From contig JACPGH010000005.1 in assembly GCA_016182485.1 (NCBI GenBank), positions 64,305-128,304 of the forward strand: 64,000 nucleotides of DNA. The letters are read 5' to 3'. Numbering within the stretch: the first letter of the stretch is position 1; each line of letters opens with the position of its first letter. This document shows, piece by piece, positions 1 to 64,000 of the stretch. Source of the stretch: Candidatus Kaiserbacteria bacterium (GTDB lineage: Bacteria > Patescibacteriota > Minisyncoccia > Phycocordibacterales > Phycocordibacteraceae). The notes beneath the pieces were generated by a model, which was not told where the DNA came from, searched no databases, and saw only the letters and a list, made by a program, of their open reading frames with translations. The position numbers were made by a program, and so were the translations under genes.

Positions 1-71
1 GAGTGCGGCCTTCTCCGCCTGCAATCTGTCTTTGAAACGCTCGGATTTCATCTTGATATGATACCAAATAT

Positions 72-1136
72 CTACTCCTCCCGAGAGGTTGCGAGCCGCT
101 CGAGTATTTCCGCGAAGGCCTCCGGATTGCGCGCGATTATGAGCGTGCTCTGATTCCAATATCCGTAGAGAATGATGCTTCTCCTCTCTGAGTCCCGATA
201 TATCCGTACGTCATGGTTCACTATATCCTCGTCCCGGAAACCGGCGGCAACCGCCGGGACTGGAACCGTAGAGGTAGCTGCTGTTGAGGATGCCGTCGCG
301 CTCGCCCCTGCGGCCCTATAGGGCGGATACAGGAGAGCGAGCGCGCTCGGCATGACCGTTTCCCAGCCGAGCATTCCCGAGAGCGTACTGCCGTAGGAAG
401 TAACCGAGAGGATGAAAAAAGGGCTTTGTTCTCCGCCGGCATTGATCACCCCCGCCATGCTGCCTAACGGCTGAATATTGCGCAAGAGAACTCCGGGAGC
501 TGAGACGTTGAGTTGCGAGAATACGTCTTCGGTCGTCGTCGCAGGAGCGAGATAGAGGAACCGAATGGTCCCCGGAGCGAGTCCGCGAGTAAGCGATTGC
601 TCGATAGCTTGCGTTAGCTTTGCGCCGGTTCCCGAGATCTCTTCGCGCTCATCCACGAATATGGGCGCCCGGACGCTCGGCGCAAGGATCACGGGGACGA
701 GCGTCGACTGGTATCGCAGAAATGCGACGGCCGCGCCAGTGCCGCCGGCGAGGATCAGGATGATCCCCGCGATGACGTAGAGTCGATTGCCGCGCCCGCT
801 AGAGGTGCTTGCCAAACGAACGACACGAGGCGCCGAGTCCTGCTCGGCGGCCAGCACCGTTGCCGGCGAGGCTCCTTCTTTTTGTACTTTGTCAGTGAAG
901 TCGCTGGCATAGGTCTCCAGAGGCGCGACGAGCGGCTCTGGTTTCGGCACGGCAGACGGAATTTTCGCAAGAGGCGGGAGGGGAACCGGAGGAACAAGCG
1001 GCTTTTCTTTCGGGGATTCCCTTGTCGACTGCAAGGGGCTCTCTAATGGAGCGAGTTCAGGGGTGCCCCCTTTCTGGAGCATTTCCATATCGCCCGCGAA
1101 CGTGCGAATGAATTTCTTCGGCAATGCCTTCTCCAT
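72..1136 (-). CDS. hypothetical membrane-anchored protein (Pro-rich N-terminus, single TM helix)
   Basis: Long ORF with a hydrophobic segment (LYVIAGIILILAGGTGAAVAF). No recognisable catalytic motif. Confidence 0.4.
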   Translation of the reverse strand: MEKALPKKFIRTFAGDMEMLQKGGTPELAPLESPLQSTRESPKEKPLVPPVPLPPLAKIPSAVPKPEPLVAPLETYASDFTDKVQKEGASPATVLAAEQDSAPRVVRLASTSSGRGNRLYVIAGIILILAGGTGAAVAFLRYQSTLVPVILAPSVRAPIFVDEREEISGTGAKLTQAIEQSLTRGLAPGTIRFLYLAPATTTEDVFSQLNVSAPGVLLRNIQPLGSMAGVINAGGEQSPFFILSVTSYGSTLSGMLGWETVMPSALALLYPPYRAAGASATASSTAATSTVPVPAVAAGFRDEDIVNHDVRIYRDSERRSIILYGYWNQSTLIIARNPEAFAEILERLATSREE

Positions 1137-1198
1137 CGCCTCTATAGTAACGCAGGAAATGCGCGCGAGTATGGATTATGCCCGCGCGCCGCGTCGTC

Positions 1199-1714
1199 TT
1201 AGCCGCGGGAAGAGATAGTGAAGCGACGCTGATCCTCGCACATGTCGGTGAAGGCGTGCGCCGCCTCCTTGAGCTTGCCGGAGGAGGACTTCCCGAACGC
1301 GATCACTTCCACCTGACAGCCTTCATGCAGATCAAGGTACTGGATGAGCGGAACAAAATCGCCGTCCCCGGTGACAAGCACCACCGTGTCGAGTTTGGGA
1401 GCGAGCTTCACTGCGTCGATCGCGAGCCCGACGTCCCAGTCGGCCTTCTTCGCCCCATCGGCGAACACTTGCAGGTCTTTTACTTTCGTCTCGATGCCCA
1501 TCTTCGTGAGCGCTTCGAAGAAATTCTTTTCTTCGCCGCTCTCCGTTTTTATGACATACGCGATCGCGCGCACGAGGATGCGGCCTCCGACCGCCTCTTC
1601 GAGGATGTTGGCAAAATTCACGCGGGCTTTATATAAGTGCTTGGCGCTGTGATAGAGATTCTGCGTGTCTATGAAAACGCCGACGCGCTGAGCTGGATGT
1701 TTGATTACGGCCAT
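1199..1714 (-). CDS. NYN-domain (LabA/DUF88-like, PIN-fold) protein
   Basis: VGVFIDTQNLY...VLVTGDGDFVPL pattern typical of NYN/LabA proteins. Confidence 0.65.
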   Translation of the reverse strand: MAVIKHPAQRVGVFIDTQNLYHSAKHLYKARVNFANILEEAVGGRILVRAIAYVIKTESGEEKNFFEALTKMGIETKVKDLQVFADGAKKADWDVGLAIDAVKLAPKLDTVVLVTGDGDFVPLIQYLDLHEGCQVEVIAFGKSSSGKLKEAAHAFTDMCEDQRRFTISSRG

Positions 1715-1727
1715 GAAATTAGTTGGT

Positions 1728-1822
1728 TAGGCGCTAGGCTCTAGGCGCTAGCAAAATACATTATTAAAAGTGCACCTTCTCATGCTAACACGCAGCTAGA
1801 GCCTAAAGCCTAGTGCCTGGGC
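1728..1822. repeat. two CTAG-rich heptamer tandem clusters (CTAGGCK)n
   Basis: ggcgctaggctctaggcgctagc at 1728-1752 and gctagagcctaaagcctagtgcctgg at 1794-1822. The same family recurs at seven more sites. Confidence 0.6.
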
Positions 1823-1828
1823 TTTGGC

Positions 1829-2095
1829 CTACTTTTTTAAATCCAGCTTCTTCACGAGCGCATTGTAACGGCGCTTATCGTGCGTCTCGAGATAACGCAG
1901 ATGCGTGCGGCGCGTGGCCACCATCTGCAGAAGCCCGCGGCGGGAATGGAAATCCTTGGGATTCTTCTTCAAATGCTTAGCGAGGTCGTCGATCTGCTTG
2001 GACAGAAGCGCTACCTGTACGTCCGGCGACCCGGTGTCCGCGTCGTGCCGGGCGGCATTTTTAATGATTGCCGCCTTTTTCTTGGTGGTAAGCAT
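1829..2095 (-). CDS. rpsO: 30S ribosomal protein S15
   Basis: 88 aa. GDTGSPEVQVALL...HSRRGLL signature of S15. Confidence 0.9.
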   Translation of the reverse strand: MLTTKKKAAIIKNAARHDADTGSPDVQVALLSKQIDDLAKHLKKNPKDFHSRRGLLQMVATRRTHLRYLETHDKRRYNALVKKLDLKK

Positions 2096-2195
2096 GGATA
2101 TCCGACTTTACCACGCCCAACGCTAAAACGCAAGTCCAGCTTTTTAGCTCGTATCACAGGATTAATGTGCGCACATAGCTTGTTATACTCTTCGC

Positions 2196-3134
2196 ATGAA
2201 TGCGGAGACGGCGAAGCGGCAGTTTCTGGAATATATCGAGATCGAGCGCGGGCGCGCCGTGAAAACCGTCGAGAATTATGACCGGTATCTCTCGCGCTTT
2301 TTTACGCAGATGAAAATAGGGGACGTACGCGATATCGATGAAAAGAGCGTGCGCGAATTTCGCCTGTGGCTCAACCGTCAACCCTCTTTCGCTAAAGCTA
2401 CGGAGGGCGCAGCCGGGACATTAAAAAAGCGGACCCAAAATTATTACATGATCGCGCTCCGCGCGTTCCTGAAGTTTCTGCGCAAGCGGGATATCGCGGC
2501 GATTTCTCCGGAAAAGATAGAGCTTGCTAAGCTGCCGGAGCGTCAACTCGATTTAATTACGCCGGCAGAGCTCGAGCGCCTCATGCGGGCGCCTTCTGAC
2601 GCGCTGGAAAAGGAAAAGGACCCGGACAAAATAACCCGATGCGCGCGCGACCGGGCAATTTTAGAGCTCCTCTTCTCTACCGGCCTGCGCGTCTCGGAGC
2701 TCTGCTCGCTCGACAGCGACCTGGATCTCTCGCGCGATGAGTTCTCCGTGCGGGGCAAAGGCGAGAAAGTGCGGGTCGTCTTTCTCTCCCCTGCCGCCAA
2801 AGAGGCCATTCGCGCTTATTTAAAGCTGCGCAAAGATATGGAAGAGGCGCTCTTCGTGGACGGCCGCCCCGAGAAACCGCACCGCATCACTCCGCGCGAC
2901 GTGCAAAGGCATTTGAAAAAATATGTCGTCCGGGCAGGCATTACGAATATTGTGACGCCCCACACCCTGCGTCACGCATTCGCCACCGATCTCTTGCGCA
3001 ATGGCGCCGACATCCGCTCGGTGCAACAGCTCCTCGGCCACGCTTCCATCAACACGACGCAGATCTACACGCATGTCACCGACGCGCATTTGCGCGAGAT
3101 ACATAAAAAATATCATTCGAAAAATCGCAAGTAA
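2196..3134 (+). CDS. tyrosine recombinase XerC/XerD family
   Basis: N-terminal SAM-like domain plus C-terminal HTLRHAFAT...LLGHASINTTQIYTHV catalytic region with R..HxxR..Y residues. Confidence 0.85.
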   Translation: MNAETAKRQFLEYIEIERGRAVKTVENYDRYLSRFFTQMKIGDVRDIDEKSVREFRLWLNRQPSFAKATEGAAGTLKKRTQNYYMIALRAFLKFLRKRDIAAISPEKIELAKLPERQLDLITPAELERLMRAPSDALEKEKDPDKITRCARDRAILELLFSTGLRVSELCSLDSDLDLSRDEFSVRGKGEKVRVVFLSPAAKEAIRAYLKLRKDMEEALFVDGRPEKPHRITPRDVQRHLKKYVVRAGITNIVTPHTLRHAFATDLLRNGADIRSVQQLLGHASINTTQIYTHVTDAHLREIHKKYHSKNRK

Positions 3135-3212
3135 CCATATCCAAGATAATCGACGGTCGTCCATTATTTTGGATATTCCTTTGTTTTAGTATTTTGCAAA
3201 ATACTAAAATGC

Positions 3213-3869
3213 TCACTTTTCTCGTACCAAGAAGTACTCCGCCTTTGGCGATTTTTCGTACATTTCAAGCAGACCCTTGATATCGCCGATCTGCGACTCG
3301 TGTTGCTTGAGCGCTTCGAGCTTTTTCTGCCAAGTGCCAGTGACGTTGGAAACGTATTTTATGTCCGATTTTTTGTACCCGGGCGGTACATAAATAAAAT
3401 ATTTCCATTTCCGGCGCTTGGGCGTTTCGAGCCTGCAAAATTGCAGAAGCTTTTTCACGAATGGTAGTCGCTCGAATACGTAGTTCGAGACCATCGCCAT
3501 CGTAATATGGTCGATGTGGCCCGAGACGCCGCGCGGCTCGTAGGTGAGAAGAGTATCCGGTTTTATTTTCTTTAAAATGCGTTCGATCTTCCGCGCAATG
3601 TCGTGGTATAGGTTATTCGAGAGCGCCCCGTCCTTAAATCCTAAGAAAAATACCTCTTTTACGCCGAGGATTTTCGCCGCTCGCTTAAGTTCCAGGGCGC
3701 GGATATTCCCGAGCGCTTTTGCGCCCCTCTTTCCCCTATATTCGCCCGCCTCCCCCTTCGTCGCGCATATAAGATAGACGTCGCGCTCCTGCGCGAACTT
3801 CGCGATAGTCCCGCCTGGCCCGAAGGCCTCGTCATCCGGATGCGCGAATATGCAAACCAATGGCTTCAT
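3213..3869 (-). CDS. PIG-L/LmbE family deacetylase
   Basis: MKPLVCIFAHPDDEAFGPGGT motif. The track ORF extends upstream, but the start at M98 (3869) fits the family. Confidence 0.7.
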   Translation of the reverse strand: MKPLVCIFAHPDDEAFGPGGTIAKFAQERDVYLICATKGEAGEYRGKRGAKALGNIRALELKRAAKILGVKEVFFLGFKDGALSNNLYHDIARKIERILKKIKPDTLLTYEPRGVSGHIDHITMAMVSNYVFERLPFVKKLLQFCRLETPKRRKWKYFIYVPPGYKKSDIKYVSNVTGTWQKKLEALKQHESQIGDIKGLLEMYEKSPKAEYFLVREK

Positions 3870-3910
3870 GTTGAGACTATACACCTGCGACAAAGATGTA
3901 GAATACCCGC

Positions 3911-4705
3911 ATGAAACTCGCGTCGTGGAATGTGAACGGCCTGCGGTCGCTTGCGCCGCAGCAAAATCTTTTTGCGAAGCAGACGCCGAATTACTGGGAA
4001 ATTTTCCTTCAAGCAGTAAGGCCTGACATCTTCTGTTTGCAAGAGGTGAAAGCGAGCCCGGAACAAATTCCGGAAGCGATGCGCTCCCCTGCCGGATACT
4101 CCTCATTTTTCTCCGCTTGCCGCACGCGCAAGGGCTATAGCGGCGTCGCGCTTTATACAAAGGTTAAACCTTTGTCAGTTGTATATGATCTCGGCATCCC
4201 GGAATTTGACGAGGAGGGCCGCTTTATCGGCGCCGAATACGAAGATTTCTGGCTCCTGAATGTCTATTTCCCGAACGGCGGCCGCGGCCCAGAACGGCTC
4301 GACTATAAATTGCGTTTCTATGACGCCTTTCTTCTCTTTGCCGAAAAATTGCGTAAAAATAAACCGGTCATATTTTGCGGAGACATAAATACAGCCCACG
4401 AAGAGATCGATTTGGCGCGGCCGAAAGAAAATGAACGCAATACAGGCTTTTTGCCCGAAGAGCGCGCGTGGCTCGACGAGGTTGTGGCCGCCGGTTATGT
4501 GGACTCGTTCCGCCATTTCCATCCGCATACGCGGGATGCCTACTCCTTCTGGGATTCCTACACGTATGCCCGCGAACGCAATGTCGGCTGGCGCATCGAC
4601 TACTTCTTCGTCGCGCGCGAATTTATGCCGCGCGTCCAGAAGGCCGAAATCCACTCCCAAATCTTCGGCTCCGACCACTGCCCTGTTTCTATTGTTCTTT
4701 CGTAA
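3911..4705 (+). CDS. xth: exodeoxyribonuclease III (AP endonuclease)
   Basis: SWNVNGLR...CLQEVK...GSDHCPV motifs of the ExoIII/APE family. Confidence 0.85.
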   Translation: MKLASWNVNGLRSLAPQQNLFAKQTPNYWEIFLQAVRPDIFCLQEVKASPEQIPEAMRSPAGYSSFFSACRTRKGYSGVALYTKVKPLSVVYDLGIPEFDEEGRFIGAEYEDFWLLNVYFPNGGRGPERLDYKLRFYDAFLLFAEKLRKNKPVIFCGDINTAHEEIDLARPKENERNTGFLPEERAWLDEVVAAGYVDSFRHFHPHTRDAYSFWDSYTYARERNVGWRIDYFFVAREFMPRVQKAEIHSQIFGSDHCPVSIVLS

Positions 4706-4749
4706 AATCGCTCTTCTGAACCTCGAATTCGTTTCGAAACTCGGAACAG

Positions 4750-4788
4750 CGGGCGAAGTGATGGGCACGACGTGTCCATCACTTCGCC
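4750..4788. repeat. long perfect hairpin (partial repeat A plus palindrome B) between convergent xth and the XRE gene
   Basis: gggcgaagtgatgggcacgacgtgtccatcacttcgccc, about a 19 bp stem. Likely a bidirectional terminator or repeat element. Confidence 0.55.
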
Positions 4789-4799
4789 CAGTCAGCACT

Positions 4800-5192
4800 T
4801 CAGGAAGCATCGAAAGCCTTGATAGTCCTGATCACCCTCTCTCGAGCTTCCGCAGACAACTTCAACAAGAGATTGATCACCTCGGCTTCATTCACGCTTC
4901 TCGTCAGGGAAGGTCTGGATATACCTCTACTCTGGTTCAGACGATGTTCTTTCTCCCCGTTTAGCAGCATAACCTCGAGCTCCGCACTCTGTTTCGGGGA
5001 GAGTCGGTAGCCCCGTGTCAGGGCCGCAAGCTTTCTGTGCGTGGGGCGGTATTTCCCAGACTCTATTTGCGAGAGGCTCACGCGGTTCCGGATGCCGCCT
5101 TTTACTGAAGACATCCGTTCCAGCACCTCAGCTTGGGTCATCTGGTTTGCTTCTCGGATCTGTCTCAGGTGCGTGCCGATCTCATTCATCAA
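4800..5192 (-). CDS. XRE-family HTH transcriptional regulator
   Basis: HTH_XRE-like N-terminus (LRQIREANQMTQAEVLERM...LSQIESGK). Confidence 0.6.
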   Translation of the reverse strand: MMNEIGTHLRQIREANQMTQAEVLERMSSVKGGIRNRVSLSQIESGKYRPTHRKLAALTRGYRLSPKQSAELEVMLLNGEKEHRLNQSRGISRPSLTRSVNEAEVINLLLKLSAEARERVIRTIKAFDAS

Positions 5193-5246
5193 GATGCCTT
5201 CCTCCTCTACTCACAAGGTTCGCAAGGTCCCTTCCCGGTCTGTAAA

Positions 5247-5272
5247 GTGATGGACACGACGTGGTCCATCAC
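5247..5272. promoter_or_regulatory. palindrome B copy (GTGATGGACACGACGTGGTCCATCAC) ~55 bp upstream of the XRE gene start; candidate operator
   Basis: Inverted 11-mer half-sites. The same palindrome occurs at 4762-4786 and 31441-31464. Confidence 0.4.
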
Positions 5273-5418
5273 TCCTCAAAGTAACTAACAAATATATATG
5301 TATATATTTCCGACATCGTTCTCCTATCAGATATACATATAAAGATTAAATATAGCGTGCTATGCACTAACAAAAATATACTGTTGTCAGAATTTCCGAC
5401 ATATGATACTTTGACGAC

Positions 5419-6189
5419 ATGCTGGAGGAAGGACTGGCCAAAGCTGGCTTAAATGCCAAAGAAGCGGCGATTTATCTCGCCGCGCTTGAGTCGGGCCCCT
5501 CGAGCATTCTGCAACTCAGCCGGAAGACGGGTATCAAGCGGCCGACGATATACGAAATGATGCCCTCATTGCTCCGCTCCGGCGTCATAGCGCAAACAGC
5601 CAAGGGGAAGCGCAAGCAATTCGTGGCTGAGCCGCCCGAGAAGCTCTTTGAGGCCAAAAGGCAGGAGCTGAATTCCCTTCGCGAGCTCCTCCCTACTCTC
5701 GAAGCGTTCCGCAATGCGTCTATCGAAAAGCCGGATATTAAGTGGTTTCAGGGTATTGAAAACATCCAAGAAATTTTGTGGGACATGGTGAGCAACACGA
5801 GCGTGAAAGAGCAGCTGCTCGCAATTGAGGGCCAGTTCAACTCTATCTACCAAAAGCTTGGGGACGAATTCTTCCAGAAACTCTTGAGGGAGAAAGCCCG
5901 CCGTAATCTCGAATCGCTCACAATTTCGACCATGAGTCCGCAGGAGCTGGAGAAAACGGTCCGGGACGCTCCCTGGAGCGTCGGCCACCAGATCGAAGTC
6001 CGCCTTATCGAAGATGCGAATAATGACTTCAAACTCAATTTCTTCATATATCAGGATAAAGTAACGATAATTTCTGCCTTGCAGGAGGTAGCGCTAGTGA
6101 TTGAAAACAAGATCCTGTTCAACAGCCTCAAACTTCTCTTTATGACCCTCTGGAAAACAGCGCGAGAAACTCCCTATCGAATCTCGTAA
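5419..6189 (+). CDS. TrmB-like HTH transcriptional regulator (paralog 1)
   Basis: N-terminal wHTH (AAIYLAALESGPSSILQLSRKTGIKRPTIYEMM). Conserved C-terminal LFMTLWKTARE tail shared with five other ORFs here. Confidence 0.6.
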   Translation: MLEEGLAKAGLNAKEAAIYLAALESGPSSILQLSRKTGIKRPTIYEMMPSLLRSGVIAQTAKGKRKQFVAEPPEKLFEAKRQELNSLRELLPTLEAFRNASIEKPDIKWFQGIENIQEILWDMVSNTSVKEQLLAIEGQFNSIYQKLGDEFFQKLLREKARRNLESLTISTMSPQELEKTVRDAPWSVGHQIEVRLIEDANNDFKLNFFIYQDKVTIISALQEVALVIENKILFNSLKLLFMTLWKTARETPYRIS

Positions 6190-6196
6190 TTCGCGG

Positions 6197-6237
6197 CCCG
6201 ACCACTGCCCCGTTTCGATTGCTCTCTCATAAAACAA
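6197..6237. repeat. imperfect direct repeat of the xth 3' end (matches 4670-4710)
   Basis: ccgaccactgccccgtttcgattgctctctcataaaa vs ccgaccactgccctgtttctattgttctttcgtaaaa, about 36/41 identical. Confidence 0.6.
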
Positions 6238-6406
6238 AACCGCCGGATGTTATCCGACGGTTCAATGCGCAGAGCAGGGTTACAACTGTGGGGTAAGGCT
6301 CCCCTAAATACTCACCTGCTTTCTGGGCGCTGCGCCGCCCCGGTGACGCTCCATATGCCTCAAGCTCTCCGCCTTATTATTGAGGCACACCCGCCACCCG
6401 GCTGAA

Positions 6407-6625
6407 TCAGATCTTTTCGACAATCACAGTCGTCACGTAATAGACGTGACGCGCGATTCCTTGCATCATGCTGCGCTCGGTGCGATAGTCCCACGTTCCG
6501 TGGAGCGCCAAGCTCGTAGTCGCAGACACAATCCGCCAGCTGCTGCCAAGCTCCCGAAGACGCTTCTCAAGCTCTTCCTCAGGCGAATCGTTACGCGAAC
6601 CCACGATGATTACTTTCTGTTCCAT
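6407..6625 (-). CDS. hypothetical small protein
   Basis: ORF only (MEQKVIIVGSRND...). No confident family. Confidence 0.3.
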   Translation of the reverse strand: MEQKVIIVGSRNDSPEEELEKRLRELGSSWRIVSATTSLALHGTWDYRTERSMMQGIARHVYYVTTVIVEKI

Positions 6626-6638
6626 GTATGCCTCCTTT

Positions 6639-6800
6639 CTATTCGTAATCTTCATCGTGAGGAACGGGATCCGCTATCCTTTGGGAGGCAAATGGAAATT
6701 CCTTGCACTTTCGGCAATACAGATCTTTACAGTCATACTGGTTAATTGCGAAAGTGAGGCCACCGCCGCAATGTGGGCAACAAGCATCTCCTCGTCCCAT
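6639..6800 (-). CDS. hypothetical zinc-ribbon protein (CxxC...CxxC)
   Basis: MGRGDACCPHCGG...CRKCKE. The track ORF's N-terminal extension overlaps the repeat A copy, so the internal start is preferred. Confidence 0.3.
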   Translation of the reverse strand: MGRGDACCPHCGGGLTFAINQYDCKDLYCRKCKEFPFASQRIADPVPHDEDYE

Positions 6801-6869
6801 TAGACTCTCCTTATCCTGCCTCCCCTTTCGGATGAGGACTTTCGGCCAAAGAACATGAGCGAACATCTT

Positions 6870-6919
6870 CGCTCTTCTGAAAATCCAATTCGCATCAGAT
6901 TTTCGGAACAGCGGGCGAA
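6870..6919. repeat. repeat A copy (reverse orientation)
   Basis: Exact reverse complement of 21684-21733 (ttcgcccgctgttccgaaaatctgatgcgaattggattttcagaagagcg). Confidence 0.7.
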
Positions 6920-6922
6920 TTC

Positions 6923-7240
6923 TCATTCGCCCTTGCCTCCTTTCTCAAGTAGCGCTCTAACAACCTTGACGACCTCTTCAACCGGGTGGCACTCCAGAAA
7001 GTCGCGATACCCGGCGCTGATGAGTGGACCACGCCCTTTCCCATTGAGTTCGGCATTGACGTCAGAAATGTCGATCCCGATGAGTTGGAAGGCGCGCACC
7101 ACAGCCTCCGCATTCTCATATACGGCTCCGCAGTACTCGATTTCCCCTTTGAAGGAACTGACTGAACATCCCGTGCATCCTTGAACGGCATAGCCGAAGG
7201 CGAGGCGCAGAACAAAGAGTTTCTCCTCGATACTAAACAT
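6923..7240 (-). CDS. hypothetical protein
   Basis: ORF only. Confidence 0.3.
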   Translation of the reverse strand: MFSIEEKLFVLRLAFGYAVQGCTGCSVSSFKGEIEYCGAVYENAEAVVRAFQLIGIDISDVNAELNGKGRGPLISAGYRDFLECHPVEEVVKVVRALLEKGGKGE

Positions 7241-7418
7241 AGTGCCATTCTCCCAGTTCCTGCCTGCCCTTTCGGGTCAGGGCTTATGGGTTCAATGTTC
7301 AACGTCTCTGGCACCACAATAGCAGGCGCAACACCTTTTGTCAATATTGGTTATGACACAATTAAATGTCATTGGTGTTTGCATTACATAGGTATTTTGA
7401 TACGCTGTCATATATCCT

Positions 7419-8192
7419 ATGACAGGCAGATCCGTGACAGAAGAACAGCCATTGATTAACCGCCTTGCGGAATGGGGGCTGACGCGGGCGGAGGCCGAAG
7501 TGTATGTCTATTTGCTCCAGCGGCCGACCGAGAGCGGCGGGTCGAAGATCGCCGTGGGGACCGGCCTACACCGGCAGTATGTCTATATCGCCCTAGAGAA
7601 GCTCCTTGCTGCAGGCCTCGTTGAGGCAATTCCATTCGGCAAGCATAAAAAGTACAGAGCCCGCTCCCCGCTCGAGATCGAGAAGATCACGCGCAAGAGG
7701 AGTGTGGCGGCAAGCGACCTGGTGCACGAATTGAATAAGATAAGCGCCATTCATAGCGAACAGGACTTCGAAGTGCTGCAGGGCGCAAATCAAATCCAGC
7801 AATATGAGATGGACTATGTCTATGGATGTACGGAGGGAGAAGAGGAGCTCATTATCGGCGGGCATTCCAAAGGTTTTTTCGACCTAATGGGCGATGGTCT
7901 AGAGGAATATATAGAGGAGAAAGAGCGTAAAGGCATAAAAGTACAATATATTGGCAGCTTGAGCGAGAAGCCGCTCTACGAGCTAAACATTAGCTCGTAC
8001 GGAAATCAGAATTATCGCTATTTAGAGGGGATGCACGAAGGAGTAACGCACTTGGTGATCCGGAAAGATTCAGTTTCCTTTTGGAGTTTTCTCACTCCCC
8101 CGCTGGTCTATGTGATCAAGTCTGCGACTGTGGCAGATGACTACCGGAAATTTTTCCAGCTGCTTTGGGATATCGCCGGCAAACAGGGCTAA
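7419..8192 (+). CDS. TrmB-like HTH transcriptional regulator (paralog 2)
   Basis: wHTH (AEVYVYLLQRPTESGGSKIAVGTGLHRQYVYIALEKL) plus family C-terminal tail (FFQLLWDIAGKQG). Confidence 0.6.
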   Translation: MTGRSVTEEQPLINRLAEWGLTRAEAEVYVYLLQRPTESGGSKIAVGTGLHRQYVYIALEKLLAAGLVEAIPFGKHKKYRARSPLEIEKITRKRSVAASDLVHELNKISAIHSEQDFEVLQGANQIQQYEMDYVYGCTEGEEELIIGGHSKGFFDLMGDGLEEYIEEKERKGIKVQYIGSLSEKPLYELNISSYGNQNYRYLEGMHEGVTHLVIRKDSVSFWSFLTPPLVYVIKSATVADDYRKFFQLLWDIAGKQG

Positions 8193-8249
8193 AGGACATC
8201 CTTCAACCCGCTCGGGATGAGTTTTCCACAGGGATGTCCTTTACAATGT

Positions 8250-8560
8250 CTTTTATCATTCTAAACTTGGCTAAGGAGGAGGCGGTGTGCGGCTAGGCTC
8301 AGGACCGGCTCCATTGGATGTTCTTTAGGAGTTCTTTTAACATCAGACGCTCTGTGAGTAACCTGCCTGCGCCAGCGGCGATCCGCTAACACTACCGGGC
8401 ACGGGACCCGAACGGAAGCGCAATAGTGCTTTTGACAAAAGCCACCCACCATTTCTCCGACTGAGGCACCATCATTTACGCCCCGCTCCTTTTACGCCGC
8501 AGTCACCCGCTGGGTGGCTTTGTTGTTTACTCTGAGCTTTAGTGAAGGAAGCGAACTGGC
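8250..8560. ncRNA. candidate structured ncRNA (unidentified; weak SRP-RNA-like GGAAGC motif)
   Basis: About 350 nt with no credible ORF between a terminator-like hairpin at 8196-8252 and the palindromic repeats. Hairpins include gccacccacc...gggtggc. No family confirmed. Confidence 0.2.
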
Positions 8561-8610
8561 CTTCCTATTTAAACTAAGAATGTTTCGCGTGAACCATATA
8601 TGCGTCCAAG

Positions 8611-8721
8611 TTGTGAAGGTCTGACCTTCACAACTTAATGAAAGCAAATTACATTCGATATATTCGCATGATTTACAAGATATATCGGACTGTGAAGGTC
8701 TGACCTTCACAAGTTAATGAA
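8611..8721. repeat. two direct copies of a 23 bp palindrome, TTGTGAAGGTCTGACCTTCACAA(C/G)TTAATGAA, about 80 bp apart
   Basis: Copies at 8611-8642 and 8690-8721, downstream of cca. Confidence 0.65.
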
Positions 8722-8760
8722 GTTGCTTTTAACTCCCATTATCTATTGAAATCAATCGAT

Positions 8761-10269
8761 TTAGCACACGTGGTGTTTTTCCATTATTTGGCGTACTTCC
8801 TCATTTTCGGCGGCTTCCCGCCTTTTCTTCCCCGCTTCCCCAAGCCTCTTGAGTTCATTCTCGTCCAGCATTAACAGTTCTTCGGTTCTCTTATCTAGAT
8901 AGTCATGCACGTTTCGCGCGGAATCGTCCAAGACTTCTTCGAGCAGTGCATTCAGGACATATCCTATCCTAGGCCCCGGTTTCGCGTGGAACTTCTCCAT
9001 TATCCTGGTGCCATCTGTCTTCAGCATCTTCACAGAGATAGGATCTCGAAGAGCCTGTTCCACCATAGCTTTGTACTTCCTGAATCTAAAAGGCTGTTCC
9101 TTAGGCCGTCCCGTCCCAATCCGGTCGCATATACGGAGGTTAAGCAAGTCCCAAATATTTTCCTGTCCAACATTCGTAACCATTCTGCGTACGGCCGATA
9201 ACGTTATCTGATCAGGATCAGAAAAGAACATGTGCCACCGGACAAGCTTTACTACCTTGTCTATTGTTTCGCGTGGAAAGTGCAGCTCCTCTAGAGCTTT
9301 TTTGGTTACACGTGAACCAACCACGTCGTGTCCATGAAAGGTCCAGTCTTTTTTTTCGTCGGACCATCGGCGGCTCTCGGGCTTCGCTATGTCATGGAAG
9401 AGCCCGGCAATCGTAACGTCGAAGCCGAAGCGCTTATCCGCCCCGTGCTGCATTGTACGGAGATTGTGCTCAAAGACATCGTAGCTATGCGCCTGGTTTT
9501 GCTCGACGCCAATACCTCGCACTAAATCGCCGACTATGAATTCGAGAATGCCGAGCTGGTGGGCGAGCACGAGCGCATTCATCGGCTTCTTTGACTCTAG
9601 AATACGCACAAGCTCATCTCGAATCCTCTCGCGCGAAATTTGGCTTAAATGCTGACTGTTTTGCTTAATGGCAGCGGCCGTGTCGCTCTCTATGCCGAAG
9701 TCGAGCTCAGCCACAAGCCGCACGGCCCGGAGCATTCGCAGGGCGTCCTCATCAAAGCGTTCTCCGGCGTTCCCGACGGCTCGTATTATCTTGTCCTTTA
9801 TGTCCTTTTGACCATCATACGGGTCCACTATTTGTCCTTTATCTGCATCGAGAGCGATGGCATTTATCGTAAAGTCACGCCGGGCAAGGTCTTGGAGAAG
9901 GGAAGTGCCAAATTCGACCTTGTCCGGCCGACGCTTGTCGGAATAGCCGGATTCGGTGCGGTAAGGTGTCACCTCGACTATTGCCAGCCGCTCGTCCTCT
10001 GAACCGGTCTTCACGCCCACCGTGCCGTATTCATTTTCATAAAAAGAATCAGGAAATACGGCCTGGATTTGCTCCGGGGTAGCGTTCGTGGTGAGGTCCC
10101 AGTCCTTCGGCTCGCGGCCGAGGATAAGGTCGCGGACACAGCCGCCCACCAAATACGCTTCAAATCCCTTTTCATGAAGGGAGTTCGATACCCGAGAAAT
10201 CTCTTCCGGGATAGGGAAGCGCATATCCACAATGCTAGCATAGCGTGCTAACTTAGATTCGAGGAACAT
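8761..10269 (-). CDS. cca: CCA-adding enzyme (tRNA nucleotidyltransferase with HD domain)
   Basis: GGCVRDLILGR...DWD head motif plus C-terminal HD domain (LFHDIAKP). The start at MFLESK (10269) is chosen because the upstream ORF extension translates across a tRNA. Confidence 0.8.
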   Translation of the reverse strand: MFLESKLARYASIVDMRFPIPEEISRVSNSLHEKGFEAYLVGGCVRDLILGREPKDWDLTTNATPEQIQAVFPDSFYENEYGTVGVKTGSEDERLAIVEVTPYRTESGYSDKRRPDKVEFGTSLLQDLARRDFTINAIALDADKGQIVDPYDGQKDIKDKIIRAVGNAGERFDEDALRMLRAVRLVAELDFGIESDTAAAIKQNSQHLSQISRERIRDELVRILESKKPMNALVLAHQLGILEFIVGDLVRGIGVEQNQAHSYDVFEHNLRTMQHGADKRFGFDVTIAGLFHDIAKPESRRWSDEKKDWTFHGHDVVGSRVTKKALEELHFPRETIDKVVKLVRWHMFFSDPDQITLSAVRRMVTNVGQENIWDLLNLRICDRIGTGRPKEQPFRFRKYKAMVEQALRDPISVKMLKTDGTRIMEKFHAKPGPRIGYVLNALLEEVLDDSARNVHDYLDKRTEELLMLDENELKRLGEAGKKRREAAENEEVRQIMEKHHVC

Positions 10270-10334
10270 TGTGGTTCCTCTCTTCGTCCCGGTATCGTTC
10301 AAGCAAATACCGGAGCTCGCTCGGCGAACTCTTC

Positions 10335-10406
10335 GCCCCGGTGGTGAAATGGATATCACAGCTGACTTCGGATCAGCTATTCTGGGTTCGAATCCTGGCC
10401 GGGGCA
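10335..10406 (+). tRNA. tRNA-Arg (anticodon TCG)
   Basis: Hand-folded 72 nt cloverleaf: acceptor GCCCCGG/CCGGGGC, D arm GTGA/TCAC, anticodon stem GCTGA/TCAGC with loop CTTCGGA, T loop TTCGAAT. No encoded CCA. Confidence 0.7.
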
Positions 10407-10454
10407 CATTGCGAAAGGCGGCCTCAGAGAGGCCGCCCTGTGAGATGCGCGGAA

Positions 10455-10667
10455 CTAGGCTTTGTCGCGAGGCGGTATCCAGCGCGGTAGACCTCGAGGG
10501 CCTACTGACCAGTAGCCGCCCCTCCGCTCCAACCGATCCAGGCGATCGAACTCCTCCTCTGTAGGCTTGTGCCATGGCCGCAAAGCCAATGCCCCCAAGA
10601 TTCCAAAAAGAACAGGCAGTCCGATGAGGAGAAACAAGAGCACTAGCCCACTCCAGTCCCCAAACAC
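10455..10667 (-). CDS. hypothetical small membrane protein
   Basis: One TM helix followed by a charged tail. Confidence 0.3.
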   Translation of the reverse strand: MFGDWSGLVLLFLLIGLPVLFGILGALALRPWHKPTEEEFDRLDRLERRGGYWSVGPRGLPRWIPPRDKA

Positions 10668-10669
10668 AG

Positions 10670-10888
10670 CTACCTCCCTTCTGGATGAATGCGTCGAACA
10701 AGGCGGCCAGTCTTGTTGATGTGCAGCTGCCGGAGCGCCTTCCCGATCTGCCGACGCTCGTGCCGGATCGCGGAGGGGAAGTCTTTGTGCTTGCCAGACT
10801 GCACCTCCTTGAGCAAATCTACGTAGCAGGCGTTGAGGAACTGCAAGAGTCCTCTTACTGCCGGTTTGTTGAATCCGCTTGGTGGCAT
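10670..10888 (-). CDS. hypothetical protein
   Basis: ORF only. Confidence 0.25.
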   Translation of the reverse strand: MPPSGFNKPAVRGLLQFLNACYVDLLKEVQSGKHKDFPSAIRHERRQIGKALRQLHINKTGRLVRRIHPEGR

Positions 10889-11012
10889 TTCGCCCTCCTC
10901 TCGTGTACTTGCCCCAAATTGGAATATAAAAACTGTAAATAATTTAGCAAGGAAGCGGGCATATTTCTATGGAAATTGTACTTTTCGTTCAAAATCCATT
11001 ATTCTATCTGCA

Positions 11013-11858
11013 ATGCTTTACAGCAAGGACATCGAACTAGAGGATAAAGTCATCGAATCGCTGGCCGCCGGCAGCATGAGCATCAATGCTATCCACTCGC
11101 GTCTCGGGAAAGATACAAAGGTCTCCCTGCGCGCGGTGTATAAGGCGATAGACAAGCTCCGCAAAGCCGGTGTCCTCTTGAAAGCGGGGAAGCGAGTACT
11201 GATTGATCAAGAGTGGGCCAAGCGAGTCGAGGAGAAATTCAACGCCATCGTCCCCGCTTTTCTCTTGCAGAAGGGCGAGCGCGCAGTCTACTCGTTCACC
11301 TCGATAGAGAACTTGGACGCTTTCTGGAAAACCATCGTCTTGCCGCTCGAGCGTTCCGTTCCGAACGGAGAGATCTTTTTCTATAATCCGCACAATTTCT
11401 GGGCGTACATGCCCGCCCGGAAGGAAAGTGAAGATGCGTATTATCGGCACTTTGCCGAAACTAACCGATTCGGCTTCTTCACGGTCGGCGGAGATACTGC
11501 GGCAGATATTGAATTCAAGCGGGCGTATCAAAACGACCGCCTTCAAATTGACTTGCAGCCCATCGCCGCGCTCGGCCGACGAGACCACATTACCGTAGTC
11601 GGACCCTTCATCATCACCGTTCGGCTTGCTAAAGGCATTGCTGAGCGTATCGACGAACTGTATGCGTCTGGGGAAGGGATCGAGTATCTCCTCCTCGCAA
11701 TTTCTCAGACCTGCGAACGCCCGGGGAAGGTCCGATTTGTCCTTGAGAATAACCCCGCTAGAGCTTCAGAACTACGCCGGCTACTGGCTAAAAATTTCTA
11801 CTTCACCTCCTCTGAGTACGGGCATGGAGGCTCCATACCTGCACCTCGTTCGGCATAA
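11013..11858 (+). CDS. TrmB-like HTH transcriptional regulator (paralog 3)
   Basis: wHTH (MSINAIHSRLGKDTKVSLRAVYKAIDKLRKAG), preceded by an AT-rich promoter region. Start at the internal M (MLYSKD). Confidence 0.5.
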   Translation: MLYSKDIELEDKVIESLAAGSMSINAIHSRLGKDTKVSLRAVYKAIDKLRKAGVLLKAGKRVLIDQEWAKRVEEKFNAIVPAFLLQKGERAVYSFTSIENLDAFWKTIVLPLERSVPNGEIFFYNPHNFWAYMPARKESEDAYYRHFAETNRFGFFTVGGDTAADIEFKRAYQNDRLQIDLQPIAALGRRDHITVVGPFIITVRLAKGIAERIDELYASGEGIEYLLLAISQTCERPGKVRFVLENNPARASELRRLLAKNFYFTSSEYGHGGSIPAPRSA

Positions 11859-11895
11859 TAGAATCAAACTAGTTCGTTTCTCTTAGGTCACTCGG

Positions 11896-11966
11896 TGCGG
11901 GTAGCCGGGATCGAACCGGCGCTAGCTGATTGGCAACCAGCTGTTCTACCACTAAACCATACCCGC
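11896..11966 (-). tRNA. tRNA-Gly (anticodon GCC)
   Basis: 71 nt cloverleaf on the minus strand: acceptor GCGGGTA/TACCCGC, anticodon loop TTGCCAA, T arm GCCGG-TTCGATC-CCGGC. No encoded CCA. Confidence 0.8.
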
Positions 11967-12150
11967 GAACACTGTTTATCTTCTCATATTCCTGCAATCT
12001 ATTCAATTCAGAGGCAAACTGGGGCTTGCCAAACTGAAATGTCGTTGGGGAAAACTCAGTGGATATGTGGATAAAAGACACTTGGGGATTTATGAAGAAT
12101 TCTTAATAGTCCGTGAAATACTACGTATATGAGCCATATTTTTAAAGGCC

Positions 12151-12546
12151 GTGGACTTAAGTGACAAAACGCGGAAAGAGATAGGCGCTTTGGGGGAAAA
12201 TGTAGCCGCGGAGTACCTGCGCCGGCGGGGTTTCTCGATCCTGGACCGAAATTTCGTGCGCAAAACCGGCGAACTCGACTTGATCGCTGCAGAGGGAGAT
12301 ACCCTGCATTTCGTAGAGGTAAAAACTGTTTGTACCGATTCCTTTCCTAAAACAGAGACGGGTGAAGATGAATATGATCCGGCAGTCAATCTACACCAAA
12401 ACAAGATCCGGCATGTTGCGCGGACAGGCGAGTGGTATGTCCTTGAGAAAAACTGGGGAGGGGAGTGGCAGGTGGACGGCTGCCTCGTGTGGCTGCGCCG
12501 CCGTGACGGCGTAGCGCGGGTTCGCTACCTGCCGCAAATTGTGTAA
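12151..12546 (+). CDS. YraN-family (UPF0102) endonuclease
   Basis: GE..AA.YL...GF.IL.RN....GELDLIA....L.FVEVKT pattern. Confidence 0.7.
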   Translation: MDLSDKTRKEIGALGENVAAEYLRRRGFSILDRNFVRKTGELDLIAAEGDTLHFVEVKTVCTDSFPKTETGEDEYDPAVNLHQNKIRHVARTGEWYVLEKNWGGEWQVDGCLVWLRRRDGVARVRYLPQIV

Positions 12547-12668
12547 AGTAAAAGCATGCGAAAGCGGGCTGTGCCCGCCGTAGCATAAGCCTCGGCGGGC
12601 CGGCGTATGACGGTAGTACGCATCCTTTGGGAGGATGATGACCGAGTCCGACTCTCGGCGGCCCGACA

Positions 12669-13646
12669 ATGAACATAAATGATAAGATTTATGGAACGGT
12701 TGAAGTGTCCGAGCCGGTTCTGCTTGAAATTCTCAACGGACCCTCGTTAGAGCGGCTCAAAGATATCGACCAATTCGGATATTTCACACCCTATGCCCAA
12801 GAACGGCATTTCTCGCGTTTCGAACATTCGGTTGGCGTTTTCCTGCTCTTACAAAAATATGGCGCATCGCTTGAGGAGCAAGTCGCCGGGCTTATTCACG
12901 ACGTCTCACATTCAGCTTTCTCTCATTGCGTTGACTATGTTCTTGCTGCCAGCAGGGCAGAGAAGCAAGAGCATCAGGACAGCATCTTTGATACGTTCGT
13001 GCGGCGATCCGAACTGCCCGCTATCCTAGAGAAACGTGGCTTCGAGACAGGCAATGTTCTTGACGATTCTCGTCATCCGCTCAAAGAAACGCAGCTACCT
13101 GACTTATGCGCCGACAGGATTGATTACACTTTGAGAGATATCTGCTTGTCAGGCGAGCGCGAAATTGCTCTCTCATTTCTGGACAAGCTCTCAGCTGAAA
13201 ATGGGCGATGGATCTTTATGGATTATACGAGCGCAAGAGAATTTGCAGAGCGGTACGCGTATCTAAATAAGACTTACTGGGCAGGCGTAACGACCGCCGC
13301 TATGTTTTATACAGTCGGAGAATATCTTAAGCACGCGCTTTCAAAAGCGTATATTCTAGAAAACGATTTGTACACAACTGATACCCATGTGCTTGCAAAA
13401 ATAGCCAAACATCATTCGTATGATACTGAACTTATGCTCTTATACGACAAAATGAATAATCGGATACCATTTAAGAACGACCCGACTAACTACGACGCTA
13501 TCGTGAAATGCAAGTCTCGAGCCATTAATCCTCTCTGCCGGTACGAAAAATCAATCAAACGCGTCTCCGAAGTGGATCCAGCATGGCTCGATGTAATCGA
13601 GAGAGAATCGAAGCCAAAAGTGTTCTATCTAAAATTCGAACGATAG
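12669..13646 (+). CDS. HD-domain metal-dependent phosphohydrolase
   Basis: HSVGVFLLL...GLIHDVSHSAFSH motifs (H...HD). Confidence 0.65.
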   Translation: MNINDKIYGTVEVSEPVLLEILNGPSLERLKDIDQFGYFTPYAQERHFSRFEHSVGVFLLLQKYGASLEEQVAGLIHDVSHSAFSHCVDYVLAASRAEKQEHQDSIFDTFVRRSELPAILEKRGFETGNVLDDSRHPLKETQLPDLCADRIDYTLRDICLSGEREIALSFLDKLSAENGRWIFMDYTSAREFAERYAYLNKTYWAGVTTAAMFYTVGEYLKHALSKAYILENDLYTTDTHVLAKIAKHHSYDTELMLLYDKMNNRIPFKNDPTNYDAIVKCKSRAINPLCRYEKSIKRVSEVDPAWLDVIERESKPKVFYLKFER

Positions 13647-13650
13647 GCCC

Positions 13651-14805
13651 TTAAGGTAGACCCGTCGTAATTATCTTCTCGAGTTCCGGGATGCGGGAGG
13701 CGAAGGCGGCGACAGAGTCCGCTATCGGGGCGGCGAGCAGGAGATCGAGCGCCTGACCAGTCTCGCTCGCATATTGAGCGCGGACATACGTAGCGGAAAG
13801 TGCATTTAGCGAGCGGGAGCTCGTCTCACCGGTAACTGTGCTGGTGGTAATGAGGCCGACGAGCTTTCCAGAGCTGTCTGTCACCCCGCCGCCGGAGGAA
13901 CCTTCCTGCGCCGCGGCGGAACCGCCGAGCGCGAGCACGTCGGCGGTATTCGTGCCGAACGTGAACAGCTCCTTCACCGATCCATACACGACGATAGGGT
14001 AAAGCGCGGAGCGGATCTGCTCTGCGTCCAAGAATTGCGCGCCATAGGAGGCAATGGCGACTCCGACGCCTTGGACTGGCGGCGCGGCAGAGAGAGAAAT
14101 GAACGGGAATCGCGAGGGCAGCGGTTCGGAAGTCATACTCTTCGTGACTGCGAGCAGGGCGTAATCATATTGGCCGTCTCCGTCCGCTTCTGCCTCCGTT
14201 ACCACCCTGGGGTTGGTCTTAAGCCAGGCGGGCGAGACGTACACGAGGGAAGCTTGATACATATCTTTTGCCGGGTTTCCCGAGCGGATCCGACAGGACA
14301 CGCTCTGGTCGGCAAGCAGCAGATACTGGGCTATGTGCGCATTCGTCAGAATTATCCCTTTGGGATCGATGAATATGCCTCCGCCGCTCGTCGAACGGAT
14401 GCGACCGCCTGCGGGCGCATAGCACAGAATGTTGACCAGCGCGCCGCGGAGCATTTGCGCGCCCGCGTCCAGAGAGCCGGCATCCGTGGATGCCTCGATT
14501 GGCAAAGATACCGGGGCGGCAGAAACGGTCGTTTCTGCTGGGGGCGGCGCGACTTTAGCCACCGGAGGCTCTTTCTCCTCCTTTTTCTCCACAACTGTGG
14601 TGGAAGTGGCCTGAGTTGAATTGTCAGCCTCCGAAGAAAAGCCTGCGTCCGTGGCCGGCGAACCGGCGAGAGGGGCAGGGGCATAGTACTGTCGAACTGT
14701 CTCCGCCGGATTGAGGAGCTTGAAAATAGCGAGGCCGCCTACGGCAAACAGGAGAAGGGCAAATAGGTACGGCGCGTACCGGCTCCAGCGGGACATGTTC
14801 TTCAT
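13651..14805 (-). CDS. membrane-anchored trypsin-like serine protease (S1 family, no PDZ seen)
   Basis: N-terminal TM helix. GGGIFIDPKGIILTNAHI and GSSGGGV.DSSGKLVGLIT catalytic-region motifs. Confidence 0.6.
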   Translation of the reverse strand: MKNMSRWSRYAPYLFALLLFAVGGLAIFKLLNPAETVRQYYAPAPLAGSPATDAGFSSEADNSTQATSTTVVEKKEEKEPPVAKVAPPPAETTVSAAPVSLPIEASTDAGSLDAGAQMLRGALVNILCYAPAGGRIRSTSGGGIFIDPKGIILTNAHIAQYLLLADQSVSCRIRSGNPAKDMYQASLVYVSPAWLKTNPRVVTEAEADGDGQYDYALLAVTKSMTSEPLPSRFPFISLSAAPPVQGVGVAIASYGAQFLDAEQIRSALYPIVVYGSVKELFTFGTNTADVLALGGSAAAQEGSSGGGVTDSSGKLVGLITTSTVTGETSSRSLNALSATYVRAQYASETGQALDLLLAAPIADSVAAFASRIPELEKIITTGLP

Positions 14806-14906
14806 ACGCTACCGCACTACTTCGCGACTTTCCAGCCGCTTCGAAGTGCGCGGCAAAAATGCTATTTTGAAAGAAGGCCCTACTTCGTAAAGCTACGAAG
14901 GGCAAT

Positions 14907-14977
14907 GCGGGATTAGTTTAGTGGCAGAACTGCAGATTTCCAATCTGCTAGCGGGAGTTCGATTCTCCCATCCCGCA
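14907..14977 (+). tRNA. tRNA-Gly (anticodon TCC)
   Basis: 71 nt cloverleaf: acceptor GCGGGAT/ATCCCGC, anticodon stem GCAGA/TCTGC with loop TTTCCAA, T arm GGGAG-TTCGATT-CTCCC. Confidence 0.8.
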
Positions 14978-14979
14978 CA

Positions 14980-15258
14980 TTATTCCAATATCCAAAGAAC
15001 GCCGTAGACGAGCGCGGCGCAGAGCAAAGAAACAGGCAGGAGCTGATATTCGGTAGCGCGGCCGAGCAGCCACAAAGCGGAGTTCAAGACCATCCCGAAC
15101 GCGAAAACCCCGAGAGCGCTAAATAAGCGATGCGCCGCGCGACGGCGCGAAGAGAGCAAGGGCACAGCATCTGCGTTTTCCAATCCTTCGATATCCGGCA
15201 CATGAGCGACAGCGCGAGGGACTTCTAATTGCGAAAGGGCAGGGGATGCGGTCTTCAT
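14980..15258 (-). CDS. hypothetical small membrane protein
   Basis: Two hydrophobic segments. Confidence 0.3.
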   Translation of the reverse strand: MKTASPALSQLEVPRAVAHVPDIEGLENADAVPLLSSRRRAAHRLFSALGVFAFGMVLNSALWLLGRATEYQLLPVSLLCAALVYGVLWILE

Positions 15259-15325
15259 AGTAATTACATTTTTTATACAGCGTACTCATTAAAATATTAA
15301 AATCAAATTAAGAAAATTCAGAATT

Positions 15326-15353
15326 TTGACAAGCGAATTCAGTTATGCATAAT
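15326..15353 (+). promoter_or_regulatory. sigma70-like promoter (TTGACA, 16 bp spacer, CATAAT)
   Basis: Consensus -35 and near-consensus -10 in an AT-rich spacer upstream of the 15388 gene. Confidence 0.35.
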
Positions 15354-15387
15354 GAAAAGCGGGAAATCTTTCACGGAGGAGGTCCGC

Positions 15388-15651
15388 ATGTGGCAAGATG
15401 TGCTTCGTGCAATCGGCCGGGGACTCGCGGCGGTGGCCACGGCGCTGTTCCTGCCGCCCCTTCAGGCGACCGGCGATGCCTTGGGCGCCTTCGTCCGCCG
15501 GCTCGCGCCATTCGTGGTGCTCGGGATCATTTTCCTGATCCTATGGCACACGAACCCGCAACTGCTGAACACGCTTCTCGAGTTCGGCATTGCGGTCGCG
15601 GTGATCATCGTCGCCTTCTGGGCGATTGGCAGGGGCCACCGCCGACGATGA
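15388..15651 (+). CDS. hypothetical small membrane protein
   Basis: Strong SD (GGAGGAGG) 6 nt before the ATG. Two TM helices. Confidence 0.4.
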   Translation: MWQDVLRAIGRGLAAVATALFLPPLQATGDALGAFVRRLAPFVVLGIIFLILWHTNPQLLNTLLEFGIAVAVIIVAFWAIGRGHRRR

Positions 15652-15756
15652 GCCGCAAGCGAAACGCTTGCCTCCGGAGGAAGGCGGGCGTTCGTTCCAA
15701 TCGCGGCTCTCCCGAGCCGCGATTTGCTTTATCCTGAAAAAGAGTACGCTAATCCC

Positions 15757-16959
15757 ATGGAACCCCTAGCAGCCCGGATTCGGCCGCAGACCTTGGACGA
15801 GGTCGTCGGGCAGGAACATCTTGTCGGAGAAGGGAAGCCCTTGCGGGTCGCGGTCGAGAAGAAACATTTATTTTCTTTTATTCTCTGGGGCGCGCCCGGG
15901 ACCGGGAAGACAACTATCGCGCGCATCTATGCGCGAGCGCTCGATGCCGCGCTGTATGAGCTCTCGGCGGTCTCCGCCGGCAAAGAAGACATTCGCAAAA
16001 TTGTCCAACCGAGAAGTACCTTAGCGAAGCCTATAGGCCAAACTAAGGTACTGGCGGCAGAAATGGCGCAAGAGAGACCGAAAGTCCTTTTTCTGGACGA
16101 GATACATCGCTTCAATAAAGCACAGCAGGATTTCCTCCTGCCCTATGTCGAGAGCGGGGAACTGACGCTTATCGGCGCGACGACGGAGAATCCGTCGTTC
16201 GAAGTGATCGCTCCATTACTATCGCGCTGCCGCGTCTTCGTGCTCGAGCCGCTCTCTGAAGAAGCCCTGCGCGCCATCGTGAAAAGCACCAAACTGAAAG
16301 TAGATAGAGCCGCGTTCGAGTGGCTCCTCGGATACGCGAACGGCGACGCGCGCAAGGCGCTCGGGATGCTCGAAGGCGCGACGAGCTTGTACGGGAAAGT
16401 TTCTGTTGACACCTTGAACCGCGCGCTCGAATCGCCGCACCTGCGCTACGACAAGAAAGGCGAGGAGCACTACGACACCATCAGCGCATTCATTAAAAGC
16501 ATGCGGGCAAGTCAGCCGGATGCGGCGCTCTATTATCTGGCGCGCATGGTCGAGGCAGGCGAGGACCCGCTCTTTATCGCCCGCAGAATGGTCGTGTTCG
16601 CTTCCGAGGATATCGGCCTTGCCCAGCCGACGGCGCTCGTCGTCGCGAACGAAGTCTTCCGCGCTTGCGAGACGATCGGCTACCCGGAGTGCGCCATCAA
16701 TCTAGCCCACGGCGTCGCGTATCTCGCGCAAGCCAAGAAAGACCGCTCAGCTTACGACGCCCTGCGCGCCGCCCAAGCGGATGTGCGCACCTTCGGCAAT
16801 CTCCCGGTCCCGAAAAAAATCCGCAATCCGGTCACGAAGCTCATGAAAGAGCTCGACTACGGCAAGGGCTATGAAAAATACCCCTCGAAGGGACTCGGGG
16901 CAAGTCCCGACGAATCCTATCTGCCGGACAAATTAAAGAAAAAGAAGTACTTGAAGTAG
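15757..16959 (+). CDS. rarA: replication-associated recombination protein A (AAA+ ATPase RarA/MgsA)
   Basis: Walker A (GAPGTGKTT), Walker B (LFLDEIHRFNK) and the RarA C-terminal region. Confidence 0.85.
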   Translation: MEPLAARIRPQTLDEVVGQEHLVGEGKPLRVAVEKKHLFSFILWGAPGTGKTTIARIYARALDAALYELSAVSAGKEDIRKIVQPRSTLAKPIGQTKVLAAEMAQERPKVLFLDEIHRFNKAQQDFLLPYVESGELTLIGATTENPSFEVIAPLLSRCRVFVLEPLSEEALRAIVKSTKLKVDRAAFEWLLGYANGDARKALGMLEGATSLYGKVSVDTLNRALESPHLRYDKKGEEHYDTISAFIKSMRASQPDAALYYLARMVEAGEDPLFIARRMVVFASEDIGLAQPTALVVANEVFRACETIGYPECAINLAHGVAYLAQAKKDRSAYDALRAAQADVRTFGNLPVPKKIRNPVTKLMKELDYGKGYEKYPSKGLGASPDESYLPDKLKKKKYLK

Positions 16960-16984
16960 CGAAACTCATGTGGACTGCACAAAA

Positions 16985-17809
16985 TCAGCGTGCCGATTCT
17001 TTATTACCCTCCACCTCTGCAATAATCCCTCGTAAAATCTCGTTCGCATCTATGACGCGCGAATGATCCTGCATGAATTTGAGGAACGAGAGCAGCATCT
17101 TTTGGATTTCAGAATTGCGGATCTCAATAACCAGCTCTTCTCCGAGGGCCATCAGGTAGATGGATTGTTTAAAAATGAAGACCTGGCTGGCATGGTTAAA
17201 ATATTCGCCTTCTACCACACCCACTCTCGTCGTGCGGCCTTCGAAATCCCTCGCCCACGAGACTCCCAATTCTCTCGCCATTCTTTCAAGCTCCCCGTCT
17301 TGGAATATTGACTCGGCAATGATGTTGTTTTTCTTCAGCGCACGATTGAAACGGTTCGTCTCCTGAAGAGAGAACGTTTTATTCCAATTTACAGCCGCAC
17401 TATCGCCAACGAGAGAATAGAATCTCTCATTCTTGTGCGCAAAGAGCAGTTCGCCCAGCACCTTTCGAATCGAGTCCTGGCCGCGATGAATGATGACCGT
17501 GGCATCCGAAAGGCCGTGCACCTCCTCAGTCCCTTCCGGAATCTTTAGAAGCGTCCGCTTAGCCGCATACAGCACCCCCTCGATATCTCGCTCGGGGGCG
17601 AGCCGCCACATTTTCTTGCCGCTCGTAATATGAGACTCAGCCAAACCGCGCTTTTTCAGATTGTAGAGAATCGCGTAGGCCGCCGTGCGAGACACTCTCG
17701 TTGCACGCGCCAATAAAAGAGGCGTATCAACACCACTCTGGAGGGCAGTGAGTATCTTTTCTTCTTTCTTTGAGAGTCCAAGTAGCTTGAGGGTTTCAGA
17801 AGCGGGCAT
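16985..17809 (-). CDS. TrmB-like HTH transcriptional regulator (paralog 4)
   Basis: wHTH (EEKILTALQSGVDTPLLLARATRVSRTAAYAILYNLKKRGL). Divergent from the peptide/radical-SAM operon. Confidence 0.6.
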   Translation of the reverse strand: MPASETLKLLGLSKKEEKILTALQSGVDTPLLLARATRVSRTAAYAILYNLKKRGLAESHITSGKKMWRLAPERDIEGVLYAAKRTLLKIPEGTEEVHGLSDATVIIHRGQDSIRKVLGELLFAHKNERFYSLVGDSAAVNWNKTFSLQETNRFNRALKKNNIIAESIFQDGELERMARELGVSWARDFEGRTTRVGVVEGEYFNHASQVFIFKQSIYLMALGEELVIEIRNSEIQKMLLSFLKFMQDHSRVIDANEILRGIIAEVEGNKESAR

Positions 17810-17991
17810 ACCGGAAGGGTAGCAAATGGGGCAATTCTGTCAAGTTATTTAGACACATATATACTCTGAAATTGCTATTTAGAATAAGACTTTTCTATCA
17901 GTAATCACTCTATGACAGGATTATTTTTTACTGTCAACTGCAAGACGAATACACTTAATTCAGACCGATCCTTGAAAGGAGGTGAACGCCC

Positions 17992-18063
17992 ATGCCGACG
18001 GCCAACTCGGGTTCCGCCGGGAAGAGCCGCAAGGCTCTGCCGGCCAAGCGCCCCTCCAAGTAG
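17992..18063 (+). CDS. 23-aa peptide MPTANSGSAGKSRKALPAKRPSK (candidate precursor peptide 1)
   Basis: SD GGAGGTG 8 nt upstream. Near-identical to the peptide 100 bp downstream. Confidence 0.5.
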   Translation: MPTANSGSAGKSRKALPAKRPSK

Positions 18064-18166
18064 GGCGCGGGGAACCTGTCAGCTCCGGGCTGACCGAGTG
18101 CGCGCGCCACTTGGGAACAGAAGTGCGCGCAGCATTCAAAACACCAAGAGAAAGGAGGTGATGTCC

Positions 18167-18238
18167 ATGGCCACAGCCAACGCCGGTTCCGCTGGCAAGA
18201 GCCGCAAGGCTCTGCCGGCAAGACGCCCCTCCAAGTAG
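18167..18238 (+). CDS. 23-aa peptide MATANAGSAGKSRKALPARRPSK (candidate precursor peptide 2)
   Basis: SD AAAGGAGGTG upstream. The alternative start at 18161 gives MSMATAN.... Confidence 0.5.
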   Translation: MATANAGSAGKSRKALPARRPSK

Positions 18239-18244
18239 GAGACG

Positions 18245-18275
18245 GGCGGAAGCGGGGACTTGTCCCCGCTTCTTT
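18245..18275 (+). terminator. hairpin plus T-tract (partial terminator/attenuator) between the peptide genes and the radical-SAM gene
   Basis: ggaagcggggacttgtccccgcttctttgtt. Confidence 0.4.
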
Positions 18276-18297
18276 GTTATCAACCCAGACTGCTACT

Positions 18298-19656
18298 ATG
18301 GAGAGGACAATGGAAGGCCAACCGAAGCAGAAACTCGAGAGCCAAGAAGCGCTGTCAGAACTGACGTTGCAGACCGAGCTGCGCGAGAGCGGGGAGTACG
18401 CCTACGCCCCGTCCGCATCGCACTGGTACTGGAACATGGTGGACGGCAAGCCGTTCAGCGACACGCAGAAAGCGGAGCTTCTCCTGGCGCAAAAAGACGA
18501 GCTTCCGTATCTGGTCTCCGCCTTGTTGGAGAGGACCTGCAATCTCCGCTGCGCGCACTGCATCTACCAAGACGAGCAGAGCAGCAGGAAGGCGTCGGAG
18601 GAAGGCCAGCTAGCGGCGGTCGTCGAGCACATAATCCGTACGATGCCGCAAGGCCCCGCAGAGCAGAGGGCCAAGTTCATGTCCGCCGGCAGAATCCTGC
18701 GGCCGTGGCACCTCGACATCTTCAAGAAACTTCGCGAGAGCCGGCCGGACGTGCAGCTTGGCGTCATCGACAACGGCACGTACACGAAACTGTTGCGCAC
18801 ATGGCCAGAAGGATTGCAACTGGACTGGCTCGACATCTCTGTGGACGGCACCGAGGCGAACCATGACAAGCAGAGAGGGGAGTCCTCATACGCCGCGGCT
18901 ATGGAGGGACTGCGGCATGCGCGCGAAATCACTCGCTCTCGTGAAGAGGGCGGATATGTGGCATCGCTGCTGACGCTCACCAACATCAACGCGGGCGACG
19001 TCTTGCAAGTAGCCAATACTCTTCTCAATGAGAAGGCCGGCGAACCGCTGGCAGACAAGCTGAACCTCACGACCATGGGGCCGACCAACGCGATCAATGC
19101 GCGCCTCGAGATAAGTCAGCTCGACTTCGCGCAGGCGTGGGACGGACTCAAAGAGGCGTGTGCGAAATACAACACGCCAGGCAACGAGCGTGTCTCGCTC
19201 GGCCTGTACCGCGTCGAGGACGTGGAGAAGCTCGCCGCAGTGGTCGGAGAAGGGAAATTCTTAGAGTCCTTTCCAGCCGACGAGGACAAGGCGCGCGAGC
19301 GGGTCACGTTCCGAGGCAACTTCGTCGAAACGCATGTCGACGGCGTGCCCGTCTCCTACCTGCCCATCTCGATCTGGCCGCCTGAAGAATTCTTGATCGA
19401 TGCGGATGGGGCATACCGCCTCGCCTACGAAGGCCAGTTCACGCTCGAGGAGCTGCGTGCGGGCTCACAAGAAAGCTGGGACGGCCACAGCGCGCGCGAC
19501 TACACCGTCACGCAGCTCACGCCAGAGACGGACTTCCGCGCTGTGTACGAGCAAGCCGTGGATATCTACTGGCAACGCTTCGGCCACGCAAAGCTCGATC
19601 AGGAATTCGCCGCGTTCGCGCGAATACGCGAAAAGGCCCGACAAGAGGGCAGGTAA
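18298..19656 (+). CDS. radical SAM enzyme (CX3CX2C; no obvious SPASM cysteines)
   Basis: LLERTCNLRCAHCIYQ radical-SAM cluster motif at about residue 85. Only one other Cys, so a SPASM/twitch domain is unlikely. Start could be 18298 or 18310 (SD GGAGAGG). Confidence 0.7.
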   Translation: MERTMEGQPKQKLESQEALSELTLQTELRESGEYAYAPSASHWYWNMVDGKPFSDTQKAELLLAQKDELPYLVSALLERTCNLRCAHCIYQDEQSSRKASEEGQLAAVVEHIIRTMPQGPAEQRAKFMSAGRILRPWHLDIFKKLRESRPDVQLGVIDNGTYTKLLRTWPEGLQLDWLDISVDGTEANHDKQRGESSYAAAMEGLRHAREITRSREEGGYVASLLTLTNINAGDVLQVANTLLNEKAGEPLADKLNLTTMGPTNAINARLEISQLDFAQAWDGLKEACAKYNTPGNERVSLGLYRVEDVEKLAAVVGEGKFLESFPADEDKARERVTFRGNFVETHVDGVPVSYLPISIWPPEEFLIDADGAYRLAYEGQFTLEELRAGSQESWDGHSARDYTVTQLTPETDFRAVYEQAVDIYWQRFGHAKLDQEFAAFARIREKARQEGR

Positions 19657-19671
19657 AAACATGGATGTAAC

Positions 19672-19708
19672 GGTCCCGCATTCATCGCTGAATGCGGGAC
19701 TTCTTATT
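19672..19708 (+). terminator. rho-independent terminator
   Basis: gtcccgcattcatcgctgaatgcgggac + ttcttatt. Confidence 0.5.
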
Positions 19709-19729
19709 GGTTAGAGCGAAAAGGCCGAT

Positions 19730-19918
19730 ATGGTATACTCGAATCGTATGACTTTAGCTCAAGTCAAAAAACTCGTGCGACAAACGGAGAAGGCGGCGAA
19801 GCTCGTCTCGCGCAACCGCCTCCTCATCGAGACGTATTTGAGCATGCGAGAGGCTAAAGAAGGGAAAGTAACCTCGCATAAATCAACGAAAGCATTGTTC
19901 AAGCGCCTGCATATATGA
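19730..19918 (+). CDS. putative antitoxin of a RelE/ParE-type TA pair
   Basis: 62 aa basic protein. Its stop overlaps the toxin start (ATGA). Confidence 0.4.
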   Translation: MVYSNRMTLAQVKKLVRQTEKAAKLVSRNRLLIETYLSMREAKEGKVTSHKSTKALFKRLHI

Positions 19919-20190
19919 TCCCCGAGCGGCGAATCGATACTACGCCGCACTTTGATCATGCACTCACGCACTTTCTCAAAGCTCACCCAGACCTGCGGGA
20001 GAAGACACTTGTCCTCATTGATCGACTCGCAATAGACCCTTTTGACCCACGCAACAAGACGCATCGGTTATCAGGCCCGCTCAAGTCGCTGTGGGGAGCG
20101 CATATTTCATTTCAGTATCGCCTCATATTCGCGATTTCGGACGACGCCATTTTGTTAATAAACACAGGTTCGCACGATGAGGTGTATTAG
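19915..20190 (+). CDS. RelE/ParE-family toxin (mRNA interferase)
   Basis: C-terminal LSGPLKSLWGAHISFQYRLIFAISDD..LLINTGSHDEVY resembles the RelE/ParE/YoeB family. Confidence 0.65.
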   Translation: MIPERRIDTTPHFDHALTHFLKAHPDLREKTLVLIDRLAIDPFDPRNKTHRLSGPLKSLWGAHISFQYRLIFAISDDAILLINTGSHDEVY

Positions 20191-20201
20191 CAGAGCCTAA
20201 T

Positions 20202-20984
20202 TTAAGCATCGAGCGTCATCCACTGGAGCGCGAAGATGCTTTTCAGCGTTCGGGCGATGCCGGCGCTCTCAATAATGAGCCCGAGCTGGTCCTGAAAGGA
20301 CATGATGCCGATTCTGTCCGGCCCGTAGAGATTGACCTCGACCAAGAGAGGGAATTGTTCCGGGTCGATGAGTTTGGTGGTGCGTAAGGACTTGTTATCT
20401 ATGCCCTTATAGTCCCGGATTATCGGCAGATCCGGCGCGATCGCTTCTACCCAGATCTTTTTCTCCAGCCGCTTCGGCACATAGTATTCATCGAGAAATT
20501 TCTGATCGAATTTATGGATCATTTCTTCCGAAACCCACGTCTGCATCTTTTGATCCGGAAAGCGGAGCGTGTCTTTGTACACGTCTTTAATTCCTTCGAT
20601 GCCTTCGAAATAGCGAATGCGCGGCTTTTTCTTCAGCGTGTTCGTGATGGAGAGCAATTCAGGCAAAATCTTCTCGATCGAAGATTTCTTTTCGTCGAGC
20701 AATTCGACTATTTTCCGCGGGTCCTCCGCTATGTATATGATTTTCTTTTGTCTTTTGGCCGTACTCACGAGTCCGGAACGCTTGAGCGATTCCACGGTGT
20801 CATAAAGGGTCGTCCGTTTCAGCTTAGACTTCTTCACGAGCTGGCCCATGTGAGCCTCGCCAAGCTCGAGGAGAGCCAGGTAGGCCGCAGCCTCCTTGTC
20901 GTCGAGCCCGGTGCCTTTCAAATCAGAAATCGTCATGGTTTTGGTATAAGTGTCGTCCTTTAGGTCAACTTTTACATCATACAC
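20202..20984 (-). CDS. TrmB-like HTH transcriptional regulator (paralog 5)
   Basis: wHTH (KEAAAYLALLELGEAHMGQLVKKSKLKRTTLYDTVESLKRSGL) plus the family C-terminus. Start may be the internal M (20936). Confidence 0.6.
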   Translation of the reverse strand: MYDVKVDLKDDTYTKTMTISDLKGTGLDDKEAAAYLALLELGEAHMGQLVKKSKLKRTTLYDTVESLKRSGLVSTAKRQKKIIYIAEDPRKIVELLDEKKSSIEKILPELLSITNTLKKKPRIRYFEGIEGIKDVYKDTLRFPDQKMQTWVSEEMIHKFDQKFLDEYYVPKRLEKKIWVEAIAPDLPIIRDYKGIDNKSLRTTKLIDPEQFPLLVEVNLYGPDRIGIMSFQDQLGLIIESAGIARTLKSIFALQWMTLDA

Positions 20985-21132
20985 AAAGCCAGTATTTATG
21001 CAACTTTCTAGGCACTATTGGCCGGAATATGACCCATTTATTGACATTACTACTCCACGGTGTCATAATGGCCTCAGGAAGTTGAACATTGATCCGTAAG
21101 TCCTGAGCCGCAAGGCCAGGCAGGACGAGGAG

Positions 21133-21633
21133 ATGGCAATGAAGATCCTGGTGATTGATGACAAGATCGCGAATCAGGAGTCCGCCCGCACCACGCTCGC
21201 GGGACACGACCTGACAGTTCTCGGCACTACCGTCGAGGCCGGAGCCCTGTTCAGCAAGTACAGCAAAGTGAAGTTCGACTTCGACGTCGTGCTGACCGAC
21301 CTCATGATGCCGGTCGATCACAAGGGCTACGCCGGCCAGTCCACGCCCTTCGGGCCTGACGGCACGGCGGTCGACCCTGCGTCCTGCGTCGGCGAAAAGC
21401 CCGTCGGGCTCGGGTTCGCTCTGCTCGCTGCCAAGAAAGGCGCGAAGTTCGTCGCCGTGGTGACGGGTATCGGCCATCACTCCGACCCGATCGTCGCCCA
21501 GTTCGATTTCTTCGGATACGGAGAAAGCACGATTCGCGTGGAGGACGCGAAGGTGATGCTCGTCAACGGTGGCGGCACATCCGAGCACGTGAAGGACTGG
21601 GGAGCGGTCTTAGAAGCGCTCATTAAGAAGTAG
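21133..21633 (+). CDS. CheY-like receiver-domain protein (single-domain response regulator, atypical C-terminus)
   Basis: MKILVIDD...DVVLTDLMMP receiver signature. The overlapping minus-strand ORF 20977-21588 is judged spurious. Confidence 0.6.
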   Translation: MAMKILVIDDKIANQESARTTLAGHDLTVLGTTVEAGALFSKYSKVKFDFDVVLTDLMMPVDHKGYAGQSTPFGPDGTAVDPASCVGEKPVGLGFALLAAKKGAKFVAVVTGIGHHSDPIVAQFDFFGYGESTIRVEDAKVMLVNGGGTSEHVKDWGAVLEALIKK

Positions 21634-21667
21634 CCTCCAGCGTGGAGCAAACCACGTTAAAAAGCTC

Positions 21668-21733
21668 GGGCGAAGTGCAATGCTTCGCCCGCTGTTCCGA
21701 AAATCTGATGCGAATTGGATTTTCAGAAGAGCG
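21668..21733. repeat. hairpin (gggcgaagtgcaatgcttcgccc) plus repeat A copy (21684-21733)
   Basis: 50 bp identical to the reverse complement of 6870-6919. About 150 bp upstream of the NYN gene. Confidence 0.7.
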
Positions 21734-21881
21734 GATGGGGTTATCTACAGCGGCAAGACTTCATGTTGACCTCGTGTGTGGATAGGTTATACTGGCTATG
21801 AAAATCACCGGCGCCTCCCGCAAGGGATTGTGCCGGTTTTTCGTTCTCCAATAACGAGAATCACATGCTACCATCATTTGC

Positions 21882-22550
21882 ATGAGAGAAACCGAACGTG
21901 TCGAGATTCTCATCGACGCAGGGAACTTCTATCATCTTGCGCTTAAGAAACTTGGCGTCGCGGAAATAGATTTCGATTATGAGGCCTTTGTTTCTTTTCT
22001 CATGAACGGCCGCACGCTCGTCCCTGAAGGGAAGCGATTATATGTCGGTACCGTACGCGAAAAAGAAGGCGATTTGAGGACGAAGAACGCGATGGCCGAA
22101 CAGCGCCGGTTCTTGTCAGTGCTCCTATCGGCGAAATGGCAGATAAAGACCAGCAAACTCCGATCGCGCATTGAAGAGATAGCTGTTGATTCGCGCATGC
22201 AGGAGTACAAAACTCTGACTGCCGCGGGTGTTCAAACGATTCACGTTGAACGCATGCGCGAAAAGGGTATCGATGTGAAAATCGCGACTGATCTCATCGT
22301 CGGAGCAGTAGACGATAAATATGATACTGCAATTGTCATCAGTTCAGATACCGATTTAGTTCCCGCCATTGACTGGGTTCGGATGCGAAAGAAGAAACGC
22401 GCCGAGTACGTAGGATTTTCAATTCCCGATGCTCGCGGCAACGCCTATGCGTCGAAGCCGACGTTTGCGCTCATCGCGCGGACGGATGTCCAGCGCATCC
22501 TAGTTGAATCGGACATACGGCGTTTTATTAAGCAAAAACTCATGCCATAG
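21882..22550 (+). CDS. NYN-domain (LabA/DUF88-like) protein, second copy
   Basis: IDAGNFYH...GIDVKIATDLIVGAVDDKYDTAIVISSDTDLVPAI. Confidence 0.65.
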   Translation: MRETERVEILIDAGNFYHLALKKLGVAEIDFDYEAFVSFLMNGRTLVPEGKRLYVGTVREKEGDLRTKNAMAEQRRFLSVLLSAKWQIKTSKLRSRIEEIAVDSRMQEYKTLTAAGVQTIHVERMREKGIDVKIATDLIVGAVDDKYDTAIVISSDTDLVPAIDWVRMRKKKRAEYVGFSIPDARGNAYASKPTFALIARTDVQRILVESDIRRFIKQKLMP

Positions 22551-22557
22551 CGCAACG

Positions 22558-22607
22558 CTTCGCCCGCTGTTCTGAGAACCGATCGAGTTCGGGATTCAGA
22601 AGAGCGG
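22558..22607. repeat. diverged repeat A copy immediately after the NYN gene stop
   Basis: cttcgcccgctgttctgagaaccgatcgagttcgggattcagaagagcgg. Same orientation as 21684-21733. Confidence 0.6.
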
Positions 22608-22824
22608 AACACGAAACAGAAGAGCCGCGACAGGGTCGCGGCTCTTGAAGCAAGCATCGCCTGGCATGCCGGCGGGATGAGGGGATTCCTAGTCGACCCC
22701 GGAGAAGAACTGCCAGATGGGCGCACAGCGCGCCCGCCAGGTATAGAGGTGAATGACCGCGTCAACCAACGCTGCGCATGCGACGAGTGCGAGCAGAGCA
22801 TGGAGCCTCGTCATAGCCGCCTAC

Positions 22825-23010
22825 TCATGCCGACGGGGTGGATGGTTTCGCTTCGTAGACTTCGATGAAGCCCTGGCAGGTGCAGGGCACTTCGACGGAA
22901 CGGAGAGTGATGTAAAAGGCCCCGTTCCTCTTGGCGACGACGACGCCGTCGCACTCGGTGATCGTCTCACCGCGCTTGATGTGAATACGCTCGCGCCTCA
23001 TCTGACCCAT
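22825..23010 (-). CDS. hypothetical small protein
   Basis: ORF only (61 aa, 4 Cys). Confidence 0.25.
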   Translation of the reverse strand: MGQMRRERIHIKRGETITECDGVVVAKRNGAFYITLRSVEVPCTCQGFIEVYEAKPSTPSA

Positions 23011-23076
23011 AGGACCTCCTTAGGGAGCAGTCTGCATAGACTTTAATACGAAATTCATCTTTACAGAAGAGGCCTG

Positions 23077-23595
23077 CTACAGTTGCGCGAGATAGCGTTC
23101 GAGTATGGTAGACTCGTCGAGATCGTCGCGGCCGAAACGCTCTTTTTGCGCGCGCATGAGCGGGATGAGTTCTTCGGCGCTTTTCCATTCAAGCTCGCTC
23201 TTTCCCTCGGCATCGGAGAGGTCGCGCCTTTCACCGGCGTCCTTTTGGTACGTGCTGAGAAAGTAGAGCGTCGTTTTCTGGAATGGCTTCTTGCCTTCGC
23301 GGTCATTACCGGCATAGGCAGTAGCCACGATAGCGCCGAGATAGCCATCGAGGGAGGCGGCGGCGTTAAATTCTTCCGCGAGCCCGCGAGCGAGAGCATG
23401 TTCCAGAGTCTCGTTCGGCTCGAGCGTCTCGCGCATCAAAATATAGAAATCGGTAATGGCCTCTCCCGCCCAGAACCCTTTCGCCGCGTCAGCAGGGAAG
23501 TGGTGGACGCGCACTAACCCTTCGGCATTCCGCATGACAGCTCCTACGGAAATGTGCTGGGCATGGCCCTCGTGACCAGCGTAGTAGTTGTTCAT
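23077..23595 (-). CDS. putative Nudix-family hydrolase
   Basis: Degenerate Nudix-box-like segment (ETLEHALARGLAEEFN). Start taken at the internal M (MNNYY); the upstream ORF part overlaps the divergent gene. Confidence 0.4.
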   Translation of the reverse strand: MNNYYAGHEGHAQHISVGAVMRNAEGLVRVHHFPADAAKGFWAGEAITDFYILMRETLEPNETLEHALARGLAEEFNAAASLDGYLGAIVATAYAGNDREGKKPFQKTTLYFLSTYQKDAGERRDLSDAEGKSELEWKSAEELIPLMRAQKERFGRDDLDESTILERYLAQL

Positions 23596-24313
23596 GCGGA
23601 TAGTATACAAAATGAAACAAAATGTGTTCGATGCTACAGTACGTGTACGAACAATGCCAAGCAACGAGGGGGCTCCAATGGAGAAGGCCGAGCAGATGGA
23701 AACGCACGAGGAGAAGGCGGTGCGTTTATCACGCGCTCTTGAGGAGTCTAGAGACCCGGAGTTTATAAAGCAAAACCTGCCGGAACTCTTCGACATTTTG
23801 GAGAACGAGCTCGGCTTATCGCTACTCAAGGGGAAAGAGGTAAATGCGATATATAGGCGCTTCATTGAAGGCGGGTGCCTCGTGCGTGTGGAAAAATTCA
23901 CACGCATTATGGAAGCGCTCGAATTGAACCATGGCTTCAAGGTCGGCGAGCGCATGGGCGACTCGCACTATGCCAATGCCGTCATCCCGGATCCGGAGGG
24001 CATTAGGCTCGCCTTCGCGGAGGGACAAATGTCCGGGTCGCTCCGAGTCGCCATGGGACTCGGAAAGTCACTGGTCGGATTTCAAACAGCAGCTGACCAT
24101 ATAACCGTATCCGCCGTCGATTTCGCCGAGGAGGATCCGCGCGACACTGGCAAGCGCGGGCATCTCTGCCGGCATGTTGAGGGAGAAATAATGGGGGAGG
24201 ATATTCGCGGCGTCGTGATGCGCATACCTCGCGCGGTGGTTAGCGAGTCTCTACTGACAGACGAGGAGTCAGAAGGAAACGGGCAATTCGTATTTCGCGG
24301 ATTTTTGACTTGA
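23588..24313 (+). CDS. hypothetical protein
   Basis: ORF only. The likely start is the internal MPSNEG at 23654. Confidence 0.35.
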   Translation: MFMRIVYKMKQNVFDATVRVRTMPSNEGAPMEKAEQMETHEEKAVRLSRALEESRDPEFIKQNLPELFDILENELGLSLLKGKEVNAIYRRFIEGGCLVRVEKFTRIMEALELNHGFKVGERMGDSHYANAVIPDPEGIRLAFAEGQMSGSLRVAMGLGKSLVGFQTAADHITVSAVDFAEEDPRDTGKRGHLCRHVEGEIMGEDIRGVVMRIPRAVVSESLLTDEESEGNGQFVFRGFLT

Positions 24314-24332
24314 ATTGCGAACCGCGAATAGC

Positions 24333-24359
24333 GCGGCCCCGACGCACCGTCGGGGCCGC
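24333..24359. terminator. GC-rich hairpin terminator, followed by a CTAG-repeat cluster at 24363-24392
   Basis: gcggccccgacgcaccgtcggggccgc. Confidence 0.5.
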
Positions 24360-24386
24360 GTTGGCTAGAGCCTAGCACCTAACTGG

Positions 24387-24662
24387 CTAGCGGATCGCCT
24401 CCTTGAGCGCCTTCGCCGGGCGGAACTTCGCCGTGCGGGTCGCCGCGATGCGGATCGTCTCGCCGGTGCGCGGGTTACGACCCTCCCGCGCCGGGCGCGC
24501 CTTGGTCGCGAAGATGCCGAGTCCGGCGACCGATACCTCGTCGCCAGATTTCAGACTGGAAACGATACAATCTATCACCGTCTCAACGGCGCGCTCCGCG
24601 TCGGCCTTCGTCGAGCCGAGCGTGCTGTGCACCTTGTCAATTATGTCTGCTTTGTTGGCCAT
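24387..24662 (-). CDS. hup: HU-family DNA-binding protein
   Basis: MANKADIIDKV...GLGIFATKARPAREGRNPRTGE.I.I typical of HU/IHF. Confidence 0.85.
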   Translation of the reverse strand: MANKADIIDKVHSTLGSTKADAERAVETVIDCIVSSLKSGDEVSVAGLGIFATKARPAREGRNPRTGETIRIAATRTAKFRPAKALKEAIR

Positions 24663-24823
24663 GGGAATGTTTAATCGGGTAATGAAATAAGTATAGAATG
24701 CGCCGCTTTTCGCGCAATACCCTTGCCAACTCCCAGTGGATAGCGCGGAATAAAAAACAACAGGCTCCCTCCGCTTCGCCGTTCCGCGAAGCTTCAGGGA
24801 GCCGAGGACGTGCCGGGGCGGAA

Positions 24824-25114
24824 TCATTCTTTTTTCCTGTCCGGCACGCATGTTTCTCCGTCAAAACGGCTGTACTCCGGGTAATTCACCCGGCAGTACT
24901 CGTTCAGAAGCTCGTCCACTAGGACACGAGCCTCCTTGGAGCTGACCTTTTCTGGTAAACGGCGAGCTCGCTCGCACTCTACCAGACGGCCCGCAAGTTC
25001 CGGATGCTCCGAGCAGACAGTGCGGGGCGCCGCTAGGGCGAACGATACCGGCCTTGTGAGCGTTCCTGCGAGCAACAGCACGCAAAGGGATATTGGCAGG
25101 CGGTGGCGGTACAT
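24824..25114 (-). CDS. hypothetical secreted small protein (signal peptide, Cys-rich)
   Basis: MYRHRLPISLCVLLLAGTLT signal-like N-terminus. Confidence 0.3.
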   Translation of the reverse strand: MYRHRLPISLCVLLLAGTLTRPVSFALAAPRTVCSEHPELAGRLVECERARRLPEKVSSKEARVLVDELLNEYCRVNYPEYSRFDGETCVPDRKKE

Positions 25115-25169
25115 GACACACCTCCGTGATCTGGGGAATGGAACGAACTCTGACAAAATACAAGCACAC

Positions 25170-26699
25170 TTACCGTGCGAATTCAACCACCCTATTCTCG
25201 CGGATTATGTTTACCTTGATCTCGCCCGGGTAACGGAGTTCCTCTTGGATACGTGCCGCGATATCCCTGGCGAGCTTGTGCATCGCGATGTCGGAAACCT
25301 TGCCGGGATTCACGAAAACGCGGATCTCGCGGCCGGCGGAGATGGCATACACTTTCTCCACTCCACCGAACGTCGTGGCCAGGCGCTCGAGATCGCCCAG
25401 GCGCTCGAGATAGCGGTCCACCGTGTCGCGCCGGGCGCCCGGCCGGCCGGCCGAGATCGCGTCTGCGACCTGTACCACGACCGCTTCGGGCGTTTCGTAG
25501 GGGAAATCCTCGTGGTGCGACTGCATAGCGAGAATGACGCGCTTGTCGACGCCGAATTTCTCGAGGAGCCGCCGGCCGATCTCGACGTGCGTGCCCTGCA
25601 CTTCGTGGTCCACCGCCTTGCCGATGTCATGGAGGAGCGCTCCGGCCCGCGCGATAGCGGGATCAGCGCCCACTTCGGCGGCGAGCATGCCCGCGATATG
25701 CGCCATCTCTATCGAATGCTGGAGCACGTTCTGGCCGAAACTCGAGCGAAAATGGAGACGGCCTAGCAGAGCGATCAGCCGCGGATCGAGGCCGAGGACG
25801 CCGCATTCGTACGCCGCCTCTTCGCCTTTCTGCTTCACTATCTCGGCGATCTCTACCCGCGTCTTTTCGACTGTCTCCTCTATTTTCGCCGGCTGGATGC
25901 GGCCGTCGGCTATCAACTTCTCGAGCGCGATCTTGGCGATAGCGCGACGCAGAGGGTCGAAGGAGGAGAGCGAGATCCGGTCAGGCGCGTCGTCGATAAG
26001 GACGTCCACGCCGGTCGCGCGCTCGAAAGCCTTGATGTTGCGGCCCTCCTTGCCGATGATCTTTCCCTTCACGTCCTCGGAAGGGAGAGGGACCGAGAGC
26101 GAGACGACATCGGCATTCACCGCATTTCCCAAGCGGTGGATGCTCGAGATGAGGATCTCGCGCGCCTTGGCCTCGAGCCGTTCCCGCCCGTGGGCGGCAA
26201 GCTTCTGCAAGCGCAGGAGGATAGCTTCCTCGTGTGTCCGCTCGATTTCCGAAAAAAGCTGCTCGCGCGCTTTCTCCTCGGTCAGGTGCGCAACCTTTGC
26301 CAATTCTTTGATACGCTCTCCCGCCAGGCGTTCTGCTTCTTGTTTGAGCTTGGAAGCTTCTAGTTCGCGAGTGCGCACCTCGTCTTCTTTCTCGTCGAAG
26401 TCGCGCTGGCGGGAGTCTAGGAATTCCTCCCGCGAGGCAATGTGCTCCTCTCTTGCCGTCAATTTCTCTTCTCGCTCCTCGACAGTCGCCAAGCGCTCGG
26501 TCTCGATGACCTCTCCGCGAAATTCCGCATCGGTGATGATCTTCGCCGCCTGCTCCTTCGCCTGGAGCAGTTTGCGCTTCGTTTCGATCTCGACGGAGCT
26601 GCGCTGGGCAAGGCCGATCAAGACGCGCAGCACATAACCCAAAACGACGCCGCCCACGCCTGAAAGCGCGAGCATTACCAATATTATGTTGAGTGACAT
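25170..26699 (-). CDS. rny: ribonuclease Y
   Basis: N-terminal TM helix, coiled-coil region, KH domain, and HD domain (HSIEMAHIAG...LLHDIGK). Confidence 0.9.
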   Translation of the reverse strand: MSLNIILVMLALSGVGGVVLGYVLRVLIGLAQRSSVEIETKRKLLQAKEQAAKIITDAEFRGEVIETERLATVEEREEKLTAREEHIASREEFLDSRQRDFDEKEDEVRTRELEASKLKQEAERLAGERIKELAKVAHLTEEKAREQLFSEIERTHEEAILLRLQKLAAHGRERLEAKAREILISSIHRLGNAVNADVVSLSVPLPSEDVKGKIIGKEGRNIKAFERATGVDVLIDDAPDRISLSSFDPLRRAIAKIALEKLIADGRIQPAKIEETVEKTRVEIAEIVKQKGEEAAYECGVLGLDPRLIALLGRLHFRSSFGQNVLQHSIEMAHIAGMLAAEVGADPAIARAGALLHDIGKAVDHEVQGTHVEIGRRLLEKFGVDKRVILAMQSHHEDFPYETPEAVVVQVADAISAGRPGARRDTVDRYLERLGDLERLATTFGGVEKVYAISAGREIRVFVNPGKVSDIAMHKLARDIAARIQEELRYPGEIKVNIIRENRVVEFAR

Positions 26700-26791
26700 A
26701 CGCCCGTTTCAATTATCCGCCGCGCCGGCACGGGCGCGGAGGTCAAGAATCAATAAATTCCCCGAACAGCTCCGACTGTAGCACAAAATTA

Positions 26792-27391
26792 TTATTTATA
26801 CACTTGGTCCACCAAGCCGTACTTCTTCGCTTCTTCTGCGGTCATGAAGAAGTCGCGCTCGACGTCTTTTTCTATCTTCTCGAACGGCTGACCGGTATTC
26901 TTCGCGAGAATTTGGTTCAAGCGCTCGCGCAGCTTCACGATCTGCTTCGCGGTGATCTCGATATCGGTCGCTTGACCTTCGGCGCCGCCGTGCGGCTGAT
27001 GGATCATCACCTCGGCATTCGGGAGCGCGAAGCGCTTGCCCTTCTCCCCGGCAGAAAGGAGGATCGCCGCGCCCGAAGCCGCCATGCCCACGCACACAGT
27101 CGAAACCGGCGGTTTGACATGATTCATGGTATCCACCATCGCGAGCGTAGAGGTCACCGACCCGCCCGGCGAGTTGATGTAGAGATAAATGTCCTTCTTC
27201 GGATCCTCCGCTTCAAGAAACAGGAGCTGGGCAATGACCAGATTCGCCGTATCGTCGTCGATCGGCCCGCCGAGAAATACGATGCGCTCCTTAAGGAGGC
27301 GGGAGTAGATGTCGTAGGCGCGCTCGCCGAACTGGCTCTTCTCGACGACCATCGGCACGAGCATGGAAGCACGCGGTGATGTGGTTTTCAT
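26792..27391 (-). CDS. clpP: ATP-dependent Clp protease proteolytic subunit
   Basis: INSPGGSVT...[10 protein letters not shown]...MIHQP catalytic Ser/His/Asp context. Confidence 0.9.
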
Positions 27392-27433
27392 AATATTAGT
27401 ACGCTACCTAAAACCCCGCAATAAATCAAATTC

Positions 27434-27730
27434 CTAAGGGGTAAACCCGGCAGGAATTTGATTTTGCTCCGCGATCCGCTTGCCCCATGTGTAGAAGGCG
27501 CCGATGATGATCATGAGCATAATGACGATTATGGAGAGCACGGCGCCCCACGATTGCCGCTTGGATGAGGGTACGCCCGGTGCCAAATCTGATTTGGCAC
27601 CGGGCATTGCGGGCGTCGTGGTTTTCATGGGTGCAGAAACGGAAACTGGAGCTGAGGGAGCCTGAGGGAGCGCGTCTTCCGTCATCGAGACGCGCAACTC
27701 TTCTTCGGGTTTGAGGAGGAACGATGCCAT
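27434..27730 (-). CDS. hypothetical small membrane protein
   Basis: C-terminal TM helix. Confidence 0.3.
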   Translation of the reverse strand: MASFLLKPEEELRVSMTEDALPQAPSAPVSVSAPMKTTTPAMPGAKSDLAPGVPSSKRQSWGAVLSIIVIMLMIIIGAFYTWGKRIAEQNQIPAGFTP

Positions 27731-27790
27731 GGCATAAGTATAGCAAACCCCGCCTGTTCCTAAGAACAGGCGGGGTGCTTTTTTCAGAAA

Positions 27791-28309
27791 TTATTTGCCC
27801 GATTTCTCTTGATACATATTGTGCGCCCGGTCAAAAGCCGCTTCCGCTTTGCCGCCGAAGCCGGTCACTTCAACAACCTTGTTCTGAAGATTTTTGTACG
27901 TCTTGTAGAAATGCTCCACTTCTTTGAGCGTATGCTTATTGACGTCCTTTAGGTCCTGCACCTCCTTCCATCGAGGGTCATCAACCGGCACCCCGATAAC
28001 CTTATCGTCGGCATCGCCGCCGTCGATCATGTGCATGATGGCGACCGGTCGGACGCGCACCAAGATTCCCGGCGCAAGCGGATAAGTCGTAAGTACGATG
28101 ACGTCGAGCGCGTCGCCGTCATCCCACAATGTTTGCGGCACGAAGCCGTAATCGACGGGGAATTGCTGGGTAGTATAAGAAACTCGATCTAGCGCGATGA
28201 GGCCCGTTTTCTTGTCAATTTCGTACTTATTCATCGAGCCTTTCGGGATCTCGACGATAACGCTCATTTCTTCTTTCGTGCCCGGCTCAATATCGTGCAG
28301 TAAATTCAT
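27791..28309 (-). CDS. ppa: inorganic pyrophosphatase
   Basis: Family I PPase motifs (DYGFVPQT..DGDALDVIVL). Confidence 0.9.
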   Translation of the reverse strand: MNLLHDIEPGTKEEMSVIVEIPKGSMNKYEIDKKTGLIALDRVSYTTQQFPVDYGFVPQTLWDDGDALDVIVLTTYPLAPGILVRVRPVAIMHMIDGGDADDKVIGVPVDDPRWKEVQDLKDVNKHTLKEVEHFYKTYKNLQNKVVEVTGFGGKAEAAFDRAHNMYQEKSGK

Positions 28310-28319
28310 ATGAAAATAA

Positions 28320-29262
28320 AATAGCAGACTGAGGCGCTAGGCGCTACTCGCCTCGCTGAAGTCCGGCGAAGCGGGAGCTTTAGCAGTAATGCAAATCCTC
28401 AATCAACCAACGAGACCCTCGCGGGCTGAACAGAGGAGCAAACGCACGGAACCATCCGGCGTTTGTCCAACCGATTAACCAAAGAACAAAAAGAACTGCT
28501 TGCCCGTCGCGCGAAGCGCGAGCAGGGCTGGAGCCCATTTACGGCTGGGCTCCCCGCACCGGTGTCGCCGCTTAACGGCAGGCGACACGTGCCGTCCACT
28601 TGATTTCTATTTCGTCAGCCGGCAAGTGAATAAACCCGGCTCCTGACTCCCCGCGGATAAGCGGGAAGATACCCTTAGCCCGGCCTGCCCTGAACTTGTC
28701 GAAGGGCAAAGGGCGTCGGGGTATGTCGCCGTCGCATGCGCTTCGTCCCTAGCGTGTTCGCGCTATAGGCGGGACGTCGCCGCACGCGCGGGCGGATGTG
28801 CACTGCAACGGGCTCGCTTAGAGCCCGCTCCACGGATTTTTCATCCGTGCACCTCCTTTCTCGCCGATTTAACCCTCGGGCGCGGGGTTCGCCGCGACGC
28901 GAACTACTTCTTCGCGCGCCTTCAGGGAATCGCTCACCCTTCTTCGCTTTTGAGCTACGAAGGGCGCAGTGCGATCCCTCGTACCGTACCGATCCATACA
29001 ACAAGTAAAGAGGTTTAACCTCTTTACTTCGTCGCGGATGCAGTCCGGCAACGAGGAACAACATTGCAGTAGCCGCTCCGCCCGCTGGCGGACGCGACGA
29101 TTGTTCTGCCTTGTCCCTGGCTACCTATGGGTTCTGTCAGAGAACCACTGGCTTGCTAACACCCTAGCATACTCTGTCTACTTTGTCAAGTAGTTTTTGA
29201 GACCGCAACATGCGCTACTTGAGATAAGCAGCAAATAAGCCAAATTATCGGGCAGGCAGCAG
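28320..29262. other. about 0.95 kb GC-rich ORF-poor region; candidate large structured ncRNA(s), unidentified
   Basis: No credible ORF; the track ORFs here are Arg-rich low-complexity. Many stable hairpins. Contains hairpin C (29003-29029) and is bounded by a CTAG repeat at 29263-29300. Confidence 0.25.
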
Positions 29263-29301
29263 GAGCTAGATTCTAGCAGTCACCTAGCGCCTAGAGCCTA
29301 G

Positions 29302-30711
29302 TTAATCGTCCTTCGCTTTGTCGCGGTCTTCTTCTTTGTCGGCGACGGTCTCGTCGCTCGCGGGAAGCTCGGTCAGTTCTTCTTCGGCAGGCAGGGCGGT
29401 TATCTCGGACGAGTCGTCAGTGATTATTTCAGAGGCTTCAGTAGGCATCGCGCCCATTGCTACAGCGGGCTCTTCGCCGGTACTTCCTGCGTCAGTACTT
29501 CCTGTGTCAGCATCTTCGACACCTTCGGTACTTACGGCACTTCCTGCGTCAGCACTGACAGCTTCGCCGCCGCCAGCCGAAACGATATCGATGTTCCAGC
29601 CGGTCAGCTTCGCGGCCAGCCGCACATTCTGCCCGCCGCGGCCGATGGCGGGCGACTGCTCGTCTTCGGTGACCGTAACCTTTGCGCGGTGGTCGGCCTC
29701 GTCTAGCGCGACCTCGAGCGGCTTGGCGGGGGAGAGCGCTTGCCGCACGAATTCGCGCGCGTCGGAATTCCACTCGATGATGTCGATGCGCTCGCCGCCA
29801 AGCTCGCTCATGACTATCGAGACGCGCACGCCGCGCTGGCCGACGAGCGACCCGACCGGGTCGACGTGCGTATCGAGCGAGACGAGGGCGATCTTCGTGC
29901 GGCTGCCAGGCTCGCGCGCGATAGCTTTCACTTCGATCGCGCCCGAAGCCAATTCCGGCGCTTCAAGTTCGAAAAGTTTAATGACAAATTTCGGATGCGC
30001 GCGCGAGAGCCGCAGATAGACGCCGCGGAAACCTTCGTCCACCGAGTACAAATAAGCACGGATGCGCTCGCCGATACGGTAGCGCTCGCCCGGGATCTGT
30101 TCTTCATAGGGGATAATACCGGTCGTGCGCCCGAGATCCACGAAAATCGCCCCGCGCTCCATGCGTTGGACGATCCCGGATACGATCTGACCCTTCTTCT
30201 CGCTGAATTCTTCCATCATTGATAGCTTTTCAGCCTCGCGGACTTTCTGGATGACGACCTGCTTGGCCGTCTGCGCCGCAATGCGGCCGAAATCGTCCTG
30301 CGGCTCTAGCGGGAAGATGATCTCTTCGCCCACTTGCGCGCCGCGCTTGATGAGCCGCGCGTCGGCGAGCAGGATGTGCTTCTCGGGGTCGAAGCGCGGC
30401 AATTCGCCCTCCTGCAGTTCTTCCTCATGCTCGTAACGGCTGGCTTCGAGTTTCTGGTTTCTGGTTTCTGGTTCACCGGCTTCCGAAGCAAATCGCACGG
30501 TCGTTTCGTCGACGACGGTCTTCACCTGCTCGAAGGCGATAGTGCCCGTGTTGAGATCGAGCTTGGCGCGCACTACCTGCCCGCGCTTGCCGTATTCGCG
30601 CTTATAGGCAGTCGCCATCGCCGCCTCGATAGCTTCTATCATCGTTTCTTTGCTGATGCCCCGGTCCTCGAACTCGCCGAGTACTGCGTGGATTGTTTTT
30701 AGGTCAATCAT
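29302..30711 (-). CDS. nusA: transcription termination/antitermination factor NusA
   Basis: N-terminal domain, S1 and KH domains, acidic C-terminal tail. Confidence 0.9.
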
Positions 30712-30823
30712 GGTCGCTATGGATTATGTATGTACTTACAGCACTAAATCTCTTTGATAACGAAAGCCCCGCCGGGGCTTTCAGATGCGCCAATGCTACC
30801 AAAAGCGCTCTGTCCGCGCAACT

Positions 30824-31012
30824 TCATTCGAATAGCTGCGCATGTGACCCTGTATCTACAAACACAATGATGCGTCCGCCGCGTATCTCATACATCAGCA
30901 ATAAATCGTCTTTAATATGGCATTCGCGATAGCCAGCAAATTCACCCGAAAGAGCATGGTCTCGATACTTTTCCGGCAGAATCTTACCGGAACACAGGTA
31001 TTCTGTTACCAA
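30824..31012 (-). CDS. YafQ/RelE-family toxin (annotated from a TTG; homology extends about 25 codons upstream into the antitoxin 3' end with no canonical start)
   Basis: ILPEKYRDHALSGEFAGYRECHIKDDLLLMY matches the YafQ core. The upstream in-frame FNRSFRKLKK matches the YafQ N-terminus. Confidence 0.5.
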   Translation of the reverse strand: MVTEYLCSGKILPEKYRDHALSGEFAGYRECHIKDDLLLMYEIRGGRIIVFVDTGSHAQLFE

Positions 31013-31056
31013 CTTAAAGTCATATGCGAGGTTGGAGGTAAGCCTTCCAGATTTTT

Positions 31057-31338
31057 TCAGTTTCCGGAATGAGCGGTTGAAAATATGCCGAGATCCTTGA
31101 AAAGTTCTTTGGTGCTGGTGTACTTCTTACCGTTCTTGATAGCATCGGCGACCTCGCGGTCCCATTTTGCCCGCAATGCGGCAGGATTCTTGGTGGGCAT
31201 AAAGGGCAGGCCTTGCTCCGTCACCACCTGATTCAAGAAAAGCTTCACGCCACTAGATAAGTCCAGCCCAACTCCTTCGAGCGCCTTCTTGGCGGCCTTC
31301 TTGGTTTTTTCTTCAATTCTGACATTCAACGTAGTCAT
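31057..31338 (-). CDS. DinJ/RelB-family antitoxin
   Basis: LNVRIEEKTKKAAKKALEGVGLDLSSGVKLFL..V..QGLPF matches the DinJ pattern. Confidence 0.65.
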   Translation of the reverse strand: MTTLNVRIEEKTKKAAKKALEGVGLDLSSGVKLFLNQVVTEQGLPFMPTKNPAALRAKWDREVADAIKNGKKYTSTKELFKDLGIFSTAHSGN

Positions 31339-31440
31339 GCGCCTATGATATACAATGTGCGCTCATCGTCAATACACACTGAAACGCGACGCTACTTTGA
31401 GCGTCCACGCGATCGTGCGGACATGCACCAGGCTGCCACA

Positions 31441-31464
31441 GTGATGGACACGTCGTGTCCATCA
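31441..31464. promoter_or_regulatory. palindrome B copy (GTGATGGACACGTCGTGTCCATCA) ~100 bp upstream of dinJ; candidate operator
   Basis: Perfect inverted repeat shared with the XRE locus. Confidence 0.4.
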
Positions 31465-31482
31465 AACCCACCTCCATTAAAG

Positions 31483-32424
31483 CTAGTCTGCTTTATATTG
31501 GGTTTCTTTGGCGGAGTCCCAGAGCATTTTAAAGAGTTGGCGCTGGTTACGCGCAAGTACGGGATCATAGATTTCTACTAAATAGTGCGGCTTCTCGCGC
31601 GTGCGGACCATCAGAATATAGTCTCCCGCAACCCAGAGAGAAGAATCGAATTCATTTCCCGGCGGGAGCGGCCGCACGCGGCGTTCCCCGTGTCTTTTCT
31701 CCATTTCTCCTTCGATATCTGCGCGATTCGAGAAAAAACGGACTTTTACAGAGGGATCGAACTTCCAACTGGATTCGATAAATTCCTCATATTGCTCGGT
31801 AAAGGAGTGGTCCTGATAACCCCACCAGGTATTGTCGTATCGCTTGCCATTTTTCATCCACGTCTCCATCTGTTTATGCAAGTAGTCGCTTAAATCGCGC
31901 TCTTGAACGAATTTGATCTTTGGGATCGAATAGTTCTGGCTCATCGCCATCTCAGAGAGCTCCGCCGAGAGGGAAGCGGCTAACCGCATCTTATCCCGAA
32001 TCTCCCGCTCTTCCTGCTCAACCGCTCTCATAATGGCATCCGGCCCTTCTGACGCTAAATAAGTGATCTTGCCGCTCAGAGGACTGGGAAATTCGCCGAG
32101 AGCGGCCTTGGACCCGCACAAAATCATGAACGGAGGAGGGTAGCGTGGAGTTAGTGATAAAACTGGTTCGAGAGGTTCGAGTGTAACCCGTACGCATCCA
32201 CTATCAGTGAGCCAGCAGGCTACCGCTTTTTCACCGTGTATCTGTACTTGAGAGACGAACAGGCGAGAGTCAGGACTAGGAGGGCTGACCATAGGGGCAC
32301 AGAAGGCGTACACAGGAGCATCATCGAAGACAGGCTGGCTACAAGAGACGAGCTGCAGGAGGCTTGCTACCGAGCTCATGACAAGTTGGATAGGTTGCTC
32401 AAAATTGAGCAGTACTATCTGCAC
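31483..32424 (-). CDS. TrmB-family C-terminal-domain protein lacking a recognisable HTH (paralog 6, possibly degraded)
   Basis: C-terminus (LFKMLWDSAKETQYKAD) matches the family tail. The N-terminal ~110 aa has no wHTH. Confidence 0.4.
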   Translation of the reverse strand: MQIVLLNFEQPIQLVMSSVASLLQLVSCSQPVFDDAPVYAFCAPMVSPPSPDSRLFVSQVQIHGEKAVACWLTDSGCVRVTLEPLEPVLSLTPRYPPPFMILCGSKAALGEFPSPLSGKITYLASEGPDAIMRAVEQEEREIRDKMRLAASLSAELSEMAMSQNYSIPKIKFVQERDLSDYLHKQMETWMKNGKRYDNTWWGYQDHSFTEQYEEFIESSWKFDPSVKVRFFSNRADIEGEMEKRHGERRVRPLPPGNEFDSSLWVAGDYILMVRTREKPHYLVEIYDPVLARNQRQLFKMLWDSAKETQYKAD

Positions 32425-32614
32425 ACTGCTGGTTGGGAACCGGCAGTCGTAAAAGAGGCGGTACAGCCCATAAGAGAAGAGATCGAGAAGTTGCGCCCGC
32501 TCGCTTCAAAGCTGAAGGCGCTCGCTACAGCGCTGTAAGACAGACAGGCCAAGAGCCTGACTTGCGTAAACGTGCGGAAAACGCGCCGGAGCGAAGCTCC
32601 GGCGCGTTATACTT

Positions 32615-34381
32615 TTGACAATGCAAGTATCCGAAGCCGAGCTCAAGGAGTTTATTCTCGACTCGGGGCTCGTGCCTAAAAAAGAAATTGACGCCGCCGC
32701 CGAAGAGGCGGCGAAGCGCGAGCAATCGCTCGGCGATATCCTCGTCTCCCGCGGCTCGCTTTCTGAAGACGCCCTGCGGCGCATCCAGGCGTACGTGCTC
32801 GGCATCCCGTTCGTGAACCTGAAGGACCATCGCGTGCCCGTAGAAGTGCTCGCGCTCATTCCCGAGCCCATCGCGCGCACGCATAACATCATCGCGTACA
32901 AGAAAGACGAGACCGCCCAGTCTCTTGAGGTCGCCATGCTCGACGTTGCCGATCTCGCCGCGATCGACTCGGTCCGCAAGAAGACCGGCCTTAAGATATT
33001 GCCGAGGCTCACCGACACCGAGAGCATCAAGGCCGCGCTCTTGCAGTATCAGAAATCGCTCAAGGACGAGTTCGGCGACATCATCTCGGCCGAAGCGGGA
33101 AAAATCCGCCATATCACGGAAGGCGGAAAGGATCTTTCGGGCGACGACTTGAAAAAGATGGCGGAGGATCTGCCTATCGTGCGCATCGTGGATACGCTCC
33201 TGCGGCACGCGATAGTCCAGGACGCTTCCGACATCCATATAGAACCGATGGAAACCGAGGTATTGGTCCGTTACCGCATCGACGGCATCCTGCACGATGC
33301 CATGACCCTGCCGAAGATCGCCGCCGCCGGCATCGTCGCGCGCATCAAAGTGCTCTCCAATCTGAAGCTCGACGAGAAGCGGCTGCCGCAGGACGGCCGC
33401 TTCAAAATGGAGACCGAATCGGACCGCGTTTCCTTCCGCGTCTCGATCCTCCCGACCTTCTTCGGCGAGAAGACGGTGATGCGTCTGTTGCGCGAGACTG
33501 GCGAAGGCTTCACGCTCGAGATGCTCGGGCTCCACGGCGAGACGCTCGAGAAGATCCATCAGGCGCTCAAGCAGACGACCGGCATCATCCTAATCTCCGG
33601 CCCGACCGGTTCCGGTAAGACGACGACCCTATATACGATGCTCGACATCCTGAACCAGCCGGGAGTCAACATCTCGACCATCGAGGATCCGATCGAGTAT
33701 CAGATGAAGCGCGTGAACCAGTCGCAAGTGAGCCCCCAGATCGGCTTTACCTTCGCGAACGGCCTGCGCTCTCTCGTGCGTCAGGACCCGGACATAATAA
33801 TGGTCGGCGAGATCCGCGACGGCGAGACGGCCTCGCTCGCCATCAACGCCGCGCTTACGGGCCACCTCGTGCTTTCTACGATCCACACTAACAGCGCCTC
33901 TGGCGCAATTCCGCGGCTCATCGATATGGGAGTGGAGCCGTTCCTTCTCGTTTCCACTATCCGCGTGATCGTCGGCCAGCGCCTCGTGCGCCGGCTCTGC
34001 GAAACCAAGGAGACCTACGCGATGGACGCGGCGATGCGCGCTAAGATCGCGCGCGAAGAAGAATTCGCGAGCGCGTTCCGGGCTCTGACCGAAGAGAAGC
34101 TCGTGAAAGCGGGGGCAACGCTTGACTCGCTTCAGTTCTACCGCCCGACAGCAAGCCCTGACTGCGCAGACGGGTATAAGAGCCGCATCGGGATCCATGA
34201 GGTGCTCGCCGTCTCGCCCGCGATCCGCGACATCATCCTGCACTCCGGCACCTCCGACGCGCTCGAGGCGCAGGCGAAGAAGGAAGGCATGCTGACGATG
34301 ATCGAGGACGGCCTCTACAAAGCCGCGCGCGGCATCACTTCGATCGAGGAAGTGCTGCGCACCGTAACCGAACAAACATGA
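32615..34381 (+). CDS. pilB: type IV pilus assembly ATPase PilB (GspE family)
   Basis: N-terminal GSPII_E_N domain, Walker A (GPTGSGKTT) and the GspE ATPase core. Confidence 0.85.
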   Translation: MTMQVSEAELKEFILDSGLVPKKEIDAAAEEAAKREQSLGDILVSRGSLSEDALRRIQAYVLGIPFVNLKDHRVPVEVLALIPEPIARTHNIIAYKKDETAQSLEVAMLDVADLAAIDSVRKKTGLKILPRLTDTESIKAALLQYQKSLKDEFGDIISAEAGKIRHITEGGKDLSGDDLKKMAEDLPIVRIVDTLLRHAIVQDASDIHIEPMETEVLVRYRIDGILHDAMTLPKIAAAGIVARIKVLSNLKLDEKRLPQDGRFKMETESDRVSFRVSILPTFFGEKTVMRLLRETGEGFTLEMLGLHGETLEKIHQALKQTTGIILISGPTGSGKTTTLYTMLDILNQPGVNISTIEDPIEYQMKRVNQSQVSPQIGFTFANGLRSLVRQDPDIIMVGEIRDGETASLAINAALTGHLVLSTIHTNSASGAIPRLIDMGVEPFLLVSTIRVIVGQRLVRRLCETKETYAMDAAMRAKIAREEEFASAFRALTEEKLVKAGATLDSLQFYRPTASPDCADGYKSRIGIHEVLAVSPAIRDIILHSGTSDALEAQAKKEGMLTMIEDGLYKAARGITSIEEVLRTVTEQT

Positions 34382-34499
34382 TCCCGTTAGAAATCGCGGA
34401 CGCCATTTTATGAAACGCTATACTATAATTGTCGTATGACTAGTTTCTTTAGCAAAAAATGCGGAGTTGAGAGATGGTCCGCGTCCTATTTCTAACGGG

Positions 34500-35717
34500 A
34501 TGAAATTCCGCATCACAGTACGAAAAGAAGGCGTTCCCGATGAAGTGCGCGCCGTCGAGGCGGCCTCCCGCTTTGAGGTGTACGATCACGTGAGGAGCGA
34601 GGGCGGTTTCGTCGTCTCTATCTCGCCGCGCTATAGCTGGTCCTGGAGAGAACTTTCCCGCTTCAATTTTACGATCGGCACGGGCATACGGCGCATCGAG
34701 GTCGTGCGTACCGCCAAGAATCTGGCGGCTATGCTTTCGGCCGGCCTTTCCATCTCGCGCGCGCTCAGCGTCATCGAGCGGCAATCGGGCAATAAGCGGC
34801 TGAAGGCAGTCGCCGAAGGCCTGGCGGAATCAGTAAAAAAGGGTTCTTCATTCCATGAAGCGCTGGCCGGATACCCGCGCGTGTTCTCGCCGCTTTTCAT
34901 TGCGATGGCCCGGGCAGGCGAAGAGTCGGGGACCTTGGCCGATTCGCTCAAGGTCATCGCGCTTCAAATGGAGCATTCCGAGGAGCTCGTGAAGAAGATA
35001 AAAGGAGCGATGATTTATCCGATAATCGTCATATCTGCGGTTATCACCGTCGGCATCCTGATGCTCATCTACGTAGTGCCGACTCTCACAAACACGTTCA
35101 CTTCGCTCGGGGTCGAGGTGCCGCTCGCGACCCGCGTTATTATCGCGTTGTCGAATTTCCTCGTCGGGAATCTCGCCCTCGCGCTTTTTGCGCTCGCAGC
35201 CCTTATTACGGGACTTATCGCGTTCCTGAGATCGAAGCCGGGAAGAACGACCGTGCTCGCCGTAGCGCTCCATCTGCCAGTCATCAAGGACCTCGTACGC
35301 GAAACGTACACGGCGCGCGCGGCCCGGACGCTCTCTTCGCTACTGTCCGCCGGCGTTCCGGTGCTCGAGGCTTTATCCATAACGAAGGAGGTGGTGCATG
35401 CCTCCGCGTTCGCCCGCGTCGTTGAGCTCGCCGAAGAGCACGTGCGGAAAGGGGAACCGCTCTCCGCTTCTTTCAGCCAGCATACGAAGCTCTATCCCAT
35501 TCTCATGAGCGATATGCTCGCCGTAGGCGAAGAGACTGGGAAGGTAGCCGAGATGCTGAAGCAGATCGCCGAATTCTACGAAGAAGACGTCGCGGGAAAA
35601 ACAAAGGACCTCTCGGCGATCATCGAGCCGCTCCTCATGCTCTTTATCGGCGCGTTCGTCGGCATCTTCGCCGTCTCGATGATCGCGCCGATCTACCAGA
35701 TCTCATCGGCGATATAA
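34500..35717 (+). CDS. pilC: type IV pilus inner-membrane platform protein PilC (GspF family)
   Basis: Two GspF repeats and three TM regions. Confidence 0.8.
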   Translation: MKFRITVRKEGVPDEVRAVEAASRFEVYDHVRSEGGFVVSISPRYSWSWRELSRFNFTIGTGIRRIEVVRTAKNLAAMLSAGLSISRALSVIERQSGNKRLKAVAEGLAESVKKGSSFHEALAGYPRVFSPLFIAMARAGEESGTLADSLKVIALQMEHSEELVKKIKGAMIYPIIVISAVITVGILMLIYVVPTLTNTFTSLGVEVPLATRVIIALSNFLVGNLALALFALAALITGLIAFLRSKPGRTTVLAVALHLPVIKDLVRETYTARAARTLSSLLSAGVPVLEALSITKEVVHASAFARVVELAEEHVRKGEPLSASFSQHTKLYPILMSDMLAVGEETGKVAEMLKQIAEFYEEDVAGKTKDLSAIIEPLLMLFIGAFVGIFAVSMIAPIYQISSAI

Positions 35718-35721
35718 AGAT

Positions 35722-36099
35722 ATGCGCTCGAAGGGATTCACACTGATTGAAGTCACGGTCGCGGTAGCGATTATCGCCATCGTCATCACGGGAGTGAGCG
35801 CTGTGCTCGCGCGCCTGCCGATGAACGCCAGGCAGGCGCGCGACCAGAGCCTCGCCCTTACGATGGCCCGAACGCAAATCGAGCGGCTGCGCGGAGCCGG
35901 ATACGGCGCGCTCCCGGCAAGCGGACCGTTCACCGATCCGCTGCTTGCCTCGCTCCCAGGAGCGGCGGCCTCGACGGCCGTGAGTTCGTACAGCGCGCGG
36001 ACCAAGCAGGCGAGCGTGTCCGTGTCGTGGCTCGAGGCGGGGCAGATTGCAGCGGTCGTGCTTACGACCCTCGTCACTCAGGATGCCGGACTGCCATGA
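35722..36099 (+). CDS. type IV pilin (short leader MRSKG|FTLIEV)
   Basis: Canonical prepilin cleavage/methylation motif. Confidence 0.7.
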   Translation: MRSKGFTLIEVTVAVAIIAIVITGVSAVLARLPMNARQARDQSLALTMARTQIERLRGAGYGALPASGPFTDPLLASLPGAAASTAVSSYSARTKQASVSVSWLEAGQIAAVVLTTLVTQDAGLP

Positions 36100-36725
36100 C
36101 GCTGGAAACTAGAGACTTGATACTGGATGCTGGCAAGACGGAGGGAACAACCAGAAACCAGCACCGAGCGGCCAGCCGCCAGGGGTTTACGCTCGTGGAA
36201 ACGAGCATCGTCATTGCGCTCACGGTATTCGAGCTCGCCGCGCTCACGAATCTCTACATCCTTTTCAATTCGACGTACGGGTATGAGGAGGCTTCGATCG
36301 CCACTGCCGGCAGCTCGAGCGCGGCAATGAGCGCCTTCGGCGAAGCCGTCTTGCCCGCCCGACGAATACTCTCTTCCCGCGATTTTACCGGCACGGTCTA
36401 CGAATCTGCTGCCGCGACTCTTGTGCTTGAGGTGCCGGCAGTCGACAGCGCCGGCGGTCTCATTCCAGACACGTACGACCACATCGCGTTCTATACCTCC
36501 GGAAACTCGCTCTACCGACTCACTGAGTCGGCGCCCGGCAGTATCCGCCGCTCTGGTCTTACTCTGCTTTCCTCGACTCTCGCGTCGCTCTCATTCGCAT
36601 ATGACAATCCTGCCGTTGAGAGCTCGACGAGCGTCGCGGCGGACCTCTCGACACGAGCGCAATTCAAACAGCAGGCAGTCGAGAGCCGTCTCTCTGGCAT
36701 TTGGTACTTGCGCAATTTGCCATGA
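36096..36725 (+). CDS. pilin-like protein with a long leader (cleavage predicted at ...RQG|FTLVETSIV)
   Basis: ATGA overlap with the upstream pilin. 29-aa leader with an LxxxDLILDAG motif. Confidence 0.5.
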   Translation: MTLETRDLILDAGKTEGTTRNQHRAASRQGFTLVETSIVIALTVFELAALTNLYILFNSTYGYEEASIATAGSSSAAMSAFGEAVLPARRILSSRDFTGTVYESAAATLVLEVPAVDSAGGLIPDTYDHIAFYTSGNSLYRLTESAPGSIRRSGLTLLSSTLASLSFAYDNPAVESSTSVAADLSTRAQFKQQAVESRLSGIWYLRNLP

Positions 36726-38107
36726 ATCTGGAGCCTGGAAACTTGATACTGGAGGCTGGCGGAAAGAGGCCCAGTAACCAGCAACTAGCAACTAGCAACC
36801 AGCGTGGCTACGTTCTCTTGCTTACACTGGTTTTTATGGGCATCTTCGCAACAGTCGCAACTGCGCTCGTAGGTTCCGTAATTTCTTACGGGAAAGTAGA
36901 GCGATCTAGAGTAGCGAGCGCTCAAGCGCTCGCCATTGCGGAAGGCGCGCTCGATCTCGCCGTCGAGCGATTAAATGACGATCCATTCTACGGCGGCACT
37001 GCTGAAACGTCCCTAGGAGAAGGGACATTCACGATCGAAGTCGCGACCATCGACCAAGAAACAAGGCGGGTCACCGCCACCGGTTATGTGCCGAGCAGCG
37101 GGGAAAGGAGGGCAATGAAGACAGTCCGAGCGAATGTCGGGATAGTGGATTCCCGCATCTCATTCCATTACGGAATACAGTCGGGGAACGGCGGTTTCGA
37201 GATGCGCAACAATTCGATAGTAAGCGGAAATATTTTCTCGAACGGAAGAGTGGCAGGCGACGGGACCAATAATATGGTGTACGGGGATATCATTTCCGCG
37301 GGCGCGAACGGCCTCGTCTACGGCGTGCATGCGACCGGAACCGTGCGCGCGCACTCGATCGGAAACGCATCGGCCAACACGATTATTGACACGGATGCTC
37401 ATTACTATGAGACAAAGGTGAATACGACTGTGGCCGGGACTTCTTTCCCGGGCAGCGCGGATCAGACGAGCGCCCCGCTGCCTATATCCGACGCTCAGAT
37501 CGCTTCTTGGGAAGCGCAAGCGGCCGCTGGAGGAGTCGCGAGCTGTTCGGGAGGCCAGTATACGATTTCTTCCGGAGCAATCTCGCTCGGACCCGTTAAA
37601 ATCCCCTGCGATCTCGTGATAAGCAATAGCGCCGTCGTTACCGTACGAGGCCATATCTGGGTAGCGGGGAATATCTCGGTGCAGAACTCCGCCAAGGTGA
37701 AAATGGACCCGTCGCTGGGATCGAAAAATGTCGCCATCATCGCCGATAATCCGGCGAACCGCTTGACGAGCAGTATAATCACCGTCCGGAATACAGCCAC
37801 GTTCGAGAATTCCGGAACTCCCGGCTCGTTCGTCTTCCTAATTTCGCAGAACAACAGCGCGGAGCTGGGCGGCGCCGTCGTGGCCTTCGAACTGGGCAAC
37901 AGCGCTTCCGCGCTCGTCGCATACGCCGCGCACGGGCTCATTCCGCTTGCCAATTCTGTGTCGCTCAGAGAGGTGACCGGCTACAAAATTACGCTCGCAA
38001 ATTCCGCGAGCATCGTGTACGACACCGGCCTCCCTAGCTCTGTTTTTGAATCGGGTCCGGGCGGGAGCTGGAGCTTCGTCCCAGGCACGTACGCGATAAC
38101 GCGCTAG
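36722..38107 (+). CDS. large pilus-associated protein (PilX-like N-terminus; Gly/Asn-rich repetitive body)
   Basis: ATGA overlap. Leader MNLEPGNLILEAGG...QRG|YVLLLTLVF is paralogous to the previous gene's leader. Confidence 0.45.
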   Translation: MNLEPGNLILEAGGKRPSNQQLATSNQRGYVLLLTLVFMGIFATVATALVGSVISYGKVERSRVASAQALAIAEGALDLAVERLNDDPFYGGTAETSLGEGTFTIEVATIDQETRRVTATGYVPSSGERRAMKTVRANVGIVDSRISFHYGIQSGNGGFEMRNNSIVSGNIFSNGRVAGDGTNNMVYGDIISAGANGLVYGVHATGTVRAHSIGNASANTIIDTDAHYYETKVNTTVAGTSFPGSADQTSAPLPISDAQIASWEAQAAAGGVASCSGGQYTISSGAISLGPVKIPCDLVISNSAVVTVRGHIWVAGNISVQNSAKVKMDPSLGSKNVAIIADNPANRLTSSIITVRNTATFENSGTPGSFVFLISQNNSAELGGAVVAFELGNSASALVAYAAHGLIPLANSVSLREVTGYKITLANSASIVYDTGLPSSVFESGPGGSWSFVPGTYAITR

Positions 38108-38193
38108 CTATTAGGCTCTAGGCTCTAGGCGCTAGCAGCCCCAGATCAGGAATAAGCTAGAGCCTAGCGCCTGTCCGAGTGCCTAGAGCCTGC
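38101..38193. repeat. two CTAG-heptamer clusters
   Basis: gcgctagctattaggctctaggctctaggcgctagc ... gctagagcctagcgcctgtccgagtgcctagagcc. Confidence 0.6.
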
Positions 38194-38205
38194 TACTATT
38201 AAGGA

Positions 38206-38982
38206 ATGCTTATCGTCGCGAATTGGAAGGCATACGTGGAGGACCTCGCCCGCGCGAAAAAGCTTTTGGCCGTCTCTAAGCGACTTGCGCGACAAAGCCA
38301 GGCGACTATCGTACTCGCTCCCCCCGCGCCGCTCTTAGGCGCGCTCGCGCTGAACAACCGGTCTAACGTGGCCTTCGCCGCGCAAGACATATCGGTGACG
38401 ACTGGCGGCGCGCAGACCGGCGAGATAACCGCCGGCGCATTCGAGGCGGTCGGCGCCGCCTATGCGCTTATCGGACACTCCGAACGCCGCGCGAGAGGAG
38501 ATACGGCCGTTTCAGTTGCGGAGAAAATTTCCCACGCGCTCGCTCAAGGTTTGAGGCCAATTCTATGCGTCGGCGAACCTGAACGGGATGCCGAGGGACG
38601 GTATCTCTCGTTCATACGCGAAGAACTGACATCCGCCCTGTCTGCTGTCGCGCCCAGGGAGCGCGCGGAAATAATTGTCGCCTACGAACCGCTCTGGGCG
38701 ATCGGTAAGAGTGCCGACGCAGCCGCGAGCGCGAATGACCTCGGCGAAATGACCCTCTATATCCGCAAAGTGCTCGCCGAACTGCTCCCGGGCCGTCCTT
38801 CGCCGGAGGCTTCGGCGAGGCGAGGCAAAAGCTCGCGAGAATCGCTCGTTCTCTATGGCGGCTCCGTAGAGCCGGACAATATTCGCGACCTCGCGGCAAG
38901 CTCCGGCCTGGATGGGTTTCTTATCGGCCACGCCTCGGTGGATCCCCGACTATTCGCGGCTTCGGTAAAGCAGCTCGCGTAG
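38206..38982 (+). CDS. tpiA: triosephosphate isomerase
   Basis: VANWK, IGHSERR and AYEPLWAIG motifs. Confidence 0.85.
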   Translation: MLIVANWKAYVEDLARAKKLLAVSKRLARQSQATIVLAPPAPLLGALALNNRSNVAFAAQDISVTTGGAQTGEITAGAFEAVGAAYALIGHSERRARGDTAVSVAEKISHALAQGLRPILCVGEPERDAEGRYLSFIREELTSALSAVAPRERAEIIVAYEPLWAIGKSADAAASANDLGEMTLYIRKVLAELLPGRPSPEASARRGKSSRESLVLYGGSVEPDNIRDLAASSGLDGFLIGHASVDPRLFAASVKQLA

Positions 38983-38983
38983 C

Positions 38984-40153
38984 ATGAGGAGCGTCATATC
39001 CATCCCGCGCTTCGAGCACATCCCCATCCTCGTACGCGCGGCGCTCAACGTTCCGATCAAAGACGGGAAAATACTCGACGACTATCGCTTGCGCCGGGCC
39101 CTCACTACGGTCCGCTTTCTCACGCATCGCCGCGCGCGCGTAATCTTAATCGGCCATGTCGGAGAAGCCGGCCTGCCGGCAGGCAGGCAGGGGACGGAAA
39201 CGCTTGCGGATGTCGCGCGAGCGCTTGGTTCCCACATTCCCCACGTATCATTCTGCAAGGAATCGGTCGGGGCCGCCGCGCGAGCGGCAGCGCGCGCGCT
39301 GCCGAGCGGGCACGTGCTCGTACTCGAGAACCTGCGCCGACACCGGGGAGAGACAGCGAACGACCCCGCCTTCGCGCACGCGCTCGCGGAGCTCGCGGAC
39401 GTATTCGTCCAGGACTCCTTCGATGCCAGCCATAGGCCTCACGCCTCGATCGTCGGCATACCGAAAATATTGCCTTCATACGCCGGCCTCCTGCTCGAAG
39501 AAGAAGTGCATGAACTCGAGAAAGCGCGGACGCCCAAGCATCCTGCGCTCGCCGCGATCGGCGGCATGAAATTCAGCACGAAAGAACCGGCGCTGGAATC
39601 GCTAGTCGAAACGTACGACCATGTGTTCGTCGGCGGCGCGCTAGCGACGGATTTTTTGAAAGCGGCGGGCATGGAGATAGGGAAGTCTCTCGTATCAGCC
39701 GCTCCGGATGCGGCAATTAAGACTCTCCTTGAGAATAGGAAGCTCGTCCTGCCGATCGACGCCTGGGTCGTACCGGCTCTTGAGGAAGGGAAACCCGATG
39801 CGCATCGATATGCGCGGCTGTCCTCGATAGAAAGCGTGCGTCCGGATGAAGTCATTCTGGATCACGGCCCCGGCACTGCGGCGCTTCTCGCCGGCCTCGC
39901 GCAGAAAGCGCGCGCTGTCCTATGGAACGGCCCGCTCGGCAATTATGAGAACGGATTCAAGCAGGGAACTCAGGATTTCGCCCGAGCTGTGGCTGACTCG
40001 AGCGCCCGGTCGGTCATTGGCGGCGGCGATACGATCGCGGCCATCGAGGATCTCGGTTTGTTGCCAAGATTCTCGTTCATCTCCACCGGGGGCGGCGCCA
40101 TGCTCGAATTCCTCGCCCGCGGCACGCTCCCAGGCATCGAGGCGTTGAATTAA
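38984..40153 (+). CDS. pgk: phosphoglycerate kinase
   Basis: PGK N- and C-domain motifs (...GGGAMLEFL). Confidence 0.9.
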   Translation: MRSVISIPRFEHIPILVRAALNVPIKDGKILDDYRLRRALTTVRFLTHRRARVILIGHVGEAGLPAGRQGTETLADVARALGSHIPHVSFCKESVGAAARAAARALPSGHVLVLENLRRHRGETANDPAFAHALAELADVFVQDSFDASHRPHASIVGIPKILPSYAGLLLEEEVHELEKARTPKHPALAAIGGMKFSTKEPALESLVETYDHVFVGGALATDFLKAAGMEIGKSLVSAAPDAAIKTLLENRKLVLPIDAWVVPALEEGKPDAHRYARLSSIESVRPDEVILDHGPGTAALLAGLAQKARAVLWNGPLGNYENGFKQGTQDFARAVADSSARSVIGGGDTIAAIEDLGLLPRFSFISTGGGAMLEFLARGTLPGIEALN

Positions 40154-40249
40154 CAATTGGCGCGACCCGTTTCGTTTTTATATGCACTGCGAGCGGAATT
40201 CATCGAGGCCTAAGTTTTAATGTGCATACTAAAAAACGGAAAGGAGGGC

Positions 40250-40564
40250 ATGATGGCCCTTAGTTTGTTTCTCGCGCGGACGCCCGATGGGGGAGTGTAT
40301 GCGGTGAACACGAATCTCTCGACCATTGAATTGGTCCGAGGCTGGCTTGAGGAGGCGGGGAGCAAGGACGAGGTCGTGTGGTTCGAGTCATTCGCGCCCA
40401 CCGCCGAGTCGGACGAGCGCATGAACATCGTCGCCGAAGGATTGGCCGCTCTCTGCCAACTCGGCCCCTTCGCCGACGGGCTCGACCGGCTCCTCACCCG
40501 GCTCGCGCGAGGCGCAATGGATGTGGAGCGCCTGCGCCTCACAATGGCTAATCCCGGGCCTTAG
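40250..40564 (+). CDS. hypothetical protein
   Basis: ORF only. Confidence 0.3.
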   Translation: MMALSLFLARTPDGGVYAVNTNLSTIELVRGWLEEAGSKDEVVWFESFAPTAESDERMNIVAEGLAALCQLGPFADGLDRLLTRLARGAMDVERLRLTMANPGP

Positions 40565-40634
40565 GGCCCGGTTCTTTTTTCTATCCACAAAGATGGACGG
40601 TCGTCGTATATCGTTGATAAGTAAAGAAGCGGGG

Positions 40635-40991
40635 CTACGCTGCGGAAACCGAGTCGCTGAATTTTTGCGGAATGAGGTGGATGTGTACGTGCGGTACGTC
40701 TTTGCCAACGATAGAGAGCCGCACGTAATCGGCGTCATATTTTTCTTTCAATTCTTTGGCTAACGTGCGCGCCACCTTGAAAAGATCATTCGCGATATCA
40801 TCCGGCAATTCCCAAAACCACCGGTAATGCGCCGAGGGGACGACGAGCGTATGGCCCGGCCGTACGGGCCGATAGTCGGGAAACGAGACTATCTTGTCAT
40901 CCTCGTGATGCGCCTTCTCGCTCGGCACTTCGCCCCGCACGATCTTGCAGAAAATACAGCTTGCTTCGGAAGAATTTGTGAGGTCATCCAT
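40635..40991 (-). CDS. HIT-family (histidine triad) hydrolase
   Basis: HVHIHLIP triad. Start at MDDLTN. Confidence 0.7.
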   Translation of the reverse strand: MDDLTNSSEASCIFCKIVRGEVPSEKAHHEDDKIVSFPDYRPVRPGHTLVVPSAHYRWFWELPDDIANDLFKVARTLAKELKEKYDADYVRLSIVGKDVPHVHIHLIPQKFSDSVSAA

Positions 40992-41036
40992 TCCAGTAGG
41001 ATACCGCAATCCATTCTTGGTACAATCGAGTGCACG

Positions 41037-42788
41037 ATGTTCCAATTACATGACCCGCTCGATTCCGTGATCCGAGAAGAACTCTCCGCCTACGACGACC
41101 TCACTGCCGCCCTGCTCGCCCGCCGCGGCATCGCTACCAAATTGGAGGCCGAGAAATTCCTGAACCCTTCCTATGACGCGCATCTCTTCGATCCGCTTCT
41201 TATGACCGACATGCCGCGAGCCGCCGAGCGGCTCGCGGCGGCTATTATTTCCGGAGAGAAAATCGCGGTTTGGAGCGACTACGACTGCGACGGGATTCCA
41301 GGCGGCGTTCTGCTGCACGATTTCCTGAAAAAAACCGGCGCGCACTTTGAGAATTACATTCCGCATCGGCACGAAGAAGGGTACGGCATGAACGTAAACG
41401 GGGTTGAGAAGCTGGCAAAGGAAGGCGTGGCGCTCATCGTCACGGTAGATTCCGGCATCGTGGATGTCGAACCGATCGCGCACGCGAAAGAATTGGGAAT
41501 GGACGTTATCGTGACGGACCACCATTTGCCTCGCCGCGCCGAAGCTTCAAGCGGGGGCGGGCCGAAGATTATTTTGCCGGACGCGTACGCAATAGTGAAC
41601 CCGAACGCCCGTCCCTCTGAAACATATCCGTTCAAAGAGCTTTGCGGCGCGGCTGTCGCGTGGAAACTAGTGTGCGCTACGTTACGTGTCGAGCCGAAAT
41701 TGAGAGAGCGGATACCGCTAGGATGGGAAAAGTGGCTTCTCGACATGGTCGGGCTCGCGACTATCGCCGACATGGTTCCGCTTGTCGGCGAGAACCGCGT
41801 ACTCGCGACCTACGGCTTGAAGGTCTTGCGCCGTTCGCCGCGCCTGGGCCTGCAAAAATTGTGCCGCGCGATGCGGGTGGACCAGCGCGAGCTTACGGAA
41901 GACGATATCGGCTTCATGCTCGCGCCGCGCGTGAACGCGGCGAGCCGCATGGGCGATGCGCGAGACGCGTTTCGTCTCTTCACGACTGCGGACGAGGCGG
42001 AAGCCGAGGCGCTCGCGAAAAAATTGGAGCAGGCGAATAGACAGCGCAAGGCCGAGTCCGGCGCGATTACTCGCGCCGTGCATACGCGGCTCAAAGAGCG
42101 AGAGGTGCGGAGCATAATCGCTCTCGGCGATCCCGCATGGCGGCCCGCATTGCTCGGGCTCGTTGCCGGCACTATTGCAGATGAGTACGAGCGTCCGGTG
42201 TTCTTGTGGGGAAGAGAAGGGAACTTGAGTCTTAAGGGTTCGGCGCGGAGCGGGGGCGCGACGCATATCGTCGAACTTATGCGTTCAACTGAAAATACGT
42301 TCGCCGAATTCGGCGGGCATGCGGCAGCCGGCGGTTTTACCGTTAAAGATACCGAAGTCTTTTTCCTTGAAGACCGTCTGGTCGCGGCGCATGCGCAGCT
42401 TATGAAATATGTAACGGCCGACACCGAATTAGCTCTGCGCGCCGACCTTGTTGTCGCACCCGAAGAACTGGACAGTTCATTCCTCACGCGTATGGAAAAG
42501 CTCGCCCCTTTTGGAGTGCAGAATCCTAAACCAGTGTTCCTATTGCGCGGCATATCCGCGCTCGCTATTTCACACTTCGGAAAAAATGAAGAGCATTTAA
42601 AAGTTAAGATCGGCCCCTCATCTCACAGCCTCGATGCGGTCACTTTCTTCGCGAAGGATTCTCTCCTGCGCACCGCGCGCGAGATGGCGCTCGGCAAGCG
42701 GGCGAACGTTCTCGCGCACATCGAGCGCGACGGCTTCAAACGCGGCAATCTGGTCCGCTTGCGCCTGCTCGACATAAAGCTCGTGTAA
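41037..42788 (+). CDS. recJ: single-stranded-DNA-specific exonuclease RecJ
   Basis: DHH (VTDHH) and DHHA1 motifs. Start at MFQLHD. Confidence 0.85.
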   Translation: MFQLHDPLDSVIREELSAYDDLTAALLARRGIATKLEAEKFLNPSYDAHLFDPLLMTDMPRAAERLAAAIISGEKIAVWSDYDCDGIPGGVLLHDFLKKTGAHFENYIPHRHEEGYGMNVNGVEKLAKEGVALIVTVDSGIVDVEPIAHAKELGMDVIVTDHHLPRRAEASSGGGPKIILPDAYAIVNPNARPSETYPFKELCGAAVAWKLVCATLRVEPKLRERIPLGWEKWLLDMVGLATIADMVPLVGENRVLATYGLKVLRRSPRLGLQKLCRAMRVDQRELTEDDIGFMLAPRVNAASRMGDARDAFRLFTTADEAEAEALAKKLEQANRQRKAESGAITRAVHTRLKEREVRSIIALGDPAWRPALLGLVAGTIADEYERPVFLWGREGNLSLKGSARSGGATHIVELMRSTENTFAEFGGHAAAGGFTVKDTEVFFLEDRLVAAHAQLMKYVTADTELALRADLVVAPEELDSSFLTRMEKLAPFGVQNPKPVFLLRGISALAISHFGKNEEHLKVKIGPSSHSLDAVTFFAKDSLLRTAREMALGKRANVLAHIERDGFKRGNLVRLRLLDIKLV

Positions 42789-42841
42789 CACGAAGTTAGG
42801 ACATCCGATGTCCTAACTTAAGGGAAATCAGACGCCCCAAT

Positions 42842-43285
42842 ATGAGCGTGTATACTCTTAAAATGCAATTCACTATCCACGCCGACGGGGGCGCGAGAGG
42901 AAACCCGGGGCCGGCCGGTGCGGGCGCTATTGTCCGTGACGAACTCGGCAATGCGGTTGCGAGCGTCTCGCAGTTTCTCGGGCATCAGACGAATAATTTT
43001 GCGGAATACGAAGCGGTGATACTTGCATTTGAAAAATTAGCGGCGCTCGTTCCGGAAGGGAAGCGCGGCGGAACCGATGTAATAGTAAAAATGGACAGCG
43101 AACTAATCGTGAAGCAGATGCGCGGCGAGTACAAGGTGAAGCATCCGAATTTAAAAGCGCAGCATGCGCGGCTGCTGCAGTTAATCGGCGCGTTTAAATC
43201 CGTAACGTTCGCGCACGTTCCGCGCGCGCAAAACTCCGACGCCGACGCGCTCGCCAACGCAGCCATGGACCGCGGTGTTTCATGA
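42842..43285 (+). CDS. rnhA: ribonuclease H (type 1)
   Basis: DGG.RGNPG...E..A.......D.ELIV.Q catalytic-residue pattern. Confidence 0.7.
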   Translation: MSVYTLKMQFTIHADGGARGNPGPAGAGAIVRDELGNAVASVSQFLGHQTNNFAEYEAVILAFEKLAALVPEGKRGGTDVIVKMDSELIVKQMRGEYKVKHPNLKAQHARLLQLIGAFKSVTFAHVPRAQNSDADALANAAMDRGVS

Positions 43286-43343
43286 AAATATCAATTCTTA
43301 TCACGGGTGTTTCCGGATCCGGAAAATCAGCGTTTACTAAACC

Positions 43344-45092
43344 ATGAGCATTCTCGTCGCTGTCGTTTCCGGATTCGCGAGCGGAGTGTTCCTCCGCTCG
43401 CTGTTCTTTTTTGGTTCGACTCCGCTCACCACAAGTGACTGGCCGGTGATAGCGTTTTTGTTTTTGCTGGCGACGATTCTTATCGTCGTCCCGAGTCTTT
43501 TCGAGGGACCGCCTCGGACCATTTTCAAACTGGGCGCGTTGTTCTGCATTTTTGCCGCCCTTGGCATGCTGCGTGCCGCGCTCGCTGAGACGCCGTTGCC
43601 GCCAGCCTTCGCAAGCCGCGTCGGCGAGCGCGTCTCGTATGACGGGATCGTAGTTTCGGATCCGGATGTGCGCGACAAGAATCAGCGCGTCGAGATCCGC
43701 GTGGCGCAAGGTAGCGAGTCCGTCAAGGTACTCGCCGTCGCGCCGCGCTCGCCGGCCGTCGCGGTGGGCGAGCGCGTCTTTGTATCCGGCACGCTCGAAG
43801 TGCCCGAACCATTTGCCGCCGACGGCGGGCGTATATTTCGCTATGATAAATATTTGCAGCGCGACGGAGTACGCTTCTTATTAAACTTTGCTTCAATTCG
43901 CATCGAGTCTTCTGCGCCTTGGTACTCCGTGCCGGCGGCGCTTGCCAAAATAAAACACGCGTTTCTTAACGGTGCGCGGACTACGCTGCCCGAACCGTAC
44001 TCCGCGCTTGCGAGCGGCATAGTTATAGGAGGCAAATCAAGCCTCGGTCCGGAGCTCAAGGACGCGTTCACCCGTTCAGGACTTATCCACGTTGTCGTGC
44101 TTTCGGGCCACAACGTGATGATAGTCGCGAGCTGGGCGATCGCGTTTTTCCTGTTCGGTTTCGCGCGCGCGGAGCAGCTGATCCGCAAACGCATTCCGAG
44201 CGGCGCGGGCCCCGTTACAAATCGTATTTCTAACGGGGCGGGCATTGCGGCCGGAGCGATCGCGCTCGTTTTGTTCGTCGGCATCGCAGGCGCTTCGGCT
44301 ACTGCGATCCGCGCCGCCCTCATGGCCCTCTTGGCTCTCTACGCCCGCGCGACCGGCCGCTCCTACGCGGCCGGTCGCGCGCTCTTCGCCGTCATCTTCC
44401 TCATGCTCTTATGGAATCCGCTTTATCTCGCGTTCGATCCCGGCTTCGGCCTCTCGGTCGCCGCGACTGCCGGCCTCATTTGGCTCGCGCCTGTTATCGA
44501 GGAGCGGCTCGTCAGGATGCGTGTGCGGAGAGTAGGCCAAGTGCAGCGACGTCCCCGAGCACCTAAAGGTGCGAGGGGTTCGAGCGAAACGCTCTCCGCG
44601 CATGCAACTGGCGAGCCGCGTCCATCGTGGCGAAACGCTCTCGAAAATTTTTCTTCCGAGCGAGCGCCTTCGTTCTGGCTCAACGCCGTCGCGACGACCC
44701 TCTCCGCGCAGATCGCGGTCCTGCCGCTCCTGCTGTATCAAACCGGCAACCTGTCGTTGGTCGCTATTCCCGCGAATTTGATCGCCGCGCTTCTCATTCC
44801 GCTCGCGATGGCTTCTGCTTATCTTGCCGGCTTCGGCGGCGTGTTATTCTCCGCAATTTACCCTCTGCCTGCAGTTTTGGGCCTGCCCGCCTATCTCGTT
44901 ACTGTCGGGCTCATATGGATCGCGCAAACGAGCGCGGCGCTTCCGTTTGCCGCGCTCGCTCTGCCCGCTTTTCCGTTCTGGCTCGTGCTCGCCGCCTACG
45001 CCCTGCTTATTTATTCGCTCTGCCGGCTGGCGGATTCAAAACGCTTTTCCACGATGCCCCGATTGAGATTCGCGAAGAACGCCTCGATGTAG
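43344..45092 (+). CDS. ComEC/Rec2-family DNA internalisation protein (membrane competence domain)
   Basis: Multi-TM protein with the ComEC competence-domain motif (SGLIHVVVLSGHNV). No MBL domain in this ORF. Confidence 0.7.
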   Translation: MSILVAVVSGFASGVFLRSLFFFGSTPLTTSDWPVIAFLFLLATILIVVPSLFEGPPRTIFKLGALFCIFAALGMLRAALAETPLPPAFASRVGERVSYDGIVVSDPDVRDKNQRVEIRVAQGSESVKVLAVAPRSPAVAVGERVFVSGTLEVPEPFAADGGRIFRYDKYLQRDGVRFLLNFASIRIESSAPWYSVPAALAKIKHAFLNGARTTLPEPYSALASGIVIGGKSSLGPELKDAFTRSGLIHVVVLSGHNVMIVASWAIAFFLFGFARAEQLIRKRIPSGAGPVTNRISNGAGIAAGAIALVLFVGIAGASATAIRAALMALLALYARATGRSYAAGRALFAVIFLMLLWNPLYLAFDPGFGLSVAATAGLIWLAPVIEERLVRMRVRRVGQVQRRPRAPKGARGSSETLSAHATGEPRPSWRNALENFSSERAPSFWLNAVATTLSAQIAVLPLLLYQTGNLSLVAIPANLIAALLIPLAMASAYLAGFGGVLFSAIYPLPAVLGLPAYLVTVGLIWIAQTSAALPFAALALPAFPFWLVLAAYALLIYSLCRLADSKRFSTMPRLRFAKNASM

Positions 45093-45610
45093 TTCTTCTT
45101 ATCCGCAGGCACGTAGTCGACCATATACGCATGCTCCCAGAGGTCGAGTGCGAGCAGGATCGGCAGACCGGCGAGCTGCCCGAGCTCATGATCGGCGACA
45201 AAAACGGTGTGGAGCGTCTTCGCCCTTGGGTCTGCGTAGACCACTACCCAGCCGACGCCTCGACTGCCGGCAACTTCTATTACATGTTCACGGAAATTCT
45301 CTCCGCTTCCATACTTTTCTATAACTGATAGGGCGAGCGCTGAACTGGGTTCCGGTGCCATAGGTCCGCCCTCAAACTGTTCGAAATAGTATTCATGCAT
45401 GCGCATGCCGTTAAATTCAAACGAGAGCCGCCGGCGCAGTTCTGCGATCACATATTGATCGGAGCCGCCTTCTTTCAGTTTCTGGATCTGCTCGATGATG
45501 AGATTCACATGCTTCACATACCCTTCGTACAAACCGAGGTGCACCTTGATCTGCTTTTCGGACAGGCCCTCGAGAGCCGGCAGGTTGAATGTTCTTGGCG
45601 AGTAGGTCAT
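45011..45610 (-). CDS. Fe/Mn superoxide dismutase
   Basis: LP.L.Y.......H...H metal-ligand motifs and DLWEHAYY-like C-terminus (DLWEHAYMVDY). Confidence 0.9.
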   Translation of the reverse strand: MTYSPRTFNLPALEGLSEKQIKVHLGLYEGYVKHVNLIIEQIQKLKEGGSDQYVIAELRRRLSFEFNGMRMHEYYFEQFEGGPMAPEPSSALALSVIEKYGSGENFREHVIEVAGSRGVGWVVVYADPRAKTLHTVFVADHELGQLAGLPILLALDLWEHAYMVDYVPADKKNYIEAFFANLNRGIVEKRFESASRQSE

Positions 45611-45625
45611 ATAAAGTAATCTATC

Positions 45626-46048
45626 ATGAAGCGGATGCCGCGCGAGATCCCAAAATCTTTCTTGCTTATTATCCTCCTCGCGCTGCTCGCTGCGAATTTA
45701 TTTCTAGCCGGAATGTTTTCCGCCTCGACGCGCATTGTCGAATTTGCGGCAGGGAAGGGTAAAGCGGCTCTTCTCCAAACAGGAAGCGGTGCGACTCTTC
45801 TTATAGATACCGGAGCAGACGCGAGTATTCTCCGCGCTATGGGCGAATCACTGCCGCCCTGGCGCCGGCGCCTCGATGCAGTCGTGCTCACTGGCGCCCC
45901 TTCTGGCGGCCTGTCGGCCGTGCTCGAGCGATATTCCGTCGAGAACATAATCCGCTTCGGCACGCGGGAGATGCCCTATGGCGCCCGTTTGAAAATCGAT
46001 GATTCTATAGCCGAGATCGACGGCCCGGGAAAATTCTCGATCAAATGA
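45626..46048 (+). CDS. hypothetical membrane-anchored protein resembling an MBL-fold (ComEC C-terminal-like) fragment
   Basis: ALLQTGSGATLLIDTG... resembles the start of a metallo-beta-lactamase fold without the HxHxDH motif. Confidence 0.35.
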   Translation: MKRMPREIPKSFLLIILLALLAANLFLAGMFSASTRIVEFAAGKGKAALLQTGSGATLLIDTGADASILRAMGESLPPWRRRLDAVVLTGAPSGGLSAVLERYSVENIIRFGTREMPYGARLKIDDSIAEIDGPGKFSIK

Positions 46049-46283
46049 CGCCCGCTTTCTTGAGCGCGGCGAAAGCGCCGTTCTTCTTTATGGTCTTCAG
46101 CCCTTTCACAGAGACGTCTACGATGACGGTCTTTTCGAGCTCCGGAACATAGAGGCGGCGGCGCTGGAGATTGGCCTTCCGGCGGACTTTGCCGGTCGGA
46201 TTGAATTGCGTCGCGCGCGTGCGGTTACTGTATCGGCCGCCGATCTGCGTCGACTTGCCCGTAATTTCACACTGTCTTGCCAT
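46041..46283 (-). CDS. rpmB: 50S ribosomal protein L28
   Basis: MARQCEITGK....G...S....T...F.PN L28 pattern. Confidence 0.85.
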   Translation of the reverse strand: MARQCEITGKSTQIGGRYSNRTRATQFNPTGKVRRKANLQRRRLYVPELEKTVIVDVSVKGLKTIKKNGAFAALKKAGVI

Positions 46284-46323
46284 AATTGCCGCATGCTACC
46301 ATAAGCTTCTGCATAGGTAAACC

Positions 46324-46974
46324 ATGACCCCGGAAATCACCCTTTCCCTCATTATTCTCATTCTCTCGGTCATCGCGCACGAAGTGGCGCACGGGTATGC
46401 CGCTAACGCGCTAGGCGATCCTACCGCACGGCTCGCCGGCCGGCTCACGCTGAACCCCTTGCCGCACATCGATTTCTTGGGATCGGTCATCCTGCCCGCT
46501 CTGCTCGTCTTCTCGGGTTCGCCGATCTTGTTCGGCTGGGCCAAGCCGGTGCCGTACAATCCGTACAATCTTCGCAATCAGCGATGGGGAGAAGCGTTCG
46601 TTGCCGTCGCGGGCAGCGCGACCAACCTCCTGCTCGCCGTTATATTCGGCCTCCTCGTCCGGTATGGATCCGCGGGCGGCATGTTTTTCGTTCCGGGAAG
46701 CCCGGCTCTCTCGCTTGCCGCGACCATCGCATTCGTGAATCTCTTCCTGGGGCTCTTCAATCTGATCCCATTTCCACCCCTCGACGGCTTCACGGTCCTG
46801 CGCTGCGCGCTCCCTTGGAGTCTTTCTCGCGGCCTACTCTCCTTCGAAAGCTCCGTCCGGGGATTGGGCGCCATCTCGCTCATACTTTTCATCCTCATTT
46901 TCGCCTCTGTCCTCGCCAGGCCGTTCTACGGCCTCGTGCTCCTGCTCTTCGGCCTCCTCACGGGAGCGGCTTGA
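46324..46974 (+). CDS. M50-type (site-2 protease-like) zinc metalloprotease
   Basis: HEVAH (HExxH) inside a TM helix. Polytopic membrane protein. Confidence 0.6.
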   Translation: MTPEITLSLIILILSVIAHEVAHGYAANALGDPTARLAGRLTLNPLPHIDFLGSVILPALLVFSGSPILFGWAKPVPYNPYNLRNQRWGEAFVAVAGSATNLLLAVIFGLLVRYGSAGGMFFVPGSPALSLAATIAFVNLFLGLFNLIPFPPLDGFTVLRCALPWSLSRGLLSFESSVRGLGAISLILFILIFASVLARPFYGLVLLLFGLLTGAA

Positions 46975-47170
46975 CGCCCCAGATTTAACTTCTCGGCCGA
47001 TCGGTGATAATCTTTATAATAGAATCCGCAGTGAAAGGAGGTGGCGACATGCGAGTGGGCGCCTATGGGCGGATACCGATGCCCGTAACGCCGTCGAACG
47101 AGCGCGTCGACCAGCTGTGGCTGCGCTGGTTGCGCGAGAAGCTGCGCCGACGGAAACGAGCGCAAGCTGC

Positions 47171-47201
47171 CAAGACGGCCCGCCCCTAGGCGGGCCGTCT
47201 A
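47171..47201. terminator. hairpin terminator
   Basis: gacggcccgcccctaggcgggccgtc. Confidence 0.45.
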
Positions 47202-47266
47202 TATTGATAAGTCATTTTTGCTCGGGGCCATTTGACTAAGTATATACCGGCGTATATACTGCCCGC

Positions 47267-47521
47267 ATGACGACAACGATCCAAAAGTGGGGGAACAGCT
47301 ATGCCGTGCGCCTTCCCAAGACCGCCGTGCGTAAGCTTAATCTGCGGGCTGGTCAGTCCGTGGAGATTCGGGAAGCCGCTCACGGCAACGCGCCTTTCCT
47401 CTCCATTATTCCCACGCGACACCGTGTGCCGCCCCTTTCGGAAATGCTCGCGCGCATCACGAAGAAAAACCGCCATTCCGTCACCGATTGGGGCGAAGCG
47501 GTCGGGCAAGAGATATGGTAG
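47267..47521 (+). CDS. mazE: MazE/AbrB-fold antitoxin
   Basis: IQKWGNSYAVRLPK ... TDWGEAVGQEIW matches MazE end to end. Confidence 0.7.
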   Translation: MTTTIQKWGNSYAVRLPKTAVRKLNLRAGQSVEIREAAHGNAPFLSIIPTRHRVPPLSEMLARITKKNRHSVTDWGEAVGQEIW

Positions 47522-47859
47522 CGAAGCGCCCGCGCGTTCCTTGTCGCGGCGATATCATGTGGCTTGACTTCAACCCGGTTCGCGGGCATGAACAGGACGG
47601 AAGACGCCCGGCGCTTGTAATTTCTCCGGAGAAATACAATGTGGCGGCGGGACTCGCGCTGGTATGCCCCGTAACCTCTAAAACAAAAGGGTATCCTTTC
47701 GAGGTTGAATTCAAAATAAAGGCCGCGCAGGGAATAATACTCGCCGATCAGATCCGCGCGATAGACTGGACAAAGCGCCGCGCGGAGAAGCTCGGGACCG
47801 TATCAGAAGCGGTCATAACAACGGTGCAGGACTGCGTGAGAAAGCTCATCTTGGATTAG
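47516..47859 (+). CDS. mazF: MazF/PemK-family endoribonuclease toxin
   Basis: RGDI.WLDF.P..G.EQ.G.RPALVIS...VCPVTSK; start overlaps the mazE stop. Confidence 0.75.
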
Positions 47860-47977
47860 GTATTGACATATTTAAATAGAGTGTAGTATACTTTAAATTA
47901 GAAGTGCGGCTCTGTCAAAAAACGTTGTAAGTACGCCGCCCGGCGTTCACCGGGCACTGTCCCTGAGGAGGGGCATC

Positions 47978-48421
47978 ATGAAGAAGTTCGCCGCGCAGTT
48001 CACGCTCGCGTTCGCGTTCGTCATTGGGATCGCCGCGCTCGTCGCGCCGGCGCCCGCCGCGGCCGCCCAGGAGTGCGAGATCCGGTTCTGCTGGACCCAG
48101 GGCTACGTCGCCCCGGCCGGGCTCCTGGCGGCCAACCGGGTCCCCGTGCGATTCAACCTTCTCGATGACTTCGGCAACGTCATCGGCCAGATCCTGGTGT
48201 CGTCGGTCGCGATGAGCGACTTCCTGTCGCTCTACTCGACCTTCGGAATGCCGCCGATCGAGGTGGTGACGAAGCCCGTCTTCTACAGGGACGGGACGAT
48301 CGGCGCCGGGTGGGTTCTCAAGCCGGTGTGCCTGTATCCGGCAGAGGGGCCGACCGGCAGCCTCTGTGGCTGGCACGAGCCGGAGCCGACCGAGCCGCCC
48401 GTCCCGGACGGCAAGGGGTAG
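47978..48421 (+). CDS. secreted Cys-containing hypothetical protein (signal peptide); markedly higher GC than neighbours
   Basis: MKKFAAQFTLAFAFVIGIAALVAPAPAAAA signal peptide. About 70% GC with GC-rich third positions. The overlapping minus-strand ORF is judged spurious. Confidence 0.4.
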   Translation: MKKFAAQFTLAFAFVIGIAALVAPAPAAAAQECEIRFCWTQGYVAPAGLLAANRVPVRFNLLDDFGNVIGQILVSSVAMSDFLSLYSTFGMPPIEVVTKPVFYRDGTIGAGWVLKPVCLYPAEGPTGSLCGWHEPEPTEPPVPDGKG

Positions 48422-48572
48422 CACAGTTCCCGAAGGGGTCGTCTCGCCATCGGCGGACGACCCCTTCACTCTTTAGTGCCGAAAAGTGTTTCGAGATTAA
48501 AGAGTGATTAATTAAGTGAGTTTGAACAGCACGATGAAATTCGCGCGCTTCCTACTGGTATACTTATGCGCA

Positions 48573-49013
48573 ATGGAATACCAGGTGCCGCAGTTCATCG
48601 AAGTAGAAGACAAGATCGTCGGGCCGCTGACGCTCAAGCAGTTCATCTACCTCGCAGGCGGCGGGGGACTGTGCATCGTTTTCTTCGTGTACTTGCATCT
48701 CATACTCGCCCTTCTCTTCTCGGCGCCGATCGTCGCGCTCGCCGTCGCCCTCGCGTTCTACAAGAAAAACGGCAAGCCTTTCGTGGAGATAGTCGAGGCC
48801 GGCTTCAATTATTACGTTACCGGCAAGTTGTTTCTCTGGAAGCACGAGGAGCCGACCGCCAAGGAGAATAGCGCTGCCGCCGCGGCGGCGGCGGCGCAAG
48901 AGTCGGCAAGCCGCGCGAAGAATCCCAGACTTACGCGCGGCAAGCTCACCGAACTCGCTTGGGCGCTTGACGTCAAGGCGCTCGGCGGCACCCCGCAGAG
49001 CCGCGAACAATGA
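48573..49013 (+). CDS. PrgI-like small membrane protein (conjugation/T4SS-associated family)
   Basis: MEYQVPQFIEVEDKIVGPLTLKQFIYL N-terminus and two TM helices are characteristic of PrgI-family proteins. Confidence 0.45.
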   Translation: MEYQVPQFIEVEDKIVGPLTLKQFIYLAGGGGLCIVFFVYLHLILALLFSAPIVALAVALAFYKKNGKPFVEIVEAGFNYYVTGKLFLWKHEEPTAKENSAAAAAAAAQESASRAKNPRLTRGKLTELAWALDVKALGGTPQSREQ

Positions 49014-49642
49014 TCATGCCTACGAGAGCCCCCGGAGCCACCCAGCAGTTCGTCCCGGTCAAAGAGATACGGAACGGCGTTGTCGTTCTTAAAGACGGAG
49101 GCTATCGCGGCATCCTTATCTGTTCCTCCATAAACTTCGGCCTGAAGTCGGCCGAGGAGCAGCACGCGATCACGGTAGGCTTCCAGAACTTCCTCAACAC
49201 GCTCGATTTCTCGATCCAGATAGTCGTGAATTCGCGCAAGATGGACCTCCGCCCATACCTCTCGCTTCTTGAGCAGAAAGGCGCCGATCAAAAAAGCGAA
49301 CTGATGCGGATACAGCTGCGCGAATACATGGCGTTCATCCGCTCCTTCACCGAACAGGCGAATATCATGACGAAATCTTTTTATATCGTCGTGCCCTATG
49401 CGCCGCATGTCTCCGCTACGAGCGCCCTCAATATTCTAGGACGTAAAGGTCCCAAAAACACGGCCGAGACGACCTTCGAAGAGGATCGCGCACAGCTGGA
49501 ACAGAGACTCGCGCTCGTCGCGGGCGGCCTCGGCGGCACCGGCGTGCGCGCCGTCCCGCTCGGGACGGAAGAGGTCATCGAACTTCTATATCGATCCTTC
49601 AATCCGGGGGAGTTGGAAAATCCAATAAGGCTAGATAGTTAG
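49010..49642 (+). CDS. VirB4/TraC-like N-terminal domain protein (probably the 5' part of the split VirB4 gene)
   Basis: VPVKEIRNGVVVLKDGGYRGILICSSINFGLKSAEEQ resembles the VirB4 N-terminal region. Overlaps the PrgI-like stop. Confidence 0.45.
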   Translation: MIMPTRAPGATQQFVPVKEIRNGVVVLKDGGYRGILICSSINFGLKSAEEQHAITVGFQNFLNTLDFSIQIVVNSRKMDLRPYLSLLEQKGADQKSELMRIQLREYMAFIRSFTEQANIMTKSFYIVVPYAPHVSATSALNILGRKGPKNTAETTFEEDRAQLEQRLALVAGGLGGTGVRAVPLGTEEVIELLYRSFNPGELENPIRLDS

Positions 49643-49668
49643 GCTCTAGGCGCTAGGCTCTAGCTCAA
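49641..49668. repeat. CTAG-heptamer tandem (left flank of cassette)
   Basis: ttaggctctaggcgctaggctctagctc. Confidence 0.6.
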
Positions 49669-49678
49669 TACAAAAACC

Positions 49679-50137
49679 ATGAAGATTTCGCACGACGAAC
49701 TTGCTAAGTTTCTGGATGCAGCAAACAAGTCGACATACGCAAATAAAGACGCGCCGAAATCAGCGTCTTTGAGACCGTCCTCGGAGGACTACCATTTCGA
49801 GCTGGGGGACCTTGCCTATCATGACACCTACTTTGGTGCGCGCGATTTTATCGGGGAAGAAGTTGTGTACAAAATCTCGAAACCAGTGTGGGGTATGAAT
49901 TATTACGGCTATTTATTGAATCCCGACATATCTGCTGATGAAGTCTACACGGTTCTTCGTTCGGCATTATACAGCGATACATTACCAGTACGAGGACCTC
50001 GAGAGCACATTCGAGGAACTAGTAAGTATGCGAATCAAGTTGATGGAACGCTAAATAGATTTTCGGGCGAAGAAAAGATCTATTTTGATACGGAATTGGT
50101 GTACTGCTGTTGGTATCACGGCGGAAGTATTGAATGA
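49679..50137 (+). CDS. hypothetical protein (DUF5680-like?)
   Basis: ORF only; family assignment tentative. Confidence 0.3.
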   Translation: MKISHDELAKFLDAANKSTYANKDAPKSASLRPSSEDYHFELGDLAYHDTYFGARDFIGEEVVYKISKPVWGMNYYGYLLNPDISADEVYTVLRSALYSDTLPVRGPREHIRGTSKYANQVDGTLNRFSGEEKIYFDTELVYCCWYHGGSIE

Positions 50138-50138
50138 T

Positions 50139-50510
50139 ATGCAAACATTTCGGGATCTCGTCGTTTGGCAGAAGGCGGTCGAACTTGCTAAACAAATATA
50201 TATCCTGACACATCAGTTTCCCACGGAAGAGCGATTCGGTCTGGCTTCGCAAATGCAACGAGCCGCCGTCTCGATTCCCTCGAACATCGCTGAAGGAAAG
50301 CTGCGCGGGTCGTCGAAAGAATTTATACACTTCCTGCGTGTTGCCTTCGGGTCTGGTGGCGAACTTGAGACACAGATAGAAATCGCAAAGCGCTTACCGA
50401 GAACGGCAGCATTGAATTTCGCGTCGGTAGAAGCACTTCTCGATGAAATAATGCGGATGCTGAATGCTATGATTTCTGGTAGCGGGCATAAGCTAGCGCC
50501 TAGAGCCTAG
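50139..50510 (+). CDS. four-helix-bundle protein (family typically found in 23S rRNA intervening sequences)
   Basis: FRDLVVWQKA.EL...IY.LT..FP..E.FGL.SQ..RAAVSIPSNIAEG signature. Confidence 0.6.
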   Translation: MQTFRDLVVWQKAVELAKQIYILTHQFPTEERFGLASQMQRAAVSIPSNIAEGKLRGSSKEFIHFLRVAFGSGGELETQIEIAKRLPRTAALNFASVEALLDEIMRMLNAMISGSGHKLAPRA

Positions 50511-50518
50511 CGCCTGTA
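50491..50518. repeat. CTAG-heptamer tandem (right flank of cassette, inverted relative to the left flank)
   Basis: aagctagcgcctagagcctagcgcctg. Confidence 0.6.
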
Positions 50519-50521
50519 TTT

Positions 50522-52336
50522 ATGGCCTTATTAGACTTTCTCAACCGCAAGAGACAAGAACCGGAGATCGTACCGGTCCTTCCGAAAGACATTTACCGGC
50601 AGGGCTCGCTCAATCTAGTGGATACCATCGCGCCTACGGCGCTCAAGATCTCTCCAAGAGAGCTCGAGCTGGGCGAGAAATTCGTACGCGCGTTCTACAC
50701 CATCTCGTATCCGCGCTTCCTGACCGACAGCTGGTTCTCGCCGGTCATCAACCTCGACAAAGTGCTCGACGTTTCCATTTTTATTCATCCGATCGAGACG
50801 GGACAGGCGCTGCGCGCATTCCAGAAAAAGGTCGCTGAAGTCCAGAGCCAGATCAACGAGCGAGAATCCAGAGGCCTCGTGCGCGACCCTCTGCTCGATA
50901 CTGCGTACCAAGATCTGGAAACGCTACGCGACAGTCTCCAGCAGGCGCAGGAGAAGCTGTTTGAAGTCGGGCTCTACCTTGCGCTCTATGGAGATTCCAA
51001 AGAAGAAATAGACAAGACCGAGGGCGACATACGCGGCATACTCGACGCTAAGCTGGTCTACACGAAGCCCGCGCTCTTCCAGCAAGAGCAAGGCTTTCGT
51101 TCCTGCCTGCCTCTCGGCTCCGACGAGCTCATGGTGCATTCGAAATTGAACTCTTCGCCCATCTCCTCTTTCTTCCCGTTCGTCTCGTTCGACCTCACTA
51201 GCGACCGCGGCATCCTCTACGGCCTGAACCGCCACAATTCCTCGCTTATCCTCTTCGACCGTTTCTCCCTCGAGAACTACAACTCCGTCGTGTTCGCGAA
51301 ATCCGGCTCCGGCAAGAGCTACGCGACCAAGCTCGAGATCCTGCGCTCCTTGATGTTCGGGACCAACGTCATCGTTATCGATCCCGAACGAGAATACGAT
51401 CAACTCGTGGAAGCCACCGGCGGACGCTCCTTCCACATCTCGCTCTCCTCGGAGCACCACATCAACCCGTTCGACTTGCCGCCGATCCGGGAGGATGAGA
51501 ATCCGCGCGACATCCTGCGCTCGAACATCATCACGCTCGTCGGCCTTTTCCGCATCATGCTCGGCGGCCTCTCGCCAGAGGAGGACGCCATCATTGATCG
51601 GGCCATCAGCGAGACATACGCGCTCAAGGATATTACCGGAGACGCCGACTTCTCCGGCGCCGAACCGCCGCTGCTCTCCGATTTCGAGCAGGTGCTCTCG
51701 GGCATGGAAGGCAGCGAGTCGCTCGTCGAGCGGCTCTCGAAGTACACCCGCGGCACGTGGGCGGGGTTCTTGAACCAGCCGACCAACATCGATATCAATC
51801 AGCAGTTCGTCGTCTTCTCCGTACGCGACATGGAGGACGAGCTCAAGCCCGTGGCGATGTACATCATCACGCACTATATCTGGAACGCGGTCCGCCACGA
51901 GCTCAAGAAACGCCTGCTCATTATCGACGAGGCGTGGTGGATGATGAAGAGCGAAGACACCGCTTCCTTTCTCTACTCGGTCGCCAAGCGCGGGCGCAAG
52001 TATTATCTGGGCGTCGCCACCATCACGCAGGACGTCGAGGACTTCTTGAAAAGTCCCTACGGCCGCCCGATCCTCACTAACTCCTCCCTCCAGCTTTTGC
52101 TCAAGCAGTCGACAACGACTATCGACGTGCTGCAGCAGACTTTCAATCTTACCGACGAAGAGAAGTATCTCTTGCTCGAGGCCGGGGTAGGCGAGGGGCT
52201 TTTCTTCGCCGGCTTAAAGCACGTCGCAATCAAGGTCGTCGCGAGCTATACCGAGGATCAGATAATCACCTCCGATCCCTCGCAGCTTCTCGCGATAAAG
52301 GCGGAGAAGGACCGCCATGCCGCAGAGAAACAATAA
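50522..52336 (+). CDS. VirB4/TraC-like conjugal-transfer ATPase (C-terminal two-thirds)
   Basis: Walker A (KSGSGKSYATK), Walker B (LLIIDEAWWMM), and an upstream YPRFL VirB4 segment. Confidence 0.75.
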   Translation: MALLDFLNRKRQEPEIVPVLPKDIYRQGSLNLVDTIAPTALKISPRELELGEKFVRAFYTISYPRFLTDSWFSPVINLDKVLDVSIFIHPIETGQALRAFQKKVAEVQSQINERESRGLVRDPLLDTAYQDLETLRDSLQQAQEKLFEVGLYLALYGDSKEEIDKTEGDIRGILDAKLVYTKPALFQQEQGFRSCLPLGSDELMVHSKLNSSPISSFFPFVSFDLTSDRGILYGLNRHNSSLILFDRFSLENYNSVVFAKSGSGKSYATKLEILRSLMFGTNVIVIDPEREYDQLVEATGGRSFHISLSSEHHINPFDLPPIREDENPRDILRSNIITLVGLFRIMLGGLSPEEDAIIDRAISETYALKDITGDADFSGAEPPLLSDFEQVLSGMEGSESLVERLSKYTRGTWAGFLNQPTNIDINQQFVVFSVRDMEDELKPVAMYIITHYIWNAVRHELKKRLLIIDEAWWMMKSEDTASFLYSVAKRGRKYYLGVATITQDVEDFLKSPYGRPILTNSSLQLLLKQSTTTIDVLQQTFNLTDEEKYLLLEAGVGEGLFFAGLKHVAIKVVASYTEDQIITSDPSQLLAIKAEKDRHAAEKQ

Positions 52337-52946
52337 ACTACCGCCGCGGCCGCCGACCGTAACCTGGAAAAATGCGGTTCCCTTAGTGGCAGTGGCCGCC
52401 GTGTTCGACGCGGCGCGCATGTTCTTCGAGATGTTCTGGCTCTTCGGCCCAGTACTGCTCGGAGCTTACTGCACCGGCAAAGTGAGCGAATACGTAGGAA
52501 TGCTTGGGGGCGCGACCGTGGCGGCCTGCGGCGCCGGCGCCACCATCGTGGGCTACGTTTTTAGCCCTCATCTCGTTGTCTTTGGCTCCATAATGGCTAT
52601 CGCTGTCGGAATTTTTGGCTGGCTCACGGTGATGCTTCTGCTCGCGATGTTTAACGCCCGGATTTTCAAGACAGTCGCGAACGGCTGGCTCTGGTCCCTG
52701 CTCGGCCTCGGCGTCAGCGTCATACCTATTGTAGGCGCAATTCCCTCAATTACACTCTCTTTGCTCAAGCTATATCATGCGCAAATAAAAAAGGATCGCG
52801 CAGGACTCAAGGAGTGGCAAAAAACTACGCAAGAGATCCTCAAAAAAGTGGAGCGCGCCCGGCAAGAAGCGGAACTTGCGCGCTTATATCAAGAACAGGC
52901 CGCCGCCGAGGAAGAAATCCCCGAAGAGAGGCCGAAAGCCGCCTAA
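52317..52946 (+). CDS. hypothetical polytopic membrane protein (T4SS-module-associated)
   Basis: Four or more TM helices, charged coiled C-terminus. Confidence 0.4.
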   Translation: MPQRNNKLPPRPPTVTWKNAVPLVAVAAVFDAARMFFEMFWLFGPVLLGAYCTGKVSEYVGMLGGATVAACGAGATIVGYVFSPHLVVFGSIMAIAVGIFGWLTVMLLLAMFNARIFKTVANGWLWSLLGLGVSVIPIVGAIPSITLSLLKLYHAQIKKDRAGLKEWQKTTQEILKKVERARQEAELARLYQEQAAAEEEIPEERPKAA

Positions 52947-52969
52947 CCGCGCCCGGAGAGATATATACT

Positions 52970-53971
52970 ATGCACATGTACTCTCGCGCCCTGCGAGCCA
53001 CTGCGCTCCTTTCTCTCGCCCTCTTTCTCCCGGCACTGGCAGCCGCGCAGTTCGTCGGCGGGCCGAGCACGGCCCCGTTCTCTATCTCTCTCAGCCCGCG
53101 ATATCCCGCTCCCCAATCCCAGGCCGTTCTCTCGCTTCTCTCAAGCTCGATTAATCTCGCGAATGCGAAACTGTCGGTAACTGTCGCGGGCAAGACAATA
53201 TACGAAGGCGCCGCGCAGCCGGTCGCTATCCCGATCGGCAACACGGGAGAAATAACTTCGATCACTGCCGTCATTTCTGCCGGCGGCCGGAATTATAGCC
53301 AATCCATCCAAGTCCAACCACAGGACGTGGCGCTCATAGTTGAACCTGTCTCCTCGGCGCCGCTTCTCTATCCCGGGAAGCCTATGGTCCCCCTTGAAGG
53401 GAGCGCGCGGATGGTGGCCATCGCGAACCTGCGCGATGGCAGCGGGCGAATGCTCGCGCCGAATACGCTCTCGTACTCCTGGACCGTGGACGGAACGAAT
53501 CTCGCAAGCGCCTCGGGCATAGGGAAGAGCTCGCTCATGGTGGTTTCTCCTTTGCAGTACCGGCAGAGAACGGTATCCGTAAGAGTCGAGAGCCCGGATG
53601 GGAAGCTCTCGGGCGGAGCCGAGCATTCTCTTTCTCCAGCGCAGCCGGTCGCGCGCATTTATCGGAACGACCCTCTCCTCGGCATACTTTTCAACCGCGC
53701 GCTTTCCGGTAATTTCGCGATAACTACTTCAGAGGAGAGCCTTTATGCAGCGGTGTTTTCCCTCCCGGTCACAAGCGGCGCGCCGCTCCTGCAATGGTTT
53801 TTGAACGGCAAGGCGGCCCAGTCCGGGAGCAGCATAACCTTGCGGCCGGGCGGCAACGGGGAAGGGACGGCGTCTCTCTCCCTGACAGCCTCCGCGGCCG
53901 ACACGAAAGCGACAGCGACCCTGCCCCTCTCCTTCGGCACGCCGGCCGGAGGGAATCTTCTCGGCCTATGA
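52970..53971 (+). CDS. hypothetical secreted protein
   Basis: Signal peptide MHMYSRALRATALLSLALFLPALAAA. Confidence 0.4.
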   Translation: MHMYSRALRATALLSLALFLPALAAAQFVGGPSTAPFSISLSPRYPAPQSQAVLSLLSSSINLANAKLSVTVAGKTIYEGAAQPVAIPIGNTGEITSITAVISAGGRNYSQSIQVQPQDVALIVEPVSSAPLLYPGKPMVPLEGSARMVAIANLRDGSGRMLAPNTLSYSWTVDGTNLASASGIGKSSLMVVSPLQYRQRTVSVRVESPDGKLSGGAEHSLSPAQPVARIYRNDPLLGILFNRALSGNFAITTSEESLYAAVFSLPVTSGAPLLQWFLNGKAAQSGSSITLRPGGNGEGTASLSLTASAADTKATATLPLSFGTPAGGNLLGL

Positions 53972-54702
53972 AGAAAATCATTATTGTTGCCGCCCTATTC
54001 CTCCTAAGTCTGGCCCCGCATGCCCTCGCGGCAGAAAGCGGCTTTGTGGCGCTCGCCCCAATTACGGGTCTCACGGATCAAAGCACGACCGCGCTGGTGA
54101 ATTCAGGCGATCTTTCCGCTTTCTTCAACAATCTATACAAATACCTCATCGGGCTCGCGGCCATTCTTGCGATCATTCAAATCATGTATGGCGGCATTAG
54201 GATCGCCACGAACCAAGATAACGTGAGTCTGGTAACGGATATGAGAGGACGCATCGTGCAGGCGCTCTTCGGTCTCGTGCTCGTCCTCTCGCCGGCGATA
54301 GTCTTCTCGATCATCAATCCGCGCATTTTGGATCTCTCTATCGGCCTCTCGCCGCTGGACTTGCCGGCGCCAGTGTCGAGGTCCTCGGACGGGACATCGA
54401 CAACAACTATTTCCGCAGAGGATAGAACCGTTCGGGAAGCAATGGGGGGCAGAGTGGTTTGGAGTTTTACAATCAATAATGCCGCGCAAACGGGACGCCA
54501 GGCAACTGGAGCGATCCTCGACGACAAACAACAGCAGTGTACACGGGATACCGGAGGTACCGGTATTATCTTGCCCGACCCTCAAACTGGCGGAGGTGCT
54601 TTCGCTTATGTCTGTCAGACATGTCCTCCCAATACAACCATGGTCTTGCTCTCGCGCGGGCGCCCAGGTCCTGGGCCACGCGGGGCATGCCAACCGAATT
54701 AG
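53968..54702 (+). CDS. secreted/membrane protein with signal peptide and two TM helices (possible TrbC/VirB2-like pilin) and a Cys-rich tail
   Basis: MKKIIIVAALFLLSLAPHALA plus two hydrophobic helices. Topology resembles T4SS pilins. Confidence 0.3.
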   Translation: MKKIIIVAALFLLSLAPHALAAESGFVALAPITGLTDQSTTALVNSGDLSAFFNNLYKYLIGLAAILAIIQIMYGGIRIATNQDNVSLVTDMRGRIVQALFGLVLVLSPAIVFSIINPRILDLSIGLSPLDLPAPVSRSSDGTSTTTISAEDRTVREAMGGRVVWSFTINNAAQTGRQATGAILDDKQQQCTRDTGGTGIILPDPQTGGGAFAYVCQTCPPNTTMVLLSRGRPGPGPRGACQPN

Positions 54703-54707
54703 CTGCT

Positions 54708-56012
54708 ATGCGCCGCACACTTATCATTGCCGGAATACTTCTGCTCATCATCGGAGCCGGTCTTGCGTACTTCTATTTCTTCGAGAAGCCTCGAGGTATC
54801 GCTGTCGTGCCGCAAGGAGCGGTGAATTTCCCGACGGCCGGGCAGCGGGAACCTACAGCTGGCGGAGGCGCCTCGACCGCCTCAACCCAGACCGCCGCGC
54901 CGGAAGCCGTATCCTCGCGCCTCACGAGGATTAGCGGCGGGCCGGTAGTGCCCGGCGAAGCGGTCGTCGACATTCCGGCCAAAAACGCGAGTCCCGTTGG
55001 AGATCAAATTTCCAACGGGGCAAGCAGCTCCCCCTCCTCGACCTCGCTCGGGGTAAACGACGTCGCAGTTTCGTACATCGAACGGCAGAGCGGGAACGTA
55101 TACGTCTACGTAAAAAGCGCCGGCACGGTGGCGCGCAAAACGAACAAAACTCTCCCAGGCATTCAGTCAGCGCTCTGGGTTCCCGATGGTTCGACCGCCT
55201 TCGTGCGCTACCTCTCGGGCGCCGACTTCTCGAGCGTCAGCACGTATGCATTGCCCGTAGATAACGGGCTATCCGCCGACAGACAGGGATTCTTCCTCCC
55301 GCAAAACCTCGCGGACATCGCCATAGCCTCTTCGAGCCCCGTTGGAAATCCGATTTCCAACGGGGCGAGCATACTCACTCTCGCCTCCGGCGTGAACGGC
55401 TCCGTCGCTTCGCTCGGCAAAATTGACGGTTCGCGCACTTCGGACGCGTTCACTACGCCGCTCTCGGCTCTGCGTATCGCCTTCGCGGGCAAGAACCAAT
55501 ACCTCGCTTTCACCAAGCCGACCTCGTCCTTGCCCGGGTATGCTTTCTTCGTAGATAAAAATGGCCGTTTCTCCCGCGTCGCCGGGCCAGCCAATGGACT
55601 CGTAGCCCTTCCGAGCCCGTCGGGGAAGCACGTGCTCATAAGCTATATCCAAGACGGCTCGATGCAGCTCGCCCTTATTACGGCGGCCACCGGGGAAACG
55701 ACGACCCTGCCTGTGGCGACCATCGCCGATAAATGCGTGTGGACGGCCGATGACTCCGCTGTCTACTGCGGAATCCCCGTATCTCCGTCTGCTATTTATC
55801 AATACCCGGACGACTGGTACCAGGGCGCCGTCGCGTTCTCGGATAGGATCTGGAAGATCGATGTCACCGACCGTTTCGCGCAACTGGTGTTCGACTTTTC
55901 TCTAGAGACCGAGAGCGCGCTAGATGCGCAGGCAATGGCTATCAACCCCTTAGGGACTATGCTCGTATTCGTTAACAAGAACGATGGCTCGCTCTGGGCT
56001 TATTCGCTCTAG
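54708..56012 (+). CDS. membrane-anchored repeat-containing hypothetical protein
   Basis: N-terminal TM helix. Internal repeat (PVGDQISNGASSS / PVGNPISNGASIL). Confidence 0.4.
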   Translation: MRRTLIIAGILLLIIGAGLAYFYFFEKPRGIAVVPQGAVNFPTAGQREPTAGGGASTASTQTAAPEAVSSRLTRISGGPVVPGEAVVDIPAKNASPVGDQISNGASSSPSSTSLGVNDVAVSYIERQSGNVYVYVKSAGTVARKTNKTLPGIQSALWVPDGSTAFVRYLSGADFSSVSTYALPVDNGLSADRQGFFLPQNLADIAIASSSPVGNPISNGASILTLASGVNGSVASLGKIDGSRTSDAFTTPLSALRIAFAGKNQYLAFTKPTSSLPGYAFFVDKNGRFSRVAGPANGLVALPSPSGKHVLISYIQDGSMQLALITAATGETTTLPVATIADKCVWTADDSAVYCGIPVSPSAIYQYPDDWYQGAVAFSDRIWKIDVTDRFAQLVFDFSLETESALDAQAMAINPLGTMLVFVNKNDGSLWAYSL

Positions 56013-56764
56013 ACTTTAGCGGCTAAAGCACCCGCTTCTTTATCGAGCGTGCGGCGTACGTGCCATTCCTGGACCACGCCGGCGAGATTGGTCGTGATGA
56101 AATACAACGCCACCGCGCCGGAAGTCGTGTATGAGATGGTGCCGATGAGGAACGGGAAGACATACTTGAGCTGCATCCCCATCATCTTCTGGAAATCCCC
56201 TTGAAAGCCGCCCGTCCCGGGCGTCGGCTTCATCGTGCCGGAAAGGGCTGCTTGAGCCTGGAAAAATTGCGTTACCGCCGCGAGGACCGCCAGAACGAGG
56301 CTTTTGCCCGCGACTGAAATGAGGCCGAGAAATTGCAGAGAGACTAATTGCGGCACGGGGGTGAAGGCGTAGAGGCGCGCGGCATTGATCGCCGGAAAGG
56401 GCTCGTAGAAGAAGACCCAGTAGAGAGCGAGCAGGATGGGGATCTGTATGAAAAGCGTCAAAATGCTCGCGAACGGGTTTACGCGCGCTTCGCGATAAAG
56501 CGCGAGCGTCTGCACCGCTTCTTTTTCCTTATCTCCCTTATGTTTCTCCTTGAGCTCTTTGAGGCGCGGCTCGAGCTCTTTCATCGCGCGCTGGGTGCGG
56601 GCGGCGGAGAGCGAGAAGGGAAGTAAGACGAGCCGGATAACGATAGTGACAAGGATAATGGCCACGCCCACGTCGCCGTTCGGAATTACCGCTACGAGCG
56701 CGACCAGGGCGTTGTAAATCGGATTATAGAAAACCGCGTGGAAGAACGTTGAGACCCAGGCCAT
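56009..56764 (-). CDS. yidC: membrane protein insertase YidC (short form)
   Basis: Five-TM core with the conserved R (VIRLVLLPFS). Confidence 0.8.
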   Translation of the reverse strand: MAWVSTFFHAVFYNPIYNALVALVAVIPNGDVGVAIILVTIVIRLVLLPFSLSAARTQRAMKELEPRLKELKEKHKGDKEKEAVQTLALYREARVNPFASILTLFIQIPILLALYWVFFYEPFPAINAARLYAFTPVPQLVSLQFLGLISVAGKSLVLAVLAAVTQFFQAQAALSGTMKPTPGTGGFQGDFQKMMGMQLKYVFPFLIGTISYTTSGAVALYFITTNLAGVVQEWHVRRTLDKEAGALAAKV

Positions 56765-56779
56765 CTCGCTATAGTACGG

Positions 56780-57094
56780 TTAACGGTCGGTTTTTGAAAG
56801 CAGTCCTATCAATTCTGCCCGGATCTCGCTGGCCGTCATATCTAGAACCGAGGCTTTTGGGTAGATCAAAAGGGAAGGGGGCAGGGCAGAGAGCGCGCGG
56901 AGAGCTCCCAGGACTCGACGTTTGAGGCGGTGGCGAGTGACTGAGAGCCGGGCGGTCTTTTTAGGGACGATGACGGCATAGCCTGTGGCTCCTCTGGGCA
57001 CTATGACTTGGAAATGCGCGGAGGAGAGCCTCAAGGCGCCTTTAATAGCCTTGGGGAAGGCGGTTCTCGAGAGCCGCTGGCTCCTGGGGAACAC
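56780..57094 (-). CDS. rnpA: ribonuclease P protein component
   Basis: Basic about 100 aa protein; RNR-like motif (RHRLKRRV). Confidence 0.75.
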   Translation of the reverse strand: MFPRSQRLSRTAFPKAIKGALRLSSAHFQVIVPRGATGYAVIVPKKTARLSVTRHRLKRRVLGALRALSALPPSLLIYPKASVLDMTASEIRAELIGLLSKTDR

Positions 57095-57096
57095 GG

Positions 57097-57231
57097 TTAG
57101 ACCGCGAGGCGCGTGCGCCCCGCGCGGCGGCGACGGCGGACGATCTTCCTGCCAGAGCTGGTCTCTGCCCGCGCGCGAAAGCCGTGGGTTCGGGCGCGTT
57201 TACGCTTCTTGGGTTGGTAGGTGAAAGACAT
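57097..57231 (-). CDS. rpmH: 50S ribosomal protein L34
   Basis: Hand translation gives [21 protein letters not shown]...GRKIVRRRR, the L34 signature. Not in the ORF track (<60 aa). Confidence 0.8.
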
Positions 57232-57326
57232 TGTTGAGTCAAGACGCTGCTATGCACACGATAGTAACAGGTTTTAAACAAATTGCCACAGTGTTGCTTT
57301 TCCCGAGCCAGCGTATAATCCAGGCA

Positions 57327-58682
57327 ATGGATCGAAGCAATCCGAGAGAACTCTGGGAATACACGCTGACCCAAGTAGAGCTCTCGATATCTCCCGCTAA
57401 CTTCAACACCTGGTTCCGCAACAGTTTCATACACAAAATAGGAGAGGACGGCGTTATTTATATAGGAATCCCTAGTCAATTCTTTAAGGATTGGTATTTG
57501 AAAAAGTTCCATACTCTTCTCTTAAAGATTTTCCGAGATATCTCGTTTGAGTTCCGGAATATCGAGTACGTCATCGTGAAGGACGAGCGGCGCAAGGCCG
57601 CGCCCCGGGAGACAAAAAGCGTCCCGGGGGCCATGGAACTCCCGCTCAACGAGTTCTACATCAACAAAAGCGACAATTTGAACCCGCGCTACACCTTCGA
57701 TACGTTCGTCATCGGGTCGTTCAACAGCCTTGCTTACGCGGCCGCTCAAGCGGCGCTTGAGCATCCCGGCATAATCTACAACCCGCTCTTTGTCTACGGG
57801 GATACCGGCCGCGGCAAAACGCATCTTATCCAGGCAATCGGCAATCATTTTAAAAAGCAGTACCCGGGCCGCAAGGTCTATTATCTGACATCCGAAAAAT
57901 TCACGGTCGATTACACCGACTCCGTGCAGGCGGGGACTGCGAATCGTTTTAAAGACAAATATCGCCAATACGATCTTCTTATCATGGACGATGTGCAGTT
58001 CCTGTCGAAAAAAGAGAAGACCGAGGAGGAGCTTTTCCATCTATTCAACGCGCTTCACGACGCGAATAAACAGATTATTTTTTCCTCAGACAGGTCGCCG
58101 GCCGCTATCCCAGATATCGCCGAGCGCCTGAAGGGCCGTCTAGCGAGCGGAATGACTGTAGATATAGGCGAACCGGATCCTGAGTCGCGCATGGCCATTA
58201 TCCGCAAGAAATCAGCCTCGCACGGCATCCTCCTCTCGGAGGAGGTTGTAGAGTACGTCGCGACCTCGGTATCCGGCTCGATTCGCGAGCTTGAAGGGAT
58301 GGTAAATAGCATAATTTGCCATGCGCAGGCGCGGGGCTCTACGCCAAACATCTCGGAAGTGCGGCAGTCAATCCGTTCTTTCATGCGGCCGCAGAAGAAC
58401 ATATCAGTGAAGAATGTCGTCGACCGGGTCGCTAGTTTCTATGGTATCGATGAAGAAAGCATCTATGAGAAGACCCGCCGGAGAGAAGTGGTGCGCCCGC
58501 GACAGGTCATCATGTACCTGTTGCGGGAAGATTTCAGTATTTCGTACCCGACTATCGGCACGAAGATAGGCGGGCGCGATCATACGACGGTTATCCACTC
58601 CTGTGAAAAAATAAAAAAAGAAATCGTGGTGGATAACGAGCTCGCAAAAGAGATTCAGAACATACGCACCCTTCTCGTATGA
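57327..58682 (+). CDS. dnaA: chromosomal replication initiator DnaA
   Basis: AAA+ Walker A (GDTGRGKTHL), Walker B (LLIMDDVQFL), C-terminal DnaA box-binding domain. Start at MDRSNP. Confidence 0.9.
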   Translation: MDRSNPRELWEYTLTQVELSISPANFNTWFRNSFIHKIGEDGVIYIGIPSQFFKDWYLKKFHTLLLKIFRDISFEFRNIEYVIVKDERRKAAPRETKSVPGAMELPLNEFYINKSDNLNPRYTFDTFVIGSFNSLAYAAAQAALEHPGIIYNPLFVYGDTGRGKTHLIQAIGNHFKKQYPGRKVYYLTSEKFTVDYTDSVQAGTANRFKDKYRQYDLLIMDDVQFLSKKEKTEEELFHLFNALHDANKQIIFSSDRSPAAIPDIAERLKGRLASGMTVDIGEPDPESRMAIIRKKSASHGILLSEEVVEYVATSVSGSIRELEGMVNSIICHAQARGSTPNISEVRQSIRSFMRPQKNISVKNVVDRVASFYGIDEESIYEKTRRREVVRPRQVIMYLLREDFSISYPTIGTKIGGRDHTTVIHSCEKIKKEIVVDNELAKEIQNIRTLLV

Positions 58683-58794
58683 ACACCTTCTCGGACTTTT
58701 CCACTCGTTCTGAATTATCGCCCACTGCTTTCTACCTAGTCCTTGCTGTATTTTTTGAACTTATACACCTATCCCCACTCCTAATAAATTCCGT
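58683..58794. promoter_or_regulatory. dnaA-dnaN spacer with DnaA-box-like 9-mers (candidate oriC segment)
   Basis: ttatccccac and ctatcccca (TTATCCACA-like, one mismatch) in an AT-rich spacer. Confidence 0.3.
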
Positions 58795-59895
58795 ATGAAT
58801 ATTTCAATAAATAAAAAGATATTCTCTGAGGCTGTGCATAAAGCTTCCAGATTCTCCGAGCGCAAGACCGGAACACTGCCAATCCTTTCTTCCATCCTCA
58901 TTCTCTCAAGCGATGAGGGGATCAAAATGCGTGCGACTAATTTAGAGATCGGCATCGATCTGAAAGTCGAAGGAGAATCTAAATCGCACGGGGTCGCGGC
59001 AGTTCCTGCGACCGTCCTCGGACAGATCGCCGGTTCCTTAAGCGGAGACGGGAATGTAACCCTGGAACATACCGGAGAGCTAGTGTCGTTCAATAGCGGG
59101 ACTGGCAAGAGCCTTATAAAGACCATTCCGTACGAAGATTTCCCCTCGATCCCGTTTCCAGAAAATCCTAAGAACAGGATAGTATTACCGGGAGTCCTTC
59201 TCCAATCCCTCCTGTCTTCTATAGTCTCGTGCGCCTCTGCTTCTACGGTCCGTCCCGAATTGGCGAGCGTTTATCTCTCTGTAGAAGGCGGGGTCCTGAC
59301 GGCGGTAGCGACTGATTCTTTTCGTTTAGCGGAGAAGAAGGTGCCGTTGTCGCAAAAAGGCACTCAAGGGAAATTCCTAATTCCTGCCAAGAACGCGGCG
59401 GATATTGCGCAGACGCTTCCGGACGAGGATGTGATAGTCTCTTTCGACGAACATCAGGTAGCGTTCGTGAGTACTAAGGGAATGATAGTGTCGCGCCTCA
59501 CGAACGCCACCTATCCGGATTACCGGCAGATCATACCCAAGGAATCAATCGTAGAAGCAAGTGTCCTTCGGAAGGATTTTGAATTGGCGCTCAAGCGCAG
59601 CAGTATTTTTTCGGATTCGTTCCAGAAGGTGAAATTGACGTTCGATCCGAAGAAGAACGCACTCTCTCTTTACTCACGCAACGCCGATATCGGAGAATCC
59701 ACGGAAACGCTTCCGGCAAAAGTCGAAGGGAACGCGCTTGAAATATCCTTTAATCACCATTATCTCTCGGCGGCTCTGGGGCTCACGCAAGCCGAAAGCC
59801 TCTCCTTCTGCGCGGCCGGCCCCGGCCGCCCGCTCATCATCAAAGGCCTCGGCGACACATCTCTTCTGTATCTCGTCTCCCCGATGAATCAATGA
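58795..59895 (+). CDS. dnaN: DNA polymerase III beta sliding clamp
   Basis: Three-domain clamp, length 366 aa, N-terminus typical (MNISINKKIF...). Confidence 0.9.
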   Translation: MNISINKKIFSEAVHKASRFSERKTGTLPILSSILILSSDEGIKMRATNLEIGIDLKVEGESKSHGVAAVPATVLGQIAGSLSGDGNVTLEHTGELVSFNSGTGKSLIKTIPYEDFPSIPFPENPKNRIVLPGVLLQSLLSSIVSCASASTVRPELASVYLSVEGGVLTAVATDSFRLAEKKVPLSQKGTQGKFLIPAKNAADIAQTLPDEDVIVSFDEHQVAFVSTKGMIVSRLTNATYPDYRQIIPKESIVEASVLRKDFELALKRSSIFSDSFQKVKLTFDPKKNALSLYSRNADIGESTETLPAKVEGNALEISFNHHYLSAALGLTQAESLSFCAAGPGRPLIIKGLGDTSLLYLVSPMNQ

Positions 59896-59958
59896 GTATG
59901 AAGTCGGTTGTAATTTGCGGGAGTCGCCGTCATATCAACTCCGGAAGAGTTAATACCT

Positions 59959-60320
59959 ATGAAAATAATTCTCGGTTCATCCTCAAAATATCGAAAGCGA
60001 GTTTTGGAAGAAAATGGATACAAGTTCGGGATAATGATTCCGGACATAGACGAAAAGAAAATAAGAACCGAGGATCCTTACGAATTGCCTCTAATGATCG
60101 CTGAAGCTAAAGCGGCTGCACTCATTCCGAAAATTCCCGACCCAGCTCTCTTGATCACTTCAGATCAAATCGTCGTTTGTGATAGGCAGGTGTATGAAAA
60201 ACCACAAACGGAAGAAGAAGCGAGATCCTTCCTTCAAAAATACAGTTCAGGATATCCTCGACAGCGTCATTGGCTTGCCCACAGATCTTCTTAAGAAGCT
60301 ACTGGACGAAGTCGAGCCTT
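59959..60320 (+). pseudogene. Maf-like nucleotide pyrophosphatase, apparently degraded (N-terminal ~95 aa in frame 1; Maf-like C-terminal tail in frame 3)
   Basis: N-terminal Maf motifs (ILGSSS.YR..VL). A +2 frame after residue ~95 reads ...DSVIGLPTDLLKKLLDEVEP*, resembling the Maf C-terminus. The middle ~70 aa are missing. Confidence 0.45.
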
Positions 60321-60329
60321 AGAGATTGT

Positions 60330-60358
60330 GAAGTAAAGAGGTTTGACCTCTTTACTTC
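60330..60358. terminator. perfect 13 bp-stem hairpin C (GAAGTAAAGAGGTTTGACCTCTTTACTTC) between convergent maf-like and PBP genes
   Basis: Same hairpin at 29003-29029. Confidence 0.5.
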
Positions 60359-62534
60359 AGGGCGCCGCGGTCGTAGTCGTGCCAACGGAAGCCGCGTCAA
60401 CAGAAAGCGGCACGGGGAGCATAACGCCGCCGGCGAAGAGGTCCGGGCGCGCGGCGTACCACGCCGACACCGCATATTCCCAATAATTGAACTGCGGATC
60501 TGCCCAAGGGTTGTCCGGAGAAGGCCCTTGCGGATCGTTCTTATTCACCCAATAAAGCTCGCTGTGGGGAACTACCTGCCCCTGTGCATCGGGGATGCGC
60601 CAGTCGCCCCGCAGCATCGGCGGCACGGAGGCATAGATAGGACTGGGCTCGCCGAAATAGGCAGGCGGATATTTCGAGAGAGCATAGGACATCGCCTCTT
60701 TCCACATCGGCGCCGCGATGAGCCCGGCGAGCGATTTAGCCGGCGTGTTGTCGTTGTTGCCTACCCACACGCCGATAGCAATTGAGGGCGTGAAGCCCAC
60801 GGTCCAGGCATCGCGGGAGTTGTCCGTAGTACCGGTTTTGACGGCGACTTCATGTCCGGGGATGTCGAGCACGCCTCCCGGCCGATATTCGGGGATGCGC
60901 GCGATCGGGTCGGAGAGCATTGCCGAGATATCCCGCGCGATGTTCTGCGGAACGACCTGGACCGGCTGCTGCGTATACTTCGCGAGCACATTCCCCTGCG
61001 CGTCCGTGACCTCAAGGATTCCGGTCGGCTTGTTTAAGACGCCGTCGTTGCCGAAAACGCTAAATGCGCCGACGAGATCGAGAAGCCGTACTTCGCCGCC
61101 GCCGAGGACAAGCGTAAGCCCGTATTGGCTCGCGTTGCCGAGCGTCGTAAGCCCGAAGGATTTGGCGAGGTTGACCGCCTCCGTTATCCCGGCCATATAG
61201 AGCACCTTGATGGCAGGAATGTTGATGGACTGCGCGAGCGCCGTCTCGAAGGTCATCGGACCGCGGTGCGCGTTGTCGTAGTTCTTCGGCGCGTAGCAGG
61301 GATAGGTGTTGTTGAACGTATCCGAGGGATTGCAGGCCGTGGAAAATTGCGTCGGCACGTCGAAGACCACCGTATTGCGCGTAAATCCGCGCATGAGCGC
61401 GAGCGCATAAATAAACGGCTTCATGGTGGAACCGGGCTGGCGCAGCGCGAGGGTAGCGTTGTATTGCCCGTCTATCTCCTTGTCAAAGAAATAGCGGGAA
61501 CCTACCATCGCAAGGATTTGTCCCGTCGCGGGCTCGACCGCGGCAAGAGCCGCGTTTTTGGCGCCGCCATTGGCCTGATTCTTTAGCGCGGTCTTATTCG
61601 TGATCTCCTCCGCTTTCACTTGCAGGTCCGCGTCGAGCGTCGTCGTTACTTTGAGGCCGGACATAAGGGCGTTAGGCCCGTACATCTCCTCGAGCTGACC
61701 CAGAATATAAAATACGAAATGAGGGGCAATGATGGCATTTTTTCCGGTGGTAGAGAAAGCGATGTCCTCGGCTTTCGCGGCCGCGAGAGCCGCGTCGTCG
61801 ATGAAGCCAAGCGCGCGCATACGCTCAAGAACGACATCCCGGCGCGCATCGAGCTCCGCTCGATGCGCGCCATAAGGCGAGAAGTAGCTCGGCGCCTGGA
61901 TCATGGCGGCGAGGTACGCCGCCTGAGCGGGGGAGAGATCTTTTGCGCTTATGCCGAAGTACGCTTCAGAAGCGGCCTCGATGCCGTAGAGCGTGCCGCC
62001 GTACGGGATGTCATTCAGATAGGCTTCGAGGATCTGGTCCTTCGCGTACATCTGCTCGAGCTTGATCGCGAGGACTAGCTCCTGGATCTTGCGCGTGAAG
62101 CTCTTCTTGTTGGTGAGGAGAACATTCTTCACCACCTGCTGGGTTATGGTCGAGCCGCCCTGCGAGAGACTTCCGCCGAGAATGTCAGCGATGATGGCCC
62201 GGATTATCGAGGTGATACGAATGCCGCCGTGCTGATAGAAGCTCGAGTCCTCGATCGCAATGGTGGCCTGAATGGCGTTCGGGGAGATGTCCGCTAAAGG
62301 AACGATCTCCCGTTTCGCGTCCCGGTTGTAGTCATAGAGAAGCACTTGCCCGGTGCGGTCATAGATCTTAGTGGACTGGTCTACCTGCCGGGACGCGAAG
62401 GAATTGATGTCGGGCGTCGAGGTAAGCGCCACGTCGAGAAGCATGATGCCGGCGAGAAGGAAGCCGCAGCCGAGCAGTACCAATATAGAAACGACGACCG
62501 TATGTCGTTTCGGCATACGCATTGGGAAACGCAT
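60357..62534 (-). CDS. class A penicillin-binding protein (transglycosylase + transpeptidase)
   Basis: GT51 motifs (EDSSFYQHGG), transpeptidase SxxK (STMKP), SxN, KTGT. Confidence 0.85.
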   Translation of the reverse strand: MRFPMRMPKRHTVVVSILVLLGCGFLLAGIMLLDVALTSTPDINSFASRQVDQSTKIYDRTGQVLLYDYNRDAKREIVPLADISPNAIQATIAIEDSSFYQHGGIRITSIIRAIIADILGGSLSQGGSTITQQVVKNVLLTNKKSFTRKIQELVLAIKLEQMYAKDQILEAYLNDIPYGGTLYGIEAASEAYFGISAKDLSPAQAAYLAAMIQAPSYFSPYGAHRAELDARRDVVLERMRALGFIDDAALAAAKAEDIAFSTTGKNAIIAPHFVFYILGQLEEMYGPNALMSGLKVTTTLDADLQVKAEEITNKTALKNQANGGAKNAALAAVEPATGQILAMVGSRYFFDKEIDGQYNATLALRQPGSTMKPFIYALALMRGFTRNTVVFDVPTQFSTACNPSDTFNNTYPCYAPKNYDNAHRGPMTFETALAQSINIPAIKVLYMAGITEAVNLAKSFGLTTLGNASQYGLTLVLGGGEVRLLDLVGAFSVFGNDGVLNKPTGILEVTDAQGNVLAKYTQQPVQVVPQNIARDISAMLSDPIARIPEYRPGGVLDIPGHEVAVKTGTTDNSRDAWTVGFTPSIAIGVWVGNNDNTPAKSLAGLIAAPMWKEAMSYALSKYPPAYFGEPSPIYASVPPMLRGDWRIPDAQGQVVPHSELYWVNKNDPQGPSPDNPWADPQFNYWEYAVSAWYAARPDLFAGGVMLPVPLSVDAASVGTTTTAAP

Positions 62535-62543
62535 CGCCCTATG

Positions 62544-62661
62544 TTACCATTCTTCCCTTTCGAGCTTGGCCCCGCCGTCTTCCCGAGGGTCAAATTCGTC
62601 TTCTTCAAGCCCCAATTCCTCGTCTTCTATATCCAAAACTTCTTTGTCATCGTCGATCATA
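62544..62661 (-). CDS. putative 38-aa highly acidic peptide upstream of the PBP gene
   Basis: Hand translation: MIDDDKEVLDIEDEELGLEEDEFDPREDGGAKLEREEW. Not in the track (<60 aa). Speculative. Confidence 0.2.
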
Positions 62662-62725
62662 GGGCTATATGTACCAAAAATCTTTTTCCGCGCAAGGGGG
62701 TCTCATTTAGCCTGGGGATAGAGGG

Positions 62726-63325
62726 CTAATGCGAGCGAGCTAGAGCGGTGATGCCGATCGCGATCGCGTCGAGTTCGTCGTCGAGGCGCTTCTTGCCGGC
62801 CGGCGGACGCGGAAGCGCGAGGAGTTTTGGGATCATCCGGGCGATCGCGGCTTTGTCCGCGTTGCCGTAGCCGGTGACGGCGCTCTTCACTTGCTGAGGG
62901 GAGCACTCAAGGACGGGAAGCGCGGCGGCGCCGGCCGCCGCGAGGATGGCGCCGCGCGCCTCCGCGACGCCGATGGCTGTCTTCTTGTTGATACTGAAAA
63001 AAAGCGTTTCGATAGCGAGCGAATTCGGCCGATACTTTTTGATGGCGCTTGTAACCGCTTGAGAAACGCGCGCGAGGCGGGTCGCGCGCGCGCCGGCGGC
63101 AGGCACGACACAGCCGCTCATAAGGAGAGTCGGCCGGGATGGATCGCCCTCGACGACCGCGATGCCGCAACGGTCATATCCCGGGTCGATCGCGAGAACG
63201 CGGGAAATCGGCGACCGGGCGATTTGACGAGCCTTTGGGTCCGCATACCGCGGCTCCGGGTTGCGAGGGCGCCGAGCCAAAGCTCTCGCAAATCGCTCGG
63301 TCGCCTCACTCTTGCGTGCTTTCAT
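62726..63325 (-). CDS. ruvC: Holliday junction resolvase RuvC
   Basis: VLAIDPG...GIAVVEG and the acidic catalytic pattern. The N-terminal ~40 aa extension is uncertain; no canonical start is adjacent to the conserved core. Confidence 0.75.
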   Translation of the reverse strand: MKARKSEATERFARALARRPRNPEPRYADPKARQIARSPISRVLAIDPGYDRCGIAVVEGDPSRPTLLMSGCVVPAAGARATRLARVSQAVTSAIKKYRPNSLAIETLFFSINKKTAIGVAEARGAILAAAGAAALPVLECSPQQVKSAVTGYGNADKAAIARMIPKLLALPRPPAGKKRLDDELDAIAIGITALARSH

Positions 63326-63860
63326 AGCCGCGCGCGTTCGTGAATACCTGCTGGACGTCTTCGTGGTCGTCGAGGGCGGTCAAGAGGGAGGAAAGTCCTT
63401 CCTCGTCTGCCCCCGATAGCTCAAAGAGGGGCTCGTTCGGCGTATATAAGCCCGAACCCTTCGTGAAAGCCCAGCTCGCGGCGCCCGGGCTCGCGAGCGC
63501 TACTCCGTGCTGCGAGAGCAGGTGTTTTATTTCTTGAGTGGTGCGATTTTTATTGTCCGTAAGTGCCTCGACTAAAATCGCAATACCGCCCGGGCCGTAC
63601 GCCTCGTACAGGATTTGCTCCAGATCTCCGGAATCTTTAGAAATGCCTTTCGCGACGGCGCGCTCGATATTCTCTTTGGGCATGTTCGCCGCCTTCGCGC
63701 GGGCGATGACCGCCGCGAGCGCCGGCACCGTCACGGAGCCGCCCGCTTTCTTCGACTCCACCGTGAGCAGGCGCGCGAAGCGGGAAAAAACGCGGCTTCT
63801 CGCGGCGTCCGCCGCACCCTTCTGCCGTTTAATCTGCGCCCATTTGCTGTGTCCGGACAT
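63306..63860 (-). CDS. yebC: YebC/PmpR-family protein (short form)
   Basis: MSGHSKWAQIKRQKG canonical N-terminus. 184 aa is shorter than the typical ~240 aa. Confidence 0.75.
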   Translation of the reverse strand: MSGHSKWAQIKRQKGAADAARSRVFSRFARLLTVESKKAGGSVTVPALAAVIARAKAANMPKENIERAVAKGISKDSGDLEQILYEAYGPGGIAILVEALTDNKNRTTQEIKHLLSQHGVALASPGAASWAFTKGSGLYTPNEPLFELSGADEEGLSSLLTALDDHEDVQQVFTNARGYESTQE

Positions 63861-64000
63861 ACAAATAGTAAACAGTAAGCAGTTTGCAGTAGGCAGTCAG
63901 AAAATGCAATTACAAATCCTCGGGCCGTATGTCAGCAGCTTTTAGTATTTCGTGTAGAGTGCCCTTCGGCAAATCGCGAGTGTGAATCGGCACGCTAATG

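Follow-up and report, generated by a model that had tools for sequence, protein, structure and literature searches.

CTAG-rich heptamer arrays and their surroundings

The window (the whole stretch of 64,000 nucleotides of Candidatus Kaiserbacteria DNA that was analyzed) carries short tandem arrays of the heptamer CTAGGCK near rpsO, an HU gene, nusA, tpiA, and a split VirB4-like gene. The first-pass annotation had listed eight such sites as intergenic and mostly at gene 3' ends. The sequences it gave were present at all eight, and the arrays were located in spacers between genes, although several overlapped the gene ends. Two further arrays were missing from that list: the short arm at 28332-28346 and, at 36771-36803, a related array of CYAGCAA. 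The arrays and the associated genes were as follows:

1727-1754, plus strand: element 1, 5' arm, TTAGGCG CTAGGCT CTAGGCG CTAGC; folds with 1793-1822
1755-1792, no strand: element 1, loop of ~40 nt, no ORF
1793-1822, minus strand: element 1, 3' arm, AGCTAG AGCCTAA AGCCTAG TGCCTGG
24362-24392, minus strand: solo arm directly after the HU gene (24387-24851, minus strand)
28332-28346, plus strand: short two-unit arm (less secure), AGGCGCTAGGCGCTA; pairs with 29263-29301, probably closing the 0.9 kb insert
28347-29262, minus strand: probable 0.9 kb cargo, structured, non-coding, between nusA and ppa
29263-29301, minus strand: nusA-side arm, minus strand CTAGGCT CTAGGCG CTAGGTG ACTGCTAG AATCTAGC
38101-38138, plus strand: element 3, 5' arm; first CTAG is the stop of the pseudopilin-like ORF 36701-38107
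38155-38193, minus strand: element 3, 3' arm, interrupted by GTCCGAGT; followed by the tpiA start at 38206
49639-49668, plus strand: cassette 5' arm, TTAGGCT CTAGGCG CTAGGCT CTAGCT
49679-50137, plus strand: cargo gene 1, DUF5680 protein, 152 aa; Pfam PF18931, E 8e-30
50139-50510, plus strand: cargo gene 2, four-helix-bundle protein (S23p), 123 aa; PF05635, E 7e-37
50490-50518, minus strand: cassette 3' arm, AGCTAG CGCCTAG AGCCTAG CGCCTGT

Period-7 arrays were called by TRF at 1728, 1796, 29283, 38112, 49640, and 50493. The 23-nt pattern AGGCKCTAGGCKCTAGGCKCTAG had five matches at up to three mismatches in the window and none in each of 100 dinucleotide shuffles. CTAG was the most depleted palindromic tetramer of the window, with 96 occurrences against 243 expected from base composition (observed/expected 0.40), which bears out the earlier remark that it is rare. 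The ratio to a trinucleotide-based expectation was only 0.90, so that CTA, TAG, and TA account for the depletion. The arrays total 326 bases, or 0.51% of the window, and hold 30 of the 96 CTAGs, which is not a random distribution; outside the arrays, observed/expected fell to 0.27. At the exact spacing of 7 nt, 14 CTAG pairs were found versus 0.14 expected (maximum of 2 among 2000 random placements), and none occurred in the window at spacings of 4-6, 8-10, or 12. Single CTAGGCK heptamers on both strands (18, most of them within arrays, versus ~19 expected) were not above chance; therefore, the signal is the tandem arrays. G and T units are mixed in these arrays, unlike in pure expansions.

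Anatomy of the hairpin elements

Each element has a 5' arm of three to five CTAGGCK heptamers, a loop, and a 3' arm of complementary MGCCTAG. All pairs in the window have the arm order 5'-(CTAGGCK)n...(MGCCTAG)n-3', which is identical on both strands. When genome loci were included with the window, 38 neighboring pairs were forward-then-reverse and 11 reverse-then-forward (about 33 versus 3 for loops shorter than 200 nt). Neither the common arm order nor hairpin formation had been noted in the first-pass annotation.

The elements occupy gaps of a few nucleotides that separate genes running in the same direction (rpsO-NYN, nusA-ppa, pseudopilin-tpiA, and the halves of the VirB4-like gene). Short loops of 20-42 nt are found in the elements 1727-1822 and 38101-38193. 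In the former, the 5' arm is 13 nt upstream of where the NYN-domain gene starts (1714, minus strand), and the 3' arm is 6 nt downstream of the stop codon of rpsO (1829-2095, minus strand). Solo arms also occur, as at the HU gene, the stop codon of which is the TAG of the terminal CTAG of the arm; on the minus strand, a GC-rich 13-bp hairpin follows at 24333-24360. The predicted stems of the window had energies of -42 to -50 kcal/mol and z scores of -1.4 to -4.7, i.e., -46.7 (plus) and -48.9 (minus) kcal/mol for element 1 (z -3.8 and -4.7) and -42.1 and -50.0 kcal/mol for element 3 (z -1.4 and -2.4). The stems are interrupted, with the seventh position often mismatched, and one hairpin strand (z -1.4) was barely better than shuffles. 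The hairpin of the related locus L029 folded with z scores of -6.2 and -6.5.

The loop of the element 49639-50518 carries the DUF5680 and four-helix-bundle genes, and the inverted copies reported to bracket 49679-50510 were confirmed. The first TAG of the 5' arm is the stop codon of the TraC-like/VirB4 N-terminal ORF 49010-49642, and the VirB4 ATPase ORF starts at 50522, after the 3' arm, which contains the last codons and the stop codon of cargo gene 2. This gene was assigned to TIGR02436, "23S rRNA IVS protein" (118.8 bits), a family that had gone unmentioned in the earlier reading. Its product is 100% identical to a Candidatus Kaiserbacteria protein; the closest solved structure is PDB 2GSC (E 9e-24), and the closest solved homologue is Xanthomonas XCC0516.

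As to whether paired inverted copies surround other cassettes, 28332-29301 is a probable second case, enclosing a 0.9 kb structured non-coding insert, although its two-unit arm at 28332-28346 is weak and less securely assigned than the other arms. The opposite arm begins 1 nt downstream of the nusA stop. The insert (28347-29262) contained only Arg-rich junk ORFs and had no match in Rfam, and its fold reached z scores of -9.8 (minus strand) and -7.5 (plus strand). Two arrays ~1 kb apart may also bracket an ordinary gene, as with prmC in L056.

Occurrence in relatives and other phyla

Comparison of related loci showed that the elements are gained, lost, and relocated. The VirB4-split site has an empty hairpin in L029, no element in L033, the four-helix-bundle gene only in L199, and both genes in L200-202 and the window; the L199 cassette is otherwise equivalent to those with DUF5680. 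L203-205 carry the same gene with the same arms at another place, inside a pilus operon between T2SSE and T2SSF. The nusA-ppa spacer of relatives is only 57-80 nt, with the 0.9 kb insert absent. The elements most likely behave as selfish or near-neutral DNA. Movement might proceed by recombination between the arms common to all copies in a genome or, alternatively, by some activity linked to the four-helix-bundle protein; neither a transposase or recombinase nor a target-site duplication was associated with the elements.

Four-helix-bundle genes between CTAGGCN arms were also found in Longimicrobiales (L070), Acidobacteriota (L026 and L057), and Saccharibacteria (L033). In a sample of 69 metagenomic four-helix-bundle loci, 57 of the genes (83%) were flanked by tandem repeats of 7 or 8 nt, varying in sequence, that were inverted relative to each other; the corresponding counts were 7 of 207 for permuted flanks and 3 of 74 (4%) for neighboring genes of these loci. 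The bracketing first described for the cassette thus holds elsewhere, and inverted arrays with units of 7-8 bases bracket the IVS-protein gene in many bacterial phyla. Upstream, the best tandem period was 7 or 8 in 58 of the 69 loci, and downstream in 57, and the density of such arrays was 3.4 per kb adjoining the gene versus 0.5 per kb elsewhere. The commonest unit type around these genes contained TAG (34 of 57).

CTAGGCK arrays in other genomes mostly had no four-helix-bundle gene nearby (114 of 118 loci), and many were long solo arrays. Arrays of composition-matched control heptamers were found at 11, 18, 7, and 0 loci in viral contigs versus 8 for CTAGGCK; the wide phyletic spread of this unit is therefore not special. 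The unit was not found in the literature searched. A repeat family built on CTAG had been called unexpected, and the tetranucleotide is indeed depleted and the family non-random, but the statement needs softening because an excess of tandem heptamers between bacterial genes is already known (PMC4692102), units with TAG are the type seen most often around four-helix-bundle genes, and control arrays are about as frequent in viral contigs.

Interpretation and comparison with known systems

We consider it rather probable that the CTAGGCK arrays serve as paired arms in intergenic hairpin elements resembling 23S rRNA intervening sequences (IVSs). The elements would be transcribed within operon mRNAs, with the arms pairing as a stem of 20-30 bp. 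By analogy with rRNA IVSs that contain this gene, the stem would be a target of RNase III, whose cut would free the loop RNA and part the flanking cistrons, and IVS-like selfish hairpins cut in this way are the most likely identity of the elements; no RNase III gene was present among the annotated ORFs of the window. The arrays close the reading frames. As the 7-nt unit contains the palindrome CTAG, TAG occurs in every frame of both strands within three units, and thus translation from the neighbors ends at the stem edge, which would insulate the stem.

It is doubtful that such translational punctuation is primary, with selection favoring the arrays as stop blocks in all frames (six in the case of CTAG) and the hairpin secondary. 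The arrays would end read-through or frameshifted translation between packed genes, and four ORFs stop on an array TAG (49010-49642, 36701-38107, HU 24387-24851, and the four-helix-bundle gene 50139-50510), although this is partly circular evidence because any ORF must end there. Of 57 upstream arrays, 45 had a unit with a stop codon on the incoming strand (79% versus 47% expected), and TAG in 34 of 57 upstream units (60% versus ~17% by our estimate from array base composition). TAACTGA heptamers also close all three frames (PMC4679880). However, about a fifth of the units (~21%) have no stop codon, and neither the inverted pairing with its fixed arm order nor the association with one gene family is explained. 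A REPIN/RAYT-like system is possible but unlikely; in it, the four-helix-bundle protein would bind the arms and generate, spread, or maintain the gene-less hairpins as well as its own cassette. The protein is a 120-aa helical bundle for which we know of no catalytic activity. The window does hold one gene-carrying copy among several gene-less copies with the same unit, and nearby arrays share the unit of the four-helix-bundle gene in L127, L133, L143, L162, L170, L175, L185, and L189. Against this, the arm unit does not track protein phylogeny: the L070 protein is 39% identical to that of the window, yet CTAGGCT arms are common to both, and the L119-124 proteins are ~60% identical, yet have TAGCTTN arms. 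Hairpins of other units occur in L125, L147, and L160, and viral-contig heptamer arrays have no four-helix-bundle gene nearby. In favor of such a system, Avd-type homologues have been described as nucleic-acid-associated accessory proteins of retroelements (PMC10053308), and Ralph and McClelland suggested the IVS ORF as a mobility component (cited in PMC4990558), whereas the S23p ORF of Coxiella is apparently untranslated and decaying (PMC4990558).

It is quite unlikely that the elements are REP-like 3' hairpins acting as transcription terminators or shielding the upstream mRNA from 3' exonucleases. Arrays come directly after the rpsO, nusA, HU, and pseudopilin stop codons, and the predicted hairpins are stable; however, no T-run follows them in the direction of the upstream genes, the next gene begins 4-13 nt past the arm within operons, a separate canonical GC-rich hairpin comes after the HU arm, and gene-carrying loops are unexplained. 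Neutral slippage, with no function and fortuitous pairing, is very improbable. An intergenic excess of heptamer simple sequence repeats (SSRs) is known and attributed to slippage (PMC4692102), arrays in other phyla are long, homogeneous, and grade into mutated units, and control heptamers reach a similar frequency in viral contigs. Slippage does not account for the 38:11 arm-order bias, the bracketing of 83% of four-helix-bundle genes versus 4% of neighboring genes, the same arms bounding the cassette at non-orthologous sites, or the mixing of G and T units in the window. Targets or products of CTAG-specific restriction-modification, methylation, or CRISPR, or DNA uptake sequences, are hardly credible and, for the window, already largely refuted. 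CTAG is depleted, and competence and pilus genes (ComEC, PilB-like, and PilC-like proteins) are encoded, but the ~74 window ORFs annotated with Pfam included no cas gene and none for a restriction enzyme, DNA methyltransferase, or transposase, a period of 7 without spacers is not CRISPR-like, and the element class uses many unrelated units. DNA uptake sequences are usually frequent within genes too, whereas single CTAGGCK is at or below chance. Hence, what stood of the first-pass interpretation was a non-random intergenic family at gene ends and a bracketed cassette; its proposed links to CRISPR and to CTAG-specific restriction-modification or methylation found no support.

Among known systems, MITEs (miniature inverted-repeat transposable elements) are likewise short, non-coding, and intergenic, with terminal inverted repeats and a longer gene-carrying version alongside. 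The window elements differ in having no transposase-encoding parent or seen target-site duplication and in their internally tandem-repetitive arms. REP/BIME and REPIN-RAYT systems share short palindromic intergenic elements in many copies and a single gene between inverted copies of one repeat, but the flanked gene of the window is not a Y1 (IS200/IS605-like) transposase, and the arms are tandem heptamers rather than a unique palindrome of ~35 nt. Avd accessory proteins of diversity-generating retroelements (DGRs) have a homologous four-helix-bundle fold, although the window protein matched the NCBIfam Avd model at E 1e-5 with 25 bits, far under the 80-bit cut-off. Next to the four-helix-bundle gene, there was neither a reverse transcriptase of the DGR type nor a template/variable repeat pair. 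The only reverse transcriptase-like match of the window (42842-43285) was an RNase H domain protein.

Tandem heptanucleotides have been reported for Calothrix PCC 7601 (STRR). Intergenic heptameric SSR families include GGGAATC of Xanthomonas and GGGGAYT of Nostoc (PMC4692102) and TAACTGA of Beggiatoaceae, Cyanobacteria, and Bacteroidetes (PMC4679880). Like the window arrays, they are tandem 7-nt units of 2 to at least 20 copies, with many copies per genome, and are strongly intergenic near start or stop codons; the Xanthomonas heptamers form 70-75 convergent inverted pairs, and one GGGAATC repeat overlaps the start of the four-helix-bundle gene XCC0516 (PMC4692102 supplement). Their unit sequence is not CTAGGCK, and G-quadruplex or translational-regulator roles were proposed for them, with no link to S23p genes or IVSs (PMC4692102, PMC4679880).

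IVSs of 23S rRNA with an S23p ORF are known from Leptospira, Coxiella burnetii, Brucella, and Haemophilus (PMC4990558). They resemble the window elements in the PF05635/TIGR02436 gene in the loop, the terminal inverted repeats forming a stem, and a sporadic distribution suggesting mobility. The window elements differ in lying outside rRNA, between protein-coding genes of operons, in having arms of regular tandem heptamers of different sequence, and in including gene-less copies and other cargo. RNase III cleavage is known for the Coxiella IVS, where the inverted-repeat stem is cut at the first heptamer (PMC4990558), and would apply to the window elements by analogy. Tandem GACAGAT heptamers, differing in copy number between strains, lie upstream of S23p in the same IVS (PMC4990558), and in the 23S rRNA IVS of Azospirillum lipoferum, we found a four-helix-bundle ORF between heptamer-periodic arms.

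CTAGGCK arrays and hairpin elements

The sequences that the first-pass annotation had placed at eight intergenic sites were present at all eight, and TRF detected period-7 arrays of 2.7-3.4 copies at six of them. The 23-nt pattern AGGCKCTAGGCKCTAGGCKCTAG had five matches in the window at three or fewer mismatches and none in 100 dinucleotide shuffles. The arrays numbered 9-10 per 64 kb, and every one was located in a spacer or overlapped a gene end by at most 20 nt. CTAG had been described as rare, and 96 copies were observed in the window (G+C content of 56%) versus 243 expected, a ratio of 0.40 and the strongest depletion among the 16 palindromic tetramers. As the ratio to the trinucleotide-based expectation was 0.90, the depletion lies at the level of CTA, TAG, and TA. 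The arrays occupied 326 bases (0.5% of the window) and held 30 of the 96 CTAGs, and the observed/expected ratio outside them was 0.27. CTAG pairs at exactly 7-nt spacing numbered 14 versus 0.14 expected, with none at neighbouring spacings, and isolated CTAGGCK heptamers were not enriched in the window; the CTAGGCK signal resides in the tandem arrays. In the only near-identical contig (L212 from Logan; 99.9% identity over 9.4 kb of the window), the arrays were identical, with no difference in copy number.

The arms of the elements are tandem heptamers whose inverted order is fixed. The elements are placed in operon spacers and carry variable cargo that includes a gene for the intervening sequence (IVS) protein. 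Arrays reading CTAGGCK on the plus strand are denoted F and those reading MGCCTAG are denoted R. The window contains three clear F...R pairs with loops of ~40 nt, ~20 nt, and 0.82 kb, one probable F...R pair around 0.9 kb, and one solo arm.

Elements of the window and genes of the cassette
1727-1822, minus strand: hairpin element between rpsO and an NYN gene
24392-24362: solo arm following the HU gene
29301...28332, minus strand: element between nusA and ppa
38101-38193: hairpin element between a pseudopilin gene and tpiA
49639-50518: cassette between the TraC-like/VirB4 N-terminal half and the VirB4 ATPase half
49679-50137: DUF5680 gene between the cassette arms
50139-50510: four-helix-bundle gene of 123 aa (PF05635, E 7e-37; TIGR02436, 118.8 bits with a cut-off of 24)

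An F...R pair reads identically on both strands, and an R...F pair would be a different object. For neighbouring arrays in the window and among the matches listed from other genomes (at least 118 loci), F-then-R order was observed 38 times versus 11 for R-then-F, and for loops shorter than 200 nt in the same set the numbers were ~33 versus 3. The predicted folds were stable for 1720-1830 (-46.7 and -48.9 kcal/mol; z of -3.8 and -4.7), for 38098-38198 (-42.1 and -50.0 kcal/mol; z of -1.4 and -2.4), and for two hairpin copies in the Patescibacteria locus L029 (z of -6.2 and -6.5). The predicted stems consist of 6-bp blocks in which the seventh position is often mismatched. The mismatch was considered as a designed feature and rejected: it holds for L029, but a register shift of 7 nt gives a perfect 16-bp match in the window cassette, and other unit families pair perfectly.

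The structural observations of the first-pass annotation were right, including inverted repeat copies around the cassette; these arms (49639-49668 and 50490-50518) match each other in complementary blocks of 6 bp. The cassette four-helix-bundle protein was 100% identical to a Candidatus Kaiserbacteria protein, and its closest solved structure was Xanthomonas campestris XCC0516 (PDB 2GSC, E 9e-24).

Two further heptamer arrays were observed. At 36771-36803, a different CTAG-containing array (CCAGTAA CCAGCAA CTAGCAA CTAGCAA CCAGCGT) sits within a GspK-like pseudopilin ORF, in a part that appears to encode its leader, and the frame through it is open because its two TAGs are out of frame and the adjoining units are CCAG rather than CTAG. 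At 63867-63897, a degenerate array (AGTAAAC AGTAAGC AGTTTGC AGTAGGC AGTCAGA) lies in the spacer upstream of a YebC-family gene (minus strand) and does not form a hairpin.

Gene context and the insert between nusA and ppa

Annotation of about 74 window ORFs with Pfam and NCBIfam retrieved a typical CPR gene set (rpsO, nusA, ppa, HU, tpiA, pgk, RNase Y, dnaA, and dnaN), together with type IV pilus and competence genes and a T4SS-like cluster. The arrays occupy very short spacers between co-directional genes, and the TAG supplied by an array is the stop codon of four genes. The elements are relevant to the annotation of CPR genomes, in which they supply stop codons and separate tightly packed genes.

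Several other features of the window were recorded. The gene order yidC-rnpA (minus strand) followed by dnaA-dnaN (plus strand) at 56009-59895 and a cumulative GC skew minimum at ~54-56 kb suggest a replication origin near 57.1 kb. At 8761-10701 (minus strand), the longest ORF of a CCA-adding/poly(A) polymerase-type gene overlaps tRNA-Arg at 10335-10407 (plus strand), and thus the real start of this gene is probably downstream of the first TTG. A RelB-type antitoxin gene (31057-31338) and a MazF/PemK-type toxin gene (47488-47859) were also found, and two NYN-domain genes (1199-1714 and 21882-22550) and five TrmB-type regulator genes are scattered across the window.

The distance between nusA and ppa is 990 nt in the window versus 57-80 nt, without heptamers, in four relatives. 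The additional segment on the minus strand (28347-29262) contains only Arg-rich junk ORFs, and neither it nor the arrays matched Rfam. On the minus strand, which is the transcribed one, its predicted fold was -470 kcal/mol with a z-score against shuffles of -9.8; the plus strand gave a z-score of -7.5. The predicted fold was closed by pairing of the arm following nusA (29263-29301) with a two-unit arm (28332-28346). The insert is probably a second cargo-carrying element, with the caution that arrays 1 kb apart can bracket an ordinary gene such as prmC in locus L056. There, an F...R pair with a 1.1 kb loop was rejected as a cassette because it represents prfA-prmC with arrays in two successive spacers. 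The insert may represent either a structured RNA that has not been described or cargo that has decayed. A perfect palindrome with arms AAGTAAAGAGGTT / AACCTCTTTACTT and one base between them occurs twice, 31 kb apart, at 29003-29029 (within the insert) and at 60330-60358.

Four-helix-bundle genes and inverted arrays in other genomes

A pattern scan of 185,579 species genomes retrieved at least 118 CTAGGCK loci, which span Acidobacteriota, Actinomycetota, Patescibacteria, Cyanobacteria, Gemmatimonadota, Planctomycetota, Bacteroidota, Proteobacteria, and others. This wide phyletic spread was dropped as a special sign because control heptamers of matched composition were about equally frequent in viral contigs: CTAGGCK arrays were found in 8 loci versus 11 for CATGGCK, 18 for GATCGCK, 7 for TCGAGCK, and 0 for CTGAGCK. 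Four of the matches listed encoded a four-helix-bundle homologue, and all four homologues lay between F and R arrays of CTAGGCN-type units (Longimicrobiales L070 with 15 units, Acidobacteriota L026 and L057, and Saccharibacteria L033). From the array side the association was weak, with such a gene in these four of at least 118 CTAGGCK loci and at none of the viral-contig arrays.

From the gene side, 80 metagenomic four-helix-bundle loci were fetched, and the analysis covered the 69 in which each flank extended for 150 nt or more. The best tandem period was 7 or 8 in 58 of 69 upstream flanks and 57 of 69 downstream flanks. The flanks were mutual inverted repeats in 57 of the 69 loci, compared with 7 of 207 permuted flank pairs (Mann-Whitney p ~1e-30) and 3 of 74 other genes of the same loci. 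The density of period-7/8 arrays was 3.4 per kb in the 250 nt next to the ends of the four-helix-bundle gene versus 0.5 per kb elsewhere. Nearly every four-helix-bundle gene has heptamer arms and most heptamer arrays are without such a gene; the link is strong only from the gene side.

The unit varied by locus (CTAGGCN, TAGCTTN, TGAGTCC, GGTCAGG, TAGGGAA, GTCGAGGT, and others). In the metagenomic loci, the 5' arm was C-poor (G+T of 0.62) and the 3' arm was its mirror (G+T of 0.40), and the 5' arm was always of the G/T type; this applies also to CTAGGCK, in which both strands contain TAG. Of 57 upstream units, 45 carried a stop codon on the strand facing incoming ribosomes (47% expected), and 34 carried TAG. 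The inverted-array pattern was also found on finished plasmids of Nostoc, Calothrix, Gemmatirosa, and Riemerella. In Azospirillum lipoferum, the LSU rRNA gene (Rfam RF02541) contains a four-helix-bundle gene that has heptamer-periodic arms, and this element is a genuine IVS.

Elements are present, absent, or relocated among relatives. The VirB4-like conjugation ATPase is encoded by two ORFs (in the window, a TraC-like N-terminal part at 49010-49642 and a P-loop part at 50522-52336) in the window, L029, L033, and L199-L202, and the split point is the exact site of the hairpin or cassette.

Content of the VirB4-split spacer
Saccharibacteria L033: 50 nt, no element
Patescibacteria L029: empty F-loop-R hairpin
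L199 (protein 82% identical): four-helix-bundle gene alone between arms
Kaiserbacteria GWA2_50_9 (L200-202) and the window: DUF5680 and four-helix-bundle genes

In L203-205, a 74%-identical four-helix-bundle gene with the same CTAGGCN arms was found in a pilus operon instead, where it separates the T2SSE and T2SSF genes. The cassette, including its arms, thus occupies non-orthologous sites, and its cargo is modular. DUF5680 was considered as a regular partner of the four-helix-bundle gene and rejected, as it was found in the closest relatives only.

The arm unit was common to the elements of one genome and was not congruent with the protein tree. The window and L070 loci both have CTAGGCT arms, with proteins of 39% identity, and L119-124 have TAGCTTN arms, with proteins of about 60% identity to that of the window. 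This discordance fits insertion into resident hairpins, arm recombination, or concerted evolution, and it argues against a simple protein-specific recognition code.

Proposed mechanism and comparison with known systems

By analogy with the homologous rRNA IVSs, the arms would pair in the transcript and RNase III would cut the paired stem. Three units suffice to close all three reading frames when the period is 7 or 8, and all six when they contain CTAG; TAACTGA heptamers were likewise reported to close all three frames (PMC4679880). Such closure may protect the stem from unwinding by translation from neighbouring genes. Binding of the protein to the arms, RNase III cutting of operon mRNAs at the stems, and cassette movement can now be tested directly.

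Two separate puzzles, namely the excess of heptamers between bacterial genes and the origin of rRNA IVSs with their conserved S23p ORF, meet in the window and in roughly 90 related loci, where the S23p-type gene almost always lies within inverted 7-8-nt arrays. Genes so bracketed occur inside rRNA or between ordinary genes, with gene-less hairpins with the same arms nearby. This bracketing is a wider regularity across phyla and appears to be unstated in the searched literature, of which the coverage was incomplete; no statement of a general bracketing of S23p-type genes by inverted heptamer arrays was found there, nor was the CTAGGCK repeat (searched as six 14-mers). A broader reading, which we regard as rather unlikely, is that S23p/Avd-like proteins and inverted 7-8-nt arrays form one widespread, unrecognized class of mobile hairpins. 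The 23S (and 16S) rRNA IVSs would then represent the particular members of this class that had inserted into rRNA. A good part of the heptamer excess, including Xanthomonas GGGAATC, would stem from gene-less copies, and the protein would have a trans-acting role at the arms.

The known systems were weighed against the same elements. The first-pass annotation had suggested checking for a relation to CRISPR or to CTAG restriction-modification or methylation, and neither was supported: cas genes, restriction enzymes, and DNA methyltransferases were all lacking from the about 74 annotated ORFs. Genes for a transposase or for RNase III (rnc) were likewise not found among these ORFs. CRISPR arrays have repeats of 23-50 nt with unique spacers, whereas the window units are 7 nt, head-to-tail, and without spacers. 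In REPIN-RAYT systems the flanked gene is a Y1 (RAYT) transposase, whereas DUF5680 and PF05635 genes are flanked here. A MITE has a target-site duplication and a related transposase-encoding IS; no transposase was found among the annotated window ORFs, and filled and empty sites were too diverged to read duplications. Avd adjoins a DGR reverse transcriptase and a template/variable repeat pair, whereas the neighbours in the window are DUF5680 and the VirB4 halves; the DGR Avd model scored the cassette protein below threshold (25.4 bits versus a cut-off of 80).

The rRNA IVSs are closer. The IVS of Coxiella burnetii has an S23p ORF, an inverted-repeat stem cut by RNase III, and three tandem GACAGAT heptamers upstream of the ORF in strain-variable number, and an earlier suggestion was that the IVS is a mobile element with its ORF serving mobility (PMC4990558). 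The window elements have terminal inverted repeats that are predicted to pair into a stem, and one of the five contains an S23p-family ORF. They lie between protein-coding genes rather than in helix 25 or 45 of 23S rRNA, and Rfam finds only tRNAs in the window. An unexplained bacterial excess of heptameric SSRs was reported with 186 GGGAATC arrays in X. campestris, 70 of them as convergent inverted pairs (PMC4692102). GGGAATC repeat 15 overlaps the start codon of XCC0516, a gene listed only as "conserved" (XCC0516-XCC0517; PMC4692102 supplement), and XCC0516 is the four-helix-bundle protein of PDB 2GSC. The window arrays share with such families a tandem 7-nt unit (at least 2-3 copies), a strong intergenic bias, and many copies within the 64 kb. 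CTAGGCK is best filed as a new flavour of intergenic heptameric repeat families, and the window elements as relatives, with heptamer arms and an extragenic location, of the rRNA intervening sequences that carry S23p.

What the first reader, a model, noticed from the sequence alone, without database searches (positions are those of the whole stretch)
4670..6237. 1.5 kb insertion (XRE regulator + TrmB-like paralog) bracketed by a ~40 bp direct repeat of the xth 3' end
The last ~40 bp of xth, including its stop (4670-4710: ccgaccactgccctgtttctattgttctttcgtaaaa), recur as an imperfect direct repeat at 6197-6237 (about 36/41 identical). The second copy lies immediately after the TrmB-like gene's stop.

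Between the two copies lie the long A/B hairpin, the XRE gene on the minus strand, palindrome B, an AT-rich divergent promoter region, and the TrmB-like gene 5419-6189.

A duplicated target gene end flanking foreign-looking cargo is a signature of site-specific integration into the 3' end of xth, or of a duplication-mediated insertion.

The segment beyond the repeat (6.2-7.4 kb) also carries small minus-strand ORFs of unknown function and another repeat-A copy. This is consistent with a small accessory islet.
Basis: seen in the sequence. Interest (0 to 1): 0.7.

Follow-up and report, generated by a model that had tools for sequence, protein, structure and literature searches.

The report
Leftover xth gene end marks insertion
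A 37-base leftover copy of the end of a DNA-repair gene (xth) shows where a 1.5 kb pair of regulator genes was recombined into a gene-swapping hotspot of an uncultured groundwater bacterium; it is a real but fairly ordinary scar of horizontal gene transfer, not an active mobile element.

Summary
The repeat is real: 4671-4707 and 6198-6234 match at 32 of 37 bases (not about 36/41). It occurs only twice in the window and cannot be chance. Copy 1 is the true 3' end of an intact exodeoxyribonuclease III gene. Copy 2 reads in frame as PDHCPVSIALS-stop, a relic of an xth end; 4 of its 6 codon differences are synonymous.

About 50 related Paceibacteria keep the order NYN-rpsO-xer-xth-cca, with a median of about 500 bp between xth and cca. 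Here that gap is 4 kb. A promoter motif that abuts the xth stop in relatives sits at 8190-8267, after the second TrmB-like gene. The foreign stretch is therefore 4706-8189, and the bracketed 1.5 kb (XRE + TrmB-like) is its newest layer.

No integrase lies in the insert, and Xer belongs to the conserved backbone. None of 80 relatives carries such a relic, and all 13 independent population contigs carry the insert.

Best reading (about 0.5): incoming DNA carrying its own xth end recombined inside xth and joined illegitimately 37 bases before the resident stop, a 3'-end displacement. Rivals are integrase-type integration as in e14/icd (about 0.25) and in-situ duplication (about 0.15). Interest is low to moderate.

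The parts
2196..3134 (+). Xer-type tyrosine recombinase. It is a backbone gene and not part of the insert.
   Evidence: Phage_integrase plus SAM-like domains. NCBIfam XerA 236 bits against a cut-off of 220. It is syntenic with NYN-rpsO upstream and xth downstream in most of the 80 relatives. No paralogue occurs in the window.
3911..4705 (+). xth, exodeoxyribonuclease III, intact
   Evidence: PF03372 at 5.7e-30. TIGR00633 302.7 bits against a cut-off of 99. The C-terminus ...GSDHCPVSIVLS fits the family consensus.
4671..4707 (+). Repeat copy 1: the functional last 11 codons and stop of xth, plus 2 nt
4708..4790 (+). Element A copy 1, with palindrome B nested in the loop of its second hairpin (4751-4789). 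This is the left end of the incoming segment. It lies between the convergent xth and XRE genes.
   Evidence: Fold of -49.9 kcal/mol, z = -8.4. Covariance model score 59 bits. Palindrome B located.
4800..5189 (-). XRE-family HTH regulator (129 aa), an orphan
   Evidence: HTH_31 at 3.6e-10. No homologue other than itself among 5.8e9 proteins in the word-indexed search. Weak PHROG hits to repressors.
5245..5273 (.). Palindrome B copy 2, about 55-85 nt upstream of the XRE start; probably the XRE operator (inference)
   Evidence: A third copy at 31439-31467 lies upstream of a RelB/DinJ-type gene.
5276..5418 (.). AT-rich divergent control region. It contains the motifs TTTCCGACAT (5307-5316) and TGTCAGAATTTCCGACA (5385-5401).
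   Evidence: Read. A similar motif (ATATATGTCAATATATCCGACAT) lies upstream of TrmB1 homologues in L087 and L088 (blastn hit to L088).
5419..6189 (+). TrmB-like regulator 1 (256 aa)
   Evidence: PF01978 at 2.3e-11 over residues 6-74. PDB 3qph TrmB matches the N-terminal region only. It is 26% identical to the second TrmB-like gene. Homologues of 45-52% identity sit at unrelated loci, with no XRE match to their neighbouring genes where checked.
6198..6234 (+). Repeat copy 2: a displaced relic of an xth 3' end. In frame, 6197-6232 reads PDHCPVSIALS-stop.
   Evidence: Best outside matches are the xth ends of relatives L012 (85% over 34 nt) and L006.
6237..6263 (-). Intrinsic terminator of the minus-strand sm72 operon (12-bp stem plus T tail). 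Its tail overlaps the TAAAACAAAA that follows the relic.
6407..6800 (-). Two small genes: sm72 (6407-6625) and a zinc-ribbon gene of 53 aa (6639-6800). This is an older part of the islet.
   Evidence: ORFs with RBS. No Pfam, PHROG or PADLOC hit. sm72 homologues of 72-76% identity lie next to A elements in six metagenome loci.
6866..6935 (+). Element A copy 2, between p105 and the zinc-ribbon gene
   Evidence: 66 bits
6923..7240 (-). p105, a small gene of unknown function
7419..8192 (+). TrmB-like regulator 2 (257 aa), the last gene of the islet
   Evidence: PF01978 at 4.3e-11. Orthologues of 67-69% identity occur in L107, L126 and L133. In L107 the full cca match is only 54% identical and in L133 a partial match is 49%; L126 holds no cca.
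8190..8267 (+). Ancestral flank. The motif TAAAGGACA...TGTCCTTTACAATGTC, with a sigma-70-like promoter (TTTACA-16-TAAACT), directly follows the xth stop in relatives.
8435..8530 (+). Conserved block with a terminator (8501-8519), part of an unknown transcript of about 250 nt shared with relatives. It marks the backbone before cca.
   Evidence: blastn 76-79% to L006, L008 and L012. Terminator. No Rfam match.
8761..10269 (-). CCA-adding enzyme gene, a backbone gene
   Evidence: PolyA_pol + HD + tRNA_NucTran2_2. Syntenic in 50 relatives.

Best explanation
The second copy (6198-6234) is a displaced relic of the 3' end of an xth gene. A segment of about 1.5 kb entered the chromosome already carrying its own xth 3' end (now 4671-4705, which completes the working gene). 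The segment is a self-contained regulatory module: an XRE-type gene with its A-type hairpin element and palindromic operator, and a divergent TrmB-like gene with its own control region.

Most likely the incoming DNA was a chromosomal fragment from a related Paceibacteria lineage in which this module lay directly downstream of xth. Its left end recombined homologously inside the conserved xth gene. Its right end, 8 nt past the TrmB-like stop, was joined illegitimately to the resident chromosome 37 nt before the resident xth stop. This is homology-facilitated illegitimate recombination, the process behind 3'-end or C-terminal displacement in Rhs and T6SS loci.

The resident last 11 codons, stop, and the shared terminator with the convergent sm72 operon were pushed 1.5 kb downstream and are now untranslated. 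The event added a layer to an older accessory islet (6235-8189) in a spot between xth and cca that varies among Paceibacteria.

Shown here:
- the insertion relative to the conserved backbone
- the relic's identity as an xth end
- the absence of a recombinase in the insert
- the hotspot

Inferred:
- the two-ended recombination mechanism
- which copy is resident and which is incoming
- DNA uptake as the entry route
For: - The repeat is real and unique.
- Copy 2 keeps the reading frame, the family consensus DHCPVSIxLS and the stop. Four of six differences are synonymous third-position changes (P about 0.01-0.03 against unconstrained decay), so most divergence arose while the sequence was translated as xth.
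- In 50 relatives the xth-cca gap has a median of 505 bp, against 4056 bp here. The motif that abuts the xth stop in L006, L009, L011, L012, L013 and L023 sits here at 8190-8267, and a second conserved block at 8435-8530.
- The gap is a hotspot: 12 of 50 relatives hold over 1.2 kb of unrelated cargo there, including TA pairs, Fic, and TrmB-like genes in L037, L050 and L064 by translation and L038 by tblastn. In metagenome loci selected only for element A, cca lies in the same short locus as TrmB-like genes and A in 5 of 41.
- TrmB-like 2 has orthologues of 67-69% identity in L107, L126 and L133. In L107 the full cca match is only 54% identical and in L133 a partial match is 49%, which points to horizontal movement of such modules.
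- There is no recombinase in 4706-8189 and no second one in the window.
- Cargo GC and GC3 equal those of xth and cca, as expected for a related donor.
- TrmB-like 1 homologues are ordinary chromosomal genes at other loci.
- The 13-nt identical block at the start of the repeat is simply the GAC-CAC-TGC-CC catalytic motif, conserved in nearly all relatives, so it needs no crossover-core explanation.
- Published precedent: 3'-end displacement by homology-facilitated illegitimate recombination leaves shifted 3' ends and orphan genes in T6SS and Rhs loci (PMC5361080).
Against: - No donor and no empty-site genome exists. The nearest xth among 5.8e9 proteins is 76% identical, so neither crossover point can be seen.
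- Microhomology at the right joint is only suggestive: TTCG, then a 1-nt indel, before the repeat.
- The synonymous bias is equally produced by an old in-situ duplication in which only the working copy stayed under selection (discussion).
- The topology, direct repeats of a gene end exactly bracketing the cargo, is also what integrase-mediated or Campbell-type integration gives.
- Illegitimate joins of this kind are rare events in the organisms where they have been measured (PMC5361080).
- Natural competence of this lineage is assumed from general knowledge of CPR bacteria and was not tested here.
Confidence: 0.5

Rival explanations
1. Site-specific (integrase-type) integration. A small circular element, or a larger integrative element or prophage since reduced by internal deletion, carried an attP that mimics the xth 3' end. 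It integrated into attB within the last 37 nt of xth, as e14 and phage 21 do in icd. That leaves attL as the new gene end and attR as the relic. The recombinase is lost or acts in trans.
For: - Direct repeats of the target gene's 3' end bracket the cargo exactly; one copy completes the gene and the other is a relic. This is the e14/icd-icdC layout (PMC13626634).
- The longest identical block (13 nt) lies at the upstream edge of the repeat.
- An XRE repressor-like gene with a divergent partner gene sits next to the left repeat, loosely like a phage immunity region, with weak PHROG repressor hits.
Against: - No integrase, excisionase, replication or phage structural gene lies in the 1.5 kb or in the whole 3.5 kb islet.
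- No second recombinase occurs in the window.
- The identical block is the universally conserved DHCP codons.
- No xth relic is found in 80 related loci.
- The viral contig collection gave no hit for the TrmB-like gene or for the att-like codon pattern.
- All 13 population contigs are occupied.
- TrmB-like 1 relatives are ordinary chromosomal genes elsewhere.
Confidence: 0.25
2. In-situ origin. The module was already downstream of xth. A local duplication of the xth end followed by deletion, or a repair or replication-slippage event, copied the last 37 nt to the far side of the module. The copies then diverged, the working one only at synonymous sites.
For: - A mixture of synonymous change in the working copy and random change in the relic also predicts about 4 synonymous and 2 non-synonymous differences (reasoning).
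- Cargo composition is indistinguishable from the flanks.
- No donor is known.
Against: - It needs at least two rare events.
- It does not explain why the relic is followed by a proper terminator shared with the convergent sm72 operon, which is the natural end of an earlier xth.
- The stop codon and full reading frame are retained in a supposedly neutral relic with 16% divergence.
- The locus is demonstrably a site of repeated foreign gene gain.
Confidence: 0.15
3. Xer-mediated insertion (IMEX-like). The integrase-less module uses the conserved neighbouring Xer recombinase and a dif-like site at the end of xth.
For: - Xer lies 0.8 kb away.
- The module has no recombinase of its own.
- In single-recombinase Xer systems (XerS, XerH) dif lies next to the xer gene (own knowledge).
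Against: - The 37-mer shows no dyad symmetry above shuffled controls, although the test is weak.
- Xer-xth adjacency is ancestral and occurs in genomes without any insert.
- No relic occurs in 80 relatives.
Confidence: 0.04
4. Chance similarity, a shared terminator motif, or an assembly chimera.
For: None beyond the shortness of the repeat.
Against: - The expected number of chance matches is about 8e-10.
- Only two copies exist in 64 kb.
- The relic matches the xth ends of other genomes.
- Identical structure appears in independent assemblies from many runs.
Confidence: 0.01

Closest known systems
3'-end (C-terminal) displacement by homology-facilitated illegitimate recombination, as proposed for Rhs loci and Vibrio cholerae T6SS effector-immunity arrays (PMC5361080; de Vries & Wackernagel 2002 and Prudhomme et al. 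2002, cited there)
   Same: A conserved upstream gene acts as the anchor. The incoming module brings a new 3' end. The old 3' end is shifted downstream and survives as an orphan fragment. No recombinase is involved, and the locus varies among relatives.
   Different: - The anchor here is a housekeeping repair gene whose two ends encode almost the same peptide, so nothing functional was swapped in xth itself.
- The cargo is a regulator pair, not a toxin-immunity pair.
- There is only one relic, not an array.
- The donor and recipient are unknown.
Cryptic prophage e14 (and phage 21) in the icd gene of E. coli K-12, with the icdC pseudogene at the far end (PMC13626634; Hill et al. 1989, cited there)
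   Same: The functional gene end is supplied by the inserted DNA. A diverged, mostly synonymous duplicate of the gene's 3' end remains as a relic on the other side.
   Different: - e14 is 15 kb, encodes its own integrase and excises on SOS induction.
- Here the bracketed DNA is 1.5 kb with no recombinase.
- The duplicated stretch is 37 nt, much shorter than the C-terminal icd fragment duplicated as icdC.
- No excision or empty site is seen.
Accessory-gene hotspots between conserved core genes, filled by homologous recombination in the flanks (own knowledge of bacterial pangenome structure)
   Same: Conserved xth and cca flanks surround variable cargo in 12 of 50 relatives. Similar TrmB-like modules sit beside cca in distant lineages.
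   Different: Simple flank-to-flank replacement leaves no relic. The relic shows that at least one join here was not homologous.
IMEX elements that exploit XerCD at dif (CTX phage, gonococcal genetic island; own knowledge)
   Same: Integrase-less DNA bracketed by direct repeats, near a Xer gene.
   Different: The repeat is a coding gene end without recognisable dif architecture. Xer proximity is ancestral synteny.

Membership tests
Exodeoxyribonuclease III (xth), for the gene and the relic | Full-length match to the xth equivalog above the curated cut-off; catalytic C-terminal SDHxP motif | tested here: met
   TIGR00633 302.7 bits against a cut-off of 99.05. GSDHCP is present in the gene. The relic reads PDHCPVSIALS-stop and fits the consensus of 120 homologues.
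Integrase-mediated integration into a gene's 3' end (e14/icd type) | Direct repeats made of the target gene's 3' end; one completes the gene and the other is a relic | tested here: met
Integrase-mediated integration into a gene's 3' end (e14/icd type) | Tyrosine or serine recombinase encoded within the bracketed element | tested here: not met
   Only an HTH_31 protein and a TrmB-like protein lie between the repeats. There are no recombinase hits in the PHROG or PADLOC scans and no Xer paralogue in the window.
Integrase-mediated integration into a gene's 3' end (e14/icd type) | Identical crossover core shared by both repeats and not explained otherwise | tested here: inconclusive
   A 13-nt identical block CCGACCACTGCCC exists, but it coincides with DHCP codons conserved in nearly all relatives.
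Integrase-mediated integration into a gene's 3' end (e14/icd type) | Occupied and empty sites, or excised circles, in related genomes or populations | tested here: not met
   13 of 13 contigs from at least 10 runs are occupied. There is no relic in 80 relatives. No match to the copy-2 codon pattern was found in metagenome or viral contigs. Raw reads were not available.
Homology-facilitated illegitimate recombination / 3'-end displacement | Conserved anchor gene intact with an incoming 3' end; the resident 3' end displaced downstream of the new module | tested here: met
Homology-facilitated illegitimate recombination / 3'-end displacement | Locus variable among relatives; the incoming module has chromosomal relatives elsewhere | tested here: met
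Homology-facilitated illegitimate recombination / 3'-end displacement | Short microhomology at the illegitimate joint; identifiable donor and recipient alleles | tested here: inconclusive
   The TTCG shared just upstream of both copies is offset by 1 nt. No donor or recipient genome exists in the databases.
IMEX (Xer-exploiting element) | Flanked by dif-like sites with two inverted arms around a 6-8 bp spacer, integrated at the chromosomal dif | tested here: inconclusive
   No dyad above shuffles in either copy, but the test also scores E. coli dif weakly. The dif site of this lineage is unknown.
TrmB sugar-sensing regulators, for the two cargo regulators | N-terminal TrmB winged-helix domain plus the C-terminal sugar-binding domain (equivalog-level match) | tested here: not met
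   PF01978 is met for the N-terminus. The NCBIfam TrmB and TrmBL1 equivalogs score 27 bits against cut-offs of 600-650. PDB 3qph aligns to residues 4-91 only. These are therefore TrmB-like and not TrmB proper.
Integron cassette / attC, considered for element A | R'' (RYYYAAC) and R' (GTTRRRY) core sites at the ends of the imperfect palindrome; integron integrase nearby | tested here: not met
   The conserved arms are CGCTCTTCTGA and TCRGAASAGCG, and neither fits the core sites. The only recombinase is the backbone Xer.

The most novel reading that the evidence does not exclude
The TrmB-like regulator, its divergent small-gene operon and the A hairpin element together form a CPR-specific mobile cassette type that lacks its own recombinase. 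Such cassettes would be placed preferentially in the xth-cca interval by a host function, such as the adjacent conserved Xer-type recombinase or an activity that recognises the invariant CGCTCTTCTGA/TCRGAAGAGCG arms. The xth relic would then be the att scar of one such event.
Probability: 0.07. Interest if true: 0.65.

Novelty: new member of a known kind. Interest (0 to 1): 0.3.

Why it matters
Candidate Phyla Radiation bacteria are uncultured, have tiny genomes, and how they gain genes is poorly documented. This locus gives a clean, base-resolved footprint of one gain event. A regulator module was added next to a housekeeping gene without breaking it, in a spot that many related lineages also use for accessory genes.

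If the displacement reading is right, it is direct sequence evidence for transformation-type recombination with one illegitimate end in this phylum. If the integrase reading is right, it would define the xth 3' end as an attachment site. Either way the biological consequence is modest: two extra transcription factors and an inert 37-nt relic.

Tried and rejected
- Empty-site or donor genome. None was found. The nearest xth is 76% identical, XRE has no homologue, TrmB-like 1 has only six, and a codon-degenerate search for DHCPVSIALS-stop found nothing in metagenome contigs or viral contigs.
- Recurrent attachment site. I scanned 80 related loci for a second copy of their own xth end, allowing up to 10 mismatches in 36. 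None was found except a true paralogue in L043.
- Conserved XRE + TrmB module. Rejected: TrmB-like 1 homologues have other neighbours.
- Phage or defence origin. There are only weak HTH-level hits and no viral contig.
- Compositional anomaly. There is none.
- Known RNA family for element A or for the conserved transcript at 8.2-8.5 kb. No Rfam match even at E up to 1.
- attC or integron reading of element A. The core sites do not fit.
- Replication origin at the DnaA-box-like motif. GC skew gives no support.
- Gene-orientation statistics for element A using a crude ORF caller were too noisy to use. Manual inspection shows both orientations relative to neighbouring genes.
- Metagenome loci with TrmB-like 2 orthologues (L107, L126, L133) were checked as possible empty sites. 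They lack xth and the AGGACA motif, so they are not.
Full report
**Observation.** The repeat is in the sequence. Positions 4671-4707 (CCGACCACTGCCCTGTTTCTATTGTTCTTTCGTAAAA) and 6198-6234 (CCGACCACTGCCCCGTTTCGATTGCTCTCTCATAAAA) are 32/37 identical without gaps, 1527 bp apart. A degenerate 26-mer from the repeat matches only these two places in the 64 kb window, with none expected in shuffles. The chance expectation for such a match anywhere in the window is about 8e-10. Contigs assembled independently from at least ten sequencing runs of the same population match the window exactly across this region; the only differences are three indels totalling 24 nt in the Xer/PIG-L spacer upstream. An assembly chimera is therefore excluded.

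**What the two copies are.**
- Copy 1 is the end of a complete exodeoxyribonuclease III gene (3911-4705; PF03372; TIGR00633 302.7 bits against a cut-off of 99).
- In the same register, copy 2 reads PDHCPVSIALS-stop, against SDHCPVSIVLS-stop for the gene.
- The C-termini of the closest relatives and of 120 database homologues follow the consensus GSDHCP(V/I/L)SIxL(S)-stop. Copy 2 is therefore a relic of an xth 3' end and not a terminator or other generic motif.
- Outside the window, the best matches of 6190-6410 are the xth ends of relatives L012 and L006.
- Of the six nucleotide differences over the 12 codons, four are synonymous third-position changes, and the frame and stop are kept. Random decay of one copy gives that pattern with P of about 0.01-0.03.
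- Most of the divergence therefore arose while the sequence was being translated. That fits two alleles from different lineages. It also fits an old local duplication in which only the working copy stayed under selection, so this test does not separate those two.

**Is it an insertion?** Yes.
- The organism is a Paceibacteria/Kaiserbacteria-type member of the Patescibacteria.
- Related genomes share the order NYN-domain gene, rpsO, xer, xth and, convergent, the CCA-adding enzyme gene.
- In 50 relatives that hold both xth and cca, the distance between them has a median of 505 bp. In the window it is 4056 bp.
- In the nearest relatives the xth stop codon is part of a motif, TAAAGGACA ... TGTCCTTTAC-N2-TGTC, that contains a sigma-70-like promoter.
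- In the window that motif lies at 8190-8267, fused to the stop codon of the second TrmB-like gene. A second block at 8435-8530, which includes a terminator, is 76-79% identical to the corresponding block of L006, L008 and L012.
- The backbone therefore resumes at 8190. Everything from 4706 to 8189 is lineage-specific: XRE, TrmB-like 1, the xth relic, sm72, a zinc-ribbon gene, p105 and TrmB-like 2.
- The islet is about 3.5 kb, not 1.5 kb. The repeat-bracketed segment is one layer of it.

**The locus is a hotspot.**
- Twelve of the 50 relatives hold over 1.2 kb of unrelated cargo between xth and cca. The cargo includes toxin-antitoxin pairs, a Fic protein, methyltransferases and, in four of them, TrmB-like regulators.
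- The Xer-xth spacer also varies, from 18 bp to 2.5 kb. The PIG-L gene that fills it here was not detected in any of the related loci whose hits were inspected.
- In metagenome loci that I collected only because they contain hairpin element A, cca lies in the same short locus as TrmB-like genes and A in 5 of 41. By my rough estimate, one gene in a genome of about a thousand would turn up about 0.2 times in 41 such windows.
- TrmB-like 2 has orthologues of 67-69% identity in L107, L126 and L133. In L107 the full cca match is only 54% identical and in L133 a partial match is 49%; L126 holds no cca. Such modules therefore move between lineages.

**Anatomy of the bracketed segment.**
- Directly after the xth stop (TAA plus AA) comes element A (4708-4790). 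It has a hairpin with invariant arms CGCTCTTCTGA / TCGGAACAGCG around a variable inner stem, then a GC hairpin whose loop here carries the 25-nt palindrome B.
- XRE (4800-5189, minus strand) converges on xth.
- Palindrome B recurs 55-85 nt upstream of the XRE start (5245-5273), and once more at 31439-31467 upstream of a RelB/DinJ-type gene. I infer that it is the XRE operator.
- The AT-rich spacer carries TTTCCGACAT and TGTCAGAATTTCCGACA next to the TrmB-like 1 start. Similar motifs precede TrmB-like 1 homologues in L087 and L088.
- TrmB-like 1 ends at 6189, and the relic begins 8 nt later.
- The relic is followed at 6237-6263 by a strong minus-strand terminator (12-bp stem, T tail) that ends the convergent sm72 operon. 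This is what the natural end of an earlier xth, sharing a terminator with a convergent operon, would look like.
- The segment is thus a self-contained regulatory module and not a mobile element. It has no recombinase, replication, transfer or phage gene, and the window has no recombinase other than Xer.
- Its GC and GC3 (0.51-0.54 and 0.64-0.65) equal those of xth and cca.

**Xer.** The gene at 2196-3134 scores above the NCBIfam XerA cut-off. It sits in the same place in relatives that have no insert. Its proximity is ancestral synteny and gives no evidence that it made this insertion. The 37-mer shows no dyad symmetry above shuffled controls, although that test is weak.

**Mechanism.** The inserted DNA must have arrived with its own xth end. 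An insertion 37 nt before the stop would otherwise remove the catalytic DH residues. Two processes give that result.

1. Homologous pairing of a related chromosomal fragment inside xth, with an illegitimate join at its far end. This is homology-facilitated illegitimate recombination. It is the process proposed for the shifted 3' ends and orphan genes of T6SS and Rhs loci (PMC5361080).
2. Integrase-mediated integration of an element whose attP mimics the gene end, as with e14 in icd, which leaves the icdC relic (PMC13626634).

I favour the first, at about 0.5, for these reasons:
- No recombinase is present.
- The cargo is an ordinary chromosomal regulator module of a kind found at other loci.
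- The interval is a multi-lineage hotspot flanked by conserved genes.
- The only identical block in the repeat is the universally conserved DHCP codons.
- No relative shows a second relic.
- No viral or plasmid-like counterpart exists.

The second keeps about 0.25, because the topology is exactly that of att sites and an internal deletion could have removed an integrase. An in-situ duplication keeps about 0.15, and Xer/IMEX about 0.04. Nothing in the public data can settle this. The nearest xth is 76% identical, XRE is an orphan, and the copy-2 allele is not in the metagenome collection. All 13 population contigs carry the insert, so it is fixed in the sampled population.

**Element A.**
- The window has four copies: 4705-4755, 6866-6917, 21686-21737 and 22561-22610. 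A covariance model finds no more.
- A pattern search found 41 metagenome loci with the same invariant arms. The inner stem differs in sequence but always pairs, with 6-12 of 27 sequences changed on both sides at four inner pairs. L086 has a compensated change in the outer stem.
- It is absent from Rfam and from viral contigs.
- In the window, each of three TrmB-like genes has an A-bearing operon beside it: XRE-A; p105-A-znr-sm72; and response-regulator-like-A-NYN-A.
- TrmB-like genes occur in 13 and sm72 homologues in 6 of the 41 loci.
- A does not fit integron attC core sites. Its function is unknown.
- For the finding, A matters because it shows that 4708 onwards belongs to the incoming XRE unit and not to xth.

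**Verdict.** This is a real, well-defined scar of gene gain next to xth, inside a larger accessory islet. It is best read as a 3'-end displacement and has no sign of current mobility. It is a new example of a known kind of event, in a phylum where such footprints are rarely documented. Interest is low to moderate.

Noticed in passing
window 4705-4755, 6866-6917, 21686-21737 (-), 22561-22610 (-); L086 4902-4956; L087 876-925; L046; L097-L137: Element A is a widespread, unannotated structured intergenic element of CPR-type genomes.
- It has invariant arms CGCTCTTCTGA / TCRGAASAGCG, an inner stem that varies but always pairs, and then a variable GC hairpin.
- It was found in 41 metagenome loci and has no Rfam match and no viral-contig match.
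- It is often near TrmB-like genes, sm72-like genes and zinc-ribbon small genes.
- The arms contain inverted GCTCTTC (the SapI/EarI-type sequence).
   Followed up: partly
window 8190-8530 and the xth-cca spacers of L006, L008, L009, L011, L012, L013: A conserved promoter (TGTCCTTTACA...TAnnnT) drives a transcript of about 250 nt that ends at a conserved terminator. Shared blocks include GTTCTTT, CCTGCC..GCGGCG.ATCCGC and ACGCCCC.GCTCC. No ORF is evident and there is no Rfam hit, so this may be an undescribed small RNA of Paceibacteria. The hairpin just upstream carries a perfect DnaA-box sequence (TTATCCACA) in relatives. CACGTG palindromes (GTTCCACGTGGAAC) lie near the cca end. GC skew gives no sign of an origin.
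   Followed up: partly
window 17993-18063 and 18167-18237, with 18274-19656 and 16985-17809 (-): Two tandem 23-codon ORFs with strong ribosome-binding sites (MPTANSGSAGKSRKALPAKRPSK and MATANAGSAGKSRKALPARRPSK; an 82-nt direct repeat) sit directly upstream of a radical SAM protein (CxxxCxxC; PF04055 at threshold). They lie beside a divergent TrmB-like gene. This looks like a precursor-peptide pair with a maturase (RiPP-like).
   Followed up: partly
window 4756-4784, 5245-5273, 31439-31467: The 23-25 nt palindrome TGATGGACACGnCGTGTCCATCA occurs three times: nested in an A hairpin downstream of XRE, upstream of XRE, and about 100 nt upstream of a RelB/DinJ-type antitoxin gene (31057-31338, minus strand). 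This may be an XRE regulon linking the insert to a toxin-antitoxin locus 26 kb away.
   Followed up: partly
window 3213-3869 (-): A PIG-L/LmbE-type deacetylase gene fills the Xer-xth spacer. No hit to it appeared in any related locus whose results were inspected. The spacer ranges from 18 bp to 2.5 kb in relatives, so it is a second variable spot on the other side of xth.
   Followed up: partly
window 3135-3212 versus L001-L004: The Xer/PIG-L spacer is 24 nt longer in the Logan assemblies than in the window, because of small tandem duplications of TTTTGGA and TGTTTTAGTATTTTGCA. This is either population indel variation or an assembler difference.
   Followed up: no
L008 about 8925-8950: In relative L008 the AGGACA motif lies 190 nt downstream of its xth stop and is preceded by CCCTCTCATAA. 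That resembles the xth ends of L012 and of copy 2 (CTCTCATAA). It may be a very short xth-end relic from a separate small insertion.
   Followed up: no
window 6814-6841 and 7258-7285: A 28-nt direct repeat (TCCTGCCTSCCCTTTCGGRTSAGG) forms a small hairpin in the 5' leaders of the minus-strand zinc-ribbon gene and p105, just upstream of their ribosome-binding sites.
   Followed up: no
window 8612-8642 and 8691-8721: Two copies of TGTGAAGGTCTGACCTTCACAASTTAATGAA, each a hairpin, lie 79 nt apart between the conserved transcript and the cca stop. They gave only chance-level microRNA hits in Rfam.
   Followed up: no
window 5419-6189, 7419-8192, 16985-17809 (-), 20202-20984 (-): Four TrmB-like regulators of about 255-275 aa lie in the first 21 kb. 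They are mutually only about 25-29% identical where compared, and each faces a divergent operon of small or accessory genes. The TrmB-like-plus-divergent-operon unit seems to be a repeated building block of this genome's accessory regions.
   Followed up: partly

Follow-up and report, generated by a model that had tools for sequence, protein, structure and literature searches.

Short hairpin-forming palindromes near an XRE-family gene of a Candidatus Kaiserbacteria bacterium as candidate dispersed repeats

INTRODUCTION

Short palindromic sequences of several kinds have been described in bacteria and organelles. The REP sequences of Enterobacteria and Pseudomonas are imperfect extragenic palindromes of 20 to 40 nt that are associated with RAYT, often lie just past stop codons, and form mosaics of different units (BIMEs). 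They are transcribed into mRNA 3' ends and stabilize the upstream RNA. Rickettsia palindromic elements (RPE), which Ogata et al. reportedly described in 2000, are longer repeats (100 to 150 bp) that insert in frame in the reduced genome of a host-dependent bacterium. In fungal mitochondria, double-hairpin elements and GC clusters are short, consist of one or two hairpins, and occupy intergenic regions and variable parts of genes. Two further classes are functional sites. Operators of XRE repressors (phage 434 and lambda cI-Cro, SinR, and ClgR) are dyads near the regulator's own promoter; classical examples measure 14 to 20 bp, have nonconserved inner bases, and overlap the -35 and -10 elements. 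Intrinsic terminators, including the U-tract-less "I-shaped" hairpins of Actinobacteria, place a GC-rich stem-loop 10 to 35 nt from the stop codon. The genomes of CPR bacteria are regarded as streamlined and repeat-poor. Among organelle genomes, coding palindromes (perfect inverted repeats within coding sequence) occur in Nematomorpha mtDNA (PMC6649704), and palindromes are known from Volvox (PMC2670323).

Here, we analyze a window of 64,000 nucleotides from a Candidatus Kaiserbacteria (CPR) bacterium (GCA_016182485.1, JACPGH010000005.1:64305-128304). An initial annotation had described a composite of repeat A (about 50 bp) and palindrome B (24 bp, perfect) and had proposed B as an operator shared by an XRE-family regulator and the dinJ-yafQ toxin-antitoxin module. 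We favor, with moderate confidence, the reading that palindrome B and the full-length form of repeat A, termed A', are dispersed short repeats that form hairpins, of REP/BIME or RPE type, and do not constitute a regulon-specific operator.

RESULTS

Palindrome B occurs in three imperfect copies

The window contains three copies of palindrome B, against zero expected by chance, a nonrandom occurrence. The unit consists of two arms of 10 to 12 nt, TGATGGACAC and GTGTCCATCA, which flank a variable 3-nt center and frequently extend to AGTGATGGACACG. Over its 25 to 27 bp, the palindrome is self-complementary throughout (12 to 13 arm positions). The source-genome sequence examined amounted to 71.5 kb and held the three B copies together with four copies of A'.

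The three copies (given without strand) are nearly identical to one another. B1 (4757 to 4783; AGTGATGGGCACGACGTGTCCATCACT) is located between convergent genes in the loop of an A' hairpin and has a single arm mismatch (G.T on the plus strand, A.C on the minus strand). B2 (5246 to 5273) is located in the intergenic region between the divergent XRE and TrmB genes, 56 nt from the XRE ATG (5189) and 145 nt from the TrmB ATG. Its right arm carries an extra G, and because of this 1-nt insertion, B2 escapes a mismatch-only search. B3 (31440 to 31465) lies upstream of dinJ, 101 nt from its ATG (31338), and is 17 nt past the stop codon (31483 to 31485) of an upstream hypothetical gene; its outermost pair is broken (it ends in ...TCAA). 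Two of the three copies are thus found at 3' ends, and only B2 is promoter-proximal. The center base has the same polarity in B1 and B2 and the opposite one in B3. The initial annotation was right about the number of copies and both distances to the start codons, as well as the positions of B2 and B3, whereas its B1 was displaced by 4 to 5 nt and the claimed perfection was borne out by no copy.

Repeat A is a double-hairpin element at gene ends

Repeat A was recovered at 4709 to 4756 and 6870 to 6919 on the plus strand and at 21684 to 21733 and about 22558 to 22606 on the minus strand. It is in fact an element of about 65 nt, A', with two hairpins. Each of the four copies has its own H1 (GGGCGAAG-loop-CTTCGCCC), and H2 combines a conserved base (GCUGUUCYGA...UCAGAAGAGC) with an apex whose sequence varies but which always pairs (three different sequences, of which all three pair). 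In RNA folding, the copies adopted H1 plus H2 (z-scores, -4.6 to -5.9).

A'1 (4709 to 4789, minus strand) comprises H1 (4789 to 4751), which holds B1, and H2 (4750 to 4709). The element, and with it the hairpin that hosts B1, starts 10 nt past the XRE stop codon (4800 to 4802), and its other end is 3 nt past the stop codon of the convergent Exo_endo_phos gene (3911 to 4705). The previously noted hairpin at 4751 to 4789 is real, with 19-nt arms and one mismatch, and the 101-nt region around it folds at -47.7 kcal/mol (z = -5.9). Its outer stem around B1, GGGCGAAG, had been taken for the 5' part of repeat A and is instead the 3' end of A on the plus strand. The apparent composite is B nested inside the H1 loop of a single A' copy, a BIME-like mosaic.

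In A'2 (6870 to 6932, minus strand), H1 includes the stop codon of a 105-aa gene (6923 to 7240, minus strand). A'3 (21668 to 21733, plus strand) is located 34 nt past the stop codon of a receiver-domain-like gene (21133 to 21633), and shares an identical H2 with A'2. The H1 5' arm of A'4 (22543 to 22606, plus strand) is degenerate and is formed by the final codons and TAG stop of an NYN gene (21882 to 22550). Downstream of A'4 there is an unrelated 12-bp hairpin (22620 to 22646). All four A' copies lie at stop codons or at most 34 nt away, and in both unambiguous tandem contexts, the orientation is that of the mRNA sense.

Read in the mRNA sense, B1, B3, and A' lack a downstream T-run (U-tract), and a terminator scan returned no terminator-like site at B1, B2, B3, or A'1. 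The hairpins therefore are not canonical intrinsic terminators. They share with terminators a GC-rich stem-loop close to the stop codon, and one between convergent genes would act both ways, but their stems are far longer than required and their sequences recur at distant loci. Only tRNAs in the window reached the Rfam gathering score, A and B giving only subthreshold chance matches. The A' ends (GGGCGAAG... and ...CAGAAGAGCG) are not mutual inverted repeats, and no flanking duplication was seen, which sets A' apart from MITEs. Integron attC sites were also rejected: A' contains no RYYYAAC/GTTRRRY pair, the copies do not form one array, and the nearby recombinase gene has the synteny of a housekeeping XerC.

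Perfect palindromes are in excess and include an in-frame insertion

At minimum stem lengths of 8, 10, and 12 bp, the window contained 48, 22, and 15 perfect hairpins, compared with 8.7, 0.65, and 0 in dinucleotide shuffles. Of the 22 with a stem of 10 bp or longer, about two-thirds were intergenic, mainly at gene ends. Because perfect palindromes exceed the chance expectation more than 20-fold here, finding a long one next to a regulator says little in favor of an operator. The window also holds several further repeated hairpin families. One of them, CCCCGTTGGAAATC-N3-GATTTCCAACGGGG, has three copies, all within coding sequences and in the identical frame; its comEC copy is an exact in-frame insertion of 11 codons (a clean 33 nt, CCCCGTTGG...), which is absent from the 21 closest homologues listed.

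Such hairpins could also be ordinary local transcript-end structures or result from "palindromization" in situ (template switching that perfects quasi-palindromes), in which case nothing would be mobile and the B copies would be local duplicates. Consistent with a local origin, most intergenic hairpins are unique in sequence, and perfect stems of 12 to 15 bp occur in conserved, noninserted coding sequence of recJ (at 41213), a PBP gene (61841), and comEC (44346). Since the latter encode conserved peptide, not every palindrome here is a mobile element. A local origin is nevertheless at odds with the clean comEC insertion, with the 100% identity of A'2 and A'3 over 50 nt despite their separation by 14.7 kb, a sign of recent copying, and with identical B sequences of 23 to 28 nt in unrelated contexts, both at window positions separated by 26 kb and in other genomes. 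We consider it very unlikely.

Palindrome B lies within coding sequences of related bacteria

The full B palindrome is present within tgt and an rseP-like gene of other related bacteria. Between two tgt genes with 77% DNA identity, both B arms are 100% conserved, synonymous positions included, and only the 3-nt center differs (GAC versus CAG). Here, B replaces a variable loop (13 aa versus 12 aa), with no gain of nine codons. The strict conservation of the arms across genomes points to a putative sequence-specific partner. No XRE homologue was found in the genomes with B inside tgt or rseP. A search for filled/empty-site polymorphism of A or B found none, all strain-level contigs being identical there.

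Autoregulation of the XRE gene through B2 is plausible

B1 and B2 bracket, within 0.5 kb, an XRE-family gene (4800 to 5189, minus strand; 129 aa, HTH_31; NCBI MBI2409857.1) that is divergent from a gene for a TrmB-family regulator (5419 to 6189, plus strand). On one side of B2 is an AT-rich promoter zone, and on the other is the Shine-Dalgarno sequence of the XRE gene. An XRE dimer bound to the half-sites of B2, downstream of the XRE promoter, could repress the gene that encodes it. At the 3' end of that gene, 489 bp from B2, B1 would then be a second site (for looping or as a roadblock), and B3 would be a further regulon site or a nonfunctional copy. This arrangement is compatible with a dispersed repeat if the regulator adopted a resident palindrome.

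Only one homologue of the XRE protein (49% identity) was found among 1.84 billion representative proteins, which leaves the protein almost an orphan. A homologous solved structure was not found. The homologue's locus is syntenic (XerC...TrmB/XRE) and has kept the divergent XRE-TrmB pair. Its canonical promoter, TTGACA-17-TACAAT, is flanked by two dyads, namely a 17- to 21-bp dyad, ATAGCTACCT-A-AGGAAGCTAT, and a degenerate second copy, both unrelated to B in sequence. The two XRE proteins diverge in their recognition-helix region (IRNRVSLSQ versus IRHHVTITQ), whereas the TrmB helix and a common TTTCCGACAT motif are conserved between the loci, so the palindromes covary with XRE and not with TrmB. 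The position of B2, the dyads at the homologue's promoter, and the differing XRE helices therefore make XRE autoregulation through B2 plausible. The earlier suggestion of autoregulation holds to that extent. B1 is not at a promoter.

Other observations weigh against an operator. A promoter scan detected no sigma-70-like promoter beside B2. The alignment of the two XRE/TrmB intergenic regions scored only 2.3 standard deviations above shuffles with an ambiguous register, and in one register, B2 becomes a 28-nt insertion adjoining a conserved GGGAAGG block. The 1-nt indel of B2 would misphase the half-sites, and 12 to 13 complementary arm positions exceed the needs of an HTH dimer; B, at 25 to 27 bp and fully self-complementary, also differs from classical XRE operators. 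Full complementarity of the arms together with an indel in the promoter-proximal copy is more readily explained by a hairpin than by a site for an HTH dimer. The homologue has both of its sites at the promoter, its 3' hairpin is unrelated to B, and palindrome B was not found in its 10.8-kb locus. In other genomes, B lies in the coding sequences of tgt and rseP with no XRE homologue detected. Overall, we regard an XRE operator as possible but doubtful.

B3 is badly placed to control dinJ-yafQ

The antitoxin gene dinJ (RelB/DinJ; 31057 to 31338, minus strand) is followed by the yafQ toxin open reading frame as listed (30824 to 31012, minus strand); the yafQ frame is open further upstream but without an ATG, GTG, or TTG start there. 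A promoter-like TTGACG-16-TATCAT (31345 to 31372, minus strand) ends 6 nt before the dinJ ATG in a leaderless layout. Upstream of dinJ lies the hypothetical gene (31483 to 32424, minus strand; 214 aa in the public gene call) whose 3' end B3 follows. Measured from its center, B3 precedes the dinJ ATG/TSS by about 115 nt and the -35 hexamer by 68 nt. Given its place behind the upstream gene's stop codon and its distance from the leaderless promoter, B3 is badly placed for dinJ-yafQ control. DinJ-type antitoxins as a rule regulate themselves at their own promoter, and other small dyads are nearer to the dinJ promoter than B3. The homologous XRE locus has no link to any toxin-antitoxin module. An operator shared by the XRE gene and dinJ-yafQ would account for the presence of a B copy in the intergenic interval ahead of dinJ and for the near identity of the copies, but we consider the proposal unsupported and very unlikely.

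An excisable XRE cassette between B recombination sites is improbable

With 10-bp arms and a 7- to 8-bp spacer, B has a lox/dif-type architecture, and a XerC-like recombinase gene (2196 to 3134) is located 1.6 kb from the XRE/B region. B could accordingly be the core site of a tyrosine recombinase, with the XRE gene as an excisable cassette between directly oriented B1 and B2 and with B3 as a solo site; the center-base polarity, shared by B1 and B2 and reversed in B3, agrees with this. However, XRE and TrmB are syntenic in the relative that lacks B, so a recent cassette origin of the XRE gene does not hold. The spacer is nearly symmetric, no strain without the cassette was found among the strain-level contigs, and B lies inside essential genes elsewhere. 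The XerC-like gene itself is in conserved S15-NYN-XerC synteny, as expected of a housekeeping Xer recombinase. Such a cassette is highly improbable. Nor does B qualify as a dif/Xer site: such a site is 28 bp long, has 11-bp arms separated by a 6-bp spacer, and occurs singly, close to the terminus, whereas the three B copies are located 25 to 52 kb from dnaA/dnaN and the GC-skew minimum (the origin side).

DISCUSSION

The initial annotation had itself named a REP/MITE-like element in nonpromoter contexts as the outcome that would speak against its operator, and this largely describes what we found, with two of three B copies at 3' ends and further copies in coding sequences of relatives. Like REP sequences, B and A' are short imperfect palindromes that are extragenic and often at the 3' ends of genes, and B inside A' recalls the mosaic structure of BIMEs. 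Unlike REP sequences, they lack a GTAG-type conserved head, their arms are longer and nearly perfect, and copies in relatives also lie within coding sequences. No RAYT (Y1) transposase or other mobilizing enzyme was found among the window proteins scanned.

The likeness to RPE lies in palindromic repeats within the reduced genome of a host-dependent bacterium, and in-frame insertion is represented here by the comEC CCCCGTTGG family. In relatives only, B sits in the variable loop of tgt, as a replacement, and inside rseP. The elements here are shorter than RPE, at 23 to 40 nt, and none of the B copies in the window was seen as an in-frame insertion. Fungal mitochondrial double-hairpin elements are similar in size, structure, and location, but these, as well as the Nematomorpha and Volvox palindromes, belong to organelle genomes and have no sequence relationship to B or A'.

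As dispersed hairpin repeats, B and A' would act at the nucleic-acid level. Copies would settle where a hairpin is tolerated or useful, that is, just 3' of stop codons and, in relatives, in variable protein loops. Transcribed into mRNA, they would form very stable 3'-terminal stem-loops, which may end or insulate transcription units and, as REP sequences do, block 3'-to-5' exonucleases. They may spread by a copy-and-insert or gene-conversion process, and B2 would be a copy that landed in the 5' region of the XRE gene. We tentatively extend this to a broader proposal, itself rather unlikely, that mobile palindromes of near-perfect symmetry, in several families (B, the CCCCGTTGGAAATC family, and a "PTSDVG"-encoding family in tgt), move within and between genomes of Candidatus Kaiserbacteria and insert in frame into conserved genes (comEC, tgt, and rseP), which would amount to an RPE-like invasion of ultra-small genomes through a putative sequence-specific enzyme, and that the XRE regulator may have adopted one of them as its operator.

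Motif-based regulon calls in CPR bacteria should allow for the palindrome background. Several dispersed hairpin-repeat families, at least one of them in frame in a conserved gene, would revise the picture of CPR genomes as poor in repeats. If the reading is correct, it would suggest an active process that spreads or perfects palindromes in a lineage with reduced DNA repair, would provide a concrete source of lineage-specific loop insertions in CPR proteins, and would bear on how transcripts end in organisms whose terminators are uncharacterized.

Results

The window, part of a Candidatus Kaiserbacteria MAG, contains three copies of palindrome B, two inverted arms around a 3-nt center, where none would be expected by chance. 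The observation of repeated palindromes in the initial annotation was largely correct. That annotation had called B perfect, but none of the three copies is: B1 (positions 4757 to 4783) has one mismatch in its arms, B2 (5246 to 5273) carries an additional G in one arm, and B3 (31440 to 31465) has a broken outermost pair. When the window copies were compared with copies elsewhere, the constant part of B proved to be the arms TGATGGACAC and GTGTCCATCA, usually lengthened to AGTGATGGACACG. The center varies (GAC/GTC, GCC, or CAG).

Repeat A is present in four copies, two of which (6870 to 6919 and 21684 to 21733) are 100% identical over 50 nt and lie in inverted orientation. Read on the opposite strand, all four form a double hairpin, here called A' (copies A'1 to A'4). 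Its first hairpin, H1, is GGGCGAAG-loop-CTTCGCCC, and the second, H2, follows directly. The base of H2 (GCUGUUCYGA...UCAGAAGAGC) is conserved in sequence; the apex comes in three sequence versions across the four copies, every one of them paired. Folding energies of the A' regions (-33.6 to -56.1 kcal/mol; z = -4.6 to -5.9) are well below those of their own shuffles. Three copies have GAGA, GUGCAAU, or CGCAACG as the H1 loop; in the fourth, the loop is B1, with which the stem grows from 8 to 19 pairs. A and B had been described as one composite repeat; they are indeed joined at one copy, but as B nested inside the H1 loop of A'. The same insert causes MAFFT to misplace H1 when the A' copies are aligned.

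Mismatch-tolerant searches with both conserved cores recovered no further A' copy, either in the window or among the loci retrieved. Neither A nor B matched an Rfam family, lax thresholds yielded nothing credible either, and the viral contigs searched for both repeats gave no match. Between strains, A and B showed no polymorphism in Logan contigs for XRE, dinJ, and the window-end genes (99.2 to 100% identical). That B is a recombination site is, in our judgment, very unlikely.

H1 of A'1 begins 10 nt 3' of the stop codon of the XRE gene (4800 to 5189, minus strand), which also places B1 at the XRE 3' end. The stop codon of a 105-aa gene lies within H1 of A'2, A'3 lies 34 nt 3' of the stop codon of a receiver-domain-like gene, and in A'4 the last codons and TAG of an NYN-domain gene make up the 5' arm of H1, which is degenerate. 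A' is on the mRNA strand in both tandem-gene contexts, and the remaining two copies lie between convergent genes. No U-tract follows the hairpins of B or A', and we therefore rejected canonical intrinsic terminators as their identity.

B3 lies 17 nt 3' of the stop codon of an upstream hypothetical gene, and ~115 nt separate its center from the dinJ ATG downstream. The dinJ gene has a promoter-like sequence of its own (TTGACG-16-TATCAT) that stops 6 nt short of the ATG. The same leaderless layout is suggested for the TrmB-family regulator gene (5419 to 6189, plus strand). Two smaller dyads separate this promoter-like sequence from B3. The location of B3 and the separate dinJ promoter-like sequence speak against the proposed link with the dinJ-yafQ toxin-antitoxin module, and we consider it very unlikely that B controls dinJ-yafQ jointly with the XRE gene. 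The yafQ frame (30824 to 31100, minus strand) stays open upstream of the listed TTG for ~30 codons, overlapping the end of dinJ. This extension contains no ATG, GTG, or TTG start, and public gene calls omit yafQ, which may have a noncanonical start or be a decaying toxin.

B2 is the only copy in a promoter region, the 229-bp spacer between the divergent XRE and TrmB genes, with an AT-rich stretch on one side and the Shine-Dalgarno sequence of XRE on the other. No consensus promoter was detected beside it. The TrmB gene is one of four family paralogues within 16 kb (the others at 7419 to 8192, 16985 to 17809, and 20202 to 20984).

For the XRE protein (NCBI accession no. MBI2409857.1), k-mer searching found no homologue and a PDB sequence search no match; an exhaustive HMMER search of 1.84 billion representatives returned a single homologue (P0242; 49% identity). 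The contig encoding it (L023/L024; GC content, 45%) is syntenic, with S15, NYN, and XerC followed by a TrmB gene divergent from XRE, and the two TrmB proteins are 56% identical. The relative has a canonical TTGACA-17-TACAAT promoter. The dyad ATAGCTACCT-A-AGGAAGCTAT precedes its -35 hexamer, and a degenerate copy of this dyad follows the -10 hexamer, ahead of the Shine-Dalgarno sequence. The single homologous locus thus does have an XRE-adjacent palindrome at its promoter, but this dyad is unrelated to B, and neither B nor A' occurs in the relative's 10.8 kb. An unrelated 12-bp hairpin lies 14 nt after the relative's XRE stop codon. Both TrmB/XRE spacers share one AAATATATAT palindrome and two TTTCCGACAT motifs (ATGTCGGAAA on the other strand; window, 5308 to 5318 and 5392 to 5402; L023, 3813 to 3822 and 3913 to 3922). 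One TTTCCGACAT copy adjoins a TrmB -10-like hexamer, and both elements are candidate TrmB operators or promoter elements.

B had been proposed as an operator shared by the XRE gene and dinJ-yafQ. The part of this proposal that can partly be retained is binding of XRE to B2, possibly with B1, which would be compatible with B being a dispersed repeat and which we regard as possible but doubtful. B2 does lie in a promoter region, and the relative has its promoter dyad. The best argument for autoregulation through such a dyad is that the palindromes covary with the presumed recognition helix, which is not the same in the two XRE proteins; the helix of TrmB is nearly identical. Given this covariation, XRE orthologues may autoregulate through a promoter dyad, of which B2 could be this genome's version. 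However, the alignment of the two spacers is only 2.3 SD above shuffles and ambiguous in register; in one register, B2 becomes a 28-nt insertion adjoining a conserved GGGAAGG block. B2 is moreover the copy with an indel, the window locus lacks a second promoter-flanking site, and the XRE 3' hairpin is positional in both genomes, regardless of sequence. For an operator, B is also atypical in its length and full self-complementarity, and two of its three copies are not at promoters.

We scanned a pattern fitting all three B copies against GTDB representative genomes and JGI metagenomes, neither of which contains the source genome, and it matched seven independent loci. Most of them are partial matches within coding sequence; the partial ones number five, all in unrelated phyla. 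The other two reach the full palindrome, both within coding sequences: tgt of a Paceibacterota/Kaiserbacteria-like MAG (L004, identical to L012), where B encodes KFDGHDVSIT, and, on a contig whose gene content is CPR-like (L010), an rseP-like gene, where it encodes RDGHGVSIT. By our own estimate, two of seven matches would extend by at least four more bases with a probability of about 3 in 10,000. In Tgt, GKTISKF and VYDEDVASQHGQ enclose a hypervariable loop that B occupies; at this site, TKEDAPLEEAVA is present in most of 120 homologues. A second tgt gene (77% DNA identity) keeps both B arms unchanged, every synonymous position included, with CAG instead of GAC as the center. The full copies in tgt and the rseP-like gene demonstrate that fixed-arm B exists in genomes and contexts unrelated to XRE. 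That the hairpins arose purely locally, in situ, appears very unlikely.

Kaiserbacteria tgt genes have another palindrome, encoding PTSDVG, as an insert at two positions, in a variable loop near aa 125 to 135 and near aa 346 to 373 (Tgt homologues P0002, P0004, P0007, P0020, P0049, P0054, P0071, P0078, and P0101). The latter position presumably falls in the C-terminal zinc-motif region. There, the L004 tgt gene contains a perfect palindrome with a 20-bp stem (7747 to 7789).

Perfect hairpins with loops of 3 to 8 nt are in excess across the whole 64-kb window compared with dinucleotide shuffles: 48 have stems of at least 8 bp (shuffle mean, 8.7), 22 of at least 10 bp (0.65), and 15 of at least 12 bp (0). 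About two-thirds of the 22 are intergenic, mostly 5 to 50 nt from a gene end, and most of the 15 lie at this same distance without U-tracts. Examples lie at 3184, 8608, 15699, 19673, 22620, 24332, 27747, 29003, 32580, 42793, 47173, and 60329. Such hairpins may be transcript-end signals of this lineage. Several hairpin families are repeated, namely 29003/60330, 8608/8691, AGGCKCT heptamer blocks, and CCCCGTTGGAAATC-N3-GATTTCCAACGGGG. The AGGCKCT blocks (e.g., TTAGGCGCTAGGCTCTAGGCGCTAGC) are intergenic (1727 to 1753/1794 to 1818, 24365 to 24382, 28332 to 28351, 38111 to 38137/38157 to 38174, and 49639 to 49665/50492 to 50517) and often form inverted pairs 20 to 45 nt apart; one pair is ~830 nt apart, around a stretch without a predicted gene. 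A DNA-uptake sequence was rejected, as no dominant 8- to 12-mer was found.

All three copies of CCCCGTTGGAAATC-N3-GATTTCCAACGGGG are in coding sequences (comEC, 44206 to 44244; 54988 to 55026 and 55333 to 55371, both in the gene of a 434-aa hypothetical protein), in an identical frame encoding (S/G)PV(G/T)(N/D)xISNGA(S/G). In comEC it is inserted as exactly 11 codons, which the best 21 homologues listed lack, and ComEC measures 582 aa versus about 500 to 545 aa in 120 relatives. Not every hairpin in a coding sequence is an insertion, however: perfect 12- to 15-bp stems in recJ (41213 to 41239), comEC (44346 to 44381), and a class A PBP gene (61841 to 61871) encode conserved peptide (e.g., ARATGRSYAAGRA and PRAAERLAAA), with perfection reached through codon choice. 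This suggests that, alongside insertion, a mutational process may perfect palindromes or selection may favor mRNA or DNA hairpins.

Other features of the window were recorded. The hairpin at 3184 to 3209 (11-bp stem) separates two convergent genes, XerC-like and PIG-L. Next to it, the window and Logan contigs L001/L020 differ by a 24-nt insertion/deletion (3165 to 3181) whose extra bases duplicate part of the hairpin's left arm. Two tandem, near-identical small open reading frames (17992 to 18063 and about 18167 to 18238; MPTANSGSAGKSRKALPAKRPSK and ...MATANAGSAGKSRKALPARRPSK) within an 82-nt direct repeat precede a hairpin of 10 bp and the gene of a radical SAM enzyme (18274 to 19656), a layout that, by analogy, looks like RiPP precursors plus maturase. 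The yidC, dnaA, and dnaN genes lie at the cumulative GC-skew minimum (about 56000 to 59900), so the replication origin is probably inside the window. Just past position 64000, strains differ (L014 to L017) in having hicB alone or hicA plus hicB adjoining yebC.

Discussion

Our best reading, on which we put about even weight, is that B and A' are dispersed palindromic repeats, an already known class of element, and persist where the hairpin is harmless or useful. They would have spread by a copy mechanism with a sequence-specific component and, as RNA, would form 3'-terminal stem-loops that delimit or stabilize transcripts.

REP/BIME elements are the nearest in function and architecture, sharing 3'-end palindromes and mosaics, although the window contains no RAYT gene and its repeats no GTAG head, and copy number is known from the examined stretch only. 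The copies in coding sequence most resemble Rickettsia palindromic elements and the hairpin elements described in organelles (PMC6649704, PMC2670323). A and B lack the defining features of MITEs, attC sites, and dif sites. Within the library searched, our literature searches on palindromic repeats in CPR/Patescibacteria returned nothing directly relevant and no paper on abundant or in-frame palindromes. The more interesting lead is the abundance of perfect palindromes, together with in-frame palindromic insertions, in CPR genes.
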